Virus record (IMG/VR): IMGVR_UViG_3300020426_000005
Location: 1-56,581 of that record
Direction: 5' to 3' (one strand)
Origin: a virus
Lineage: Duplodnaviria > Caudoviricetes
DNA length: 56,581 bases
Part shown: piece after piece, positions 1 to 56,581 of the stretch
How positions within the stretch are numbered: the stretch's first letter is position 1
How the letters are laid out: the number at the start of each line of letters is the position of its first letter
Notes under the pieces: model-generated
Told to the model about the DNA's origin: nothing
What the model saw: only the letters and a program-made list of their open reading frames with translations
Database searches by the model: none
Translations under genes and position numbers: made by a program

Positions 1-92
1 GAAACAAAGCAAATTCTAACTGCTATTCTGGCAAACCCATTAAACAACCATTAATCAATATTCTAATTTAAGCCTTAATAAAATTGAGATCA

Positions 93-260
93 ATGAAAAA
101 TATACAATTTGGAAAATCCTTGATAGGTGATTTTGAAGAAAGTACATGGACGTTTAAAATGCCTGAAGATTTTAAACTGACGGCCGGTAGGTTTGCTATT
201 ATTCCAGAGAAGGAATTAAAGATCCTATTAGAGCAGAAAGATAAGTCAAACAAATCCTAA
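93..260 (+). CDS. small hypothetical protein (55 aa, below ORF-track cutoff)
   Basis: ATG 93 to TAA 258-260, co-directional with neighbours; translated by hand. Confidence 0.55.
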   Translation: MKNIQFGKSLIGDFEESTWTFKMPEDFKLTAGRFAIIPEKELKILLEQKDKSNKS

Positions 261-270
261 CTCTGAAATT

Positions 271-726
271 ATGGAAAATAAAAATTATAGAACAAAAAAA
301 ATTATGTTGGATCTATTTGATCCGGATCTTGAGAAAATGGTAACAGAAGAAGCTGAGCAGATAATTTTTAAAGAACCGCAGTTGTTAGAAAATGAAAGGA
401 TTTTTGAAGTTGGATCTGCTTACCATAAACCTAAGCAAAATGATATATGTATTATTCCTTTTCATGGGATTGAAATTGACAATAGGACTTTACTTAAAAT
501 AGCCCACTCTTTTGGTATTGGTAAGACTCAAATCAAAACTTGGAAGGATTCAAATAATAAGTATCAATATTCTTTACCGTATGATTCCAAAAATGGATTC
601 TGGGAAGAAGAAAAGGAAGTGTTTAAAACCGTTGAAAATGATCTGGCATATGAACCAGCATATTGTTACGGATATACAATTTTCGAAGGAGGAAATCAAA
701 TAATTCATAATAAACCTATAAGTTAA
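271..726 (+). CDS. hypothetical phage-like protein
   Basis: 151-aa ORF in tightly packed + strand run. Confidence 0.7.
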   Translation: MENKNYRTKKIMLDLFDPDLEKMVTEEAEQIIFKEPQLLENERIFEVGSAYHKPKQNDICIIPFHGIEIDNRTLLKIAHSFGIGKTQIKTWKDSNNKYQYSLPYDSKNGFWEEEKEVFKTVENDLAYEPAYCYGYTIFEGGNQIIHNKPIS

Positions 727-727
727 A

Positions 728-997
728 ATGGAAGAGCTTAATAAATTATTCAAAAACAATGAGGACTTTAGAAAGCATGTGGATAATCTTTGGAAAACCA
801 GGGAAGGATTGCATTTCATATACGAAAGTCGACCCGATTTGAGAACGTCCATTTTAACGCAGCTAAAGACTTTAAATGAAATTATCGGTGCACTAATTAA
901 GGAACGGCCATATCATCCAAAATTAGGGTTCAGATCAGCAGAAACTAACGGAATTAAAACCGCCACGCCACTTTTAAAATTTAGTAATATAGAATAA
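728..997 (+). CDS. hypothetical protein
   Basis: 89-aa ORF abutting both neighbours. Confidence 0.65.
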   Translation: MEELNKLFKNNEDFRKHVDNLWKTREGLHFIYESRPDLRTSILTQLKTLNEIIGALIKERPYHPKLGFRSAETNGIKTATPLLKFSNIE

Positions 998-1294
998 ATG
1001 GAAGGATACGTAAGCATACCCGAATTAATCGAATACATGAAACGGGAAGGATTAGTATTTGCAAAGGAGGCCGATCTTGGACACCTTAAGCTAAGAGAGC
1101 AATATTTGAGAAGAAAGTCTTTAAAATATAAGGAAATAGCTGATGCTAAGCTCTGGGGAGATCTTAGCAAAAAAGGCGTTGAGGCTATAGCAAAAAGAAT
1201 GCTTGAACCGCACGAAATCTTTATGAAAGGTCAGTCGTATTATATCCACATTTCCGCAGTAGAGAGAATTGCTAAAAATAAAGGAATTTTATAG
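998..1294 (+). CDS. putative HTH/excisionase-like DNA-binding protein (paralog 1)
   Basis: YLRRKSLKYKEIADAKLWGD...AVERIAKN; strongly similar to the next ORF. Confidence 0.55.
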   Translation: MEGYVSIPELIEYMKREGLVFAKEADLGHLKLREQYLRRKSLKYKEIADAKLWGDLSKKGVEAIAKRMLEPHEIFMKGQSYYIHISAVERIAKNKGIL

Positions 1295-1609
1295 ATGGAC
1301 GATGTATTGATCAGAAAAGTAGTTCGTGAGCTATTCCCAGTATTTATTGAGGAATTAAAAAGCGAAGGTTTAATCATTGTTCCTGAATCATACGTTGCTA
1401 AGAATCTGCAGCAAAAATATCTTAGGAAAAAATCACTAACTTTTAAAGAGATTGCAGACGCCAATCTATGGGGAGATATTGGTAAAAGCCGAGTGGAAGC
1501 AATCGCCAAAGAGGAACTTATTCCTCACGAAAAATTTAAAGACGGGAATAAGTGGAAGGTTCATAGAGCGGCCGTAGAAAGGATTGCAAAAAATAGAGGA
1601 ACAATATAG
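1295..1609 (+). CDS. putative HTH/excisionase-like DNA-binding protein (paralog 2)
   Basis: YLRKKSLTFKEIADANLWGD...AVERIAKN; tandem paralog of 998-1294. Confidence 0.55.
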   Translation: MDDVLIRKVVRELFPVFIEELKSEGLIIVPESYVAKNLQQKYLRKKSLTFKEIADANLWGDIGKSRVEAIAKEELIPHEKFKDGNKWKVHRAAVERIAKNRGTI

Positions 1610-1687
1610 ACTATTACTGTGTGGACACCAGAAGAAAAAGAAGAGAGAGTACAATTTTTAATATTCACTAATAAATAAAACGATACA

Positions 1688-2023
1688 ATGGATTTAAAAC
1701 AAAGAGAAAAGCTAACTGCTTTTATGAATCAATTAAGAAATTATGATGAGCCTGAATTTGAGAATGATTTTTTTTCAGAGGATAAATTAACCCCAGAAGG
1801 GATCAAAATTTCAATTAGGATATTAGAGCACTTTCTAATAAGGTTGCAATATGAAAAGTTAAATACAAAAACGAAAGAAAAGGATTTAATTCCTGGGGGA
1901 TTTTCCAAACCGGTAATTGATAGTATAATTCAAGAAAAAATTCGAGATGCTAATTCTGAAGAATTGCTTAAAATTGAAGAAGAGATCAAAGAGCACCTAA
2001 AAAACCTTAAAAAACTTAAATAA
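1688..2023 (+). CDS. hypothetical protein
   Basis: 111-aa ORF with A-rich leader. Confidence 0.65.
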   Translation: MDLKQREKLTAFMNQLRNYDEPEFENDFFSEDKLTPEGIKISIRILEHFLIRLQYEKLNTKTKEKDLIPGGFSKPVIDSIIQEKIRDANSEELLKIEEEIKEHLKNLKKLK

Positions 2024-2071
2024 TATTTTTAAATTTTGTTCTTTCAAATATAAATCATTAATAACTCAATT

Positions 2072-2326
2072 ATGTCAACAGATCAAAAAAGTGTTTACGA
2101 ATTAAATCTTCATGAAGAAACTACCATTAGAACGGGTAAAAAGGTAATGAGAGTGCCGGGTGGATGGATTTACACAACAATTCATTCTTTAGATGAAGGA
2201 ATGAATACAATTTCACAAAGTATCGCAACGACGTTTGTACCAGAACCTTTAGAAGAGATAAGCAAAGACGGGAAAACAATTATTAGTAAACCCAAAAGTC
2301 CAAAAGGATTAAATTTTGGGAGTTAA
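2072..2326 (+). CDS. hypothetical protein ending in a TerL-like C-terminal peptide
   Basis: 84 aa; ends IISKPKSPKGLNFGS versus TerL IISKPKAPKGLNFG. Confidence 0.7.
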   Translation: MSTDQKSVYELNLHEETTIRTGKKVMRVPGGWIYTTIHSLDEGMNTISQSIATTFVPEPLEEISKDGKTIISKPKSPKGLNFGS

Positions 2327-2536
2327 TTTGCCTAAACACCATCCCTCACTTTTCCATTTTACACACTCCTAATCAATAGGCTAAAAATGTTTTTGTACAC
2401 ACAAAGACACAACTTGCAGTAATATTTCAGGGATAGTTATATTTTTATAAAAAGTATAAAAAGGGAGAAAACACGGATAAAGTAATAGGGTTTTAAGTTG
2501 TAAAGTACTGGTAATTATACCTTTGTAGTTTTAATA

Positions 2537-2553
2537 AGTGCCCAGGATGGGAG
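2537..2553. repeat. att core, integrase-proximal (duplicated 3' end of tRNA-Leu)
   Basis: AGTGCCCAGGATGGGAG identical to 56506-56522; similarity resumes with AACC after 3 mismatches. Confidence 0.95.
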
Positions 2554-2700
2554 CGCAACCTATAAGTTTTCAATGCTTGTTGATGTCGCTTAATGTCGTT
2601 AACATCATTCTGTTTCAGTAGTATTTAAACTAATTAATAAATGTCAATAAATGACATTAAAAGACTATAAATTTTATTATGTTAGCACAAAAGTTAACAC

Positions 2701-3954
2701 ATGGCGACACCTTCTTTTTACATTAGAAAAAATAAAGATGTAGCAACAATAATATTCAGATTTTCCTACAAAAGAGGTGTTTCTCCTTTTCGAAAATCTA
2801 CTAGCGAACAAATTCCTGTAGATTCTTGGGATTCAAAGAAACAAAAAGTAAAGGATAAAATTTCAACTTTTGCCTATGCTGGCAAAATCAATGAAAGATT
2901 AAGCAAAATACAAAAACACTTTGATGAAGGTACAAGAGGTGAAGACATCAGTGTTCCACTTTTAGAAAAGTTATGGCTATCAATTGATGATAAGAAAGGA
3001 ATAACATTTTTAGAATTCTGTGACAATCATTACAATTGGTGCTTCAATAATATTAATCCAAAGACAAAAAAGAAGTACTCAGAAGAAACTTTAAAAAAGT
3101 ATAAAGGTGCAGTTAAAAAGCTTAGATTATTTGTAAATGATAATTATGAACTTAGCTTTAAATCTTTAGACCAGGAATTTCACAAAAGATTCATTAAGTA
3201 TTTTGAAGCACAAGGATTGGCTCCAAACTCGATAGGAACTATTTTAAAAAACATAAAAGTTTTCGCTAAAGCCGCCGCCAAAAATCATCCTGTAAATAAC
3301 TTCATACTTTCTGACGAATTTTACCTTCCATCAAATGAAACACAATCAATTTATTGTGATGAATCAGAAATACAAAAGATATTCGATCATATACCTAAAA
3401 AAAAGTATCTTTTAAATGCTCGCAACTGGTTTATTTTTGGCTGCTGGACTGGACTTCGAGTTTCTGACTGGAACCGGGTGGAAGACATCAAGGAAGATTA
3501 TATCACAATTAAACCTAAAAAGACAACTAATACTTCAGGTAAGACTGTGGTAATCCCCGTACATTGGCAAATTAAATCAATAATAGAAACCTATGGTATG
3601 CCTAGTAAAATAAGCGGACAGAAATTCAATGATTACATTAAGGAAGTTTTTAAAAACGCAGGTTTTAATCAGTTGGTTTATGGATCTAAAATGGAGAGTA
3701 TAGGCAAGGATGAAAAGGAAAATGAGATCATGCGTAAGAAAGTAGGTAACTTTCCAAAGCATGAGCTTATAAGTTCTCACACGTGCAGAAGATCTTTTGC
3801 TACTAATAACTATTTAATAGGGATTGATACTTTAACCATCATGCAGGTCACCGGTCATACTACAGAAAAAAACTTTTTAAATTATATTAAAGTAACACCA
3901 ACTCAACATGCCGAACGTTTAAAAGAAAAATGGGATAAACATTATAATAAATAA
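2701..3954 (+). CDS. int: tyrosine recombinase / phage integrase
   Basis: TGLRVSD, HTCRRSF, GH and YIK catalytic motifs; N-terminal arm-binding-like region; next to att. Confidence 0.95.
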   Translation: MATPSFYIRKNKDVATIIFRFSYKRGVSPFRKSTSEQIPVDSWDSKKQKVKDKISTFAYAGKINERLSKIQKHFDEGTRGEDISVPLLEKLWLSIDDKKGITFLEFCDNHYNWCFNNINPKTKKKYSEETLKKYKGAVKKLRLFVNDNYELSFKSLDQEFHKRFIKYFEAQGLAPNSIGTILKNIKVFAKAAAKNHPVNNFILSDEFYLPSNETQSIYCDESEIQKIFDHIPKKKYLLNARNWFIFGCWTGLRVSDWNRVEDIKEDYITIKPKKTTNTSGKTVVIPVHWQIKSIIETYGMPSKISGQKFNDYIKEVFKNAGFNQLVYGSKMESIGKDEKENEIMRKKVGNFPKHELISSHTCRRSFATNNYLIGIDTLTIMQVTGHTTEKNFLNYIKVTPTQHAERLKEKWDKHYNK

Positions 3955-4016
3955 AATATAGAGAAGCTGAACGGGATCGAGCTCAGCGGTTGATTATTGA
4001 GTGATATAGGTATAAA

Positions 4017-4041
4017 AAACACCGCTATTAAAACGGTGTTT
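4017..4041. terminator. bidirectional intrinsic terminator
   Basis: AAACACCG-N9-CGGTGTTT between convergent genes. Confidence 0.7.
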
Positions 4042-4129
4042 ATATTCTCTACTTGGAGTGAATCTTAACTTCCCCCAATTACGTCTCTTAAATTAATTTT
4101 GTGAATTTTCATAATGGAATATTTAAGGG

Positions 4130-4438
4130 TTACTCCTTTATTTTTTTCTTAGTAGTTTTACTATAACCACCTTCTTTCCAATCTCTATTTTCATCTAACC
4201 AAGTTAAGAGAGATCCAAGGAATCTATATATGGATGCTAATCCAGTAGCTTGATTAAAATTGACCTGACCGTCAACATGACGGATTAAAACGCTTCTTTT
4301 ATGTAATGGCTTAGATCCTTTTAAAATGTATGTATAAGTACTACCAACTTTTCTTTTGCTGTCTTCAATAAATTTTTCGGTTTCTTCAAGTTTTTCTAGT
4401 ACAAAATCAATATCTACAGTAGGTAATGTTTCAGACAT
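4130..4438 (-). CDS. hypothetical protein, possible toxin partner of the HicB-like ORF
   Basis: 102 aa, basic, 3 nt downstream of the HicB-like ORF. Confidence 0.45.
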   Translation of the reverse strand: MSETLPTVDIDFVLEKLEETEKFIEDSKRKVGSTYTYILKGSKPLHKRSVLIRHVDGQVNFNQATGLASIYRFLGSLLTWLDENRDWKEGGYSKTTKKKIKE

Positions 4439-4441
4439 AAC

Positions 4442-4834
4442 TTAAGAGGCAATTTTTAATTCCTCCATATCTACTTTCTCGATATAGTTATCACCAGTAC
4501 TTAATAAGGTATTGAATATGTGATTAGAATTACTGAAAGTCATTAATGTTTCTTCTTCAGAATTAGAAGAAACTTTCCATCCTAATCGCATTAATTCTTT
4601 TTCTAAACCTTGACCAAAATCTTCTGCATTTAAGCAAAATGCTTTAATCGCTTCTCTTACAGCAATATCTGCATCATTCTCATCTTTAGCATATGTCCTG
4701 ATATCAAAAAGAGGAACATTAACTGATAAAAATCCATCTTCAGTTTCCTTATGCCATACAGGCATTTCAACCATAACAGAGGATATTTTATCTTCTCTTC
4801 GATGAATTTGAATATTAAATTCAGTATTGTTCAT
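4442..4834 (-). CDS. HicB-like antitoxin-fold protein
   Basis: VNVPLFDIRTYAKDENDADIAVREAI resembles the HicB N-terminal pattern; acidic. Confidence 0.5.
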   Translation of the reverse strand: MNNTEFNIQIHRREDKISSVMVEMPVWHKETEDGFLSVNVPLFDIRTYAKDENDADIAVREAIKAFCLNAEDFGQGLEKELMRLGWKVSSNSEEETLMTFSNSNHIFNTLLSTGDNYIEKVDMEELKIAS

Positions 4835-4918
4835 TGTGAATATTTAAATTGAATATTGTTTTGTTTTACTATTTATAAATATATAAATAATTTTAATACG
4901 GTACCTTAAAAAGGCGTG

Positions 4919-4926
4919 CAAATATA
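4919..4926 (-). promoter_or_regulatory. Bacteroidota -7 promoter element (TATATTTG)
   Basis: matches TAnnTTTG, upstream of the 4834 start. Confidence 0.55.
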
Positions 4927-5026
4927 TGTATAAACCTATATAATAAAAATTTATTTTACTGTTTTACTGTTAATTAAGTCGGTTTTATATCGATTTAATT
5001 ACACTAATGATGCCAGATTAATTCCT

Positions 5027-5662
5027 TTACAAACTCCTTTTAATATCAATTACATTAAATATTGCGACGAGGTCATCCATATAAACCTCCTGATCTTCAT
5101 ACAACGGATTTAAAGAATGGAGTAGTAAACGGCCAGTTTCTGTATCGTGCTCTAAAACGCGTTTTATTAATATACCTTCTTGGCGGTGAACAATAACAAA
5201 GTTTTTCCAGCGGTGAAGGTGAAGTTTATTTTTCCAGTGAATTCTTTGAATTTCTCGACAAAGCAAAACGTCTTTTTCAACTATACTTTCTCGGCTATCA
5301 TTATCCATACTGTCACCAGTAACTTCAAAACAAATATATCTTCCTTTATACTCCTTATCTACCTCCCATAAAATGGTTGGTAGTTCCTGTACATACTCAG
5401 GATCTCCCCATCCAGATAAAAATCCAGCTCTTGCTCTGTGTTGAATTAAAGGTATTTGAAGATAATTTCCATAATCGACCGGCAAGGCTTCATCTTCACT
5501 TTTAAATAAAATTTGGTGTAATAATTCACTTTTTGAATCTGGTATAGTTTCACCTTTTTCGTAATTTATAATTGTTCTTTTAGAAACGCCTAATTTCTTT
5601 GCTAATTGATCCTGAGTTAATCCTAATTTTTTACGGTTAATTCTTATACGATCCCCCGTCAT
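5027..5662 (-). CDS. CI-like repressor (XRE HTH plus S24 peptidase)
   Basis: LTQDQLAKKLGVSKRTIINYEKG HTH; GDSM and IKR catalytic Ser/Lys motifs; start moved to MTGDRIR. Confidence 0.9.
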   Translation of the reverse strand: MTGDRIRINRKKLGLTQDQLAKKLGVSKRTIINYEKGETIPDSKSELLHQILFKSEDEALPVDYGNYLQIPLIQHRARAGFLSGWGDPEYVQELPTILWEVDKEYKGRYICFEVTGDSMDNDSRESIVEKDVLLCREIQRIHWKNKLHLHRWKNFVIVHRQEGILIKRVLEHDTETGRLLLHSLNPLYEDQEVYMDDLVAIFNVIDIKRSL

Positions 5663-5681
5663 TCCTATTGAATATTTAAAA

Positions 5682-5745
5682 GTGAAAAATTTTACGAAAA
5701 AATGCACTTAATATTTTGTAAAAGTGAAATATTGCACTATATTTG
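5682..5745 (+). promoter_or_regulatory. lytic promoter with GTG-N8-CAC operators
   Basis: TTTG 5715-5718, 19-bp spacer, TATATTTG 5738-5745; palindromes at 5682-5695 and 5724-5737. Confidence 0.65.
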
Positions 5746-5814
5746 AACCATATTAAAGGCATATTTAAAACAAATCTACGACAAAAGATTTAGAAACTAA
5801 ATAAGGGAATACCC

Positions 5815-6078
5815 ATGAAACCAGAATATGGAAAAGTAATTATAGAAGAAATAGGACAAAATTACGGTCGTAAAATTTTGGATTTTGCCAAGCAAGAAAA
5901 ATTCAAAAAAGAAAGAGGTCGAGGTTATTATAGTGATGCTCAATTTTTTAGAAATATTCTTAAAGGTCATGTTCATAATGTTAGGGTAGAAAAATTCCTG
6001 CTAAAAGTATATAAACACTATAAAAAAGAGAACGAGAAACATGCTCAGGAAGTAGAAGCTATTCTCGCAGCACAATAA
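5815..6078 (+). CDS. Cro-like regulator (by position)
   Basis: small basic ORF divergent from CI. Confidence 0.55.
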   Translation: MKPEYGKVIIEEIGQNYGRKILDFAKQEKFKKERGRGYYSDAQFFRNILKGHVHNVRVEKFLLKVYKHYKKENEKHAQEVEAILAAQ

Positions 6079-6104
6079 ATATTCACAATTAAATTTTCAA
6101 AACT

Positions 6105-6386
6105 ATGGTTAATCTAATCCAATTCAAATTCAATTTTCTAAGCTTAGAAGATATTGATTTTATCATCCACCAAAACAGTGTGCAACTTATGGCACTTTGG
6201 GGAATAAGCTACTACGATGCAAAGTATTATGTAGAACGCGTAATGAAGCAGTTTGCAAAAGAAGGTATTGTTCAAAACGTCTTAGACGAGCAGATCGTAA
6301 GCATTTTTGAAGGAAGGAATAACCGAAACTTTGCCAGAGAACATAGAAGAATAGGTGGCTTGGCTCAACCTTTAGCTTACGCATAA
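6105..6386 (+). CDS. hypothetical protein
   Basis: 93-aa ORF in early operon. Confidence 0.65.
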   Translation: MVNLIQFKFNFLSLEDIDFIIHQNSVQLMALWGISYYDAKYYVERVMKQFAKEGIVQNVLDEQIVSIFEGRNNRNFAREHRRIGGLAQPLAYA

Positions 6387-6674
6387 TAATTTCAACAATT
6401 AGTATCCATAATCATGAGAAGTATTATACACGTCGAAAACTCATCAGAAAAGAACTCATCAGCTTTTCAAGCATCCTTTCAACAATTAGTACCATCACAA
6501 AAAAGTGATGCCCGGTTCATCACTCCCGGGCATCTTTCAACAATTAATACTCACAATCATGATGCCCCAGGTGGGGCGTGTGAAGTATTATAATTCAAAG
6601 ATACATCAACCAATCGAACGAACAAAAACAAATCATCAAATTAAGGGAACTCCCTCAACAATTAATATCACAAC

Positions 6675-6809
6675 ATGAAAGAAGATAAAGAACTACAGCG
6701 CCTCGATAGGACCATTTATAGGTTGGATATCGAATCTAAAGTTTATGCCATATTGTTTGTCTTGGTCTTCATCGGGGGCTTAGTCTTTATCGCTTTAATC
6801 AACAATTAA
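6675..6809 (+). CDS. small single-TM membrane protein (44 aa)
   Basis: MKEDKELQRLDRTIYRLDIESKVYAILFVLVFIGGLVFIALINN; lies between two motif copies. Confidence 0.6.
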   Translation: MKEDKELQRLDRTIYRLDIESKVYAILFVLVFIGGLVFIALINN

Positions 6810-6833
6810 TATTCATTTTAAATTTTCACAATT

Positions 6834-7433
6834 ATGACTTCAATCACAACCCCAACAGCGCAAATCATTGCAGGAATCAATCCCAACTTACCAGCCGATA
6901 TCGAATTTATTCCGGCAGGAGAAGGATTAAAAGTAGCTTGTCTTCAAGGCGGTCGTATCTATCCATTTAAAGAACTCGAAACACCATTGTTTATGATGGT
7001 CGCTAATAAGTACAACACCGATCGAGGCGCAAAGCTTTTCATTAAGGCTTTACGAAATAAGCAGGGGCAACCATATTCATTTCCTGAGCAAGTAGAGATC
7101 TATACGTTCTATATGTGGGGAGCGGTAGACGGAAAACCAGACATCAAAAACGGAGAGTTACAACCGGCTGAAAACTTTATAACCGGTAAGAATTGTCCAT
7201 CACTACATTTCGACCACAAGCATATCACCATCAATAGCCAAGAACTCAATGATCGAGACATTAAAATTATTCTTATGGCTAATAACGATCTCCCCAACAA
7301 GGCTATTGCTGAGGAATTGAATCTTTCCATTAAAACATTGGAAGGTTATTTAACTGGACTATATCGAAAAGTAGGGGTTTATACTCGAACTGGCCTTGTG
7401 GCCGCATCATATCATAATAACATTATCGCATGA
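6834..7433 (+). CDS. LuxR/GerE-type HTH transcriptional regulator
   Basis: C-terminal LNDRDIKII...NKAIAEELNLSIKTLEGYLTGLYRKVGV. Confidence 0.8.
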   Translation: MTSITTPTAQIIAGINPNLPADIEFIPAGEGLKVACLQGGRIYPFKELETPLFMMVANKYNTDRGAKLFIKALRNKQGQPYSFPEQVEIYTFYMWGAVDGKPDIKNGELQPAENFITGKNCPSLHFDHKHITINSQELNDRDIKIILMANNDLPNKAIAEELNLSIKTLEGYLTGLYRKVGVYTRTGLVAASYHNNIIA

Positions 7434-7600
7434 AATCAGATTGGATACATGAATGGAAAGGCCTTAAGAACTACTTAGGGGGTATTTCAGTAAGAACTTT
7501 ACAGAGATACGAGAAAGAGGGAATAATTAAAAAATATAGACTAGGTAAGAAAGTCTTCTTTAAGAAAAGTGAAGTTGATTCTGCCTTAGTCGAAATGTAG
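7430..7600 (+). CDS. excisionase-like HTH protein (56 aa, missing from ORF track)
   Basis: LGGISVRTLQRYEKEGIIKKYRLGKKVFFKKSEVD fits the MerR/Xis winged-HTH pattern; ATGA overlap with upstream gene. Confidence 0.75.
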   Translation: MKSDWIHEWKGLKNYLGGISVRTLQRYEKEGIIKKYRLGKKVFFKKSEVDSALVEM

Positions 7601-7606
7601 AAAATT

Positions 7607-7762
7607 ATGAAAATGACCATCAATAACACCAAAGGCTTTTGGGAGGTAAATGGGAAAAGAGCTAAGGACTGGAACGTCAATGAACAACGATTTATGAATG
7701 ACTTTATTAAAAAAGTCAAACCAAAATCGGGCGTTCCATTAGAAATGGAAGTAGAGCAATAA
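7607..7762 (+). CDS. small hypothetical protein (51 aa)
   Basis: hand-translated ORF filling a gap in the operon. Confidence 0.55.
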   Translation: MKMTINNTKGFWEVNGKRAKDWNVNEQRFMNDFIKKVKPKSGVPLEMEVEQ

Positions 7763-7788
7763 ATATTCAATAATTAATATTCAAAATC

Positions 7789-9768
7789 ATGAGAAAAGAG
7801 ATCAAATTAAAAAGCTTAAAACTATCCTATTTCAGAGGGATTCAGCGTAAAGAAATCAATTTCCATAATCACCATACCAACATCTTTGGGAAAAATGAAG
7901 CTGGAAAAACCACGCTTGTAGATGCTTGGAACTGGCTGCTATTTGGAAAGGATAGTAGTGGTAACACCAAATTCGAAATTAAAACATTAGATAAAAATAA
8001 CGAGTATTTATCTGGTGTAGAACATGAAGTAAGTGGTGTTTTAGAGGTTAACGGAGATGAAATATCAATAAGGCGTGTTTTAAAAGAAGACTGGACCCGT
8101 CCAAAGGGACAAAAAGAAAAAATATTGAAAGGTCATATCACTGATTATTATTGGAACGATGCCCCTTTAGAAACAGCAAGAGAATATAATAATAGGATTC
8201 AAAACATATTAGATGAAAAAATTTTTAAACTTATTACCAATCCATATGCATTTGATGCTCTGCCTTGGAAAGAAAGGAGAGATGTGCTTATAGCAATGTG
8301 TGGAGATGTTAGTAATAATGATTTAGCAAATTCACATCCAGAATATGAAAGTTTAGCAAAGGTTTTAAATAGAACAACGCTAGAAGATTACAAAAAAGAA
8401 GTTGCTGCAAAAAGACTAAAATTCATAAAAAATCTTGAAGCTATCCCTACTCGTATCGATGAGGTGTATCGAGGAATGCCGGAGGATCGTGATTTTGATG
8501 TGATCCGCGAAAAGATCAACTTCAAAAATGAAGAACTGGCCGAAGTTGAAGCAAAAATCAACGATAAGTCTAAAGCTCAAAACGCACTATATGAAGAGCG
8601 TAGTAAAACCAATGCGAAGATTCATCAGCTTAAAACGGAACTTCAAAACATCAAATTTGAGATTGAACGAGAAGTTAAGGCATCCCAAACGCAAGATACT
8701 ACCAAACTGGACGAGCTCACTCGTAAGATCAAATCTAAAAAAGAAGCGATTGCCGATTATGAATCAGCGGTGAAACGGTTTGAATCAAACATTAAGGATA
8801 TCGACAAGCAACGTGATACCCTTAGAGAGCAATGGCATACTGAAAATGCTAAAAGTTTCGAGTTTAACGAATCGGAATGCAAATGTCCAACTTGTAAGCG
8901 TGCTTTTGAAGCCGAAGATATTGAAGCTAAAAGAACGGAATTAGAAACGAATTTCAATCAGGCTAAGCAAAATAAAATTGCTGAGATTTCTAAAAAAGGA
9001 GGGGAATTAAAAGAACAATCTGAAAAACTTCAAGAGCGTAAAAAAGGAGGAGAAACGGAAATAGTTAAAGCTAAAGAAGAACTTCAGGTATTAGAACAAG
9101 CCTTCGAGAAAGAAAGCGAACGCCTTAGCAGTAACGAGCCTAAAAAATCAATTGAAAAATTGGTTAAAGAAACTTTAGAAGCTAACCAAGATTACCAGGC
9201 GAAACAAAATGAAATTACCAAGCTAGAAGAAAGCCTTACTGAAGTGAAACCGGTTGATGTTTCAGAATTTCAACAGCAAAAGAGTGAAATAACTACAGAG
9301 CTTGAAACCTTGAAAAAAGAACTTGCTACAGAAGATGCTCGCAAAGAAGCTTTGAAACGTATTCAGGAATTAGGTGATGAAGAACGACAGCTAAATGAGC
9401 AGATCACCAATATTGAAGGGCAAGAATTCACGATCGAAAGCTTTACAAAATTGAAAGTGGAAACTTTGGAGAAGAAAATCAATAGCCAATTTAAGTTAGT
9501 CAATTTCAAACTTTTTAATGTTCAGATTAACGGTTCGATTAATGAAACCTGTGAAGCTTTGATTAATGGTGTGCCGTTTTCAGCGGCCAATACTGCTTCC
9601 AAAATTAATTCGGGCATCGATATTATTAATAGTCTTTGTGATTACTATAAGGTGTCAGCTCCTATTTGGCTTGATAATAGGGAATCGGTTACAGATATCA
9701 TTGACACCGATAGCCAGGTAATTAATCTTATTGTTTCACCTTCCGATAAGGAATTAAGAGTAGCGTAA
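7789..9768 (+). CDS. SbcC/Rad50-like ATPase
   Basis: Walker A GKNEAGKTT, long coiled coil, CPTC zinc hook, C-terminal WLDN. Confidence 0.85.
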   Translation: MRKEIKLKSLKLSYFRGIQRKEINFHNHHTNIFGKNEAGKTTLVDAWNWLLFGKDSSGNTKFEIKTLDKNNEYLSGVEHEVSGVLEVNGDEISIRRVLKEDWTRPKGQKEKILKGHITDYYWNDAPLETAREYNNRIQNILDEKIFKLITNPYAFDALPWKERRDVLIAMCGDVSNNDLANSHPEYESLAKVLNRTTLEDYKKEVAAKRLKFIKNLEAIPTRIDEVYRGMPEDRDFDVIREKINFKNEELAEVEAKINDKSKAQNALYEERSKTNAKIHQLKTELQNIKFEIEREVKASQTQDTTKLDELTRKIKSKKEAIADYESAVKRFESNIKDIDKQRDTLREQWHTENAKSFEFNESECKCPTCKRAFEAEDIEAKRTELETNFNQAKQNKIAEISKKGGELKEQSEKLQERKKGGETEIVKAKEELQVLEQAFEKESERLSSNEPKKSIEKLVKETLEANQDYQAKQNEITKLEESLTEVKPVDVSEFQQQKSEITTELETLKKELATEDARKEALKRIQELGDEERQLNEQITNIEGQEFTIESFTKLKVETLEKKINSQFKLVNFKLFNVQINGSINETCEALINGVPFSAANTASKINSGIDIINSLCDYYKVSAPIWLDNRESVTDIIDTDSQVINLIVSPSDKELRVA

Positions 9769-9983
9769 TGGATAGTATTTCAAAATTGAAAATGATTCTT
9801 GAGAGAATTGAAGACCGTGAAATCGATAAAGACATGAAAGTTTCCTGTCAGTGGGATGTGATTTTAGGATGGGCTTATGATGTTATAAAATTAGATAAAA
9901 ATATACATGAGACCTCGCTTAATCATAAACATAGGACAGAAAGATTAGAGAAGGCAATTAATGAGATTGATCCAATAAGATAA
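9768..9983 (+). CDS. hypothetical protein
   Basis: 71 aa, translationally coupled. Confidence 0.6.
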   Translation: MDSISKLKMILERIEDREIDKDMKVSCQWDVILGWAYDVIKLDKNIHETSLNHKHRTERLEKAINEIDPIR

Positions 9984-10014
9984 AATTTAAAAATCAACAA
10001 TTAATATAAAAATC

Positions 10015-11112
10015 ATGAGTACAGAAAACAATCAATTAGTAAAGCAGAAAAGCAATCAAGTTTCTGAAAATAAAAAACAATTATCTCCTTCAGAAAGATT
10101 TACACAAGCAGTGATGCGCGAGTTTCCTACAGGAGAAGATGCTAAGGTTACATTGTCCGAAAGACAAAAAAAGCTTATCAATCATTATTTTATTAAGCTA
10201 GATAGTGCTTTAAAGGATGCTGAAATAAGACGTTATGCAGGAACAAATAATCTTGAATTTAGCTGGTCTAACGTAAATATACATAAGCTAGCGCAAGACG
10301 TTATTCCTTATTCAAGCATTGGCTTAGATCCTCTTCAACCTAATCAAATTAATCTTATACCGTACAAAAACAGCAAAACAAATAAGTACGATATCACTTT
10401 AATGCCAGGTTATAATGGACTTGAACTGAAAGCAAAAAAATATGGTTTTGAAGTGCCGGATGATGTAACATTTGAGTTAAAATATTCTACCGATGTTTTT
10501 AAGTCTTATAAAAAAGACCGAAATAATAGTGTAGAAAATTATGATTTCGAAATCACTAATGATTTTGATAGAGGAGAATTACAAGGAGGTTTCTATTACA
10601 TGGAATACAAAGATAATCCAGAGAAAAATAAACTTGTTGTAATGAGTAGATCTGCTATTGAAAAAAGACGTCCTGAATATGCAGCTGCTGAATTTTGGGG
10701 AGGCGAAAAAGACAAGTGGGAATATAACCAATCCCAAGGGAAAAAAGTAAAAAACGGCAAGATTCAAGTTGAAGGATGGGAAGAAGAAATGTTCCTAAAA
10801 ACTTTGAAACGTCACTGCTGGAATTCAATAAACATTGATAGCGAAAAAATAGATGATAATCTTATGAAAGTTATCGAGAATGAAATGCAATCCAATGAGA
10901 GAGCTTTAAAAGAAGATATCAAGCAAAACGCCAACAAACGAAAGTTTGATACTTCAGATATCGAGGAAGCGGAGTATGAGGAGGAAGAACCACTTGCAGA
11001 AGATCAGGAAGCCGAGAAACAGCGCTTATATGACGAAGCTATGGCGGAAGAGCAAGGGCAAGCTTCAATGGTGGGTAGAACAGAGAATTTACAACAAGGA
11101 CCTAATTTTTAA
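10015..11112 (+). CDS. RecT-like ssDNA-annealing recombinase
   Basis: IGLDPL...LIPY...GYNGL...EEMFLKT pattern, acidic tail; lies between the Rad50-like and MBL genes. Confidence 0.75.
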   Translation: MSTENNQLVKQKSNQVSENKKQLSPSERFTQAVMREFPTGEDAKVTLSERQKKLINHYFIKLDSALKDAEIRRYAGTNNLEFSWSNVNIHKLAQDVIPYSSIGLDPLQPNQINLIPYKNSKTNKYDITLMPGYNGLELKAKKYGFEVPDDVTFELKYSTDVFKSYKKDRNNSVENYDFEITNDFDRGELQGGFYYMEYKDNPEKNKLVVMSRSAIEKRRPEYAAAEFWGGEKDKWEYNQSQGKKVKNGKIQVEGWEEEMFLKTLKRHCWNSINIDSEKIDDNLMKVIENEMQSNERALKEDIKQNANKRKFDTSDIEEAEYEEEEPLAEDQEAEKQRLYDEAMAEEQGQASMVGRTENLQQGPNF

Positions 11113-11121
11113 CATCAATCT

Positions 11122-11361
11122 ATGGAAAATTCAATATTAAATAGTTTTCAGCAACAGGGTTTAGCAGATCTTTTAATTGATTCAGCTACTACAGAAAGTC
11201 AATTCAAATTATTCTCATTACTGAAACCAAAAATCTATAAAGACGGAGATAAATGGTGTGTTTTGTATGGAGATAATTTACAGGAAGGAGTTGTAGGATT
11301 TGGAAAAACACCTCAGAAAGCTGTAAGCGAATGGACAAACAATTGGTATTGTGAATCTTAA
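11122..11361 (+). CDS. hypothetical phage protein
   Basis: DGDKWCVLYGDNLQEGVVGFGKTP. Confidence 0.65.
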   Translation: MENSILNSFQQQGLADLLIDSATTESQFKLFSLLKPKIYKDGDKWCVLYGDNLQEGVVGFGKTPQKAVSEWTNNWYCES

Positions 11362-12091
11362 AGTAATTAGCACAGGGAGCCAAGGGAACGCCTATGTATT
11401 AGAGAACGATTCCGAGGCTCTCTTAATCGAATGTGGAGTTAAGATTATGGACATCAAAAAAGCATTGAATTTTAGCTTTAGTAAGGTTTCAGGATGTCTT
11501 GTAAGCCACCGACATTTAGATCATGCTAAATCCGTGAAAGACCTCATGAAGGCAGGAATCAATGTATGGACCAGCGAAGCCACTCATGAAGCTATGGGTA
11601 CAACAATGCATCATAGAGCTTGCATGTTACCAGAGTGGAAGTTGCAAAATATAGGCAACTTTAAAGTTAAAGCCTTCAACGTCGATCATGACGGTGTGCC
11701 ATGCTATGGGTTTTTAATCTATCACAAGGATTGCGGACGGGTTTTATTCTGTACGGACTTAAAATATGTTCCCGGCACTTTTGATAAGCTTTCGAATATC
11801 ATTATTGAAGCGAATTACGATCAAAAAATTATCGATCGAAAAGTAGCTGAGGGGATGAATCCAAAGTTTTTACGCAACCGGGTGTTACGGTCTCACATGA
11901 GCTTAGATACCTGTATTGGAGCTTTAAGAGCGAATGATCTAAGCATGGTCAATAATATAGTTCTTGTGCATTTGAGTGATAGCAATAGCCATGCGGTTAA
12001 CTTCAAAAAAGAAGTAGAGAAAGCAACTGGACGGACGGTAACCGTTGCAGAGAATGGTTTAAAAATGAATTTTGATAAAGTAGGATTTTAG
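11351..12091 (+). CDS. MBL-fold metallo-hydrolase (probable exonuclease partner of RecT)
   Basis: SHRHLDH motif, HD, TD, EANY, HLS; GTG start. Confidence 0.85.
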   Translation: MNLKVISTGSQGNAYVLENDSEALLIECGVKIMDIKKALNFSFSKVSGCLVSHRHLDHAKSVKDLMKAGINVWTSEATHEAMGTTMHHRACMLPEWKLQNIGNFKVKAFNVDHDGVPCYGFLIYHKDCGRVLFCTDLKYVPGTFDKLSNIIIEANYDQKIIDRKVAEGMNPKFLRNRVLRSHMSLDTCIGALRANDLSMVNNIVLVHLSDSNSHAVNFKKEVEKATGRTVTVAENGLKMNFDKVGF

Positions 12092-12093
12092 TT

Positions 12094-12396
12094 ATGAATG
12101 ATATAAACTGCCCTTATTGCGACGCTGAATTAGAAGTTTGCCACGATGATGGCGAAGGATATAGTGAAGACGAATTACATCAAATGAATTGTTCTAATTG
12201 CGACAAAGATTTTGTTTTCACAACCACTATAATGTTTTCTTATCATCCAGAAAAAGCGGACTGCTTAAATGGTTCAGGTCATAATTTCAAGAGAACTCAT
12301 ACAGTTCCTAGAAGATATACAAAAATGGAATGCACTATGTGTGGAGAAAGAAGAGATCCAACTAATAAAGAACTTCAAGAAATTTTAAAGGAGTAA
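12094..12396 (+). CDS. zinc-finger protein
   Basis: three CxxC pairs. Confidence 0.65.
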   Translation: MNDINCPYCDAELEVCHDDGEGYSEDELHQMNCSNCDKDFVFTTTIMFSYHPEKADCLNGSGHNFKRTHTVPRRYTKMECTMCGERRDPTNKELQEILKE

Positions 12397-12397
12397 A

Positions 12398-12592
12398 ATG
12401 AACCTATCTCCTGAAGAACTAAAAGACGTGAAAGAAGTACTTCAATTTCTTATAGAAAAGAAAGTTGAAGCAACTGGTGGCCATGGCGGATTTACGCCTA
12501 AAAATTTAGAACCTATTTTGAAAGAAATGGAAAAGGATGGATTAATCAAAAGTCGTCCAACCATCAACGGAATAGGATATTTCAACAATTAA
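12398..12592 (+). CDS. small winged-helix-like hypothetical protein
   Basis: 64 aa; stop codon lies inside a leader-motif copy. Confidence 0.55.
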   Translation: MNLSPEELKDVKEVLQFLIEKKVEATGGHGGFTPKNLEPILKEMEKDGLIKSRPTINGIGYFNN

Positions 12593-12604
12593 TATTTATC
12601 AATT

Positions 12605-13669
12605 ATGATTAATTTATATAATGCACAAATAGAAAAAATAGCCTTTCATAGAATTGGCAATAAAGCTAGAAACGAAGGAAAGTTTTTAGCAAAAGAAGCA
12701 ACGGTTTTGAATGACGAAATTAGTCCGCTGCTTAAGGAATACTATTTAAAACCGTTCCGCGAAAAAGAAGAGAACTATCTCAAGTTCGCTCACGAAGTAG
12801 ATTTGGAGTTTAATGAAATGCATAACCTGGCTAAAGAACTATTAATAGCCGGGAATACTAATTCAGATAATTTCATCACGCTTTCTCAAAAGGTTGCAAC
12901 CTTGTTATTTGAATTATCAGGGCATCCACATATTAAATCCGGTGAAGTATCAGTGGTGTATTTTCATAATCTACAATTTGATAATGAGAAAACCGATGCA
13001 ATAGGGATTTTCAAAAGTGAAATTAAACAGGATTTTTTACAATTTGATAAGCAAGAAACGCATCTGGAATTGCAGCTTAAGCAAGGTGTGAATCTAGCTA
13101 AACTCGACAAAGGAGCCTTGATCTTTAATACTGAAGAAAAAGAAGGATATAAGGTTCTTGTAGTTGACCAGAATCGATACGATACGAAGTATTGGCTGGA
13201 TAACTTTTTAGGAGTTGTAGAAGCTGAAGATAGTAAGTTTCAAACAAAAAAATACCTGAAGATGTGCCAGGACTTCTCTAAAGATGTGGTACTACAAGCA
13301 GAAGATAAAAAGGAAGAATTAACCTTCATGAATCGTGCTTTCGATCACTTTGCTAAAAATGATGAGTTTAATGAAGATCAGTTTCTCAATCAATTTAAAA
13401 ATCCTGATCTCATTCCAGAATTCAAAAATTACAAGGAAGAGCGATCGCAGAAATATAGCATTCAGGATCTTTCTTCATTCCCTATTGATAATAAAGCCGT
13501 TAGTGAAAGCCGTAAAAAGTTCAAAGGTGTTATTGAATTAGATACTAATATGAGTATCAAAATGGATTTCGTCAGCGAAGAAAGCGCGGATAAATTCTTA
13601 GAAAAGGGCTGGGATGAAGAACGTCAAATGTACTATTATCTGTGCTATTTCAATTCTGAAAAGAAGTAA
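12605..13669 (+). CDS. nucleoid-associated protein (YejK/NdpA-like)
   Basis: FHRIGNK, HPHIKSGE, IGIFKSE, KLDKGALIFN, YWLDNFL; 354 aa. Confidence 0.75.
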   Translation: MINLYNAQIEKIAFHRIGNKARNEGKFLAKEATVLNDEISPLLKEYYLKPFREKEENYLKFAHEVDLEFNEMHNLAKELLIAGNTNSDNFITLSQKVATLLFELSGHPHIKSGEVSVVYFHNLQFDNEKTDAIGIFKSEIKQDFLQFDKQETHLELQLKQGVNLAKLDKGALIFNTEEKEGYKVLVVDQNRYDTKYWLDNFLGVVEAEDSKFQTKKYLKMCQDFSKDVVLQAEDKKEELTFMNRAFDHFAKNDEFNEDQFLNQFKNPDLIPEFKNYKEERSQKYSIQDLSSFPIDNKAVSESRKKFKGVIELDTNMSIKMDFVSEESADKFLEKGWDEERQMYYYLCYFNSEKK

Positions 13670-13673
13670 AGTT

Positions 13674-14042
13674 ATGGCAAATAAAACAATGATAATACCC
13701 GCAGCATTGGTTTCTTATCAAAGTTTAAAGGATAGAACTTTAAAACTTGTTTTTGAAACTAATGAACCAACACCAGAGGACTTAGGGAATATCGCTATGA
13801 ACTCTCAAAAGTTCGGTTTTCTGGCTTTTCAGGAAGATAAATATACTAATGAGCAACGACAAATAATTGAAGACTTAGAAAGCTCCTATGAGGATAAAGG
13901 AAAATCTAAATCAAAGCGACTACGAGACGTCTTATTTGTGTATTGGAAGCAGAATCCTAAAGGGTATGAGGTGTTTGATGATTTCTATAATTATCACATG
14001 GAACAATTCATTAATCACGTTAAAAATCAGTTAGAACCTTAA
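13674..14042 (+). CDS. hypothetical phage protein
   Basis: start moved to MANKT; SKRLRDVLFVYW motif. Confidence 0.65.
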   Translation: MANKTMIIPAALVSYQSLKDRTLKLVFETNEPTPEDLGNIAMNSQKFGFLAFQEDKYTNEQRQIIEDLESSYEDKGKSKSKRLRDVLFVYWKQNPKGYEVFDDFYNYHMEQFINHVKNQLEP

Positions 14043-14052
14043 AACAGTATTT

Positions 14053-14319
14053 ATGAAAACATGGATAGGTGTTATTACAAAGATTACAGAATTAGATCCT
14101 AATAATACTGGACATCAAAAAAGAAAAGTCGTTCTCCAGGAAAACAATAAAGAGAGCGTTAGTATCGACTTTAAGGGAAATATGCTTATCAAGCTAGAAA
14201 AGTATTTTAAAGTCAACGATCCAGTTATTATCACTGCTGAAAATAAACATAATGAAAGCAGTAATAATCTACATTTCAATAATATCTACGCAAAGGAGAT
14301 TGAAATGGATATAAAGTAG
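14053..14319 (+). CDS. OB-fold ssDNA-binding-like protein (DUF3127-like)
   Basis: GVITKI...QKRKVVL...FNNIYA pattern. Confidence 0.55.
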   Translation: MKTWIGVITKITELDPNNTGHQKRKVVLQENNKESVSIDFKGNMLIKLEKYFKVNDPVIITAENKHNESSNNLHFNNIYAKEIEMDIK

Positions 14320-14347
14320 AATTTTCAACAATTAATACCATCACATT

Positions 14348-15052
14348 ATGAAAGAATTAATTCAAATTAATGAAACAGAAAACGGAAGAGCAGTAAGTGC
14401 CCGTGAGCTTCACGAGGTTTTAAAGGTCAAATCAGATTTTTCTCATTGGTGTAAAAGAATGTTTGAATATGGTTTTCAAGAGGATATTGACTTTGCGTCA
14501 TTTTCGACGAAAAGTACAGGGGGAAGACCTTCAACTGATTATGCATTAAGCATAGATTGCGCTAAAGAAATTTCTATGCTTCAGAGAACTGAAGTAGGTA
14601 AGAAAGTGAGGCTTTATTTCATCCAAAAAGAAAAAGAAGCATTAAATCCTTACGCGAACTTAAACAAGTTAGATGCATTACGTTTAGCTGTAGAAGCCGA
14701 AGAACGCAACCAACTACTGGAAGAGCAAATAAAAATACAAGCTCCTACGGTTGCATACGCTAATAAGGTGCTAGATAGTAAAGCTACCTATGTAACCAAT
14801 CAAATCGCAAAAGAACTTGGCACAAGCGCGGTAACACTTAATCGTATGCTTAATAAACTCAATGTGATTTATAAGCAAAACGGCACCTGGTTATTGTATG
14901 CCAAATATCAAAATAAAGGCTTTAGCAAGACGAAAACCTATACCTACACCGATAGCGAAGGAAACCAAAAAACGAGCATGCAACTAGTGTGGTTAGAAAA
15001 AGGGAGAAAGTTTATTCACGAGCTTTTTAACCAGAATCTTAAAATAGCGTAA
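14348..15052 (+). CDS. antirepressor (AntA/AntB plus KilAC domains)
   Basis: VSARELHEVL...AKEISM; QIAKELG...WLEKGRKFI. Confidence 0.9.
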   Translation: MKELIQINETENGRAVSARELHEVLKVKSDFSHWCKRMFEYGFQEDIDFASFSTKSTGGRPSTDYALSIDCAKEISMLQRTEVGKKVRLYFIQKEKEALNPYANLNKLDALRLAVEAEERNQLLEEQIKIQAPTVAYANKVLDSKATYVTNQIAKELGTSAVTLNRMLNKLNVIYKQNGTWLLYAKYQNKGFSKTKTYTYTDSEGNQKTSMQLVWLEKGRKFIHELFNQNLKIA

Positions 15053-15063
15053 GGAGGTGTATT

Positions 15064-15255
15064 ATGCCACAAAAGAGCGATTATCCGCTATACGCAACGA
15101 GCATTTCCAAACCGACACAAGAACTATTTATTTTCCGTGATAACGGGCAACAGGTTAGAGTAAAGCTTACAGGTTCACAGCCTGTAAGCGATTACAAACT
15201 CACTGCTGAAGAACGTATTCACATCTTAGAACATTTCTATAAAAAGAAGTCATGA
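15064..15255 (+). CDS. hypothetical protein
   Basis: 63 aa, coupled to the next gene. Confidence 0.55.
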   Translation: MPQKSDYPLYATSISKPTQELFIFRDNGQQVRVKLTGSQPVSDYKLTAEERIHILEHFYKKKS

Positions 15256-15992
15256 GTAAACAAGCATATTATTTCTCCCACGATAGTAACGCCCGTAATG
15301 ATGAGAAAATTCTCGCCGTGCGGATGAAACTAGGGATGGAAGGTTATGGTATTTACTGGTCGATTTTAGAGAAAATGAGAGAGAATTCCGACTACATGTG
15401 CATTAAAGATTATAATGTTATAGCCTTTGACTTACGTGTTTCTTCGGATAAAATAAAAGCTCTTATCGAAGATTTTGACCTATTTGAATTTACCGAAGAC
15501 CGTAAAAAATTCTTTTCAAAAAGCTTTATAGATCGCATGTCTAAAAAAGATGAAAAATCTGAAAATGCCAAAAAAGCTGCAAAAAAACGTTGGTCTGGAA
15601 ACACTGATAAACAGAAAGTTAATGCAGATGCAATGCAACCGCATAGCGAACGCATTACGGACGGTATGCCTAATAAAGGAAAAGAAAGTAAAGTAAATAA
15701 AAGTAAAGAGAGAGAGGACGCTCGCGCTTTAGATTTTTTGAAAAAAGAAAATCCTCAAAGATTTGAAACTGATTTTTTAATGCGTTATAAATCTAAAATT
15801 AAAAATCCTAAAAAATTCACCGACGATTTTAATGATACCGTGGATCAGGAAAATTTAGAATACAGTGCAAAAATTTTATTCGCCAGGCTTGGAAAATATG
15901 CAAGAAACTGGATAGAAAACGAAAGAAAATATGGTGAAAATCAGCATCAACATTCAAAAACAGATAAACCAAAATTCGCTATAAACCGCTAA
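15252..15992 (+). CDS. phage replication initiator (DUF4373/Lin1244-like N-terminus)
   Basis: YFSHDSNARNDEKI...GYGIYW; internal iteron-like repeats. Confidence 0.8.
   Translation: MSKQAYYFSHDSNARNDEKILAVRMKLGMEGYGIYWSILEKMRENSDYMCIKDYNVIAFDLRVSSDKIKALIEDFDLFEFTEDRKKFFSKSFIDRMSKKDEKSENAKKAAKKRWSGNTDKQKVNADAMQPHSERITDGMPNKGKESKVNKSKEREDARALDFLKKENPQRFETDFLMRYKSKIKNPKKFTDDFNDTVDQENLEYSAKILFARLGKYARNWIENERKYGENQHQHSKTDKPKFAINR
15621..15717 (+). other. putative phage replication origin
   Basis: four degenerate 11-mers followed by a purine-rich tract, inside the initiator gene. Confidence 0.5.
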
Positions 15993-15994
15993 TT

Positions 15995-16822
15995 ATGAAC
16001 ATAAAAAGCAAAAGAGGCGTTATAAGCACCAGAGAATACCAGTGGCTCAAAACATTTCCAAACCTCACTGAAGAAGAGCAACATAAAGTTGCTGAATACG
16101 AGGAAACCAATAAGCCAAGAGTATTTAAAAAACCAGAATCAAAACCAAGTCCAAAGCCTCAGGACAAAGTAGAAATAACCAAAGGTTTGTTGTGGCGAGG
16201 ATTCAAAAAATTCTATGAGTTGCACAATGGAAAACAATTTGAAGAAACACCGGAAACGCTTAAAAACATCGCCCCGATTATCTTGTACTTCTCTCGTGAT
16301 TTAGATTTTTTCAAACAGGAAAGATTGTTAAAAAAAATCGGAGAAACTAAACTGAATCTAAGCTTTGAAAAAGGCTTGTTAGTGATCGGGAACTACGGGA
16401 ACGGTAAAACTTCCATAATGGCTACCATGTCTAAAATGATGCAAAATTATCGCATCCCAGGTTGGTTTAAAAGCTATAGCAGCCATGATCTGGTAAGAGA
16501 ATTTGAAGGAGTTGAAAATCCTAATGATCGCTTAGAATTCTATAAGCGATATGCAAAGCATAATCTATACATCGATGATGTGAAAAAAGAAAAAATGGCT
16601 TCAAATTTCGGTAAAGTTGATGTTGTCCGTGATATTCTGGAAAACCGCTATGATAACAAATCAATTACGCATATTACCTGCAATTACCGAGAAGGCGATG
16701 GAAGTCAAGATCTATCCGATGCGCTGGTAGAATTTGGGGAGCGCTACGGAGGCCACATGTACGACCGTTTATTCGAAATGTTTAATATCATTCAGTTCAA
16801 AGGAAAAAGTTACCGAATATGA
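15995..16822 (+). CDS. DnaC/IstB-like P-loop ATPase (helicase loader)
   Basis: GNYGNGKT, LYIDD, THITCN, DRLFEM. Confidence 0.85.
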   Translation: MNIKSKRGVISTREYQWLKTFPNLTEEEQHKVAEYEETNKPRVFKKPESKPSPKPQDKVEITKGLLWRGFKKFYELHNGKQFEETPETLKNIAPIILYFSRDLDFFKQERLLKKIGETKLNLSFEKGLLVIGNYGNGKTSIMATMSKMMQNYRIPGWFKSYSSHDLVREFEGVENPNDRLEFYKRYAKHNLYIDDVKKEKMASNFGKVDVVRDILENRYDNKSITHITCNYREGDGSQDLSDALVEFGERYGGHMYDRLFEMFNIIQFKGKSYRI

Positions 16823-17160
16823 CACCAGAAGAAAAAGTATTTATAGTCGAGAATCGATTCGACTTAACTCAGAAAGAAATCGCTAACTACCTTGGCTATC
16901 ATAAATCCTACATCCAGCAATACATGGATAAATATTTCCTAAGTCTCAGTGAAGAAGCTAAAGAAAAACGAAGAGGGCAGCGCATCAGCGAAGCCAAAAA
17001 AAGAAATCCAGTAAAGCGCGTAGTTCAGGGCGAAGGCAAAATTGATAAAGCTATCATTTTCGCAAAAGAGCAAGGCTATGCAAATATTACTCAAGCCTTT
17101 GCCAAAGAAGGAAAACGAAAATTTATGCAAAGATTTGAATTAGAATATTGCAATATTTAA
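16819..17160 (+). CDS. HTH protein
   Basis: LTQKEIANYLGYHKSYI. Confidence 0.6.
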   Translation: MTPEEKVFIVENRFDLTQKEIANYLGYHKSYIQQYMDKYFLSLSEEAKEKRRGQRISEAKKRNPVKRVVQGEGKIDKAIIFAKEQGYANITQAFAKEGKRKFMQRFELEYCNI

Positions 17161-17303
17161 ATAAAAATTTGTAAGTTTATCAACGTTATGCACAGCATAG
17201 CACCCGCCATCACCGGGAATATTTTTTCAACAATTAATATCACATAGAATCATGTTATTTTCCAAAATTTATATTTGGGCGCATGCTTCCAATTTAAAAA
17301 AGC

Positions 17304-18101
17304 ATGATAATTAACGATCACTTTCAGAACTATAAACGCTATAATATTCCGCGTGCCCAGCTTGTAATTGCTGATATTCCGTATAATATCGGAAAAAATG
17401 CGTATGGCTCCAATCCTACATGGTACAACGGAGGCGATAATAAAAATGGCGAAAGCGAATTAGCCGGTAAGGAATTTTTTGATACCGATAAAGATTTTCG
17501 CATTTCAGAATTTCTTCATTTCTGTTCAAAGTTACTTCGACCAGAACCCAAAGAAAAAGGCAAGGCTCCATGTATGATTGTTTTTTGTGCCTTTGAGCAA
17601 CAATTTGAGCTTATAGAAAAAGCCAAAAAATATGGCTTAGGAAAATACATAAATTTAGTTTTCCGTAAAAACTTTTCAGCCCAGGTACTTAAGGCAAATA
17701 TGCGAGTTGTAGGGAACTGCGAATATGCATTACTGTTCTACCGGGATAAGCTCCCAAAATTTAACAATAACGGCAAAATGGTTATGAATTGCATTGACTG
17801 GGAACGTGATAATTCAATGCCAAAGATACATCCCACACAAAAGCCTGTTAAACTCATAGAAAAACTCATTGAATTATTTACTGATCCCGGAGAAGTGGTA
17901 ATTGATCCATGTTGCGGTAGTGGCTCTAGTCTTGTGGCAGCAATAAATACTAACCGTAAAGGTTTTGGATTCGAGATTAAAAAGGATTTCTATAAAGATG
18001 CAAATGAGTATTTAAGTGTTCACAAAAATAACCTAAACGAGATCAAAGAATTAGGTTATTCAAAGACTGAATTAGAGAAAATTAATCCGATACTTTTTTA
18101 G
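17304..18101 (+). CDS. N6A/N4C DNA methyltransferase (beta-class order)
   Basis: DIPY motif, HPTQKP, DPCCGSGS. Confidence 0.9.
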   Translation: MIINDHFQNYKRYNIPRAQLVIADIPYNIGKNAYGSNPTWYNGGDNKNGESELAGKEFFDTDKDFRISEFLHFCSKLLRPEPKEKGKAPCMIVFCAFEQQFELIEKAKKYGLGKYINLVFRKNFSAQVLKANMRVVGNCEYALLFYRDKLPKFNNNGKMVMNCIDWERDNSMPKIHPTQKPVKLIEKLIELFTDPGEVVIDPCCGSGSSLVAAINTNRKGFGFEIKKDFYKDANEYLSVHKNNLNEIKELGYSKTELEKINPILF

Positions 18102-18103
18102 TT

Positions 18104-18838
18104 ATGGAAATCACTTGCGAAGATAATATGGAATTAATGGCTAGATATCCAGATGGGTATTTCGACTTATCTAACGATGATCCACCATATTTTAAAGGTC
18201 CTAACAAAAGGAATTATTACGGAAATAGAGTAAATAAAATCAATATCAGACGTAAAGACTACGATATTATAGAAAAATGGGACATTCCTAATCAATCATA
18301 CTTTGATGAAGTAAAAAGAGTTTCCAAAAATCAAATTATTTGGGGGGCGAATTATTTCGATTTTATCGGTCAGCCGTTCAAAACACCAAGAGGTAAGGAA
18401 ATAAATAGTTTCATAGAAAAAAATCCTATTGGTTGGATTATTTGGGATAAATGTAACGGAGCAAGTTCTTTTAATGATTACGAATTAGCATGGACTTCAT
18501 TTGATCGCCCTACAGTAATTTATAGATTTATGTGGAATGGGATGCTTCAAGGCAAAAGCATGAATCAGGGTCATATCATGCAGGGAAATAAAGCTTTAAA
18601 TCAAAAAAGGATTCATCCAACTGAAAAACCTATTATTCTTTACGATTGGATCAATTTTAACTACACTGAACCCGGATATAAAGTTTTAAGCAATTTTGTA
18701 GGCAGCGGGGCAGATGCTATAAGCTCTTTAAAGTTTGATATTCAATTTATTGGAGCAGAATTAAATAAAAAAATATACGATAAAGCTTTGAGAAGATTAA
18801 AGCCTTATCAACAGCAATTACAATTATTCAACAATTAA
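18104..18838 (+). CDS. N6A/N4C DNA methyltransferase (beta-class order)
   Basis: DPPY, HPTEKP, FVGSG. Confidence 0.85.
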   Translation: MEITCEDNMELMARYPDGYFDLSNDDPPYFKGPNKRNYYGNRVNKINIRRKDYDIIEKWDIPNQSYFDEVKRVSKNQIIWGANYFDFIGQPFKTPRGKEINSFIEKNPIGWIIWDKCNGASSFNDYELAWTSFDRPTVIYRFMWNGMLQGKSMNQGHIMQGNKALNQKRIHPTEKPIILYDWINFNYTEPGYKVLSNFVGSGADAISSLKFDIQFIGAELNKKIYDKALRRLKPYQQQLQLFNN

Positions 18839-18847
18839 TACATCATC

Positions 18848-19108
18848 ATGACAAAAGAATTAAACAAAGATATCTCTCAAAAGATATCGGTAATCAGTTT
18901 TGCAGAAATAGAGCAAACAGACTTCTTTAAGAAAATGCCGAAGTTTCAAAAGAACTTCTTTCAACAAAATAAGAAACACGTTACACACCAGATCCACCAC
19001 GGATTTAATGTTGCCAGAAATTTAGGCTTCGAAGGGTGGGCCCGCCAAAGCAATGTTAACTATCAGGTGCAAATGATTGTTAAGGAATTAAATGAGACGA
19101 GGGTATAA
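18848..19108 (+). CDS. hypothetical protein
   Basis: 86 aa, preceded by the leader motif. Confidence 0.6.
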   Translation: MTKELNKDISQKISVISFAEIEQTDFFKKMPKFQKNFFQQNKKHVTHQIHHGFNVARNLGFEGWARQSNVNYQVQMIVKELNETRV

Positions 19109-20099
19109 TGTGGATAGTACCAAAGAACATACAGACGAACAGCAAATCTTATCTATTTGCTACGGATACGGAGGTCTCGAAAGAGGCGTTTCTTCAGTCG
19201 TTCCCATTAGACCCGTCGCTTATGTGGAGATCGAAGCCTTTCAAAACTTCAACCTGGTGGCAGCGATGGAATCGGGTATGGTGGATCCGGCACCTATTTG
19301 GACGGATCTTAAAACCTTCGATGCAAAACCATTTCGTAACAAATTACACGGTATCATTGGCGGTTATCCCTGCCAGGGAGAAAGCCTTGCCGGTAAACGA
19401 GAACTCTGGAATGATGACCGATTCCTTTGGCCGTATATTGAAAACATCATGCGAACAGCTCGACCTCTTTGGGGGTTCTTCGAAAATGTCGCAGGACACT
19501 TATCGGGATCTTTCCCCTACGTTTTGGACAGCTTACGAGCAATGGGTTACAAAGTTGAAGCAGGACTATACAGTGCGGAAGAAGCAGGCGCGCCACATCA
19601 AAGAAAGCGAATGTTTATCCTCGCCGTGGAAAACTCCTACCACTCAAGAAGTCGAGCATCCAGAAGCGATCTTCAACGAAAAAGGAAGGAGATTAACGAA
19701 GGACGGGAAAAACAGCCATTCGATGGGATTAGCGGATCAAGTAAAACAGAATTGGGCAACACCCAAATGCCAGAACGCAAATCAAGCAGCGGAACACGGT
19801 CAGGGAGGTCAGGATTTACAGACACAGGTTCAAAAGAACTGGCCAACGCCGACGGCATCAGAAGTAGGCAAAGCTTGCAAAGGACAGAGCCAAGAAAGCT
19901 TAATAAAAATGGCATTAAATGGCCAGCTCCACGAGGACATAAACAATACGAGTGGGAGGAACCAAGGACAGTTAAACCCGGCTTGGGTTGCACAGTTAAT
20001 GGGTACAACTTTAGAACAGAGCTTCTTCGCCAATACGGTAACGGAGTGGTCTCTCAAACCGCATCAATAGCGTTTAAGGATTTAATCGAAAAAATATGA
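19092..20099 (+). CDS. C5 cytosine DNA methyltransferase, catalytic polypeptide
   Basis: motif I CYGYGG, IV GGYPCQ, VI ENV, VIII QRKRMF, X YGNGV. Confidence 0.85.
   Translation: MRRGYNVDSTKEHTDEQQILSICYGYGGLERGVSSVVPIRPVAYVEIEAFQNFNLVAAMESGMVDPAPIWTDLKTFDAKPFRNKLHGIIGGYPCQGESLAGKRELWNDDRFLWPYIENIMRTARPLWGFFENVAGHLSGSFPYVLDSLRAMGYKVEAGLYSAEEAGAPHQRKRMFILAVENSYHSRSRASRSDLQRKRKEINEGREKQPFDGISGSSKTELGNTQMPERKSSSGTRSGRSGFTDTGSKELANADGIRSRQSLQRTEPRKLNKNGIKWPAPRGHKQYEWEEPRTVKPGLGCTVNGYNFRTELLRQYGNGVVSQTASIAFKDLIEKI
19108..20070 (+). CDS. overlapping-frame C5-MTase partner polypeptide (TRD plus motif IX)
   Basis: 320-codon ORF nested in the +1 frame; WKTP/WATP/WPTP repeats and LNPAWVAQLMG. Confidence 0.65.
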   Translation: MWIVPKNIQTNSKSYLFATDTEVSKEAFLQSFPLDPSLMWRSKPFKTSTWWQRWNRVWWIRHLFGRILKPSMQNHFVTNYTVSLAVIPAREKALPVNENSGMMTDSFGRILKTSCEQLDLFGGSSKMSQDTYRDLSPTFWTAYEQWVTKLKQDYTVRKKQARHIKESECLSSPWKTPTTQEVEHPEAIFNEKGRRLTKDGKNSHSMGLADQVKQNWATPKCQNANQAAEHGQGGQDLQTQVQKNWPTPTASEVGKACKGQSQESLIKMALNGQLHEDINNTSGRNQGQLNPAWVAQLMGTTLEQSFFANTVTEWSLKPHQ

Positions 20100-20467
20100 A
20101 AAACACCCTCCACCTAAACCTAAGAAAGCAATGGTTTGAAATGATCTTCTTAGGAATTAAGAAAGAAGAGTATCGGGAAATGTCAAATTATTGGTGTTCA
20201 CGATTAGGTCATAGTTATGATAATGAATCAAGCAATTGGATTGACGGTATATGGTACGGTCCTCATAAATGCTTCGACACCATCACTTTCTCCAATGGTT
20301 ATTCCAGAGACAGACCACGATTTGAAATAGAATTCAAAGGAATTGAAATAAGGGAAGGCAATCCAGAATGGGGAGCCGAACCGGGTAAAAAGTATTTTGT
20401 TTTAAAAATTGGAGAGATTCTAAGTAGTTTGAACTGTGATGAATTTATCCTAAAAAATATCGAGTAA
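20096..20467 (+). CDS. ASCH domain protein
   Basis: LHLNLRKQWFEMIFLGIKKEEYRE. Confidence 0.8.
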   Translation: MKNTLHLNLRKQWFEMIFLGIKKEEYREMSNYWCSRLGHSYDNESSNWIDGIWYGPHKCFDTITFSNGYSRDRPRFEIEFKGIEIREGNPEWGAEPGKKYFVLKIGEILSSLNCDEFILKNIE

Positions 20468-20553
20468 TGGAAACAGCAGCATGGATAACAATAGGGATAA
20501 TACTAATATTCCTGATCGGTCTTATATCGCTAGGGGATGGGAATTTTGAGTAA
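20467..20553 (+). CDS. tiny membrane peptide (28 aa)
   Basis: METAAWITIGIILIFLIGLISLGDGNFE; coupled start. Confidence 0.4.
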   Translation: METAAWITIGIILIFLIGLISLGDGNFE

Positions 20554-20592
20554 GTAAAATCTCTAATTAAGCATCGGCGTTTTACTATTGTT

Positions 20593-20796
20593 GCCTAACG
20601 AACGCGTTTAACGAACCGTTGCGATCGAATCGAAAATTAATTTAAAAAATATACAATATCATGGAATACAAAGGAAAATTATATGGTAAGATTGGTAATA
20701 AATACTTTGATACAAGTTACACATCTGAAGATTATGACAACTTAGTTAAAGAAAATAAGGAACTAAAGAAGCAATTGTCGTTAAACGCAGTTATGC
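20593..20796. repeat. attC-like long inverted repeat
   Basis: GCCTAAC..GCGTTTAACGA / TCGTTAAACGC..GTTATGC. Confidence 0.55.
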
Positions 20797-20906
20797 AGGT
20801 GAAGCCCGAAAAGGTTTGTGAACACGACCTATATTTTAGATCAGAAAATACTTGTGCCTGTAGAAATTGCGATTTTGAACACAAAGTAAACCCTAAAAAC
20901 CTTTGA
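20661..20906 (+). CDS. hypothetical protein with Cys-rich C-terminus
   Basis: 81 aa; reads through the right arm of the attC-like repeat. Confidence 0.65.
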   Translation: MEYKGKLYGKIGNKYFDTSYTSEDYDNLVKENKELKKQLSLNAVMQVKPEKVCEHDLYFRSENTCACRNCDFEHKVNPKNL

Positions 20907-21203
20907 GCAGTACAAAAACATAGCGTAGGCATAGTTCCTGAAAGGGCTTTAAGCGCAAACGAGCTCACGATTGAGTAAGAATTAAATAATTGAGCGTGGG
21001 CGTTTTTGTATTGTGTATAACTACTATTATCATCACTTTTCCTATTTGGAAAAGTTTGTAAACGGATAAATTAAAATCTGTTTTTATTTATTTTTTAATA
21101 AGGGTATTCCCTTATTTTTTGTATATTGCAGCTTACAACAATTAATATTCAAAGTCCTGCATCACAGGCAATCACATTCAAAATCGATTAACAAATTTAA
21201 GTT

Positions 21204-21716
21204 CTGGCCACAAGAAAAAAACAGCCTGAATTTGAACTTCAAAACACTGTACTCATTGGGTTAGATCCCGGTGTTCAGACAGGAATAGGAGCTATTGACC
21301 AAAACCAAAAAGTTGTTGGGTCTATGCCTATTCACTTAGCTATGCAATTCGTTTCGGATATCGCCGAAAAAGGCGTGAATATTCATTTACGTGTAGAAGA
21401 TTCTAGAAAAAGGAAATGGTACGGCAAGAAAACCAAAGGTAAAGACCAGGGAGCCGGTTCCATTAAGCGCGATTGCAAAATATGGGAGGATTTCTTAACC
21501 ACCCTAAAAGAAGTTTCAAAAGGAAAGATCACATTCGAAATGCTTCATCCTATCAAAGGAGGAACAAAGATCGATGCTACACTATTCCGAAAAATCACAG
21601 GCATTCAGAAAAGAACCAATGAGCATGGCCGTGATGCTTATATGTTAATCCACAATTTCACACCCAACAAAACAAGAAGGCCTATAGTGCCACCAAACAT
21701 ATTACAACATCAGTAA
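21204..21716 (+). CDS. RuvC-like Holliday junction resolvase (probable CTG start)
   Basis: in-frame VLIGLDPGVQTG upstream of the annotated ATG 21324; VEDS and HGRDA acidic motifs. Confidence 0.7.
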   Translation: MATRKKQPEFELQNTVLIGLDPGVQTGIGAIDQNQKVVGSMPIHLAMQFVSDIAEKGVNIHLRVEDSRKRKWYGKKTKGKDQGAGSIKRDCKIWEDFLTTLKEVSKGKITFEMLHPIKGGTKIDATLFRKITGIQKRTNEHGRDAYMLIHNFTPNKTRRPIVPPNILQHQ

Positions 21717-21862
21717 GCTAGGATGGATTAACACGCTTGTTTGTCGACAATCGAGGCCGCAATAATGCATGAATGCCAACATCGGGTTTCTTAGCTGAAG
21801 AATTGAGACATTTTCCTGATAAATTATTGCAAGACTGGCAATCTGGAAAGACAGATAAAAAT

Positions 21863-22045
21863 TAGTAGGTGGCGGAACTGGTAGACGCTAAAGTAATGAC
21901 CCTTATAGATTGGTTAGCATTAGAGTGAGAAGGCTGTAAAAATCAAACTTAACACTCCTGGGCACTGTTAGAGGACAGAATAATAAAAACTTAGAGGCTT
22001 AAAACCCAAACTCCAATCATGCAGGTTCGAATCCTGCCCTGCTAT
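21863..22045 (+). ncRNA. tRNA-like RNA with a 132-nt segment replacing the anticodon and variable arms
   Basis: acceptor TAGTAGG/CCTGCTA, Leu-type D arm GCGGAACTGGTAGACGC, T arm GCAGG-TTCGAAT-CCTGC. Confidence 0.7.
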
Positions 22046-22178
22046 CAAAAACCAGAGAGAAGGATCTATGAAAAGATAATAAAATCAGTTCGAAATGATG
22101 GAGTTATCCTGCTTACCTGATCAGTAAGATAGTAGATCCGTACGAAATACTTTTTTAATGACGTGATAATTGTTGAAA

Positions 22179-22207
22179 CCCTCCCGTCAGGAAATAAGTC
22201 GGGAGGG
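22179..22207 (+). terminator. strong hairpin (terminator or processing site)
   Basis: CCCTCCCG/CGGGAGGG; weak U tract. Confidence 0.5.
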
Positions 22208-22224
22208 AATTTAAAGATTAAAAT

Positions 22225-22569
22225 ATGCAAAAACATACTAAACTCTACATGCAAAAATTAGGCTACGCTGAAGGCGATTTTATCCCTTCGGAAATATCTG
22301 GCTTACAAGCGGTAGATATATCACACATACTCTGTCGAGGCATGGGAGGTTCTAAAGAACTGGACAGAATTGAAAACCTAATGGCAATTACCAGAGAAGA
22401 GCATGATCGCATAGGAGATAAAAAGCATTTAATCGCTGATCAATTTAGAATGCATGCCAGATTTTTAGAAGCGAACGGAGTGAAGTTTGACAAGATATGG
22501 ATGTACGAGCAAATTGAAAAGTATAGTCAATACGAATTAGCGGACGTGGATTTAATTAAAGGGCATTGA
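22225..22569 (+). CDS. HNH-like protein
   Basis: DISHI..RGMGGS..IENLMAITREEH. Confidence 0.6.
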   Translation: MQKHTKLYMQKLGYAEGDFIPSEISGLQAVDISHILCRGMGGSKELDRIENLMAITREEHDRIGDKKHLIADQFRMHARFLEANGVKFDKIWMYEQIEKYSQYELADVDLIKGH

Positions 22570-22571
22570 TT

Positions 22572-23411
22572 ATGAAAACAGTTACAAGTATTTCGGGAGG
22601 TCAGAGCAGTGCTTATGTAGCAGTTAATTATCCAAGTGATTTTAACGTGTTCTCATTGGTTCGTCTTGAAGATAAAAAATGCCAGTTTCCAGATAAAAAA
22701 ATGCGCCAATTAGTTGAAGATCGCATTCAAAAGCCATTCATAGGAACGGCAGAAGATGATATGATTATCTATACCATTCTTGATCTGGAACAACATTTAG
22801 GAAAAAAAATAGATTGGGTATCTGGCATAACATTCGAAGAAGTGATAAGAACCAGGGGAGGGTGGCTACCTAATAAATTGCATAGATACTGTACTACAGC
22901 AATGAAAATAGAACCTATGTTTTATTGGTGGGCAGAGCATATTGGCGAGCCTGTAGAAATGCAAATTGGTTATAGAGCAAACGAAACCCGAAGGGCAATT
23001 CGAATGAGTGATAAACTCAATCAAAATGGATTATTGGAAATGAAGGCTACTTTCGAAAAGCATCCTAATGGAAGAAATAAATGGGAAATGATAGAATGGC
23101 AAAAACCAGTCTTTCCTATGATTGAAGATAGCATTTATAGAGACCACGTTGTAGAGTTTTTCAGAAATAAAACTATTCGATTCGCTAAGAAAAATAATTG
23201 CGTTCATTGTTTTCATCAAAATCCAATGCTCTTAAAATTAAGATCTATGGATCATCCAAACAAAATGAAATGGGCGGCGAGACAGGAAGGCGGTAAAAAT
23301 GGTTTCTGGCGTTCAGATTTAAGCTATAAAACTATTATGCAGCATAACCCGCAAGGAGTTATCGATTACGATGAATTTTCAGATTGCGATTCAGGATTTT
23401 GTGGAATATGA
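22572..23411 (+). CDS. PAPS-reductase-family (PP-loop) protein
   Basis: SISGGQSS, RYCT, IGYRANE, CVHCF, terminal CDSGFCG. Confidence 0.75.
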   Translation: MKTVTSISGGQSSAYVAVNYPSDFNVFSLVRLEDKKCQFPDKKMRQLVEDRIQKPFIGTAEDDMIIYTILDLEQHLGKKIDWVSGITFEEVIRTRGGWLPNKLHRYCTTAMKIEPMFYWWAEHIGEPVEMQIGYRANETRRAIRMSDKLNQNGLLEMKATFEKHPNGRNKWEMIEWQKPVFPMIEDSIYRDHVVEFFRNKTIRFAKKNNCVHCFHQNPMLLKLRSMDHPNKMKWAARQEGGKNGFWRSDLSYKTIMQHNPQGVIDYDEFSDCDSGFCGI

Positions 23412-23423
23412 AAACCCAAGTAT

Positions 23424-23588
23424 ATGAAACTACGCGTACTTAAAAAGTTTGTAGACCAGGAAACCGGAGATACCCGACTTCCTAAAAAACAATTTACCAC
23501 CAATTCCGAAAGAGGACAGGACTTGATTGATAAAGGTTATTGTGCTGAAGTGAAGAGTAGGAAAAAGAAAGAAGAAAAAGATGAATAG
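23424..23588 (+). CDS. small hypothetical protein (54 aa)
   Basis: MKLRVLKKFVDQETGD...; translated by hand. Confidence 0.55.
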   Translation: MKLRVLKKFVDQETGDTRLPKKQFTTNSERGQDLIDKGYCAEVKSRKKKEEKDE

Positions 23589-23907
23589 AGAAGAGCTACT
23601 TCAGGAAATAGAAAAAGAGTTTGGCCCAGGTTGCGCAGCTATTTGTAAAGAACGTGCTAGACAAAAAGAGGTGAAAGGCTACGACATCAATAGAGATAAG
23701 GAGATTTATTATGATAATGAAGAACTCGCTAATGCAAGTGCGGCTTATGCGATTACCCCGGCTTCAGCACCTCATCATTTTAGAAGAAGTTCATTGTGGC
23801 CTTGGAACCCTGATATGTATAACGAAACTCCATTGAATAGGTTAAGAGAATTTGAAAAGGCAGGTGCATTATTAGCCGCTCAAATAGATGTTTCATGCTT
23901 AAAATAA
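23581..23907 (+). CDS. hypothetical phage protein
   Basis: ERARQ..KG, LANASAAYA, WPW, KAGALLAAQID. Confidence 0.7.
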   Translation: MNREELLQEIEKEFGPGCAAICKERARQKEVKGYDINRDKEIYYDNEELANASAAYAITPASAPHHFRRSSLWPWNPDMYNETPLNRLREFEKAGALLAAQIDVSCLK

Positions 23908-23991
23908 CCTACTGTCCTGTACTTGGCGCAATTTATCAGTTTACGCCAATCTATGAAAATAGAACGGTGAAACGCAATAAAAGAAAATCCA

Positions 23992-24264
23992 ATGGCAAAA
24001 ATAGAAGAATACAAAGACAAAGCAGGAAAACACCGTATTAGGCAAATCGCTGGTAACGGTGAAATTTCTGATTCTACGCACTAAGGCTACTATAATTTAA
24101 TTGATGCCAGAGAAGGAAAGATCAATACAAGCTTGAATTACTTGGAGCATTATATGAATGATATGAATATTAATCAATTAAAAAAGCTAGGAGAATTAGG
24201 CTTAGAAGCTTCCAAGGTTGCTTCACGAAAATTAATGGGATTTTTAATGCGAAACTCTAAATAA
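23992..24264 (+). pseudogene. DUF1508/YegP-like gene with internal TAA
   Basis: MAKIEEYKDKAGKHRIRQIAGNGEISDSTH*GY...; stop at 24082; frame continues to the coupled stop/start at 24262-24264. Confidence 0.6.
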
Positions 24265-24881
24265 TGAGTAAGAAGTTAACAGCTAATCAGGATCATTTTT
24301 GCGACATGTATTTGCATGGTGATGGATTTACAACAGCTAAGGTCTTTTCAAAATTTGAACACCCTCTATCCTATGGCGACCTGTACTATGTTTATCTATT
24401 AATTAATCCAATTACCGATGAAATTTTCTACGTAGGAAAAGGAAAAGGTAAAAGAGCCGAAAGTCATTTAAGAGAGAACATAACCGGTAAACTTATTAAT
24501 GCTAGAAAGCATATCGTAATAAATGAAATACTAGATAAAGGCGAAGAGCCTAGAATAATTGTCTTCGCAAATAACCTGGAAGAAAAAGATGCTTTTTCAA
24601 TTGAAAGGATTTTAATTAAAAGGTTCAAAAAACTTATTACAAATGCATCCAGTGGTCAATATGATAAGCATGAGAAAAACCAACAGTGGGCTATAGCGAC
24701 CTTGAGAAAAATAAAGCCTTTTGAAAAATGGGTTAATGAAAGACCAAGACCTCAAAAACATATAGAGATTTATCACGAAATGTTGGATACCATCAGTAAA
24801 GTAGCTTCAGGAGAGAAGAAGCTTTATGATACTATAAAAATTACTACCCGAAATGGGTTTAACTGCGTAGAAATAGACTAA
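24264..24881 (+). CDS. GIY-YIG endonuclease with a TerS-like N-terminal leader
   Basis: YYVYLLINP..FYVGKG..R..H..E; begins MSKKLTANQDHFCDMYL. Confidence 0.75.
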   Translation: MSKKLTANQDHFCDMYLHGDGFTTAKVFSKFEHPLSYGDLYYVYLLINPITDEIFYVGKGKGKRAESHLRENITGKLINARKHIVINEILDKGEEPRIIVFANNLEEKDAFSIERILIKRFKKLITNASSGQYDKHEKNQQWAIATLRKIKPFEKWVNERPRPQKHIEIYHEMLDTISKVASGEKKLYDTIKITTRNGFNCVEID

Positions 24882-25369
24882 TGAAACTAACCCCTAAACA
24901 AGACAAGGCATGTAAGGCTTATATCCTTTTAGGGGATAAATCTGCAGCTTATAGAGATGCTTACAACACCCAAAGAATGAAGCCTACAACGGTTAATGTT
25001 AAAGCTGTTCAATTCTTTAATCAGGATAAGATTAGGCTAAGGGTTCAAGAGCTACAGAATGAAGTTAGAAAGAAAGATGAATATACGCTAGAAGATTCGA
25101 TTAGAAGAGATTTAAAGCTTATTGAAAGGTATGAGAATGCACTAAGCATTTTAGAAAATTTTGAATCCGATGTTTTAGAGGTAGAAGCGGCTGAACGTAT
25201 GGTGAAATTTATTGGAGCATCAGGTTATAATTCAGCACAAGAAAGACTTTCAAAGCAGCATGGCTTTTACGAAAAAGACAATAGCCAATCTAAACCAGAA
25301 GTCAATATAATTAGCCTTGGAAGCGGCAAAAATCCCGAAGAAAATAACGCTGAAAGTTCTAAAAAATAG
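24881..25369 (+). CDS. terS: terminase small subunit
   Basis: LTPKQ..C..Y..AAYRDAY HTH pattern; upstream of TerL. Confidence 0.8.
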   Translation: MKLTPKQDKACKAYILLGDKSAAYRDAYNTQRMKPTTVNVKAVQFFNQDKIRLRVQELQNEVRKKDEYTLEDSIRRDLKLIERYENALSILENFESDVLEVEAAERMVKFIGASGYNSAQERLSKQHGFYEKDNSQSKPEVNIISLGSGKNPEENNAESSKK

Positions 25370-25423
25370 AAAAATGCTAAAAATTTACGGGGTTTATACT
25401 AAATAAATAACGATAGAGGTTCT

Positions 25424-26746
25424 GTGAATTTATTATTAAAACAAGAATATGCAACCTATTACCTTAAAGATGATGAAACACAAGAAATCATCTATGGCGG
25501 AGCCGCTGGCGGTGGAAAATCGGCATTAGGTTGCCTTTGGCTTATAGAGTGTTGCCAAAAATATCCGGGTAGCCGTTGGCTTATGGGAAGGGCAAAATTA
25601 AAAACCCTTAAAGAAACCACTCTAAATACGTTCTTTGAATTAGCATCAAACTTAGGATTAAGCAATCAGTTCAAATTTAATGGTCAGCAAAATATTATTT
25701 ACTTCAATAATGGAAGTGAAATAATACTGAAAGATTTATTCTTATACCCATCCGATCCAAATTTCGACAGTTTGGGATCGTTGGAAATTTCAGGAGGTTT
25801 TATTGATGAGTGTAACCAGATCGTATACAAGGCTTGGCAAATCGTAAAATCAAGGATAAGATATAAATTAAATGCTTTCGGAATCATTCCTAAACTATTA
25901 GGTAGTTGCAACCCGGCTAAAAATTGGGTGTATAAAGAATTTTACCGACCATCAAAAGACAGGTCAATTGAAAGTTACCGAAAGTTCATTCAGGCATTAC
26001 CAACTGATAATCCGCACTTGCATCCCTCTTATATCCAATCGCTATTAAGACTTGACAAAAACAGTAAGGAGCGTTTGTATTATGGGAATTGGGAGTATGA
26101 CGATGATCCGGCTACATTGATTAGCATGGATGCTATTGTTGATTATTTCAACCCTGTGCATATTGATCGAGGTAGTAAACGGTATTTGACTATTGATGTA
26201 GCACGAAAAGGAAAAGACAAAACTTTATTTCGAGTTTGGGAAGGGATGCTTTGTATTCACCGAAAAGAAATGGCTAAATCGGGTGTAGACGAAGTGGTTG
26301 AAGAAGCTAAGAAATTGCAGAAATCTTTCACTATTCCTACTAGCCGAGTAGTAGCTGATGAAGATGGAGTTGGAGGAGGTGTAGTCGACTACTTGAAGTG
26401 TAAAGGCTTTGTAAATAATGCATCTCCTATGAATGGAGAAAACTACGCAAACTTAAAAAGTCAATGTAGTTATGAAATGGCTAAAAAAATTGAATCCAGA
26501 GAAGCTGGGGAACTTTGCAATTCTAAAGATGTTAGGGATATTGTTTCAGAAGAAATGGAGCAGATTAAGCAGAAAGATATTGATAAGGATGGTAAAATAG
26601 CCATCATACCAAAAGATATTATTAAAGAAAAAATAGGGCGTTCGCCCGATGACTGGGATAGTATAATGATGAGATATTACTTTGAGTTAGAAACACCAAT
26701 CATTATTTCAAAACCAAAAGCTCCAAAAGGGCTAAACTTCGGATAA
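25424..26746 (+). CDS. terL: terminase large subunit
   Basis: YGGAAGGGKS Walker A, FIDE Walker B, SCNP, IDVAR and SPDDWD nuclease motifs; GTG start. Confidence 0.95.
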   Translation: MNLLLKQEYATYYLKDDETQEIIYGGAAGGGKSALGCLWLIECCQKYPGSRWLMGRAKLKTLKETTLNTFFELASNLGLSNQFKFNGQQNIIYFNNGSEIILKDLFLYPSDPNFDSLGSLEISGGFIDECNQIVYKAWQIVKSRIRYKLNAFGIIPKLLGSCNPAKNWVYKEFYRPSKDRSIESYRKFIQALPTDNPHLHPSYIQSLLRLDKNSKERLYYGNWEYDDDPATLISMDAIVDYFNPVHIDRGSKRYLTIDVARKGKDKTLFRVWEGMLCIHRKEMAKSGVDEVVEEAKKLQKSFTIPTSRVVADEDGVGGGVVDYLKCKGFVNNASPMNGENYANLKSQCSYEMAKKIESREAGELCNSKDVRDIVSEEMEQIKQKDIDKDGKIAIIPKDIIKEKIGRSPDDWDSIMMRYYFELETPIIISKPKAPKGLNFG

Positions 26747-26749
26747 AAA

Positions 26750-26983
26750 ATGACTAAAATGGAGAATTTAAAACCTAGTGAACAGATAAACGAATATCTA
26801 AAAGATTATAAAGGCAAGAAGACATTACTTTTTAAGAGTGGTGAAAAGATAAAAATAGATAGTTCAAATCTGATAAAATTACTTCAAAACATCATTGAGA
26901 AAAATGATCAAATTCAGATCATAGGTGATGATGCAAAAAATATCATGTTCATCAGATATAGTGAAATCGCTGGAATATACTAA
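26750..26983 (+). CDS. hypothetical protein
   Basis: 77 aa between TerL and portal. Confidence 0.55.
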   Translation: MTKMENLKPSEQINEYLKDYKGKKTLLFKSGEKIKIDSSNLIKLLQNIIEKNDQIQIIGDDAKNIMFIRYSEIAGIY

Positions 26984-26985
26984 TT

Positions 26986-28323
26986 ATGGAAGAAGAATTC
27001 GAATTTGATTTTAAAAGCGCGCAAGCCGTTAAAGATTTTCTAGGCGAAAATGAAGGTCGCCAAAAGAAGATTAAAGAGTATAAGCAAGAGTACGAAGGTA
27101 CCGATGAAGGACGTAAGCTTCGCGATAACCAAATAGGGAAACGTGAGGATTATATGCAGAGTGATAAACGTATTGTAGCTGAAAAGTTAAAAACTCAGTA
27201 TCAACGTTATATCGTAACCACTCATGTTTCTTTTTTACTAGGAGATCAACCAACGATAACAGCGAATGATCCAGAGAAACAGTCTGCTATTGATATCCTT
27301 GACGTGTACAAAAAGAATCGTATTAACGATAAGCTTCAGGAGTTTGCCGAGCAAGCGATGAGTACTACCATGGGCGTAATGATTTTTTCTAGAGGAGCGG
27401 AAAATGAAATTAAAGCCAGACTATACACCCAGGATAACGGCAGATATACGCCACAATATGATGTGTATGGTGATTTGGTGGCGTTCTATTGGGAATTCAC
27501 CATCGGAGAAGTAGATCACATTTGGATATTCACCGAAACTGAAATTCACAAGTATCAGGATGAAAAGTATGTGACCTCAGATGGTCATGACTTCGGAGTG
27601 ATACCAGTTGTTTTTGTGGACCAAAAAGAGCCAGAATGGTTTATCTCCAAAGAAGATATCGACCGGTATGAAATGTTGAAATCAAAGCTCGCTGGATCAA
27701 ACAACTATTTTGCGCTTCCTATTTTGAAATTAAAAGGAGGTACCACAACCGATGAAAGCGGAGAGGAAAAAACCTTAATAGATGTAACTGAAGATGGTAA
27801 ATCTTTACTTCTTGGAGTTGCGAAGCATCAAGATATGCTTATCGAATCCGATGCAGAATTTTTAGAGCGTGATACCGGAGTAGATTCTATCGAACTCGAA
27901 AAGAACTGGCTGAAAGAAGATATTCACCGTATTACACAAACTCCGGATCTTTCCTTTGATAACGTGAAAGGAATTGGTGCATTATCTGGTCGTGCATTGC
28001 TCCTTATGATGCAAGATCCACTAAACAAAGCTAAGCGAAAACGTGGGGCGTATAATACTGCAATTAGTCGTATTCTTTCGATCATTAAGCATGGCTTAGG
28101 AATCAATGATGAGGAATTGATGTTTGATATTGAATTCAATTACTCGATTCCTGAGGACATGAAAGAATGGATTGAAATGTTGTATTCAGCCACCGGTGGA
28201 AAAGCAACGATGAGCCAAGAAACTGCTACTCAAAACAACCCATTAGTTAAGGATTCGGCTGCAGAGCTGGAAAAAATCAAAGAGGAACAATCCCAGTCGA
28301 TGGGTGAAACATTTGTACCGTAA
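26986..28323 (+). CDS. portal protein (SPP1 gp6-like)
   Basis: HDFGVIPVV, TPDLSFDN, LSGRAL; position after TerL. Confidence 0.9.
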   Translation: MEEEFEFDFKSAQAVKDFLGENEGRQKKIKEYKQEYEGTDEGRKLRDNQIGKREDYMQSDKRIVAEKLKTQYQRYIVTTHVSFLLGDQPTITANDPEKQSAIDILDVYKKNRINDKLQEFAEQAMSTTMGVMIFSRGAENEIKARLYTQDNGRYTPQYDVYGDLVAFYWEFTIGEVDHIWIFTETEIHKYQDEKYVTSDGHDFGVIPVVFVDQKEPEWFISKEDIDRYEMLKSKLAGSNNYFALPILKLKGGTTTDESGEEKTLIDVTEDGKSLLLGVAKHQDMLIESDAEFLERDTGVDSIELEKNWLKEDIHRITQTPDLSFDNVKGIGALSGRALLLMMQDPLNKAKRKRGAYNTAISRILSIIKHGLGINDEELMFDIEFNYSIPEDMKEWIEMLYSATGGKATMSQETATQNNPLVKDSAAELEKIKEEQSQSMGETFVP

Positions 28324-28679
28324 TGGAAAGTAAAAAAGTTGAAGTACCTATTTACGGTGAAAAGTTTGAAATCATTCTATTCGATAAAAGCGAAGAGGTT
28401 GAAAAGCATATTGAAGGATTGGAGCTAAACACTTCTTTAGATAATTATGATGGATGCGTTTTTCAATATAAGAATCAAATATACTTAGCCTTAAATACTA
28501 GTAAGGAGGGATATCCAACCCCTGGGATTATCGCTCATGAAGCTAAGCATTTATTAAACGAAATATATCTGAATATAGGCGCTCAATTGGACTTAGAAAA
28601 TGACGAGCCAGAAGCCTATTTATTGGGCTGGATAGTAAACCGAATACATGAATTCATCGCGGAAACCGAAAAGCGATAA
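28323..28679 (+). CDS. putative zincin-like metallopeptidase
   Basis: IAHEAKH...EPEAY. Confidence 0.6.
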   Translation: MESKKVEVPIYGEKFEIILFDKSEEVEKHIEGLELNTSLDNYDGCVFQYKNQIYLALNTSKEGYPTPGIIAHEAKHLLNEIYLNIGAQLDLENDEPEAYLLGWIVNRIHEFIAETEKR

Positions 28680-28717
28680 TAGAGTAGGCAAATCAACAAT
28701 TAATATCAATTATAATC

Positions 28718-28915
28718 ATGGGACCATCATTAAGCACAGAATTAAAAGATTCTGATTCTTTGGATCAATTAGCAGGTTATCCAATTACGGAACCTTTCAG
28801 AGAACCAGAGCGCAAACTCAACCGAAAAGAACGTAGAGCCTTCAAACAAAAGCTGAAGAAACCCAAGTATCAAAAGCTTGCGAAGAAAGTAATTGAATCT
28901 AAAAGTAAGAAGTAG
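28718..28915 (+). CDS. small basic hypothetical protein
   Basis: preceded by the leader motif; NRKERR. Confidence 0.55.
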   Translation: MGPSLSTELKDSDSLDQLAGYPITEPFREPERKLNRKERRAFKQKLKKPKYQKLAKKVIESKSKK

Positions 28916-28917
28916 TA

Positions 28918-29208
28918 ATGAAATTCAGAGGACACCACATAGAAGATAAGGACGATGTGTTTGTGTATTCAGACACCTTAGAACCTGTAGCGGAAAACTG
29001 GCAAAAAAGAGGTTGCGGACATTGTGGAATGAAAGACACACCAGAAGGACACGACGGTTGCCTTGGCACCTTGGATGAAAACATTGTAATGAACGCATGT
29101 TGCGGTCATGGGAATGATTCGGAGGCTTACGTTCAGTTTTGGAATGGCGATGTGTTAACAGGAGATTGGGCTATTGATCTTCAAAAAGAACTTAAAACTG
29201 CTAAGTGA
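28918..29208 (+). CDS. Cys/His-rich hypothetical protein
   Basis: CGHC..GHDGCLGTL..NACCGHG. Confidence 0.65.
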   Translation: MKFRGHHIEDKDDVFVYSDTLEPVAENWQKRGCGHCGMKDTPEGHDGCLGTLDENIVMNACCGHGNDSEAYVQFWNGDVLTGDWAIDLQKELKTAK

Positions 29209-29552
29209 TGGAATACCTATTAGCAATATATTTTCTAATCAACTTCTATTTAACGGGAGTGATTAATGCAAAGGAAGAATATTCGGTGTGGTGGAGGACA
29301 ATTTTACTATTGTGTACCGCTTCATTTTGCTTATTGGTTCCTGTTTTTGAATGGGTGAATGATAAACTACTTCAATATGATTGGTATCAATCAATCAAAT
29401 TTTGGGTTGAACTTAATGTATTAGGAAGCTTTTCAGGATATAATAAAGAACATGTTTCAGCCATGGACGGTTTTGTAAATAAATCAGAAGGGAAGTATTC
29501 GGAAAGGCTTAAAAAGCAATGGAAACGCGTTAAACTGAAATACAATTACTAA
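29208..29552 (+). CDS. membrane hypothetical protein
   Basis: two hydrophobic N-terminal segments. Confidence 0.6.
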   Translation: MEYLLAIYFLINFYLTGVINAKEEYSVWWRTILLLCTASFCLLVPVFEWVNDKLLQYDWYQSIKFWVELNVLGSFSGYNKEHVSAMDGFVNKSEGKYSERLKKQWKRVKLKYNY

Positions 29553-30590
29553 ATGCCAAACAACAACTGCGAAAATAGACTACTATCCTTAATAAGTTCC
29601 CAAGAGTGGTACTTAGATCGACTGTACGCGGAATATTCCCGACAATTCGCTTCTATTTTCCGTGAGTTTGGCGGTAAGGTGTACAAGTATCATCAAAAAG
29701 AACTGGATAAGGTTTTAAATCGATTCCATGATGATCTGGAAAAAACATTTGCTGAACAAATCAGTAATTCGTTTAGCATTTCAAACCTATGTAATGATGA
29801 ACGCACTAAGGATTATCTGAAAGATCTGGAAGTAAGCAGCGAGCAAAAGGCAATTTTTCTAAAAAGCAATCCGAATGCCGTTGCTTCTTTCTTGTCCAGA
29901 AAACAGGCAGGTTTAAATTTGAGTGATCGTGTTTGGAGGTTAACTAATCAAACCGAAGAAGCTTTACTAAGTGGTTTAGAATCTGGAATTTTCGACGGCC
30001 GGCCGGCTGCTGATATGGCTAGGGATTTAAAGCGTTATCTAAAAGAACCGGATCAAAGATTCCGAAGGGTAAAAGATGCTAACGGAAAATTAGTATTATC
30101 CAACCCAGCTAAAAATTACAATCCAGGTCAAGGGGTGTATCGTTCATCTTACAAAAATGCACTTCGCTTAAGTCGGAATGAGATCAATATCGCTTATCGC
30201 ACCAATGATTTTGAACGCAGAAAAAATATGCCTTGGGTAATGGGGCAAAGGATTAGATTGAGTGCGGCCCATCCGCGTTTTGATATTTGTGATTCTCTAA
30301 TTGGAACTTACCCTAAAGAGTTTAAATTCACTGGTTTTCATCCAAACTGTTTGTGTATCAGCGATTCTTTGCTACTCCCAAGAGAAAAATTCAAAGAGTA
30401 TTTATCCGGTGGATCAATCGACCAACGCCACTTAGTTAAATCAGTACCGAAAAATGCATTGGACTACTTAAATGCCAATGCTGATAAGATCAACAATTGG
30501 AAATCAAAACCGTATTTCCTTAAAGATAATTTTACAATCACTAAATCCGGGATCATCACACCGAATGAAAATATACAAAGTAAAATATGA
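29553..30590 (+). CDS. head morphogenesis / minor capsid protein (SPP1 gp7 or Mu F-like)
   Basis: LSDRVW, RLSRNEINIAY, CD..HPNCLC. Confidence 0.85.
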   Translation: MPNNNCENRLLSLISSQEWYLDRLYAEYSRQFASIFREFGGKVYKYHQKELDKVLNRFHDDLEKTFAEQISNSFSISNLCNDERTKDYLKDLEVSSEQKAIFLKSNPNAVASFLSRKQAGLNLSDRVWRLTNQTEEALLSGLESGIFDGRPAADMARDLKRYLKEPDQRFRRVKDANGKLVLSNPAKNYNPGQGVYRSSYKNALRLSRNEINIAYRTNDFERRKNMPWVMGQRIRLSAAHPRFDICDSLIGTYPKEFKFTGFHPNCLCISDSLLLPREKFKEYLSGGSIDQRHLVKSVPKNALDYLNANADKINNWKSKPYFLKDNFTITKSGIITPNENIQSKI

Positions 30591-30957
30591 GAGAGAGCAA
30601 GGCGGTAAAAAGCTAGACTGGTATAGAGAAGAACTTTATACCGGCAATAACCCACCTCAAAAAGGCAAATCCAAAGCCTTAATGACTACACCTGTGACTT
30701 ATGAAAAAGTTATCGATGTGGAAGATATTACGGTAAACCTTAGAGAAAGCCTCACCGAATTGAATTTATACAAGATTGAGCAAACCCGCAAAGCTTTCTT
30801 TGAGATCTATGGCACCAATCCAGAAAACAACCGAAAACTATTTATTGACTGGTATATCAAAACTCACCAGGCAAGCTATCATTTATTAATCAATGATCTT
30901 TCTGAATTCTATTTACATATCAGTGAAGATCGTATAATGCGATACTTAAATGAATAG
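30565..30957 (+). CDS. hypothetical protein
   Basis: start moved to MKIYKV. Confidence 0.6.
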   Translation: MKIYKVKYEREQGGKKLDWYREELYTGNNPPQKGKSKALMTTPVTYEKVIDVEDITVNLRESLTELNLYKIEQTRKAFFEIYGTNPENNRKLFIDWYIKTHQASYHLLINDLSEFYLHISEDRIMRYLNE

Positions 30958-31168
30958 AGACACAAGACTTTTGGAAAGAAGAAAGAAATGGATAGGCATG
31001 TACATGAAGCAAAGAAAGCTGGACCATAATTACGATTACCAAACCGCAATTAGTGATGCGGCCAGTATGTTTTCCATCAAAAAAAGAACGGCTGTAAAAG
31101 ATTTTACACAGTTCAACAAAAGAAAGTTAGTGACATCTACGCACGTACAATACGAATTACCATTCTAA
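30950..31168 (+). CDS. small basic HTH-like protein
   Basis: AISDAASMFSIKKRTAVKD. Confidence 0.5.
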   Translation: MNRDTRLLERRKKWIGMYMKQRKLDHNYDYQTAISDAASMFSIKKRTAVKDFTQFNKRKLVTSTHVQYELPF

Positions 31169-31192
31169 ACCCTACATCTACCTATATCTTAG
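31137..31192 (+). promoter_or_regulatory. putative late promoter 1 (CTACGCA-N41-TATCTTAG)
   Basis: same spacing as the copies at 41376 and 45601; upstream of scaffold and capsid genes. Confidence 0.55.
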
Positions 31193-31226
31193 CAATCAAT
31201 CAAATAACGAACAAAACAATCGTACG

Positions 31227-31847
31227 ATGAAATTTGAAGAATTTATCAAGAAACTTGGTGTAGCACTCGAAGATGAGGACACGGCTAAGGCGCTTGAATC
31301 ATTCGGTATCAAACCCGATCAAATTGAGGGATTTAAAGACCTCGCAATACCAACAAATCTTGACGAAGCTCTTAAGATTAAAGGGGTTCAGAGTGATTAT
31401 GACAAGCGACTTGGAAAAGCCGCTCAAACTCGTGAGGACAACTTGAAAAAGAAATTCAATTTCGTTGAGAAAGAAGAACCGGAAGAAGAGGAGGAAATCG
31501 AAACTAAAGATCCTGCTATGAAAGCAATTTTAGCCCAAATGAAAAAGATGGGTGAAGAAATACAAGGCTTTAAAGCGAAAGAACAGCAACAAACTGTTGA
31601 GCAAAAAAAGCAGGACGCGAGAGACTTCTTGAAAGAAAACAAAATACCTGGCGTATATGTTCACGAAATGGATTTGGAAAAAGACTTTAAAGAGCAGCTT
31701 GAAAAACTCTCTGAAAAAGTGAAAGAAGACGGGGTTTCACTAGAAACAACGGAGCCAGCCAATCCACGGACAAGACGTTTGCCAGTTCCTAACAACGGTG
31801 GGGCGAAAAAACCATCGAAAGAGGACATTGCAAAAATCGTAGGCTAA
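31227..31847 (+). CDS. capsid scaffolding protein
   Basis: charged, helical; QSDYDKR; precedes decoration and capsid genes. Confidence 0.7.
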   Translation: MKFEEFIKKLGVALEDEDTAKALESFGIKPDQIEGFKDLAIPTNLDEALKIKGVQSDYDKRLGKAAQTREDNLKKKFNFVEKEEPEEEEEIETKDPAMKAILAQMKKMGEEIQGFKAKEQQQTVEQKKQDARDFLKENKIPGVYVHEMDLEKDFKEQLEKLSEKVKEDGVSLETTEPANPRTRRLPVPNNGGAKKPSKEDIAKIVG

Positions 31848-31865
31848 TAATCTAAAACCTATACT

Positions 31866-32237
31866 ATGGCAGTATTAGATTTAAGCGTTGAAGATCAAAA
31901 GGAGTATTCCGAAGGCATCGACGGCGTAGCTATCAAGAAATACATTCACGGCCTTGAAGGAGGAGCTGTTCTAAATGCAGAAGGCTTTCCGGATAAATTT
32001 ATTTTTGAAGGTCACGGTGTAATTCGTGAAGATGGCGAATTCAAGCCGCAACCTGTTGACGGCACAAAAGGAACTTTACTCGTTGGGGTTGTACGTTCTA
32101 CTACTAGAACAGCTAAGCCTTCCACCGGTGTTATGACTGGGGGCTACATCAACAACGAAGTGGTAAAGTATAAGTTTAACCAAGCTTCCCTGGATGCTTT
32201 ACAGGCGTTGGGAATCTATAATCAACCAGACTACTAA
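31866..32237 (+). CDS. head decoration protein
   Basis: 123 aa directly upstream of the major capsid gene. Confidence 0.6.
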   Translation: MAVLDLSVEDQKEYSEGIDGVAIKKYIHGLEGGAVLNAEGFPDKFIFEGHGVIREDGEFKPQPVDGTKGTLLVGVVRSTTRTAKPSTGVMTGGYINNEVVKYKFNQASLDALQALGIYNQPDY

Positions 32238-33529
32238 TGGCAGTATCAATATTTAAAGATCTGATTGATGAGTATATGGAAGGCGTTGTGCTTGCTCAAT
32301 ATGAGAAAGTAAATGGTTCCAAAGATGCTCCCAATTACGATCATGAACGTTACTTAACGCCTGAGTATAGTGCGGATATGACCTATAGCTCTGTTAGTGG
32401 TAATTACACCCGGATTACGGCTGATTACGTAGCGTATGATTCTCCACTTCCTGTGAAGTCGAGAGCGACCATTAAAAGTGCTTCAGGAGAAGTGCCTAAA
32501 ATGGGTATGAAGTTCATTTTGGACGAAAAACAAATGAACACTCTTAGAATTCTTAGGAGAGATCCGGGAAGGAAAATGGAACTTGCTCGTAAGGTATTCA
32601 ACGATTCTGAAAATGGAATATTCGGAATTAAAGAGCTAATTGAAGAATCTATGTATGTAGGTTTTTCTGGCGGAACAATGCTTATTCCTGGAGAAAACAA
32701 TACCGGTCCAGCAGTAAGGGCTAGCTACGACATTCCCGAAAGCAACCAATTTGGGGTAACAGCTAAATGGAGTGATCCAGCATCTAAGCCCCTTTCTGAT
32801 CTTAAAAGGATTAAAAAGGCAGCTAGAGCAAAAGGGGAATATCCTAACACCATCTGGATGGGTGCTGACACATTAGATAATCTGTTAGACAACAATCAGA
32901 TTAAAGCGCAATTTGCCTGGAACAACAATTTCTCAGGAGATAATCCGAACATTCCGACACTTGACGAAGATCAGATTAGAGCTCTTTTTTCCAAGACTCT
33001 AAAGATGAATCTTATTGTTGTGGAAAGGACTTTTGTTCATCAAAAGAACAAACAACGCATCGTTACAGAGGGATGGACTAAGGATATGGTAGTGTTAACC
33101 ACAGGGACCAATATCGGATCTTTGGTTTATTCTACTCTTGCAGAGGAAGAATTCCCAGTGGAAGATGTTCAGTACTCCAAAGCAAATGATTACATTCTTG
33201 TAAAAGAGTGGGGTGCAACTGACCCTGTTAGTCACGCAACAGGTGTTGAGGCAATTGTCTTCCCAGTTCTTCAGAATGTAGAATCTTTCTTCTACATCAA
33301 CTCTGAAGAGGCCGATGCTTCCGAAGATGCGCAAACTGAAGGTGATGACTTGTACAGCTACGAAGGTACCAGCTATACCAAAGAGTCTGTGGCAGCTGGA
33401 TTGAATGCCACCGGTGAAGTTGCAAATACTACTGCAGATCAAGCTGATTCTACTATTACAGGTAAGATCAACAAGCTTTCTGAAGCCGGTGTAACTGAAT
33501 TCAAGAAACATCTTGAAGAACCAGCATAA
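32237..33529 (+). CDS. major capsid protein
   Basis: ADYVAYDSPLP, GEVPKMG, KWSD...PLSDL (lambda gpE-like); extra C-terminal segment. Confidence 0.85.
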   Translation: MAVSIFKDLIDEYMEGVVLAQYEKVNGSKDAPNYDHERYLTPEYSADMTYSSVSGNYTRITADYVAYDSPLPVKSRATIKSASGEVPKMGMKFILDEKQMNTLRILRRDPGRKMELARKVFNDSENGIFGIKELIEESMYVGFSGGTMLIPGENNTGPAVRASYDIPESNQFGVTAKWSDPASKPLSDLKRIKKAARAKGEYPNTIWMGADTLDNLLDNNQIKAQFAWNNNFSGDNPNIPTLDEDQIRALFSKTLKMNLIVVERTFVHQKNKQRIVTEGWTKDMVVLTTGTNIGSLVYSTLAEEEFPVEDVQYSKANDYILVKEWGATDPVSHATGVEAIVFPVLQNVESFFYINSEEADASEDAQTEGDDLYSYEGTSYTKESVAAGLNATGEVANTTADQADSTITGKINKLSEAGVTEFKKHLEEPA

Positions 33530-33531
33530 GC

Positions 33532-33831
33532 ATGACAAATAACGATTGGCTTAACGAAATCGTACCTGAAGTTAGTCAGGGCATAAAAAACGCTATAATG
33601 ACAGCCCGGGGAGTGGATCCCCAGGCTGATTATAGTAATGACAAAAGCATTGAATTAGTGGAAGCTGATATCTATATGCGCATTACGATTATGCCTGAAT
33701 TTTCGGAAGGTTCACTTTCTATTAAGTACAATCTAAGTTCTTTGAGGGATCAAGCCAATAATATTTACGAGAAATGGGGCGATGATAAGTACAATAGCGG
33801 AATTCCTGTTATAAAAAGGGTAAAGCTATGA
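33532..33831 (+). CDS. head-tail connector protein
   Basis: synteny; FSEGSLSIKY. Confidence 0.65.
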   Translation: MTNNDWLNEIVPEVSQGIKNAIMTARGVDPQADYSNDKSIELVEADIYMRITIMPEFSEGSLSIKYNLSSLRDQANNIYEKWGDDKYNSGIPVIKRVKL

Positions 33832-34121
33832 TACAACGTTATCCACATACGGCCGTAATCGAGATTGAAACGCTTAGTGATGGCCCAATACCAACCAAAA
33901 CAACTCAGGAGATTGAAGTAAAAGGAAGGTATGAGCCAAACACTCGACCAGGTGGAGGGGGAGGCATTCAGTACAGTGCAAAATTCTATTGTGAAAAGCT
34001 GGATGTATTAAAACCAGATCCTCATTATCTGGACGGCAAAAAGCTTAAAATCTTTGGGCGCTCGATAGATATTGTAAAAGGATGGCCTTATCAAATACAT
34101 TGTGAGTTATGGCTGGATTAA
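33828..34121 (+). CDS. head-tail adaptor / closure protein
   Basis: synteny and size. Confidence 0.6.
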   Translation: MIQRYPHTAVIEIETLSDGPIPTKTTQEIEVKGRYEPNTRPGGGGGIQYSAKFYCEKLDVLKPDPHYLDGKKLKIFGRSIDIVKGWPYQIHCELWLD

Positions 34122-34555
34122 AAGCAATGTTTTCACTTAATCAGGTTCGCGAATATTTGCAAGATCAGGTCGATAATGCTAAAGCGAAGACAATCGAAGC
34201 GTTGCAGTATGCTGGTGAAGAATTTGTGAATAAAGCGAGAGCAACAAAAACCTATATAGACGATACAGGTAATTTACGTGCTTCTATTGGCTATGTGATT
34301 CTTGACGATGGGCGCATTATTGACAGGAATTTTAAAGCTGCTAACCAAGGCGACGAAGATGGAAAAGACGGTGTAACAGCCGGATTAAACTTTGTTGATG
34401 AGGTTTCAGATCAATATCCAAGAGGTTTAGTGCTTATCGGAGTGGCTGGCATGAGTTATGCTGCAGCTGTAGAAAGCATGGGTTACGATGTAATTACCGG
34501 TTCAGCTCCAAATAGTAACGATATCAAAGATTTATTGGGTGCAATCAAGTTATAA
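34109..34555 (+). CDS. HK97 gp10-like neck/tail-completion protein
   Basis: DDTGNLRASIGY, YAAAVE. Confidence 0.8.
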   Translation: MAGLKAMFSLNQVREYLQDQVDNAKAKTIEALQYAGEEFVNKARATKTYIDDTGNLRASIGYVILDDGRIIDRNFKAANQGDEDGKDGVTAGLNFVDEVSDQYPRGLVLIGVAGMSYAAAVESMGYDVITGSAPNSNDIKDLLGAIKL

Positions 34556-34922
34556 CATATTACTAGCCTTATATGAGGTTCTGAATATTCCAGAGCTTGA
34601 CAAAGTGTACTTGAATAAAGCTTCGGCAAAGTTACAAGGATGGTTCATTGTGATTAATACGATCAACAATCCAAACCAGTACTTACAAAATGGCTTTGGC
34701 AACGTAAACATTTATGGTCCTAACATTGGGGAGCAATTGCCCGATGGTGCAGGTTTCAAAGAACGACTAGACATTATACTTCCACTTCTGGACGATGTGA
34801 CAAAAGTTACAGCAAATGGAACTTTTCATTTTCAGGTAGATGATGAGAAAGGGCCTTTCGAAGATCAGGACAGAGACGGGATGAGTTATCAGAATATAAG
34901 ATTTGAATATCAAACATTGTAA
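34539..34922 (+). CDS. tail terminator protein
   Basis: synteny before the major tail gene; GTG start. Confidence 0.6.
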   Translation: MQSSYNILLALYEVLNIPELDKVYLNKASAKLQGWFIVINTINNPNQYLQNGFGNVNIYGPNIGEQLPDGAGFKERLDIILPLLDDVTKVTANGTFHFQVDDEKGPFEDQDRDGMSYQNIRFEYQTL

Positions 34923-34925
34923 GCA

Positions 34926-35468
34926 ATGGCAAAGTACAATAACGTATTAGGTGTTAAATCTGTTTATTTTGGCCCTGCCGGTGATGGTGTAATGGGTACA
35001 GAGTTAACAGAATTTAGCGACATAGAATTAGGCTCGCTAACCATAGAAGGCGCAAATTCTACAGTAGAAAATATTTCTACTGAAGATCAATATAATTATC
35101 TAACGGTAGACGTTACGGTCGACCCAACAACAATAACCGTTCGTTTTTATGGGCTAAGTCCAGAGGAGCGCGTAATGCTTATGGGCGGTAAAGTGGGAAC
35201 CGTAGACGATGGAGAAGACGAAGGAAACTATATGGCACCAGCCAGTAAACCTTCTATTTATGGTTCTTTTAAATTTGTGAGTAAGGAAATTAACGGTAAA
35301 CGCGCTGTATTCAAAATGCCTTATGCAAAAGCAAACGCAAGAGATCAAGGAACAGCCACTAAAAACGGACTTCCAGCAGTAGAAGTGGTATTTACCGCTA
35401 ATACACCAGAGAGTGCCGCAGGTGAAAAAGGAAACCCTTACATCTTAGGGTTTGAAGATGTGGTTTAA
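34926..35468 (+). CDS. major tail (tube) protein
   Basis: 180 aa, beta-rich, followed by a terminator and chaperone genes. Confidence 0.75.
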   Translation: MAKYNNVLGVKSVYFGPAGDGVMGTELTEFSDIELGSLTIEGANSTVENISTEDQYNYLTVDVTVDPTTITVRFYGLSPEERVMLMGGKVGTVDDGEDEGNYMAPASKPSIYGSFKFVSKEINGKRAVFKMPYAKANARDQGTATKNGLPAVEVVFTANTPESAAGEKGNPYILGFEDVV

Positions 35469-35493
35469 TTGCTCATGATTAAATTAATTGTTG

Positions 35494-35528
35494 AAAAGCC
35501 GTTATCGTGATGAATAACGGCTTTTTTT
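35494..35528 (+). terminator. intrinsic terminator
   Basis: AAAAGCCGTTAT/ATAACGGCTTTT plus T run. Confidence 0.85.
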
Positions 35529-35539
35529 AAATCTTACCT

Positions 35540-36019
35540 ATGAACGATCAGCAAAAGTTAATACAAGCAATGATTGAGAAGCCTTCTACCTTTCACGTAG
35601 AAGTAGAAGACAATTCGATGCTTCCAGAGAATTTAAAAGACAAAAAAGAGATTGATTTTGTGGTAAAGCCGCCTTGTTTGGGTGCTTTGGCGATGTGTTC
35701 AGAATTATTACAGGAGGTACCAGAAGATATTTTGAACGAGCAAAAAGAACTGACTTTAAATGATGTATTGCCTTATGCTAATATCATGGTAAAAGTCATT
35801 TGCCGGATCTCCTGGAATAGACAAGATGATTACCCGGAGTGGTACGAAAAGTTCTTACTTGCCAATGCGACTACCAAAGAGATCTTTATGATCTTCAAAG
35901 AAACGGCCATCAAAAGCCAGTCGGATTTTTTTTTGCACTCTTTCCAGATTGCAAGCCAGACCAATCCAATGATGATGAGGAAGATAAGCCGGAACGATTC
36001 AACCCCCACCGATTCATAG
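35540..36019 (+). CDS. tail assembly chaperone (gpG-like)
   Basis: follows the tube gene; contains a T9 slippery run at 35926-35934. Confidence 0.75.
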   Translation: MNDQQKLIQAMIEKPSTFHVEVEDNSMLPENLKDKKEIDFVVKPPCLGALAMCSELLQEVPEDILNEQKELTLNDVLPYANIMVKVICRISWNRQDDYPEWYEKFLLANATTKEIFMIFKETAIKSQSDFFLHSFQIASQTNPMMMRKISRNDSTPTDS

Positions 36020-36210
36020 GTTCTATTTCCCATTATTATAATTATAGTTGGGATGAAATTGTATGGAAGCGATCGTATCAAAATTTAATCTTTCTAAACG
36101 CTTCTATTCCGCAGACGAAAACCGATAAGAAAAAGGATGAAAAGCAAGATCCGGATAAGCCCGTTGAATTCTTTGATTTAGTTAGTAAGCATTCGGGAGG
36201 GAAGAAATAG
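35926..36210 (+). CDS. tail assembly chaperone -1 frameshift extension (gpGT-like)
   Basis: -1 frame ORF overlapping at GAT TTT TTT TTG; YSWDEIVWKRSYQNL. Confidence 0.7.
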   Translation, partial: FFFALFPDCKPDQSNDDEEDKPERFNPHRFIGSISHYYNYSWDEIVWKRSYQNLIFLNASIPQTKTDKKKDEKQDPDKPVEFFDLVSKHSGGKK

Positions 36211-36211
36211 G

Positions 36212-36493
36212 TTATTTCTTGATAAATTTTTTATTTAAATCTTCTGTTAGATTTTCATTAGCACAGTCGTAGATTATTTTCTCCATTTTTTCTACTTTGC
36301 TAATCAATTCATCATCATAATCAGACTTAACTCTTCCTTTTGCAATTTCTCTAATTTCAGCTTGAAGTTCTAAAATTGTTTTTAAATACTCATTATTTAT
36401 CATTGATAACTTGTAATTTTCGAATATTACAGCTGTTAAGTCAATTTCAAAAGATGGGTTATTTAATAGTTCATTTAGTTTATTATCATTCAT
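36212..36493 (-). CDS. hypothetical protein (moron)
   Basis: 93 aa, opposite strand, AT-rich. Confidence 0.6.
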   Translation of the reverse strand: MNDNKLNELLNNPSFEIDLTAVIFENYKLSMINNEYLKTILELQAEIREIAKGRVKSDYDDELISKVEKMEKIIYDCANENLTEDLNKKFIKK

Positions 36494-36522
36494 AGTTAAA
36501 TTTTAAGAGGTATCGTTGATTT

Positions 36523-36768
36523 TTATTTTTTACGTATTCCGTGCCATTCTCCATCTACGTAGAAATGCCCATATCCTTTTGGAGCTTCAATAAGTTCATG
36601 AATAGGAACATTTAGAACATTCGCAATTTCCTCAATAGCCTTTATTTTTCCTGTTTTTAATCGAGAATATAATGATGGACGAGTAATGTTAAGCTTTCCA
36701 GCTAACCACTCCATTGTCTGACCTTGTTTGTCTACTATTTCCTGAACTCTTAGCACAAATACAAACAT
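36523..36768 (-). CDS. XRE-family HTH regulator
   Basis: TMEWLAGKLNITRPSL...IEEIANVLNVPIHEL; start moved to 36768. Confidence 0.85.
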   Translation of the reverse strand: MFVFVLRVQEIVDKQGQTMEWLAGKLNITRPSLYSRLKTGKIKAIEEIANVLNVPIHELIEAPKGYGHFYVDGEWHGIRKK

Positions 36769-36787
36769 ACGTATTATTTGATTTCTA

Positions 36788-36859
36788 CAAATATACGCTT
36801 TTAAATTCAAAAACATATTACAATTTATTTGTATATGTAATAACTAATTGATACATTTG
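36788..36859. promoter_or_regulatory. divergent Bacteroidota promoters
   Basis: minus-strand TATATTTG 36788-36795; plus-strand TTTG 36828-36831, 20-bp spacer, TACATTTG 36852-36859. Confidence 0.65.
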
Positions 36860-36890
36860 AACCATCAACAATTAATATCACATCACAATT

Positions 36891-37085
36891 ATGAGTTACA
36901 CACCATTAGTATTTGACGTAAAGTTCTTATCAGAAGAACAGCAAGGGATAGCAAAGTTCCGATTAACTATTCCAGAGTTCCCAAAAGAGGGATGGATCAT
37001 TAAAATCAATGGAAGTCGTTACGAGGTTCATTCGATTGAGCAAATAGACTACACCGAGCAAACCGCTATAATCTTTTTGAAGTGA
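36891..37085 (+). CDS. 64-aa hypothetical protein, paralog of 56049-56243
   Basis: 49/64 identical by manual alignment. Confidence 0.75.
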   Translation: MSYTPLVFDVKFLSEEQQGIAKFRLTIPEFPKEGWIIKINGSRYEVHSIEQIDYTEQTAIIFLK

Positions 37086-37513
37086 TGGAACTAGAATTAA
37101 AACACTTAGCGCCTTATTTACCTTATGCGGTTCAGATCGAAACCTTGTATAGATCATTGGGTCATATGGGAGGTTTTAACCATAAAGAATTAGATGTATT
37201 TACACTTAATTTTTTTGAGATAGAAGATATAAAACCCATCCTAAGACCATTAAGCGACCTTACAAAAAAGATTGAGCATAATGGAGAAATGTTTATTCCA
37301 TTAGATTATTTAGTATCAGAGGATGAAGATGATTATTTTGTTGATACTGATTTTGAAAGTTACATAAAAGCTAGATTAGGTAATAGCGACTATGAAAAAC
37401 ACATGATTAAATATCTTCCTTATGGATTGATAAATAAATTACTTGAATGGCACTTCGACGTATTCGGACTTATAGAAAAAGGATTAGCAATTGATAAAAA
37501 TACTTTATCGTGA
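37085..37513 (+). CDS. hypothetical phage protein
   Basis: LKHLAPYLPY..KPILRPLSDL..HFDVFGLIEKGLAID. Confidence 0.7.
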   Translation: MELELKHLAPYLPYAVQIETLYRSLGHMGGFNHKELDVFTLNFFEIEDIKPILRPLSDLTKKIEHNGEMFIPLDYLVSEDEDDYFVDTDFESYIKARLGNSDYEKHMIKYLPYGLINKLLEWHFDVFGLIEKGLAIDKNTLS

Positions 37514-37704
37514 AACCCTTCCAACAACCCATTCTAGAAGAAAAAGAAGAGCAGCTAAGATGCAGATTACCTTACGTTCAAAATGCATTGTACCATTGGC
37601 AGAAACGAATTAATGAAGGCGAATACGCCCGTAAAAATGTCGATTTCTTCCAAACCCAAAAGGATAATATTTTAAAGAAACTTAAAAGATTTAATGATGA
37701 GTAG
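37510..37704 (+). CDS. hypothetical protein
   Basis: coupled 64-aa ORF. Confidence 0.5.
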   Translation: MKPFQQPILEEKEEQLRCRLPYVQNALYHWQKRINEGEYARKNVDFFQTQKDNILKKLKRFNDE

Positions 37705-38161
37705 AGAAATAAAGTTTAGAGCTTGGCTTCCATCTTGCAAAACAATGCTTGAAAACGTAACAGTATATCCGGACATGATAGGTTTAGGATTACAAGAATT
37801 TGAAAAAAATTTAGGAAGCTACGAAAACGGTTTTGAATATGATGGGGAATGTGTTAGAACTACCGATGATAAATACGAAAATGTATTAAGCGTGTTATCT
37901 GGTGAAGATTGGGTTTATGTCGAACCTAAAGATTACATATTGGAGCAATTCACAGGACGACAGGATAAAAATGGAAAAGATATTTACGAAGGGGATATCG
38001 TTTTTAAAGATGAAGAAAAATGTGTTATAAGATTTAATTTAAAAGAAGGGGTTGTTGCTGCGTATCCAATTTCAGGAAATGCCAATTTTATTTGTTCTTG
38101 GGGTTGGAATGAAATGGAAGTAATCGGCAACATTCACCAAAATAAAGAACTTTTAAAATAA
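37694..38161 (+). CDS. YopX family protein
   Basis: REIKFRAW..QFTGRQDKNGKDIYEGDIV..EVIGNIHQN. Confidence 0.9.
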   Translation: MMSREIKFRAWLPSCKTMLENVTVYPDMIGLGLQEFEKNLGSYENGFEYDGECVRTTDDKYENVLSVLSGEDWVYVEPKDYILEQFTGRQDKNGKDIYEGDIVFKDEEKCVIRFNLKEGVVAAYPISGNANFICSWGWNEMEVIGNIHQNKELLK

Positions 38162-38213
38162 CCCACAGAGGGACGCGTGTGTCCCTCTCTTAAATTCAAC
38201 AATTAATATCATC

Positions 38214-38702
38214 ATGAAACTAATATCAATGACAGATTTTGTTTTGGAGCAAAGCGAAGAAGCTCCAAAAGACAAAAATTTACACAAAACAAATTGGTCT
38301 TTAGAATTTGAAAAGTATAGCAAATTAATTATCCGTTATGCTGAATTCCTAAAACAACCTTTAAAACTTGAAATGTTTATTCCTTGTGATGAAAATGGCA
38401 ATGTTTTGGAAGAGCCTAATCAATCAGATTTCGACGAGTATAGCCATGAATATGCATGTAACGTACTTACACCAGATGGTTATAATAATTATGCAAACGC
38501 TTGTATAGATTGGGATGAAGCCAAAGAAAAAGTTTTGTTTGAAGGTTTTGAAACTAAAGATTTTGAACAGACTCCTGAAGGGGTGTTAATGAATAGTAAA
38601 AAATGGAAATCTGTATGGATGATAGAAGGTAGAACTATAGAAGAAATGGTCTACACAAAAGCGTCTTTAACCCAAGCAGCAATCAAACAACTAGGACTAT
38701 GA
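38214..38702 (+). CDS. hypothetical phage protein
   Basis: MKLISMTDFVL; preceded by a hairpin (38167-38188) and the leader motif. Confidence 0.7.
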   Translation: MKLISMTDFVLEQSEEAPKDKNLHKTNWSLEFEKYSKLIIRYAEFLKQPLKLEMFIPCDENGNVLEEPNQSDFDEYSHEYACNVLTPDGYNNYANACIDWDEAKEKVLFEGFETKDFEQTPEGVLMNSKKWKSVWMIEGRTIEEMVYTKASLTQAAIKQLGL

Positions 38703-39043
38703 AAAGCAGATTAGGAATTACAAATAGTAAATATAGATTGTATGAAGGCAAGTATTTAAGAGGCGATTATATCGGGGGTTCATATTTATTGGCAACTATA
38801 AATAATGAATTGCCATATCCAGCGCCTAAAGAAATGGGGGAAGAAAACGCCAAATTGATTTTAGATGCTTTTGAAACTTCCAGAAAAACAGATCTTTTAC
38901 CTTCTGAACTATTAGAGCAAAGGGATAAGCTTATTACTGAGATCAAAAAACTTAGGGAAGAATTTAGAATGCAAGCACCATGCGAATTATATAGCGAAGT
39001 GCACCCTTATAAAACGTCTGGAAAACTAATCAAATCAATATAA
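38699..39043 (+). CDS. hypothetical protein
   Basis: coupled ORF. Confidence 0.6.
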   Translation: MKSRLGITNSKYRLYEGKYLRGDYIGGSYLLATINNELPYPAPKEMGEENAKLILDAFETSRKTDLLPSELLEQRDKLITEIKKLREEFRMQAPCELYSEVHPYKTSGKLIKSI

Positions 39044-39047
39044 AGCG

Positions 39048-39488
39048 ATGAAGAATAATTTAAAAAACAAAGCAAAGTTTTTCGCTCAGTATTGGGATCA
39101 AAAGATTCTAACAGGAATACCTGTTGACAAGCCCTTTACTTTTCGAAGGTTAAATCATCAAAACATTCAAAAAGGCATAATGTATTCTTTTTTAGAACTA
39201 AAAAGCCTTTCAGATATAACAGATGAAGATGCTATTAAGGTTGCTAAAATAGCTAATTGGAGTCCTCTACATGCTGATAGGGTAAAAGCAGGTAAACAAA
39301 TTATTTTCGGTGATTTTGGAATACCAGAAGAAGCAGTTGATTCAAGTGATGAAGATTATGATAGCATACTTAATTACATACCTGTTTTTGACTACCTACG
39401 CTCAAAAGGCTACGCTTTACCATATAATGGACTAAGTGTTGAAGATCAAATCGAATACGGATGGATTAAAATTAAAACCAATGAGTAA
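39048..39488 (+). CDS. hypothetical phage protein
   Basis: LKSLSDITDEDA..DYLRSKGYA. Confidence 0.7.
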   Translation: MKNNLKNKAKFFAQYWDQKILTGIPVDKPFTFRRLNHQNIQKGIMYSFLELKSLSDITDEDAIKVAKIANWSPLHADRVKAGKQIIFGDFGIPEEAVDSSDEDYDSILNYIPVFDYLRSKGYALPYNGLSVEDQIEYGWIKIKTNE

Positions 39489-39783
39489 AACAGCTAAACA
39501 AATATCGGAAGAAATATTTTATAAGCCAGCTACAAACGGCCAGGCTAAAAATTCAATACAAGAAGGAGAAAAACTAATTGAGGACTACGCCAAAGAAAAA
39601 GCTATTAAAGCTATAAAGGAGATTAGAATAATGGAAGATAACCACTTTCAGAAATCTAAGTTTTGCGGTCAACATAACTTCCAAATGGATCAAATTAAAC
39701 ACCAACAAATAGAAAATGAGTTGAGGCGAGTTTGCAACATTATACAAAACACTTTTGATACTGGTTATATATCAACACCTTAA
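39481..39783 (+). CDS. hypothetical protein
   Basis: start moved to MSKTA. Confidence 0.6.
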   Translation: MSKTAKQISEEIFYKPATNGQAKNSIQEGEKLIEDYAKEKAIKAIKEIRIMEDNHFQKSKFCGQHNFQMDQIKHQQIENELRRVCNIIQNTFDTGYISTP

Positions 39784-39793
39784 AACTAAAACA

Positions 39794-40078
39794 ATGAAAT
39801 TCAGAAACTCTATAAGCATAAAAACTCCATACGATTGGGAGTTGGTGGCATCTGATGTGATCGATGAATTCCTAGAAGATTTTACGGACAGAAAAGGATT
39901 AACTAGACCTGCTGAATACGAAGATCAAATTGATTTTGATGGATCTGTTAGTTTTATGTACACTCAAAAAGGAATGAAACTATATGATAGAATGGTTGAA
40001 AGACTTGATAAGTTAGGAAACAAGATATTCCCTGGTGAAAAATTCAGTTATTCGCCCGCAAATATTAAATTACCTTAA
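39794..40078 (+). CDS. hypothetical protein
   Basis: start moved to MKFRN. Confidence 0.6.
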   Translation: MKFRNSISIKTPYDWELVASDVIDEFLEDFTDRKGLTRPAEYEDQIDFDGSVSFMYTQKGMKLYDRMVERLDKLGNKIFPGEKFSYSPANIKLP

Positions 40079-40089
40079 ATCACAAACCA

Positions 40090-40314
40090 ATGAAAACCTG
40101 GTATTACTTAGGCATTGAATGCCCTAACTGTGGCGATGATTTGTTAGTGTTAACAGATAAGCAAGAAATTCATAACGGTGAAAACCCTTATGTAGGCGAT
40201 AGCGACGAAGTAAAATGCATGGATTGCGATTTTAAAAGTCATGTTATCCTTAACACAGATAATGAAGTCGGTGTTGACGATGGAAATATTAATGAAATAG
40301 AAAGTTATTATTAA
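40090..40314 (+). CDS. small zinc-ribbon protein
   Basis: CPNC...CMDC. Confidence 0.6.
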   Translation: MKTWYYLGIECPNCGDDLLVLTDKQEIHNGENPYVGDSDEVKCMDCDFKSHVILNTDNEVGVDDGNINEIESYY

Positions 40315-40318
40315 GATT

Positions 40319-40768
40319 ATGAGAAATATACTTTTAAAAAAGCAAGATAGGATCGCTAAATTTATGGGTTGGGAAACAGAAAACAATCTTGTTAAAGTTC
40401 CTAATCTATATCCAATTTATAATATTCAAGATTCTGAAAATACTGTATGGATAGAGGAAGAAACGACTAAACTAGAATTTTTAGATAGTTGGGATTGGTT
40501 AATGCCAGTTATTGAGAAAATATGTAAACTAAAGTTTACAGACGGAAGCAACGACACTTGCTATCCTAGAACTTTTGGAATGCTTGGAGGTGATGGAATT
40601 TTTATGGTGCGATTTAACCGTTTTTCGCTTCATTCTAGTGAAAAATTAATAGAAGCTGCATTTCTTGGTGTTATTGAGGTTATCGATCATTTAAACTCAA
40701 AAAATTGCCACCTCAAAACCAACACGCCAAAGGCTTCCCCTTCAACCGATCAGGATAGCGATGTTTAA
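40319..40768 (+). CDS. hypothetical phage protein
   Basis: IAKFMG...SWDWLMPVIEKI. Confidence 0.65.
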   Translation: MRNILLKKQDRIAKFMGWETENNLVKVPNLYPIYNIQDSENTVWIEEETTKLEFLDSWDWLMPVIEKICKLKFTDGSNDTCYPRTFGMLGGDGIFMVRFNRFSLHSSEKLIEAAFLGVIEVIDHLNSKNCHLKTNTPKASPSTDQDSDV

Positions 40769-41366
40769 TATTATGAGGGATTTGAACTATTTCCCCATGT
40801 AAAAAACGTTCTTCAAAAACCGTTTCCCAAAGCACCCCATCATCAACTAAATAGTCAGGTAAATTATTCACCCGGTGTAATAGCCGGGTTTCATCAAATA
40901 ACGGACATTCGATAATTGCTTTTTTGGTCGCGTAATCTATAAGTAAGCTGAAGATTTTCTTTTTATCGATGATCCAACGTTTACCTTCCCAACGACCGTA
41001 ATTATACCAGTATTTATCTTTTTTGAAATAAGGGCGGTTAATATGATATTCAATATTTAATCTTCTGCATCCAAAACCAGTACCGCAATCCTGATCGATT
41101 AATCGTTCATCATAGCATTGCCCGATCCATTCAGCTTCCAATAAAAAACGATAGGGTTGTACAGGAAATCCGTTGTAAGTTGCAGAGGTACCGCGCCAAT
41201 TTTGCACATAAGAAAAGAGCTGACGAATATACCGATACCCTTCCAGGACATTTTCAATTTGAATCGTCACCACACCATCTTCAAAAGTACATCCAATTTG
41301 CCGAGCCAGCTTTAAAGCAGTCGGAAAGTTCTTGGATTTCTTTTCTAAAAATTGGAGTTGATACAT
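40713..41366 (-). CDS. hypothetical protein (moron), Cys- and aromatic-rich
   Basis: 217-aa ORF convergent with the island operon. Confidence 0.65.
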   Translation of the reverse strand: MYQLQFLEKKSKNFPTALKLARQIGCTFEDGVVTIQIENVLEGYRYIRQLFSYVQNWRGTSATYNGFPVQPYRFLLEAEWIGQCYDERLIDQDCGTGFGCRRLNIEYHINRPYFKKDKYWYNYGRWEGKRWIIDKKKIFSLLIDYATKKAIIECPLFDETRLLHRVNNLPDYLVDDGVLWETVFEERFLHGEIVQIPHNIKHRYPDRLKGKPLACWF

Positions 41367-41371
41367 TAGTG

Positions 41372-41443
41372 GCAGCTACGCATATACGCGCCCAATTTAC
41401 CGATTTTCCCTAGACCCTCAAACTACATTGCGGGAAAACCCTT
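41372..41443 (+). promoter_or_regulatory. putative late promoter 2
   Basis: GCAGCTACGCATAT ... TACATTGC at 41424; upstream of the tape measure gene. Confidence 0.6.
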
Positions 41444-41447
41444 AGTA

Positions 41448-44400
41448 ATGGCAGTACGTGGTACAGGGAGCTTATTTTTTGCTTCAGGAATAGATAACAG
41501 TGGACTTAAACAAGGCACTTTAGATGCTATTGGATTAGTCCAAGGAATGGCTTCTACAATATCCAAAATAAGCCCTTTTGCGGCATTATCGATAGGCGCT
41601 GCAACCGCATTTGCGAAGATTGCGCATGATGCTTATACTATGATGAATGAGTTTGAGCATGCCATGAAGGAAGTGCAAACCATTTCTAAGGCTACTCAAG
41701 AAGATTTCGAAGGTATTTCAAGCGCAGTTTTTGCCTTGTCTAAGATAAGCCCCGATGCACCGGTGAAACTGGCTAAAGCCTATTATCAAATTGTTTCTGC
41801 TGGATATGATGGCGCTGCTGGATTAGAACTACTAGAAACGGCTGCCAAAGCTGCAACAGCTGGTGTAACTGATACCGCAACGGCTGCTGATGGTATTACC
41901 ACCGTGCTAAATGCTTTCAAATTAGAAGCAACCGAAGCGGATAAGGTGGCAGATATTATGTTTAACACGGTGCGCCTGGGTAAAACTACCTTTGACGAAC
42001 TTTCCAGATCCTTGTCTGAAGTTGCACCTTTAGCTGCTGCATCAGGTTTTAATTTTGAAGAAGTAGCGGCTGCTACAGCAACGCTCACGAAACAGGGTGT
42101 TCCCACTTCTCAAGCCATGACACAAATTCGATCTGCGATTGAATCGGTTGGAGAAGTACTTGGGGATGGTGCCGCTAAATCTATGACCTTACAAAATGCT
42201 TTTCAAGCAATATACGACAAGGCGAATGGTTCACAAACTGGTATTAAGGAATTGACTGGCCGAATGGAAGCCATGAATGCTATACTTGCTATTGCTGGTC
42301 CAAATGCGCAAGGTGCGGCTGCTGATCTTCAGGAAATGGCGAATGCTGCCGGTAGTGCGGAGGTCGCTTTTGATCGTATGGCAGGCTCCAATGTGAACGC
42401 CTGGCAGATCCTAACTAATAGGATTAAATCGTATACCGAGGAATTGGGAAATAGTTTGGTAGGGGTAAGCAATGACTTTGCTGGTTTTGTAAACGAGGTG
42501 ATTGACGGTAGTGATTCCGTTACAGAATCAGTACGAAAACAGGCTGGACAATTCAGGATTTTAAAAACTACGCTTGAGGATAGTAATACGCCTTTTGATG
42601 AAAAACTCGAGATATTAACCAAACTAAAAGATCAATATCCAGAATATCTTCAAAGTTTAGAAACAGATAAAATAAACGAGGATAATTTAGAGGTTTCTTT
42701 AATAGGTGTTAGAAATGCTTTAAGAGAAATTAATGAAGAACAACAACGAAGATTAGAAACATCAGGGGCAGAACAACAATATAGGGATGCGAAAAGAACT
42801 GCTGAAGGATTTAGAAAAGCTGCAGACGAACAAAAATTAGCATTTTTCAACGTTTTAGAAGAATTAAGAGAATATGCCGATACGCAAAATATACCCCTTA
42901 ATTTCTCATTAAGCGATTCTCCTCAGAAAATTTTAGAAGATCTTCAGGATAATAAAAAATTAAAATTTAAATGGGGTTTTTTAGATGAGGGATATAATCT
43001 CATGAATGCTTTAGAAAAAAGAGTTGAAAATATAAATTTGTTTACAGAATCCTCAAATAACGCAAACGAAAAATTATTAGAAAAAGAAAAAAGAAGATTA
43101 GAAGTTAATAAGGAAATTTATGATAATGCAGATGGGTATCAAAAAATCATTAGAGATATTGAGGGAACTAATAATCTTAATGATTTAAAACTATTTGAGG
43201 ATTTTGATTACTGGCAAATCAAAGAAGCTTACCAGGCTAGACAAGAAATATTGCAAACCATTTCTGATATCAATAAGGTTCAGGAAATTGAAGGATTGGC
43301 TCCATTCCTTAAAATTGACAATGAAGAAATAAAAAAAGCAGTTGAGCAACGAAAAAGAATGCTTAACACCGATTTTACAGGCGGTGGCGGTGATGCTGCA
43401 ACCGAATTAGATAAATACAAAGATTTCCTGAAGCAACGTGAAAAAGCGTATCAGGAATATGAAGCGGCCGTTATTCAATTAGGTAAAGAAAGTGCGGACG
43501 CCCAAAACCAAGAGCTATTAAAGCAAGGGAAGAATTTAGGCGAATTTTACCAAAACCAGTTAAACAAAACACAGAATTTCGCCAGGCAAACAGCTATCGC
43601 GGTGGCCGCTCAAAATAATGGTATTAATCTAAATCGACCACAGGTTCAAGGGGTTTCGAGTATTCAGTCGCAACCTATTATTCTAGATCTTAAATTAGAT
43701 GAAACTTCCATTAATGCAATGCGCATAAAACTCGAAGAACTCCGAGAAAAATTTAATGCAGCTACAAATACTGAAGATCGAGACATTTTAAGAGAAGAAA
43801 TTGAAAAGCAAGAACAGAAAATACAAACTGCTATTGATGGTGCCGCAAAAATTAATGATGCAAATGAAAGCGTTTATTTAAGACTTGAAGATTTAAGTTA
43901 TAAAGAGCTGATCAAATATAGGGAAAAATGGAAAGGAAAAGTTAAAATAGCAAAGAAAGAATCTCAAGAAGAACAAGAAGCCATTCAAAAATTTAGGTCT
44001 GCAGATCAAGAGATCATTAATAGATTCAGCGACCGTATGGGTGATATTACTTCAGGTATAAGTGAAGCTTCATCAATGTTTAGAAAATTTGGAAATGAAG
44101 ATGTTGCTGATGCTTTGGATAAAATGTCTAGTCTTGCTGATCAATTTGCAAATGTAGGAGTTCAACTAGCTACTGGAAATTATATTGGAGCTGCTATTAG
44201 TGCCGTTGCTGCAATAGGATCTCAAATAGCAGGAGGTGATAATGGGCCTAGTGAGTTTGAAAAACAAATGGATCGCTTAGATCGATCTATCAAAAGGCTA
44301 AATAATTCACTTGGTCAACTATATGGCGCTGAGGGGAGTCAAGCTAGAAAGAAAGTTATAGAAAATTTAAGAGCTCAAGAAGAAAAATATAAAGATCTTG

Positions 44401-45149
44401 TTGATTACTCAAAAGAACAACTTGCACTATGGAAAGATGTAGATAATTTTATTGGTGAAAATAACAGGAATTTGTTCACGCAAATGCTTAATGATGCAGA
44501 AGATAAGCTTAGCGAAATACGAAAGGAAATTGCAGATAGTCAGGATGAATTTGATGAGTATTTCACAGGAACCACACAATCGACCTTAGCTGATAGTATT
44601 ATTCAGGGTTTGCGTGATGGAAAAAGAGGGATTGATGAATTTGCGGAAACTTTCGAAGATACAATGAGAGAAGCAATGTTGAATATCTTGCTTAATAATT
44701 TTGTAGGTAAAGGCGCAGAAGAATTTATGAATAACTTCTATAAAGCAATAAGTGAAGATGATAATTTAAGCACAGGAGAAATTAAGGACCTTAGAGATCA
44801 ATGGAATAATTTAATTGAACAAACCGGACAATATTGGGAAGGGCTAGAAGACATTATGGGTAATGCCGGTATTGATCCTTTTGGAACACAACAAAATAAC
44901 AGACCTGGATTGGCTGGCGCGATAACTAACATTACAGAAGATACCGCTAATGTTTTAGAGGGCTATTTAAACGCCATTCGAATTGATGTACGTCAAAGCC
45001 TAGATATTGCTAATCGTAGCAGTATTTATTTATCTGAAATTGCTGCAAACACTCGGTTTTTACAAACTATGGATAAAACATTACAAACCATGGATGCTAG
45101 AATGTCAACTATAGAAAACGGGATTATTAATTTTCAATCAAGAAGTTAA
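41448..45149 (+). CDS. tail tape measure protein (TP901-type)
   Basis: 1233 aa, Ala-rich N-terminal domain (YQIVSAG, GKTTFDEL), helical remainder. Confidence 0.9.
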   Translation: MAVRGTGSLFFASGIDNSGLKQGTLDAIGLVQGMASTISKISPFAALSIGAATAFAKIAHDAYTMMNEFEHAMKEVQTISKATQEDFEGISSAVFALSKISPDAPVKLAKAYYQIVSAGYDGAAGLELLETAAKAATAGVTDTATAADGITTVLNAFKLEATEADKVADIMFNTVRLGKTTFDELSRSLSEVAPLAAASGFNFEEVAAATATLTKQGVPTSQAMTQIRSAIESVGEVLGDGAAKSMTLQNAFQAIYDKANGSQTGIKELTGRMEAMNAILAIAGPNAQGAAADLQEMANAAGSAEVAFDRMAGSNVNAWQILTNRIKSYTEELGNSLVGVSNDFAGFVNEVIDGSDSVTESVRKQAGQFRILKTTLEDSNTPFDEKLEILTKLKDQYPEYLQSLETDKINEDNLEVSLIGVRNALREINEEQQRRLETSGAEQQYRDAKRTAEGFRKAADEQKLAFFNVLEELREYADTQNIPLNFSLSDSPQKILEDLQDNKKLKFKWGFLDEGYNLMNALEKRVENINLFTESSNNANEKLLEKEKRRLEVNKEIYDNADGYQKIIRDIEGTNNLNDLKLFEDFDYWQIKEAYQARQEILQTISDINKVQEIEGLAPFLKIDNEEIKKAVEQRKRMLNTDFTGGGGDAATELDKYKDFLKQREKAYQEYEAAVIQLGKESADAQNQELLKQGKNLGEFYQNQLNKTQNFARQTAIAVAAQNNGINLNRPQVQGVSSIQSQPIILDLKLDETSINAMRIKLEELREKFNAATNTEDRDILREEIEKQEQKIQTAIDGAAKINDANESVYLRLEDLSYKELIKYREKWKGKVKIAKKESQEEQEAIQKFRSADQEIINRFSDRMGDITSGISEASSMFRKFGNEDVADALDKMSSLADQFANVGVQLATGNYIGAAISAVAAIGSQIAGGDNGPSEFEKQMDRLDRSIKRLNNSLGQLYGAEGSQARKKVIENLRAQEEKYKDLVDYSKEQLALWKDVDNFIGENNRNLFTQMLNDAEDKLSEIRKEIADSQDEFDEYFTGTTQSTLADSIIQGLRDGKRGIDEFAETFEDTMREAMLNILLNNFVGKGAEEFMNNFYKAISEDDNLSTGEIKDLRDQWNNLIEQTGQYWEGLEDIMGNAGIDPFGTQQNNRPGLAGAITNITEDTANVLEGYLNAIRIDVRQSLDIANRSSIYLSEIAANTRFLQTMDKTLQTMDARMSTIENGIINFQSRS

Positions 45150-45559
45150 TTGGATTTTTTGTAAATGTATTGTCCAGTCATACCATCATAGTAAGTCCTA
45201 ATTCTAATTGTATTGTTGTCTATAAATCTTCCTGAATAAGAAAAAGATCCATTATTTTCAATATTTATATAAGTTCCTTCTAACAAGAACCGATATGTAT
45301 TCGAATAGACATGACAATCTTCATTCAAAAAACTGTCATTCCAATAAGCACCAGTTATTTTTATTTCATCACTAGAAAACTCAACTTTTTGTTTTAAATC
45401 ACATTCATCAACATCCATTTGAACATCTTCATATGTATAAGACTGTAAATTATAGGTGCCAATTAAATCTTCCAAAGTAGGATTGAAATCTTCATTTGAA
45501 TCATCACTAGAACAACTAATAAAAAGAATAACGGTTAAAAGTAGAATTATTTTTTTCAT
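45146..45559 (-). CDS. lipoprotein, lipocalin-like (moron)
   Basis: MKKIILLLTVILFISCSSDD lipobox; LIGTYNL; AT-rich, opposite strand. Confidence 0.75.
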   Translation of the reverse strand: MKKIILLLTVILFISCSSDDSNEDFNPTLEDLIGTYNLQSYTYEDVQMDVDECDLKQKVEFSSDEIKITGAYWNDSFLNEDCHVYSNTYRFLLEGTYINIENNGSFSYSGRFIDNNTIRIRTYYDGMTGQYIYKKSN

Positions 45560-45596
45560 AACATCAAAATTTGCCACCAATATAAACAAATAATTA

Positions 45597-45656
45597 GCAT
45601 CTACGCATATCTAGCACAAGGGAAATCCCTTAACCCTTGATTGAAAAGTACATTGC
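45597..45656 (+). promoter_or_regulatory. putative late promoter 3
   Basis: GCATCTACGCATAT ... TACATTGC at 45649; same spacing as promoter 2. Confidence 0.6.
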
Positions 45657-45671
45657 AGCAAAACTGCGATT

Positions 45672-48113
45672 GTGAAGATATACCGCATAATAGAAGGCGT
45701 AAAAACCGAAATCCAAGATATAGAAGTAGACCAAAACACGGAACTCAACCAAAAGATTTCCGGGCAAGATCTTATTCGTTCTCGGTTTACTTCGGAAGGT
45801 TTCAAATATGATATACAGATAGGTGATTTTGTAGAATTCAAAAATGCCAGGTACACCATCCTGGACGAACCGCAGATCAAAAAATCGCAAAACGCTTTCA
45901 CCTATGATATTCAATTCAAATCCGATCAATACCTATACAACAATGTTCAGCTAAAGAATCCAGATACCGAAGAAGTAGAATTCTATTTGTTTGGAAGCGC
46001 TATCGATATGGTAAGCTTGGTGCTGCATAATATGAATCGTATCTACGGCACCGAAGGTGGTACGTACTATGCTGATTATGTAGAGCAAACCGAAGGAAAG
46101 AATATGCGATTCAATAATGTGAATTGCCTCACCGCCTTGGATCAAATCGCTAATGAATTTGAGTGCGAATTTGTGATAAAAGGCTACCAGCTTACTTTCC
46201 GAAAAAAGATCGGTAAAGAAACGGGGCTTACTTTTCGGTACAAAAAAGAACTTCGGGAAATAGAACGCCAAACTATTCAAAACGGGGAGTTGGTGACGGT
46301 GTTATATCCTTTTGGAAGTGAACGTAATATTACCAAAGACTACGGATCGAAACGACTAAAAATACCAAAGCTTACCAAAAATGTGGAGGTTTTTGGTACG
46401 ATAGAACGAGCGAAATACTTTGAAGATATTTATCCACGATTAAAAGGCGTGGTGGCTTCATCTTCTAATTATCGAACCTTCACCGATACTGGGATTGATT
46501 TTAATATTAACGATCAGTTGATTGGAGGTGCGACCGCAAAAGTAATTTTCAATACTGGTGATCTGGCCGGCCGTGAATATGAAATTGACCGGTATAACCC
46601 AAACAATAAGGAAATTGTACTTATCCCATACACCGATGATAGTAATTTCACCACGCCAAATGAAACATTTAAGCCGCGTGTAGGGGATAAATATGTACTG
46701 ATAAATATTGAAATGCCACAGGCGTATATTGATAATGCCGAAGAGGAACTGCAAGAACGAGCGCAGGAGTATATTGATACTTATTCGCAACCAAATGTTA
46801 TTTATAAGGTGTTGCCGCATTACCCGGAGCTTAGACGAAAAGAAATTGATATTGAACTTGGGGATATTGTTACGTTAATTGATGAAGATTTTGGGATCGA
46901 ATTTGAAACCCGTGTTTTAGGGCTTACGCAAAAAGTAAATAGTCCGTTTACCTATACTCTAGAAATCGGGAACCAGGTCACCATGAGTTACTTTTCTCAG
47001 GTCATGGGGGATCAGCGCGATATCAGAAACGACATCTACCAGAACGATAAATATTACAATGAACAGTTTAACCGGGTGTTTAATAATGTTCGGGGATTAA
47101 CAGCACCATTATATGTGAATCGTGGTGAATTCAGTCCGGCGAACTACTATTATAATAATCAAAACCGTAGGGATTACGTCTATCGGATTGTTAAGGAAGG
47201 AGAAGAGGAATTCAAAGAGTGGTATTACTACATTGGCCAAGATCACCAACGTGCGCAGTGGATCGAAGCGAACTGGCAACTTATTGGCGATAATTTCGAG
47301 ATTCTAGCAACAGAAACGTTATTGGCTCAAAATGCCAATATCGGGAAGTGGCTTATTCAAAACGGAATGATTGTTAGCCAATCCACTTATATAGATTCAA
47401 GTAACGAAGCGAATAACGAACCCACCGTACAGCTTAATGGAGAATATGGTTTCATGAAATTTGTTACTAAAAGGAATACAATTAACGATTCTGGGCGTAC
47501 AATTTCTGTAAAACAAACATTATTTATTGATGCAAGAACCGGAAGAATAAGCGCGGAATTTGAAGGTGTAGAATCGGCTTTTTCTCCTAATGGTTTGGTT
47601 ATAGGTAAATATGGAGGAGAAGTTGTGGAAGATCCTAACGGAACACGTGTAACTGCTTCTATTATTGGTAATGGAAAAGGAAGTCTTCCGAGAGGTCTTA
47701 CTTATGGAAATACTCCTGCTTATGCCGCAGGGGTAGTTGGATTTGCTGAAAATAGCTATGCAGGATCTAAAGCTGATACCTATGGAGGTGTGTTTTGGGA
47801 TCTAAAGTCACACGGTCGTTATGTGGGAGTAAAAAGAATACCTCAAACTCAGACTAGATATGATATACAACCTACAGACGAAGTTCTTAGCTGCTATAAT
47901 ACTCAAGATCTACACATCTACTTGCCAGAACCTAATAATTCTAAACCTGGAAGAAGAATACAAATAAAGAGAATTAATGCTCCGATTGGATTTCACGGAA
48001 AATTATTAACATCAAGAGAGCAAGACTATGAAGATATTAATGATGGTGATATGTGGACGTTAATAGATGACGGAGCCTATTGGTTAGCAAATTATCAAGG
48101 TAGAGCAGATTAA
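45672..48113 (+). CDS. tail tip / baseplate hub protein
   Basis: LYPFGSERNI, FEDIYP, FNTGDLAGRE, GDKYVL; GTG start. Confidence 0.8.
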   Translation: MKIYRIIEGVKTEIQDIEVDQNTELNQKISGQDLIRSRFTSEGFKYDIQIGDFVEFKNARYTILDEPQIKKSQNAFTYDIQFKSDQYLYNNVQLKNPDTEEVEFYLFGSAIDMVSLVLHNMNRIYGTEGGTYYADYVEQTEGKNMRFNNVNCLTALDQIANEFECEFVIKGYQLTFRKKIGKETGLTFRYKKELREIERQTIQNGELVTVLYPFGSERNITKDYGSKRLKIPKLTKNVEVFGTIERAKYFEDIYPRLKGVVASSSNYRTFTDTGIDFNINDQLIGGATAKVIFNTGDLAGREYEIDRYNPNNKEIVLIPYTDDSNFTTPNETFKPRVGDKYVLINIEMPQAYIDNAEEELQERAQEYIDTYSQPNVIYKVLPHYPELRRKEIDIELGDIVTLIDEDFGIEFETRVLGLTQKVNSPFTYTLEIGNQVTMSYFSQVMGDQRDIRNDIYQNDKYYNEQFNRVFNNVRGLTAPLYVNRGEFSPANYYYNNQNRRDYVYRIVKEGEEEFKEWYYYIGQDHQRAQWIEANWQLIGDNFEILATETLLAQNANIGKWLIQNGMIVSQSTYIDSSNEANNEPTVQLNGEYGFMKFVTKRNTINDSGRTISVKQTLFIDARTGRISAEFEGVESAFSPNGLVIGKYGGEVVEDPNGTRVTASIIGNGKGSLPRGLTYGNTPAYAAGVVGFAENSYAGSKADTYGGVFWDLKSHGRYVGVKRIPQTQTRYDIQPTDEVLSCYNTQDLHIYLPEPNNSKPGRRIQIKRINAPIGFHGKLLTSREQDYEDINDGDMWTLIDDGAYWLANYQGRAD

Positions 48114-49115
48114 ATGGAAAAATTCGCAGATATACTACTTAAAGATATTGGAATCATTGTGCAATTTATCAATGGCATTCTTGACCTTCCAAAGCGCGAA
48201 GGGGAAACCACTTATGATTGGGGCGATGAGATAGAACCGTTGGTAAGTGCAGAAGATATTTATTTTGGCACCCGTCAAATTGTGGTCGATGCTTTCTTCG
48301 ATAATCGAAAAGGATCATTTTTGGAAACTTCGGAAACACTACGTGCGATCACAGGAAATCAAACATTTGAAACCGAATACGGAAATTATCAGGTAAGACT
48401 GGATCGAATAGAAGTTAAGAAGTCCTACAAAACCGGGAAGTCTTTACAGATCATTTTTGTAGAACTCAACCCTGATCTTTCTGGACCATTACCCACTGCC
48501 TCACCGGCAAAATCAAAAGTAAAAATCGATGGTTATGATTTGCTGGCTAATTTCGGTTTGCTGGTTGAAAGTGCTGAACTTTCGGAAATATCGAAACTAA
48601 AAGCCTCTTCTCAAACGGTATTTCAAACCAATTACTTAAGTGTATATCGAGAACCTCAAGAACTTGAAGTAAAGGTAAATGGCATCTACGCATCTAAGGC
48701 AGAAATGACAATCAAAATAAACGCATTAAATCGGTTATTAGCTAAAGAAGGAATTAGATTTTTTGAATATCACGACCGCGGTTTTCAAGCTTATATGACT
48801 GAAGGCTATAAGGTGGATATCAAACGAAAACTGGTGACTTTGACCTTAAAATTGAATGTAATGGTAGATTATAATATAGATGCAATTGTACAGCGTGTGA
48901 TCGATGAGGTAAACATTCAGGTTAACCCACAAAGTGATTTGTCAATTACCGATAGTCAAGACCCTTCCTACATAAAAGGACGTGATACTTTCAAGGCAGC
49001 GGATAGTGCAAAGTTAAACGGTCAATCAGCGAGTTATTACGCCAAGGATAGTGAATTGGAAGCGGTAAGAACTACCGATTATGCCGATAGATTAGAAAAT
49101 GCAACGGATATATAA
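48114..49115 (+). CDS. distal-tail-like protein with two similar halves
   Basis: FADILLKDIGIIV / IDGYDLLANFGLLV; DSAKLNG near the C-terminus. Confidence 0.55.
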   Translation: MEKFADILLKDIGIIVQFINGILDLPKREGETTYDWGDEIEPLVSAEDIYFGTRQIVVDAFFDNRKGSFLETSETLRAITGNQTFETEYGNYQVRLDRIEVKKSYKTGKSLQIIFVELNPDLSGPLPTASPAKSKVKIDGYDLLANFGLLVESAELSEISKLKASSQTVFQTNYLSVYREPQELEVKVNGIYASKAEMTIKINALNRLLAKEGIRFFEYHDRGFQAYMTEGYKVDIKRKLVTLTLKLNVMVDYNIDAIVQRVIDEVNIQVNPQSDLSITDSQDPSYIKGRDTFKAADSAKLNGQSASYYAKDSELEAVRTTDYADRLENATDI

Positions 49116-50980
49116 TGCCAACAATTAAGCAAATATTAGATGATTTTGCGGATAAAATTTCTGCGAAGATCAATGCCCTTAATACTAAGATTGGCGAGAT
49201 ATCGCCTTTTGTTGGCTTAAGTCCTAATGCCGGGAATTCGCTAAGTGAAGATGCTGAAGGTAAATTATTTTTCAAGGAACGTACTCCTGAAGAAATAGCT
49301 CAGGCTTATGAAAGTGTTAATGGTGTTAAAAGATACACAGATGAGGACAAGCAGACGGTTGATAATTTTGGGCAAACCATAATCGATGTTGAAACCAAAA
49401 CTGGGTCTCAAACAAAAGCCGATGCTGCTGAAGCAAATGCTATAGCGCATAGTGATGCCAATGATGCAGACCAACTCCTACGTATTGAAGATAACGAAGA
49501 TGATATTGCAAACCATGAGTTAAGGATATCGAACCTTGAAGATTCGGATGGGGGAACCTCAGAACCTGTTAATATCGAGAAAACAGTTACGGACGAGAAT
49601 TACGCGCTTATTTCGGAAGACAAAGGATTAAATAGAATCATTAATTTCAACTCAAATTCTGATCAAAATGTAATCGTTAACGAGAACATTTTTCAAAGCA
49701 CTGACATTATAAATATTTGGAGAAAAGGTGATGGTGAATTAAAAATTTTGGAGGGATCTAATGTTAGAGGTAGAGGCGTTCGAAACTCTCTGAATGAATT
49801 TGTGATTAATCAACAGTATTCAGGAGCTTGTATAATATTCGAAAGTACTAATGTATTTCGAATATTTGGGGCACTTCAGGCTGGAACTTCGGGAGCCGTT
49901 GTAATCAATTCTATATCAAACACAGAAGTTGAAGAAGGTCAAAATTATACTATAACAATACAAGGTGAAAACATATTTCCCGGCACAACTGTAAGCGCTG
50001 AAAATGGAAATGTTTCTAATATTGTTATAGTTTCCGAAAATGAAATTTCATTTGATTTAGAAGTTACTGGAATAGTTGGGGATTTCATCAACCTTACCAT
50101 CGATAATGGCTATATCTCAAGTTTTGATGACGTAATAGAAATTGTGGCGGAAGTTTCTAATTACTTATATGCGACTCACCAATTCAAAGTGGGGTATGCT
50201 CTTCAAAAACTTAATGAAAGTGCCGTATACGCCGTTCAGATAAGACGTGATTCAGATAATAGCACTACAGACGTAGGTTTTGATGCGAATGGGAAAATTT
50301 CGCTTGCTTCACCTGTCTCAGTTGGTGGTGATTTAGGCACATGGATAGGCAGTAATAATGGGTATGTTGTTAAGCGTTACAATCAAGGTGAAATCGGTAC
50401 TTTCGACCAGGTTAACACAACGAACGCTGCTCAGCCGCAATTAATAGCAAATGGGGCCTTAATTACTTTTAATTCCAAACCGCAAATCAAATGGGATGGA
50501 GTCGATGATGTATTAGCTACTTCAGATTCGTTTAACTGGGCAGATAATGCATTCACGATGATTTCGCGAAATGCGCCATTGACAAATCACAACGGTATTT
50601 TTCTAGGTAGCTATTCTACGACGTTCGATACTCCAAAAAAAATATTCCAACTGAAATACAAGTCAGGAGGCAACTATCAATTCCTTATGAGTGATGGTTC
50701 TGATGCTATTACGGAAATTAACAGTTCTGTAGTGGCGAATTCAAACGAGCATACAGTTGTCGCTGTTGCTAATCTTGCCAAGGAATTAGATCTCTATGTT
50801 GACGGTGTTCTTGAAGTTGAAAACGCTTCTATACCAACAGTAACGAAAACAAATATTCTTAGCTCCGGAATGGCTGCGGGCAATAATCCATTTAACGGTT
50901 ATTCAAACTGTGATATTTACTTTTCAAACGAAAAAACGGCGGTAGAAATAACTGAAATAATCGCAAAAATCGACGCGTAA
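49115..50980 (+). CDS. tail fibre / receptor-binding protein with Ig-like and LamG/ConA-like regions
   Basis: ITIQGENI (IPT-like), IRRDSDN, WDGVDD, LDLYVDGV. Confidence 0.7.
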   Translation: MPTIKQILDDFADKISAKINALNTKIGEISPFVGLSPNAGNSLSEDAEGKLFFKERTPEEIAQAYESVNGVKRYTDEDKQTVDNFGQTIIDVETKTGSQTKADAAEANAIAHSDANDADQLLRIEDNEDDIANHELRISNLEDSDGGTSEPVNIEKTVTDENYALISEDKGLNRIINFNSNSDQNVIVNENIFQSTDIINIWRKGDGELKILEGSNVRGRGVRNSLNEFVINQQYSGACIIFESTNVFRIFGALQAGTSGAVVINSISNTEVEEGQNYTITIQGENIFPGTTVSAENGNVSNIVIVSENEISFDLEVTGIVGDFINLTIDNGYISSFDDVIEIVAEVSNYLYATHQFKVGYALQKLNESAVYAVQIRRDSDNSTTDVGFDANGKISLASPVSVGGDLGTWIGSNNGYVVKRYNQGEIGTFDQVNTTNAAQPQLIANGALITFNSKPQIKWDGVDDVLATSDSFNWADNAFTMISRNAPLTNHNGIFLGSYSTTFDTPKKIFQLKYKSGGNYQFLMSDGSDAITEINSSVVANSNEHTVVAVANLAKELDLYVDGVLEVENASIPTVTKTNILSSGMAAGNNPFNGYSNCDIYFSNEKTAVEITEIIAKIDA

Positions 50981-51948
50981 TGATTCAAAAAATGTTAATG
51001 CAAAGCTGCGGTTATACGAGTAATGTTTCGGCTGATATTAAAAAGCAACCCCCAGAACTGAAACTTAATTCAGCCAATTACACGCCAGATTCTATTTACT
51101 GGTTTCGCCCGTATTTGGCCAGTGATTACCCTGAACTAACTTGCGACAAGAAGTATATATTTCTCTACTCTACCGATCATGATAGCGGTCAAGGTGGTAT
51201 TTATTGGGGCAAAGGTAACAACCTAAATCTTTCTGACTTCGAAGAGGTAGGGCTTATAATAGACGGTTATCAAGCGGAAACCCCTTTTTTGATGCGTTTT
51301 CCGCAAAATGATAGACCTATACACCTCTATTATCATACAACGCTTAATGACCCACAAAATAACGGGCATCAAGAAACCAAGTTGATTACGACCACAGGCG
51401 GTGAATTACACACCGCTGATTGGACTTACGAGGGGCATCCACTTGGAACTTTCCCTGAAGATCAGCACACCGGATATCTGAAATTTTGGGAGACACAAGC
51501 CGGTATAATAGGCACGCATTACCGGAAAGGATCAAATGCTCAAACCGGATATATAGGCGAATGGCAGTACTCGACGACTGTCGATGGATTAACTTTTCAA
51601 CGTGGCGAAATTGTCAACGTGCTTGATAACATTGAAGGGAATCGTCGCTATGTGCCTTCTTTCGGATGGTTCTTTGAAATGTATGGAAAGTGGTGGTATA
51701 TCGGTAGCTCAGAGAGTTCTGTATTGCCATTCGGAGCCGGCAATGAAACCAAGCAGTTAATTGTAGCCAAGTCAAATTCAAACTTAGAATTCAAAAAACA
51801 GCTTGCAATTCTTAATAATTCTCAGTTTACACGAAATTGGGAAATATATATAGAAGAAGAGAAAGAGTTAGCGCATCTATATCTCAATGAGAAAGAGGAT
51901 GGGCTTTTTTATTCGACATGGGATTTGAAAAATTTAAAACAATTATAA
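50980..51948 (+). CDS. putative beta-propeller glycoside-hydrolase-like protein
   Basis: YSTDH, AETP, LYYH, STTVDGLTF (Asp-box-like). Confidence 0.5.
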   Translation: MIQKMLMQSCGYTSNVSADIKKQPPELKLNSANYTPDSIYWFRPYLASDYPELTCDKKYIFLYSTDHDSGQGGIYWGKGNNLNLSDFEEVGLIIDGYQAETPFLMRFPQNDRPIHLYYHTTLNDPQNNGHQETKLITTTGGELHTADWTYEGHPLGTFPEDQHTGYLKFWETQAGIIGTHYRKGSNAQTGYIGEWQYSTTVDGLTFQRGEIVNVLDNIEGNRRYVPSFGWFFEMYGKWWYIGSSESSVLPFGAGNETKQLIVAKSNSNLEFKKQLAILNNSQFTRNWEIYIEEEKELAHLYLNEKEDGLFYSTWDLKNLKQL

Positions 51949-51952
51949 AATC

Positions 51953-52405
51953 ATGAAAAACATCATCAATCAAATTTTTAACCGTAAGCTTTTTAAGAAA
52001 GTAGGTGGAGCCGTTTTTTACATAGATCTGCTTTTTGCATCATTTCTTATCGCAATTACAATAGCAGGAATTGGGTTATTTAATGCCGTGAAATTCGGGT
52101 TTCAATACTCCTTTTTCGAGTTTCTTTTCTTCATTCCTTTCATAGTCTTAGTGGCACTATTTATCGAAAAATGGCACAATCCAAAATCGAATTGGGAAGA
52201 TCTGGATGATTGGTCGATGCTTGACTATTTGAACGGGTTAAGAACTAAAACAGGGATTCAGAAAGTTCACCAAAAATCACTGTCTAAAAAGTTTGTAAAT
52301 CATTTCGGAGTAAGCATGGAGTACGTTAAATCTAAGTGGTACAACGTGTTTCAACCGTGGTTGATTCTACCTATAATACTAATTCTATACTTCATATTCA
52401 AATAA
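51953..52405 (+). CDS. membrane protein (about 3 TM)
   Basis: hydrophobic segments. Confidence 0.65.
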   Translation: MKNIINQIFNRKLFKKVGGAVFYIDLLFASFLIAITIAGIGLFNAVKFGFQYSFFEFLFFIPFIVLVALFIEKWHNPKSNWEDLDDWSMLDYLNGLRTKTGIQKVHQKSLSKKFVNHFGVSMEYVKSKWYNVFQPWLILPIILILYFIFK

Positions 52406-52989
52406 TGAAATACGCAAAATACATAGCATGGTTATTAGTTGATTGGCTGTTTTACATCCTTCAATTTATTTTCTTTTTTCCTAATTATTGGAGTTACTTA
52501 CTAGGGTTTAGAATTCCTGTTATAATGTGGTTCTTCCATTGGAACAACCCATACGGATACAGGCATGAACGATACTGGAAGCACTACGGAAAAGAAAAGT
52601 GGTGGGTTGCATGGAAATGGAACTGCATTAGAAATTCGCATTGGTGGTTTAAAACTGAAGTTTGGACACCTTTATTCGGTAAGATCACAAAGCTTAATTA
52701 TCTAGTTAATTCTTTCGGCATAGATAACGCTTACAGCATGCCACCTAACGAAAATAACCCCGGCAAGATACATCTAACTTATACTATCGATAATAAGAAA
52801 GAATATTTCTTTTATGCGCGATGTTTGCCTTGGAAAAATCTACTAGGAAAATGGGTATTTCTGCAAATTCATTGCGGTGCGCAGCCTAATTACCGTTATA
52901 CCCTTAAGATCAGGTTTTTGAATTTCGAAAATAAATATGCAAGTATCGATGCGTTTTACGAAAGGCATCCTGAATTGAAATTAAAATAA
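52405..52989 (+). CDS. Trp-rich membrane-associated hypothetical protein
   Basis: N-terminal TM; WKWNCIRN; start moved to MKYAK. Confidence 0.6.
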   Translation: MKYAKYIAWLLVDWLFYILQFIFFFPNYWSYLLGFRIPVIMWFFHWNNPYGYRHERYWKHYGKEKWWVAWKWNCIRNSHWWFKTEVWTPLFGKITKLNYLVNSFGIDNAYSMPPNENNPGKIHLTYTIDNKKEYFFYARCLPWKNLLGKWVFLQIHCGAQPNYRYTLKIRFLNFENKYASIDAFYERHPELKLK

Positions 52990-52990
52990 A

Positions 52991-53560
52991 ATGAAAAAAT
53001 TATTAGCCTATTTAGTTCATGCAATGTTAGTTTTTGCGGAAAGTGAAACTACAATCGATAGAATTATAGCCTACATAAAATCATCATGGCTTTTTAGCAC
53101 TATCGCTTTCTTTCTTGGTGCGCTAAATATGTGGTTTGCAGACAACCAATCATTCACAGGTTTTGCTATGGGTTTTGTTTTTGTCAATTCTGCAATAGGT
53201 GGATGGGTGCATTTAAAGAAAAGTGAATTTGTAGGTAGATTCAGTTGGGAAGATCTATTTCTAAAAACGGTAAAAATGATCTGTATAATGTGGCTGGTGT
53301 ATTTTGTTCTGGAAGGTATTGTTTCACCAATAGGTGAAGGTGCTATTTTGGATGGAATAATAGCATCGTTTCAAGTCGCCACCCTTCTTTATCCAGGTTC
53401 AAAGATTTTAAAAAACATATTCGTGTGGTCCGATGGTGAACATCCACCAAAATACATCATGGATAAGATATTTAATTTCAAAAAGGACGGTAATCTGCAA
53501 AAGTTATTCTCCAGTGATACAGATACGGAAAATAAGAACCAAGCTGAATACGAAGATTAA
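52991..53560 (+). CDS. holin (probable)
   Basis: 3-4 TM segments, charged C-terminal tail, directly upstream of the endolysin. Confidence 0.7.
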   Translation: MKKLLAYLVHAMLVFAESETTIDRIIAYIKSSWLFSTIAFFLGALNMWFADNQSFTGFAMGFVFVNSAIGGWVHLKKSEFVGRFSWEDLFLKTVKMICIMWLVYFVLEGIVSPIGEGAILDGIIASFQVATLLYPGSKILKNIFVWSDGEHPPKYIMDKIFNFKKDGNLQKLFSSDTDTENKNQAEYED

Positions 53561-53590
53561 TCATTCATCATCAATCAAAAACGAATAGTT

Positions 53591-54133
53591 ATGAAGATCA
53601 CATTTGAAAAAATACTATTTACGGAAAAGCTAGATCCAGAAATTTTAAAATGTTCAGTCGAAGAGTTTCTATTTAAAGTTCAGGACGTGGCGGTAAAACT
53701 TAAGGTGCCCGTAGATAGTTTAATGCTCTTAATAGATTTAGAGAGCGCAGGAACTTTTAGCCCTTCCATTACCAATTCTCTAGGCTATACTGGCTTAATA
53801 CAATTCGGTAAGGTAGCAGCACAAGAGGTTGGAACAACTAGGGATCAACTTAGGGAAATGAATGCGTGTGAACAAATGGACTATGTCTATTTATATCTGA
53901 AAAAGTATGTAAACCGCATGAAAACGCTATCTGATATTTATCTAGCTGTTTTCTTTCCTGCAGCGATAGGCAAGCCAGACGATTGGGTTTTGCATTCACG
54001 AAATTTAACACCTGAAAAAGTTGCTATCTGGAATCCACTTTTCGACATCAACAAAGATCAAAAATTACAGATTTGGGAAATTAAACAGAAGCTTAAAAAG
54101 CGTGTTCCGAAATCACATCTACATTTAGTATAA
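53591..54133 (+). CDS. endolysin, lytic transglycosylase / lysozyme-like
   Basis: ESAGTF...GLIQF; DIYLAVFFP. Confidence 0.8.
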   Translation: MKITFEKILFTEKLDPEILKCSVEEFLFKVQDVAVKLKVPVDSLMLLIDLESAGTFSPSITNSLGYTGLIQFGKVAAQEVGTTRDQLREMNACEQMDYVYLYLKKYVNRMKTLSDIYLAVFFPAAIGKPDDWVLHSRNLTPEKVAIWNPLFDINKDQKLQIWEIKQKLKKRVPKSHLHLV

Positions 54134-54149
54134 TCATAACACATCAATC

Positions 54150-54335
54150 ATGAAAACAACAATTTTTAAATTCATTTTATTTTTTCTGGCCGGAGTGATC
54201 CTAATATCATTTTGCGGTTTTATTTATATGCTTTTCAGTCCGGACTATTCAACCGGCCAGCGTATAGGAGCAATTGCTACAACGATAATTGCAGGCGGTG
54301 CCGGTTATTACATTCTGAAACAATTAAGCATATGA
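54150..54335 (+). CDS. small 2-TM membrane protein
   Basis: 61 aa, in the lysis cassette. Confidence 0.6.
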   Translation: MKTTIFKFILFFLAGVILISFCGFIYMLFSPDYSTGQRIGAIATTIIAGGAGYYILKQLSI

Positions 54336-54685
54336 AACTATCCCAGCAAACATGGATCATTATTTTAGGCATTGCACTGGCCGCTTCGATCATTTACATT
54401 ATAGATCAAAATTCAACGATCAATTCGCTCGACAATCTATTAGAGAGCGAAAAAGAAAAGAAAGAACAATTAATCGAGCAAAACAGAAAACTGGAACAGC
54501 TACTGAAGAGTAGAACCGATAAGCTAGACCAATCTGCAAACGAAGATGTACAGACCGCGCAGGATCTGGAAGAACAAAAAGAGCAACTTAAAAACGACGA
54601 ATATGAAAACGAGCCTTATCGTATTAATGATGCTGATAGCCTTTACGGGGTTATCGCAAGAAGATTCGACAAAAGTAAGCCTTAG
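54332..54685 (+). CDS. i-spanin-like protein
   Basis: N-terminal TM plus coiled coil; start moved to MKLSQ. Confidence 0.6.
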   Translation: MKLSQQTWIIILGIALAASIIYIIDQNSTINSLDNLLESEKEKKEQLIEQNRKLEQLLKSRTDKLDQSANEDVQTAQDLEEQKEQLKNDEYENEPYRINDADSLYGVIARRFDKSKP

Positions 54686-54971
54686 TTTTCTTCAAAATGT
54701 AGAAAGCCAGCTAAGAGAGTTAGATCGTCGCAGGCAGGAAAACATAGCTAACGATTTAATTATTGCGAAATATAAATCGGCTAACCAAAAATTAACCGAA
54801 TCTAACCAGATCAAAGACCAGCGTATTAGCTTGCTTCAAAATTCTTTAGACCAGGCTTTGCAACTTTACGAGATCGAGCAAAAAGAAAAGCCTAAGAATA
54901 CCTGGTTTATTGATATTCTTAAAATACTAGGAGCGTTGGGTGTAGGTTTTACACTGGGAAGTGTTTTTTAA
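54603..54971 (+). CDS. overlapping spanin-like partner
   Basis: signal peptide, coiled coil, C-terminal hydrophobic helix; overlaps the 3' end of the i-spanin-like gene. Confidence 0.55.
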   Translation: MKTSLIVLMMLIAFTGLSQEDSTKVSLSFLQNVESQLRELDRRRQENIANDLIIAKYKSANQKLTESNQIKDQRISLLQNSLDQALQLYEIEQKEKPKNTWFIDILKILGALGVGFTLGSVF

Positions 54972-55002
54972 CTTGTCAAGTATTCCTTTACAACTCAACA
55001 AA

Positions 55003-55026
55003 AAACCCGGTCGTTATGCCGGGTTT
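55003..55026. terminator. bidirectional terminator
   Basis: AAACCCGG/CCGGGTTT between convergent operons. Confidence 0.75.
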
Positions 55027-55031
55027 AGTTT

Positions 55032-55262
55032 TTAGTTCCAATAGTTTCTTTTTCTATTTCCGTAAGCTTTAACTGCTTCTTCCATTTCTTCAGAATCAAC
55101 TGTGTAAAATTCGTCTTTGAAATCCTCAAAATTTTCCCAGCTATTTTCCCAATTTTCTGTATGCTCTTTTGCATCTACAAAGGCCATAGCTTCTTCTGGG
55201 CTATCGAACTCGCCTAATACTTTATTGTTATTTGTGCCGTCGATTATAAAATAAGTTTTCAT
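55032..55262 (-). CDS. small acidic hypothetical protein
   Basis: 76 aa, Glu/Asp-rich. Confidence 0.7.
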   Translation of the reverse strand: MKTYFIIDGTNNNKVLGEFDSPEEAMAFVDAKEHTENWENSWENFEDFKDEFYTVDSEEMEEAVKAYGNRKRNYWN

Positions 55263-55329
55263 GATATTTTATTTTTTTAATTTGATAAACCGAACCCCTT
55301 TGAAGTGATCGCCGGGGACTCGGAATTTT

Positions 55330-55674
55330 TTATCCAATAAAGTTTTTTTCATCCCAAAGATTCCCTTCAGCGTGAAGTTCTTTTAAGTCTTCTATTGTTT
55401 GTTCATCATCTCCTGTTGCTTCATTATCCGAACCCTCATCAATCCCATTGTTAGATTTCTGAGTATTTACGTATCTCCAAAAAGTAGAGCCGTCTTCATC
55501 AACTTTAATTTCTACATGGTAAGTTTGACAAACATAATCCCAAGCATTTTCCTCTGTAAGATCCAAAGCATTCATTGTATCTTCAATATCAAATTCCCAA
55601 CCTAATCTCATTAAGTCCCTCATTTCAGCTTTAGCAGTGAAGTTTTTTGCGAAGTTAAATTTTGTAGTTTCCAT
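55330..55674 (-). CDS. acidic hypothetical protein
   Basis: 114 aa, Glu/Asp-rich. Confidence 0.7.
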   Translation of the reverse strand: METTKFNFAKNFTAKAEMRDLMRLGWEFDIEDTMNALDLTEENAWDYVCQTYHVEIKVDEDGSTFWRYVNTQKSNNGIDEGSDNEATGDDEQTIEDLKELHAEGNLWDEKNFIG

Positions 55675-55703
55675 AATTTCCGAGTTTTAATTTGTTATTA
55701 CTT

Positions 55704-55776
55704 ATTGTTCTATGGTTCAAATATAACATAACTATTTAGTTATGCAATAGGTTTTTTAAACTTTAACATTTTAATT
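55704..55776 (-). promoter_or_regulatory. 73-bp promoter/operator unit, copy 1
   Basis: TATATTTG -7 element; palindrome CATAACT-N4-AGTTATG at 55727-55744; near-identical to 56268-56340. Confidence 0.75.
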
Positions 55777-55963
55777 TTTTAGCTTCTTCTTTGATGTAGT
55801 TAATCAGCTTTTCCAGGTCTTGTTTGGTCCAGTTGTTTCTAATAGCTTTTGGGGAGTTATTAAGCTTTACAACACCATAACTAGTATTGGTAATTTCGGC
55901 CAACTTTCGGTTTCCCATTCCAAAAGTATCAGCTATCTTCTTAATTTCTGTAGGGATATCCAT
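55763..55963 (-). CDS. small HTH regulator
   Basis: GMGNRKLAEITNTSYGVVK. Confidence 0.6.
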   Translation of the reverse strand: MDIPTEIKKIADTFGMGNRKLAEITNTSYGVVKLNNSPKAIRNNWTKQDLEKLINYIKEEAKKLKC

Positions 55964-56021
55964 AATAATTGTTATTTTTGAAGTTCATAATGTTTGAAAC
56001 ATTATTACTATTGTTCTAATT

Positions 56022-56045
56022 AGCCCCTCCTAAGAGGGGCTTTTT
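56022..56045. terminator. hairpin / terminator
   Basis: AGCCCCTC-CTAA-GAGGGGCT plus T run on the + strand. Confidence 0.7.
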
Positions 56046-56048
56046 GAT

Positions 56049-56243
56049 TTACTTTAAAAAGATCACAGCGGTTTCATTGCTGTAGTCTATTTGCTCTATT
56101 GAATGAACCTCAAAACGAGATTCATTAATTTTAATGATCCATCCTTCTTTCGGGAATTCTGGAATCGTTAACTTGAATTTAGCGATGTCGTTACCGCCTT
56201 CTGAAACAAATTTTACGTCGAATACTAATAATTGGTAATTCAT
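56049..56243 (-). CDS. 64-aa hypothetical protein, paralog of 36891-37085
   Basis: 49/64 identical by manual alignment. Confidence 0.75.
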   Translation of the reverse strand: MNYQLLVFDVKFVSEGGNDIAKFKLTIPEFPKEGWIIKINESRFEVHSIEQIDYSNETAVIFLK

Positions 56244-56267
56244 AATGTTTAAAAATTTAAATTATAC

Positions 56268-56340
56268 ATTGTTCTATAGTTCAAATATAACATAACTATT
56301 CGGTTATGCAATGATGAATTTAAACTTTAACATTTTAATT
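56268..56340 (-). promoter_or_regulatory. 73-bp promoter/operator unit, copy 2
   Basis: direct repeat of 55704-55776; palindrome at 56291-56308. Confidence 0.75.
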
Positions 56341-56505
56341 AGGCTAAGGACTTATATTGATGTGTTATAAGTTTGAAGGCTTATAAATAGAAGATTTATA
56401 AAATATAAATTTAGAATCGAAATGTGTAAATAAATGAAGTCGTCACCTTTGTAAACACATATAAAAACATAAAGTATTGTAAATAAAGAGAATAAAAGAT
56501 GTTTG

Positions 56506-56522
56506 AGTGCCCAGGATGGGAG
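56506..56522. repeat. att core, tRNA-proximal
   Basis: identical to 2537-2553. Confidence 0.95.
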
Positions 56523-56581
56523 TCGAACCCATACGCCCTAATGGACACATGGCCCTCAACCATGCCTGTCTACCAATTCCA
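56508..56581 (-). tRNA. tRNA-Leu(GAG), 5' end cut by the window edge
   Basis: reverse complement shows D arm TGGTAGAC, anticodon arm CATGG-TTGAGGG-CCATG, long variable arm, T arm ATGGG-TTCGACT-CCCAT; no encoded CCA. Confidence 0.95.

Follow-up and report, generated by a model that had tools for sequence, protein, structure and literature searches.

A 13-base word, TCAACAATTAATA, stands as a mark ahead of about 14 early and accessory genes of a temperate phage of marine flavobacteria. The phage is siphovirus-like, and its hosts are Zunongwangia-type flavobacteria. The window, by which we mean the whole stretch of 56,581 nucleotides that was analysed, contains 11 exact copies of the word and four copies with one mismatch on its + strand. 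As judged from comparison with related sequences, the word is under selection on its exact letters and is private to the phage lineage, and is not a host signal. We tentatively interpret it as a start-associated leader word similar to the start-associated sequences (SAS) of Cluster K mycobacteriophages, which would form part of the translation-start region and may be read by a specific, probably phage-made factor.

Copies of the word in the window

The exact copies start at 6537, 6655, 6799, 9994, 12582, 14325, 17227, 18828, 28693, 36865 and 38196 on the + strand, and the copies with one mismatch at 6392 and 6479 (both A11G), 7767 (C5T) and 21135 (T1A). An earlier note on this DNA had listed the same 15 positions, all of them correctly. 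The exact word did not occur in any of 100 dinucleotide shuffles, and a control search of the window with the reversed word gave no matches. The statement in the earlier note that all copies are sense holds for these 15, but it overlooked a one-mismatch copy on the - strand (35482-35494), and the total with at most one mismatch is 15 sense copies and one antisense copy. Its description of the word as phage-wide is overstated, with 12 of the 15 copies concentrated in the early region between 6.4 and 21.1 kb. At up to one mismatch, the word is absent before position 6392, as had been claimed for the left flank, and after 38208. None of the terminase, portal, capsid and tape-measure or tail genes has a copy in front of it, in agreement with the earlier assignment to early and accessory rather than core structural genes.

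The word is closely associated with start codons. An ATG is found 5-13 nt past the word in 12/15 copies, compared to a background of 0.171 for all + strand positions (binomial P=1.7e-7), so that the spacing noted earlier for most copies is borne out. A start codon lies within 22 nt in 14 of the 15. The three exceptions to the 5-13 nt spacing are the copies at 6479 (GTG at 13 nt, ATG at 16 nt), 6799 (ATG at 22 nt) and 21135 (no start codon in the next 25 nt). Neither the ATG nor the coding sequence that follows it is ever overlapped by the word. Upstream stop codons are sometimes overlapped: three ORFs, ending at 6809, 12592 and 18838, have their stop codons inside the word, as the earlier note had seen. 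The only palindrome within the word, read by eye, is the 6 bp ATTAAT.

Genes and elements next to the copies

An early rightward promoter of host type (TTTG, 19 nt, TATATTTG; 5715..5745, + strand) adjoins the leftward CI-like repressor gene (5027-5707). Of the 19 TAnnTTTG boxes of the + strand, only this one and one other form part of a full TTTG-N15-23-TAnnTTTG match. Further downstream, five copies form an array. Copy 1 (6392..6404, +, A11G) has an ATG 9 nt on (6414), and its counterpart in a relative, G001, is exact. At the site of copy 2 (6479..6491, +, A11G), three relatives each have an ATG or GTG about 13-16 nt on, as read by eye. A GC-rich hairpin of -17.0 kcal/mol lies between copies 2 and 3 (6507..6534, +), and in an alignment of four relatives two of its stem pairs are changed on both sides in G001 and L241. 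Copy 3 (6537..6549, +, exact) has an ATG 9 nt on (6559), and an ATG at 6-9 nt is kept in 3/3 relatives. Copy 4 (6655..6667, +, exact) precedes, by 7 nt, the ATG (6675) of a 44-aa ORF, the end of which appears hydrophobic by eye. Copy 5 (6799..6811, +, exact) contains the stop codon of this ORF (6675-6809), and the ATG 22 nt on belongs to a LuxR/GerE-type HTH regulator of 199 aa (6834..7433, +; Pfam GerE, E=4.9e-8), a candidate reader of the word.

The remaining copies of the early region are more widely spaced, all on the + strand. Copy 6 (7767..7779, C5T; exact in L220) is followed 9 nt on by the ATG of an SbcC-like ATPase gene (7789-9768), copy 7 (9994..10006, exact) 8 nt on by that of RecT (10015-11112), and copy 8 (12582..12594, exact), which contains the stop of ORF 12398-12592, 10 nt on by that of an NA37 nucleoid-associated protein. 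Copy 9 (14325..14337, exact) lies 10 nt before the ATG of the anti-repressor Ant (14348-15052); in G001, the word is kept at this place, but ahead of an unrelated 84-aa ORF. Copy 10 (17227..17239, exact) has two hairpins upstream (17185-17217) and an ATG 12 nt on. It belongs to an 87-nt island that is 86% identical in G001, while the ORFs on either side have no G001 match. By eye, the ATG opens only a short ORF of about 20 codons, ahead of a methyltransferase gene at 17304. Copy 11 (18828..18840, exact) contains the stop of a methyltransferase ORF (18104-18838) and has an ATG 7 nt on, opening an 86-aa ORF. Copy 12 (21135-21147, T1A) is located in a conserved non-coding island (21090..21245, +, 87% identical to G001) with an intrinsic terminator (21097-21116, +), 5 nt past an imperfect -7-like box, TATATTGC. 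This copy, which lacks a nearby start codon, is conserved (18962 in G001). No stable fold was predicted for the island (z=0.08).

Outside the early region, copy 13 (28693..28705, +, exact) begins after a DUF805b RNA motif (Rfam RF02914; 28656..28690, +; 49.4 bits versus a gathering score of 35.6, E=4e-11) that ends 2 nt ahead of it, and an ATG 12 nt on opens a 65-aa ORF in the head module. The word thus takes the slot between the DUF805b leader RNA and the ATG, where five host DUF805b sites have ordinary AU-rich, G-poor leaders. Copy 14 (36865..36877, +, exact) precedes by 13 nt the ATG of a 64-aa ORF heading an accessory island. The second host-type promoter (TTTG, 20 nt, TACATTTG; 36828..36859, +) ends 5 nt before this copy, and the predicted transcript therefore starts at the word or one base earlier. 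Copy 15 (38196..38208, +, exact) follows a hairpin (38167-38188) and has an ATG 5 nt on, of a 162-aa ORF. For the antisense copy (35482..35494, -, one mismatch), the order on its own strand is a two-way terminator hairpin (about 35495-35528), the word, 5 nt and an ATG, which opens only 3 codons. This copy is identical in a close relative, L217, and absent at this place in G001. Taken together, strong hairpins are found just upstream of 5/16 copies, namely 6537, 17227, 21135, 38196 and 35482 (-); a host-type promoter is upstream of one copy, and a -7-like box of one more.

Conservation in relatives and absence from host genomes

In three relatives with 66-83% DNA identity, the word is kept at matching places. 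In the comparison with G001, 114/117 word bases are identical. Identity falls to 57/117 over the 13 nt before the word and to 31/45 over the 5 nt after it, and conservation breaks off abruptly at the word's 5' edge. At most matching sites, the relatives keep a start codon within about 5-16 nt, with a drifting spacer (by eye). The relatives that share the consensus have their closest named protein homologues in two genera, Zunongwangia and Christiangramia. The word is identical in the window and in L220, and their CI-like repressors share 30% identity. Within the five-copy array, word-bounded units have been gained and lost among relatives, which indicates that the copies recombine with each other. 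Three of the array copies are located ahead of short, overlapping ORFs with poor protein conservation.

The count in host chromosomes that the earlier note had suggested gave only 0-3 exact copies per 3-5 Mb Flavobacteriaceae genome, one prophage excepted. The recurrent host match that was checked lies within conserved DNA and is not followed by a real ORF. Among 401 genomes, no clusters of the word with ATG were found except in G088, in which the copies listed belong to two longer repeated sequences. The view that the word goes beyond the generic A-rich leaders of Bacteroidota is thus upheld, by the selection at the sequence level and by the specificity for the phage lineage.

Position in the leader

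The word is located in predicted transcribed leaders, at about -6 to -26 from the start. The two full host-type promoters of the + strand are both separate from the word. Since the other early-region copies have no host-type promoter ahead, they are taken to lie within one long operon. In Flavobacterium johnsoniae, the distance from the -7 box (TAnnTTTG) to the start site is 4-5 nt (PMC6847099), and by this spacing rule a word copy in L220 lies about 16-29 nt past a TATATTTG box. In Bacteroidota promoters, a TTTG at -33 may or may not accompany the -7 box. The word itself contains neither a TTTG nor a TAnnTTTG box, and was therefore rejected as a Bacteroidota promoter of host type.

The leaders with the word are poor in G (mean count in -25..-1 of 0.08 for 12 word genes, compared to 3.8 for 67 others) and are predicted to be more often unpaired (probability 0.63 versus 0.53, P=0.007). 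Ribosomes of the phylum are described as ignoring Shine-Dalgarno (SD) sequences. The best duplex of the word with 16S rRNA (-6.2 kcal/mol) was equalled or beaten by 62% of 500 shuffles, and that with the final 30 nt of a Zunongwangia-genus 16S rRNA (-0.3 kcal/mol) by 98%. A role as an SD-type site was rejected, as there is no complementarity to the 16S 3' tail. With spacers of 9-10 nt, the word places an A at -12/-13 and the spacer an A at -3 (by eye); A at these positions is a positive determinant of translation in F. johnsoniae (PMC6847099).

A possible start-associated leader word

According to our tentative interpretation, the transcribed 13-mer would be the upstream half of the translation-start region in about 14 cistrons, and those would head the early and accessory modules. 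In a host without SD pairing, the word would provide a landing stretch that is unpaired, rich in A/U and free of G. The conservation of every letter suggests that it may in addition have a sequence-specific reader, which the host lacks and which is most likely made by the phage. A single factor of this kind could increase or switch off the expression of all these genes jointly. We infer that reading takes place on the RNA copy. The position of the word in the transcribed leader, within the region covered by a starting ribosome, fits the RNA-level signal proposed in the earlier note.

The spacing to the ATG could also reflect mere tight packing, with the gap made up of a site and a minimal leader. 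Three groups of copies are at odds with a leader function: 21135, without its start codon, 35482 (-), with its three codons, and the three array copies ahead of poorly conserved ORFs.

Possible reading at the DNA level

The only obvious sequence-specific protein tied to the word is the DNA-binding LuxR-type regulator, which points to reading of DNA, and reading of DNA by this neighbour is nearly as likely as reading of RNA. The word may then be a DNA operator for the regulator (6834-7433), controlling transcription at the heads of modules, a possible account and a close rival of the RNA-level one. The protein would act on the double-stranded word, for example as a polar roadblock, or as the ligand of an operator over the start site. 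The gene of the regulator itself follows directly after the array, which four related elements retain. In an AF2 model (pLDDT 92), the C-terminal domain superimposes on the DNA-binding domains of ChrA, DegU, GerE and NarL (Z 10.7-12.0, rmsd 1.3-1.7 over 64-66 residues) and is thus predicted to have a true NarL/GerE-type DNA-binding fold; the N-terminal domain did not match a recognised family. An operator could naturally be located at 21135, which has no start codon, and at 36865, which covers the predicted start of a transcript.

Full-length homologues of the regulator are present in at least 14 of 401 Flavobacteriaceae genomes. The 14 loci that were fetched share nothing else with the early genes of the window in tblastn searches, save a weak match to the first early ORF in L300. 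Three of the 14 have a different exact 9-mer with the core TAACGC, in four copies, each before an ORF with ATG start, and the first copy is always just upstream of the LuxR-type gene. A repeated word before ORFs was seen in 5/114 unrelated control strands. In an alignment read by eye, residues of the putative recognition helix vary with the class of word (D-Q-H with TAACGC, D-F-H with TTAATCA). However, this co-variation may reflect shared descent, and 11/14 loci are without a repeated exact word of at least four copies.

LuxR-type domains usually bind inverted repeats as dimers, whereas the word has only its 6-bp palindrome to offer. For an activator bound 5-13 nt before an ATG there is no room for a promoter and a leader, and only repression or a roadblock therefore remain. 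Moreover, a pure DNA site does not need the asymmetry by which upstream stop codons are overlapped but the ATG and downstream coding sequence never are. The identity of the word next to such diverged CI-like repressors indicates independence from immunity.

The word could also have two readers, a LuxR-type phage regulator that co-evolves with it and binds the DNA, and SD-blind ribosomes that meet it in the RNA, although we regard this combination as unlikely. It would then be a lineage-private "start code" of a family of temperate flavobacterial phages, placed at the head of every early or accessory module, before its first cistron. If so, a single phage protein would switch unrelated cassettes on or off, and any cassette bearing the word could plug in. 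Still more speculatively, the antisense copy, which falls within the 3' end of the transcript of the head genes, beside a terminator, could act as an anti-leader in trans. It would pair with 12/13 bases of every early leader, and would thus shut early translation late in infection.

Start sites, composition and recombination

The word might instead act as an element of a promoter or start site, or be a site at which RNA is processed, with mRNAs that begin at or just past it and have very short leaders. Such a role would agree with the predicted start at the first word base of copy 36865, with the -7-like box the same 5 nt upstream of 21135, with the hairpins directly upstream of 5/16 copies and with the sharp end of conservation at the 5' edge. 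It is nevertheless quite unlikely, because the word is unlike the TAnnTTTG/TTTG promoter of the phylum, any such box is upstream in only 2/15 copies, and matches of sigma-70 type are not enriched (63 versus 66.7 expected). The spacing of 5-13 nt is too variable for leaderless starts, and in F. johnsoniae leaders of more than 10 nt are predicted for 87% of transcripts (PMC6847099).

It is improbable that the word has no specific reader at all and is simply a very good SD-free leader, spread by copy-and-paste recombination and kept uniform by gene conversion or phage exchange. The word is G-free and CAA- and AU-rich, and in E. coli poly-CAA leaders and leaders rich in A/U, to which ribosomal protein S1 binds, drive SD-independent translation (PMC13577412). 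G-free leaders without the word are also present in the window (6105, 20661, 40090 and 51953), array units bounded by the word have been gained and lost, and the phage encodes RecT and an SbcC-like protein. However, the general determinants of Flavobacteria leaders, single adenines and low structure (PMC6847099), cannot explain 97% identity over 13 positions versus 49% just upstream, in phages that are 66-80% identical overall. Host genes do without the word, and the consensus persists in relatives tied to both Zunongwangia and Christiangramia.

That the selected function is a microhomology joint for cassette swapping through the RecT-type recombinase, the other suggestion of the earlier note, is most improbable: copies 14325, 17227 and 21135 do survive as short islands between genes unmatched in G001, blastn blocks with G001 do start 0-12 nt before the word (6800, 9982, 14317 and 18820) and array indels are bounded by the word, but gene-state changes (shared or unshared versus G001, a single comparison) fall at 5/10 word boundaries and 11/19 others in the early region (P=0.71), and the fixed orientation, fixed ATG distance and G-free spacers are all unneeded for a joint. 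The alignment of breakpoints with relatives that had been proposed thus gave no enrichment at the word, with values of 8/11 versus 21/52 boundaries over 5.8-40.4 kb (P=0.09) and, for alignment ends within 25 nt of gene starts, 4/9 with and 10/53 without the word (P=0.19). Thirteen bases are short for RecT-type recombination.

Comparison with known systems

Start-associated sequences have been described for one mycobacteriophage cluster since 2011 (Pope et al. 2011, PMC3203893) and appear to have gone unexplained since; their function was still called unknown in the literature of 2024 and 2025. As far as the available part of the SAS description goes (PMC3203893), the word shares nine listed traits with the Cluster K SAS. 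Each is an asymmetric 13-bp sequence that occurs 11-19 times in a genome, just a few nucleotides ahead of start codons that are mostly ATG, in near-uniform orientation with a single reverse copy. Both are limited to non-structural genes, are missing from the host genome, sometimes contain the stop codon of the upstream gene, and are kept across subgroups ahead of unrelated gene families. About half of the SAS sites have an upstream extension (ESAS), an inverted repeat with a promoter (PMC3203893); some copies of the word are preceded by a hairpin (5/16) or by a promoter or -7-like box (two). The SAS consensus, GGGATAGGAGCCC, is unrelated to the word, is spaced 3-9 nt from the start instead of 5-13 nt, and has the SD core AGGAG, which partly pairs with 16S rRNA, whereas the word is G-free, does not pair with rRNA and occurs in a phylum whose ribosomes ignore SD sequences. 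The link of the copy array to a LuxR-type regulator gene has no counterpart in the same part of the SAS description (PMC3203893).

Because SAS overlap the SD site, their effect is inseparable from ordinary ribosome binding. The word is a second, unrelated start-associated example, in a phylum without SD pairing, and its occurrence where ribosomes do not use SD sites shows that the phenomenon is independent of rRNA pairing. It also supplies a concrete candidate reader, together with related variants (the TAACGC class). In practice, the real starts of genes and the heads of modules can be recognised by the word in these prophages. It also serves as a marker of the phage lineage in metagenomic data, and might provide a compact expression cassette for Bacteroidota.

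The stoperators of Cluster A mycobacteriophages resemble the word in being 13-bp asymmetric sites, present in many copies in short intergenic gaps and oriented with transcription. Stoperators are bound by the immunity repressor, and the prophage is silenced. In contrast, the candidate binder of the word is a LuxR-type protein of the early operon, so that protein and timing differ. A repressor-bound stoperator was rejected on account of the identical word in the window and L220 despite the divergence of their repressors.

The T4 proteins RegA, a translational repressor, and RegB, an endoribonuclease, target early mRNAs. A phage factor for the word would similarly have the translation-start regions of numerous early mRNAs as its targets. 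The sites of RegA show loose conservation and RegB cleaves GGAG, whereas the word is letter-perfect and G-free. A RegA-type translational operator was rejected, as the record, itself estimated to be 68% complete, has no match to PF01818 at E<=1; a search for RNA-binding readers found no homologue of RegA or bS21. Finally, the omega leader of tobacco mosaic virus, which is poly-CAA and S1-dependent (PMC13577412), is like the word CAA/AU-rich, without G-rich structure and without SD pairing. Leaders of the omega type are described as acting through their composition, whereas every letter of the word is conserved, and it is restricted to a single phage lineage.

The phage and its gene layout

The gene content of the window, which is the entire virus record of 56,581 bases (completeness estimate 68%), is that of a temperate, siphovirus-like phage. 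Next to an integrase (2701-3954) and a leftward CI-like repressor (5027-5707) lies a rightward early operon. It encodes a LuxR-type regulator (6834-7433), a small HTH_17 protein (7430-7600), an SbcC-like ATPase (7789-9768), RecT (10015-11112), an NA37 nucleoid-associated protein (12605-13669) and an anti-repressor (14348-15052), together with a metallo-hydrolase, a replication initiator, a helicase loader and three DNA methyltransferases. The methyltransferase genes are clustered (17304-18101, 18104-18838 and 19092-20099), and none has a match in the related provirus record G001. For a 93-aa early protein, a protein atlas search returned no usable match, and its homologues formed only three clusters.

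The head and packaging genes comprise small and large terminase, portal, a head-morphogenesis protein and the major capsid protein (32237-33529); tail genes, among them the tape measure (41448-45149), are also present. The nearest capsid relatives belong to Flavobacteriaceae (a Zunongwangia MAG at 91% identity, Polaribacter at 55%, Tenacibaculum at 50%). The MuF-like head-morphogenesis protein (29553-30590) also matches a PHROG family labelled 'Bxa ADP-ribosyl transferase' over residues 179-330 (E=6e-57), which probably reflects the head-protein part common to the family and not a toxin domain. Between the head and tail modules sits an accessory island (about 36.2-40.3 kb; 36212-40314) with two leftward genes and its own host-type promoter. 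Relatives of its ORFs at 37085-37513, 37694-38161 and 39048-39488 are placed in the early region of G001.

Copies of the word and their start codons

The G-free 13-nt word TCAACAATTAATA has 11 exact copies in the window, and no copy arose in 100 shuffles. Together with four one-mismatch copies, this bears out the count of about 15 sense copies in the earlier note (starts at 6392, 6479, 6537, 6655, 6799, 7767, 9994, 12582, 14325, 17227, 18828, 21135, 28693, 36865 and 38196), all of them on the + strand. Most copies had been said to end 5-13 nt before an ATG, and 12 of the 15 do (background 0.171, P=1.7e-7). Copy 6479 is followed by a GTG at 13 nt and an ATG at 16 nt, copy 6799 by an ATG at 22 nt, and copy 21135 is the only one without a start codon within 25 nt. 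The stop codons of three upstream ORFs fall inside the word, and no core structural gene among the annotated window genes carries it, both as previously described.

The 16th copy is the only one on the - strand (35482) and has one mismatch. Where the head-gene block ends, it adjoins a two-way terminator (35482-35528), and on a + strand transcript it would be complementary to every early leader at 12 of 13 positions. The close relative L217 has an identical copy, and G001 has none at that place.

Conservation in related phages and rarity in hosts

The provirus G001, syntenic with the window (DNA identity 66-80%), carries seven exact and two one-mismatch sense copies, three more with a one-base insertion at sites matching 7767, 9994 and 12582, and two one-mismatch copies 5' of leftward ORFs close to the record end. 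Locus L220 (contig C20 of genome G006, about 83% identical) has seven exact copies, some of them where the window copies are variants, and the 2.3-kb metagenome contig L241 has five copies. The exact letters of the word are under strong selection, because at the nine matching sites of the window and G001 that align without gaps, identity is 114/117 inside the word, 57/117 in the 13 nt directly 5' of it, 37/117 in the preceding 13 nt and 31/45 in the first 5 nt on the 3' side. Moreover, at 14325, 17227 and 21135 the word persists in short islands, where the adjoining ORFs on one or both sides have no match in G001.

The island at 21090-21245 (+ strand) is non-coding, 87% identical to G001 and flanked by genes unmatched there. 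It contains an intrinsic terminator, an imperfect -7-like box, copy 21135 and about 100 more conserved bases, with no stable fold predicted (z=0.08), and may be a late-operon control region.

When viral contigs were scanned for words of 14 and 16 bases, almost all matches were single chance ones, and G001 was the only true relative. A search of viral and metagenome contigs for the word in two copies recovered G001 and the true relative L241, and beyond these, unrelated tandem repeats. In distant SbcC relatives (L128, L129) and capsid relatives (L218, L219) the word is absent and only generic A-rich leaders are found. Literature searches found no related paper on the exact word, and nothing relevant on similar elements in Flavobacteriaceae prophages.

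The comparison of host and prophage counts proposed in the earlier note sets the 11 exact copies of the window against 1, 3 and 1 in three Flavobacteriaceae genomes of 3.1-3.8 Mb, and 0-3 in each of seven Zunongwangia-genus genomes, except for a seven-copy cluster on one G006 contig. The word followed by an ATG after 3-24 nt occurs in 100 of 401 Flavobacteriaceae genomes, nearly always 1-3 times per genome; the exception, G088, has 23 matches, and those listed are copies of two longer repeats. As a real start signal the recurrent host match was rejected: in all five loci fetched the ATG opens only 3-38 codons, and the word lies within a stretch conserved across genomes, which we read as coding sequence of the opposite strand. 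The word is not a host signal. It is a genuine element, specific to its lineage and under strong selection.

The word in the place of a ribosome-binding region

Full host-type promoters (TTTG, 15-23 nt, TAnnTTTG) occur on the + strand of the window only at 5738 and 36852. According to PMC6847099, transcription in F. johnsoniae starts 4-5 nt past the -7 box. Since the 36852 box ends 5 nt 5' of copy 36865, the transcript from this promoter should begin with the word. By the same spacing rule, one copy in L220 lies about 16-29 nt past a TATATTTG box, and 43 nt 5' of the first early gene. The remaining early-region copies have no host-type promoter before them and would therefore belong to a single long early operon, found in almost all of its sizeable intercistronic gaps. 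Nine early gaps are at least 18 nt long; in five of them the word is no more than 30 nt from the ATG, and in two more it lies further 5'. Most genes without the word overlap or abut the previous gene. A scan for sigma-70-type promoters found no enrichment (63 against 66.7 expected).

By eye, Shine-Dalgarno-like sequence is nearly absent from the 40 nt 5' of window gene starts. The word occupies the position of a ribosome-binding region, because its leaders are almost G-free and predicted to be more open, place A at favourable positions, and in one case fill the slot between a leader RNA and the ATG. The mean G count at -25 to -1 is 0.08 for 12 word genes versus 3.8 for 67 others, and the predicted unpaired probability is 0.63 for word leaders versus 0.53 (P=0.007). 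With the usual spacer of 9-10 nt, in our own reading, the word supplies A at -12/-13 and the spacer A at -3, positions at which A is described in PMC6847099 as favouring initiation in F. johnsoniae. Copy 28693 has an Rfam DUF805b leader RNA (28656-28690, + strand, 49.4 bits with a gathering score of 35.6) on its 5' side and an ATG on its 3' side. The DUF805b match is full-length, its stem changes preserve pairing, and it overlaps the stop codon of the head-module ORF 28323-28679. At five host DUF805b sites the equivalent slot holds ordinary AU-rich, G-poor leaders, followed by small ORFs of 49-96 aa. The host copies are from Zunongwangia-genus genomes, and several of the small proteins downstream look secreted to us; a literature search on DUF805b gave nothing useful.

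Pairing of the word with 16S rRNA of the Zunongwangia genus was considered and rejected: the best duplex has -6.2 kcal/mol, equalled or bettered by 62% of 500 shuffled words, and the 3' tail gives -0.3 kcal/mol.

It could well be, and this is the reading that we tentatively favour, that the word is part of the translation-start region and is read there by a specific factor. Homologues of phage bS21 and RegA were not found in the record, which is 68% complete by estimate.

The LuxR-type regulator as a candidate reader

A possible, somewhat less likely alternative is that the word is a DNA operator of the LuxR-type regulator. A five-copy array (6392-6811) lies directly 5' of the gene for this 199-aa protein. 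Its C-terminal domain has the NarL/GerE-type DNA-binding fold (Pfam GerE, E=4.9e-8; Z 10.7-12.0 to ChrA, DegU, GerE and NarL in structure comparison), in an AF2 model from 30 sequences with pLDDT 92; a model from only six sequences was poor (pLDDT 58). The N-terminal domain (6834-7238, + strand, about 135 aa) has a confident fold (pLDDT above 90) and a family of 41 representatives; no match to it was found in Pfam, or among the listed solved structures in a comparison that barely covered it.

Close homologues of the regulator form only six clusters with the source names Zunongwangia and Christiangramia; of the 401 Flavobacteriaceae genomes, at least 14 encode a full-length homologue. By tblastn, the 14 homologue loci share no window early gene besides the regulator, except for a weak match to the first early ORF in L300. 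The 11 loci examined have a similar arrangement, in which the regulator is preceded by one or two small rightward genes and these by leftward genes. Three of the 14 loci (L288, L291 and L298) have another exact 9-mer (TATTAACGC, TTTAACGCT and CTAACGCAA, with the common core TAACGC) in four copies per 20 kb, each before an ATG-ORF and the first always directly 5' of the regulator gene. In L298, three copies are an identical 21-base unit ending in ATG. The same test for repeated start words was positive in 5 of 114 unrelated control strands, and in the other 11 homologue loci it found no repeated exact word before ATG-ORFs. The recognition-helix residues seem to differ by word class, a reading in which shared descent is uncontrolled.

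The word does not follow immunity. It is the same in the window and L220, whose CI-like repressors share 30% identity but whose regulators are about 81% identical, with P0002 taken as that of L220. L5-type stoperators, repressor-bound sites of Cluster A mycobacteriophages, have their geometry in common with the word. They are tied to the immunity repressor, a link that the repressor and word data argue against here. Placement in the translation-start region and service as a DNA operator could both be true at once.

The array also contains hairpins at 6507-6534 and 6562-6575 (+ strand), in which, by our own reading, pairing is kept by two-sided stem changes in relatives (GATGCCCGG/CCGGGCATC versus GAGCCCCGG/CCGGGGCTC; CCCC/GGGG versus CCTC/GAGG in L241). 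After each array copy a short ORF begins, and these ORFs overlap, in an attenuator-like arrangement. A GC-rich hairpin, with a loop of 6 nt and an A run before it, lies some 30-60 nt 5' of the LuxR-type gene, at or inside the 3' end of an upstream gene of about 90 aa, in about 10 of 13 loci around other regulator homologues (L288-L299). Its stems, again by our own reading, co-vary while the encoded peptide changes.

Remaining explanations and mosaic joints

The remaining probability is shared by a plain optimised leader, a start-site or processing element, and a recombination joint. The earlier note had proposed the last of these, with the word as a microhomology joint for cassette shuffling, and the breakpoints do not support it. 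Switches between shared and unshared gene state relative to G001 fall at 5 of 10 word boundaries and 11 of 19 word-less ones in the early region (P=0.71), and at 8 of 11 versus 21 of 52 over 5.8-40.4 kb (P=0.09). Of the gene starts with the word, 4 of 9 have an alignment end no more than 25 nt away, against 10 of 53 of those without it (P=0.19). Word copies do recombine with one another: among four related arrays, word-bounded units of about 54 nt were gained or lost, which makes the word a recombination substrate like any repeat, and nothing suggests that it is retained for that.

Comparison with start-associated sequences

The nearest analogue of the word is the start-associated sequence (SAS) of Cluster K mycobacteriophages (PMC3203893). 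As described there, the SAS is likewise asymmetric, 13 bp long and present in 11-19 copies per genome, just before start codons, mostly ATG (spacing 3-7 bp), in one orientation plus a single reverse copy. Both elements precede non-structural genes only, at times contain upstream stop codons, are missing from the host genome and are retained before unrelated gene families (PMC3203893). The role of the SAS is still called unknown in reports from 2024 (PMC11373665) and 2025 (PMC12699233). In contrast to the SAS, the word is without a Shine-Dalgarno core and without rRNA pairing, and it departs from the sequence definition of the SAS. By analogy, the word would behave in an SAS-like manner while standing outside the SAS family.
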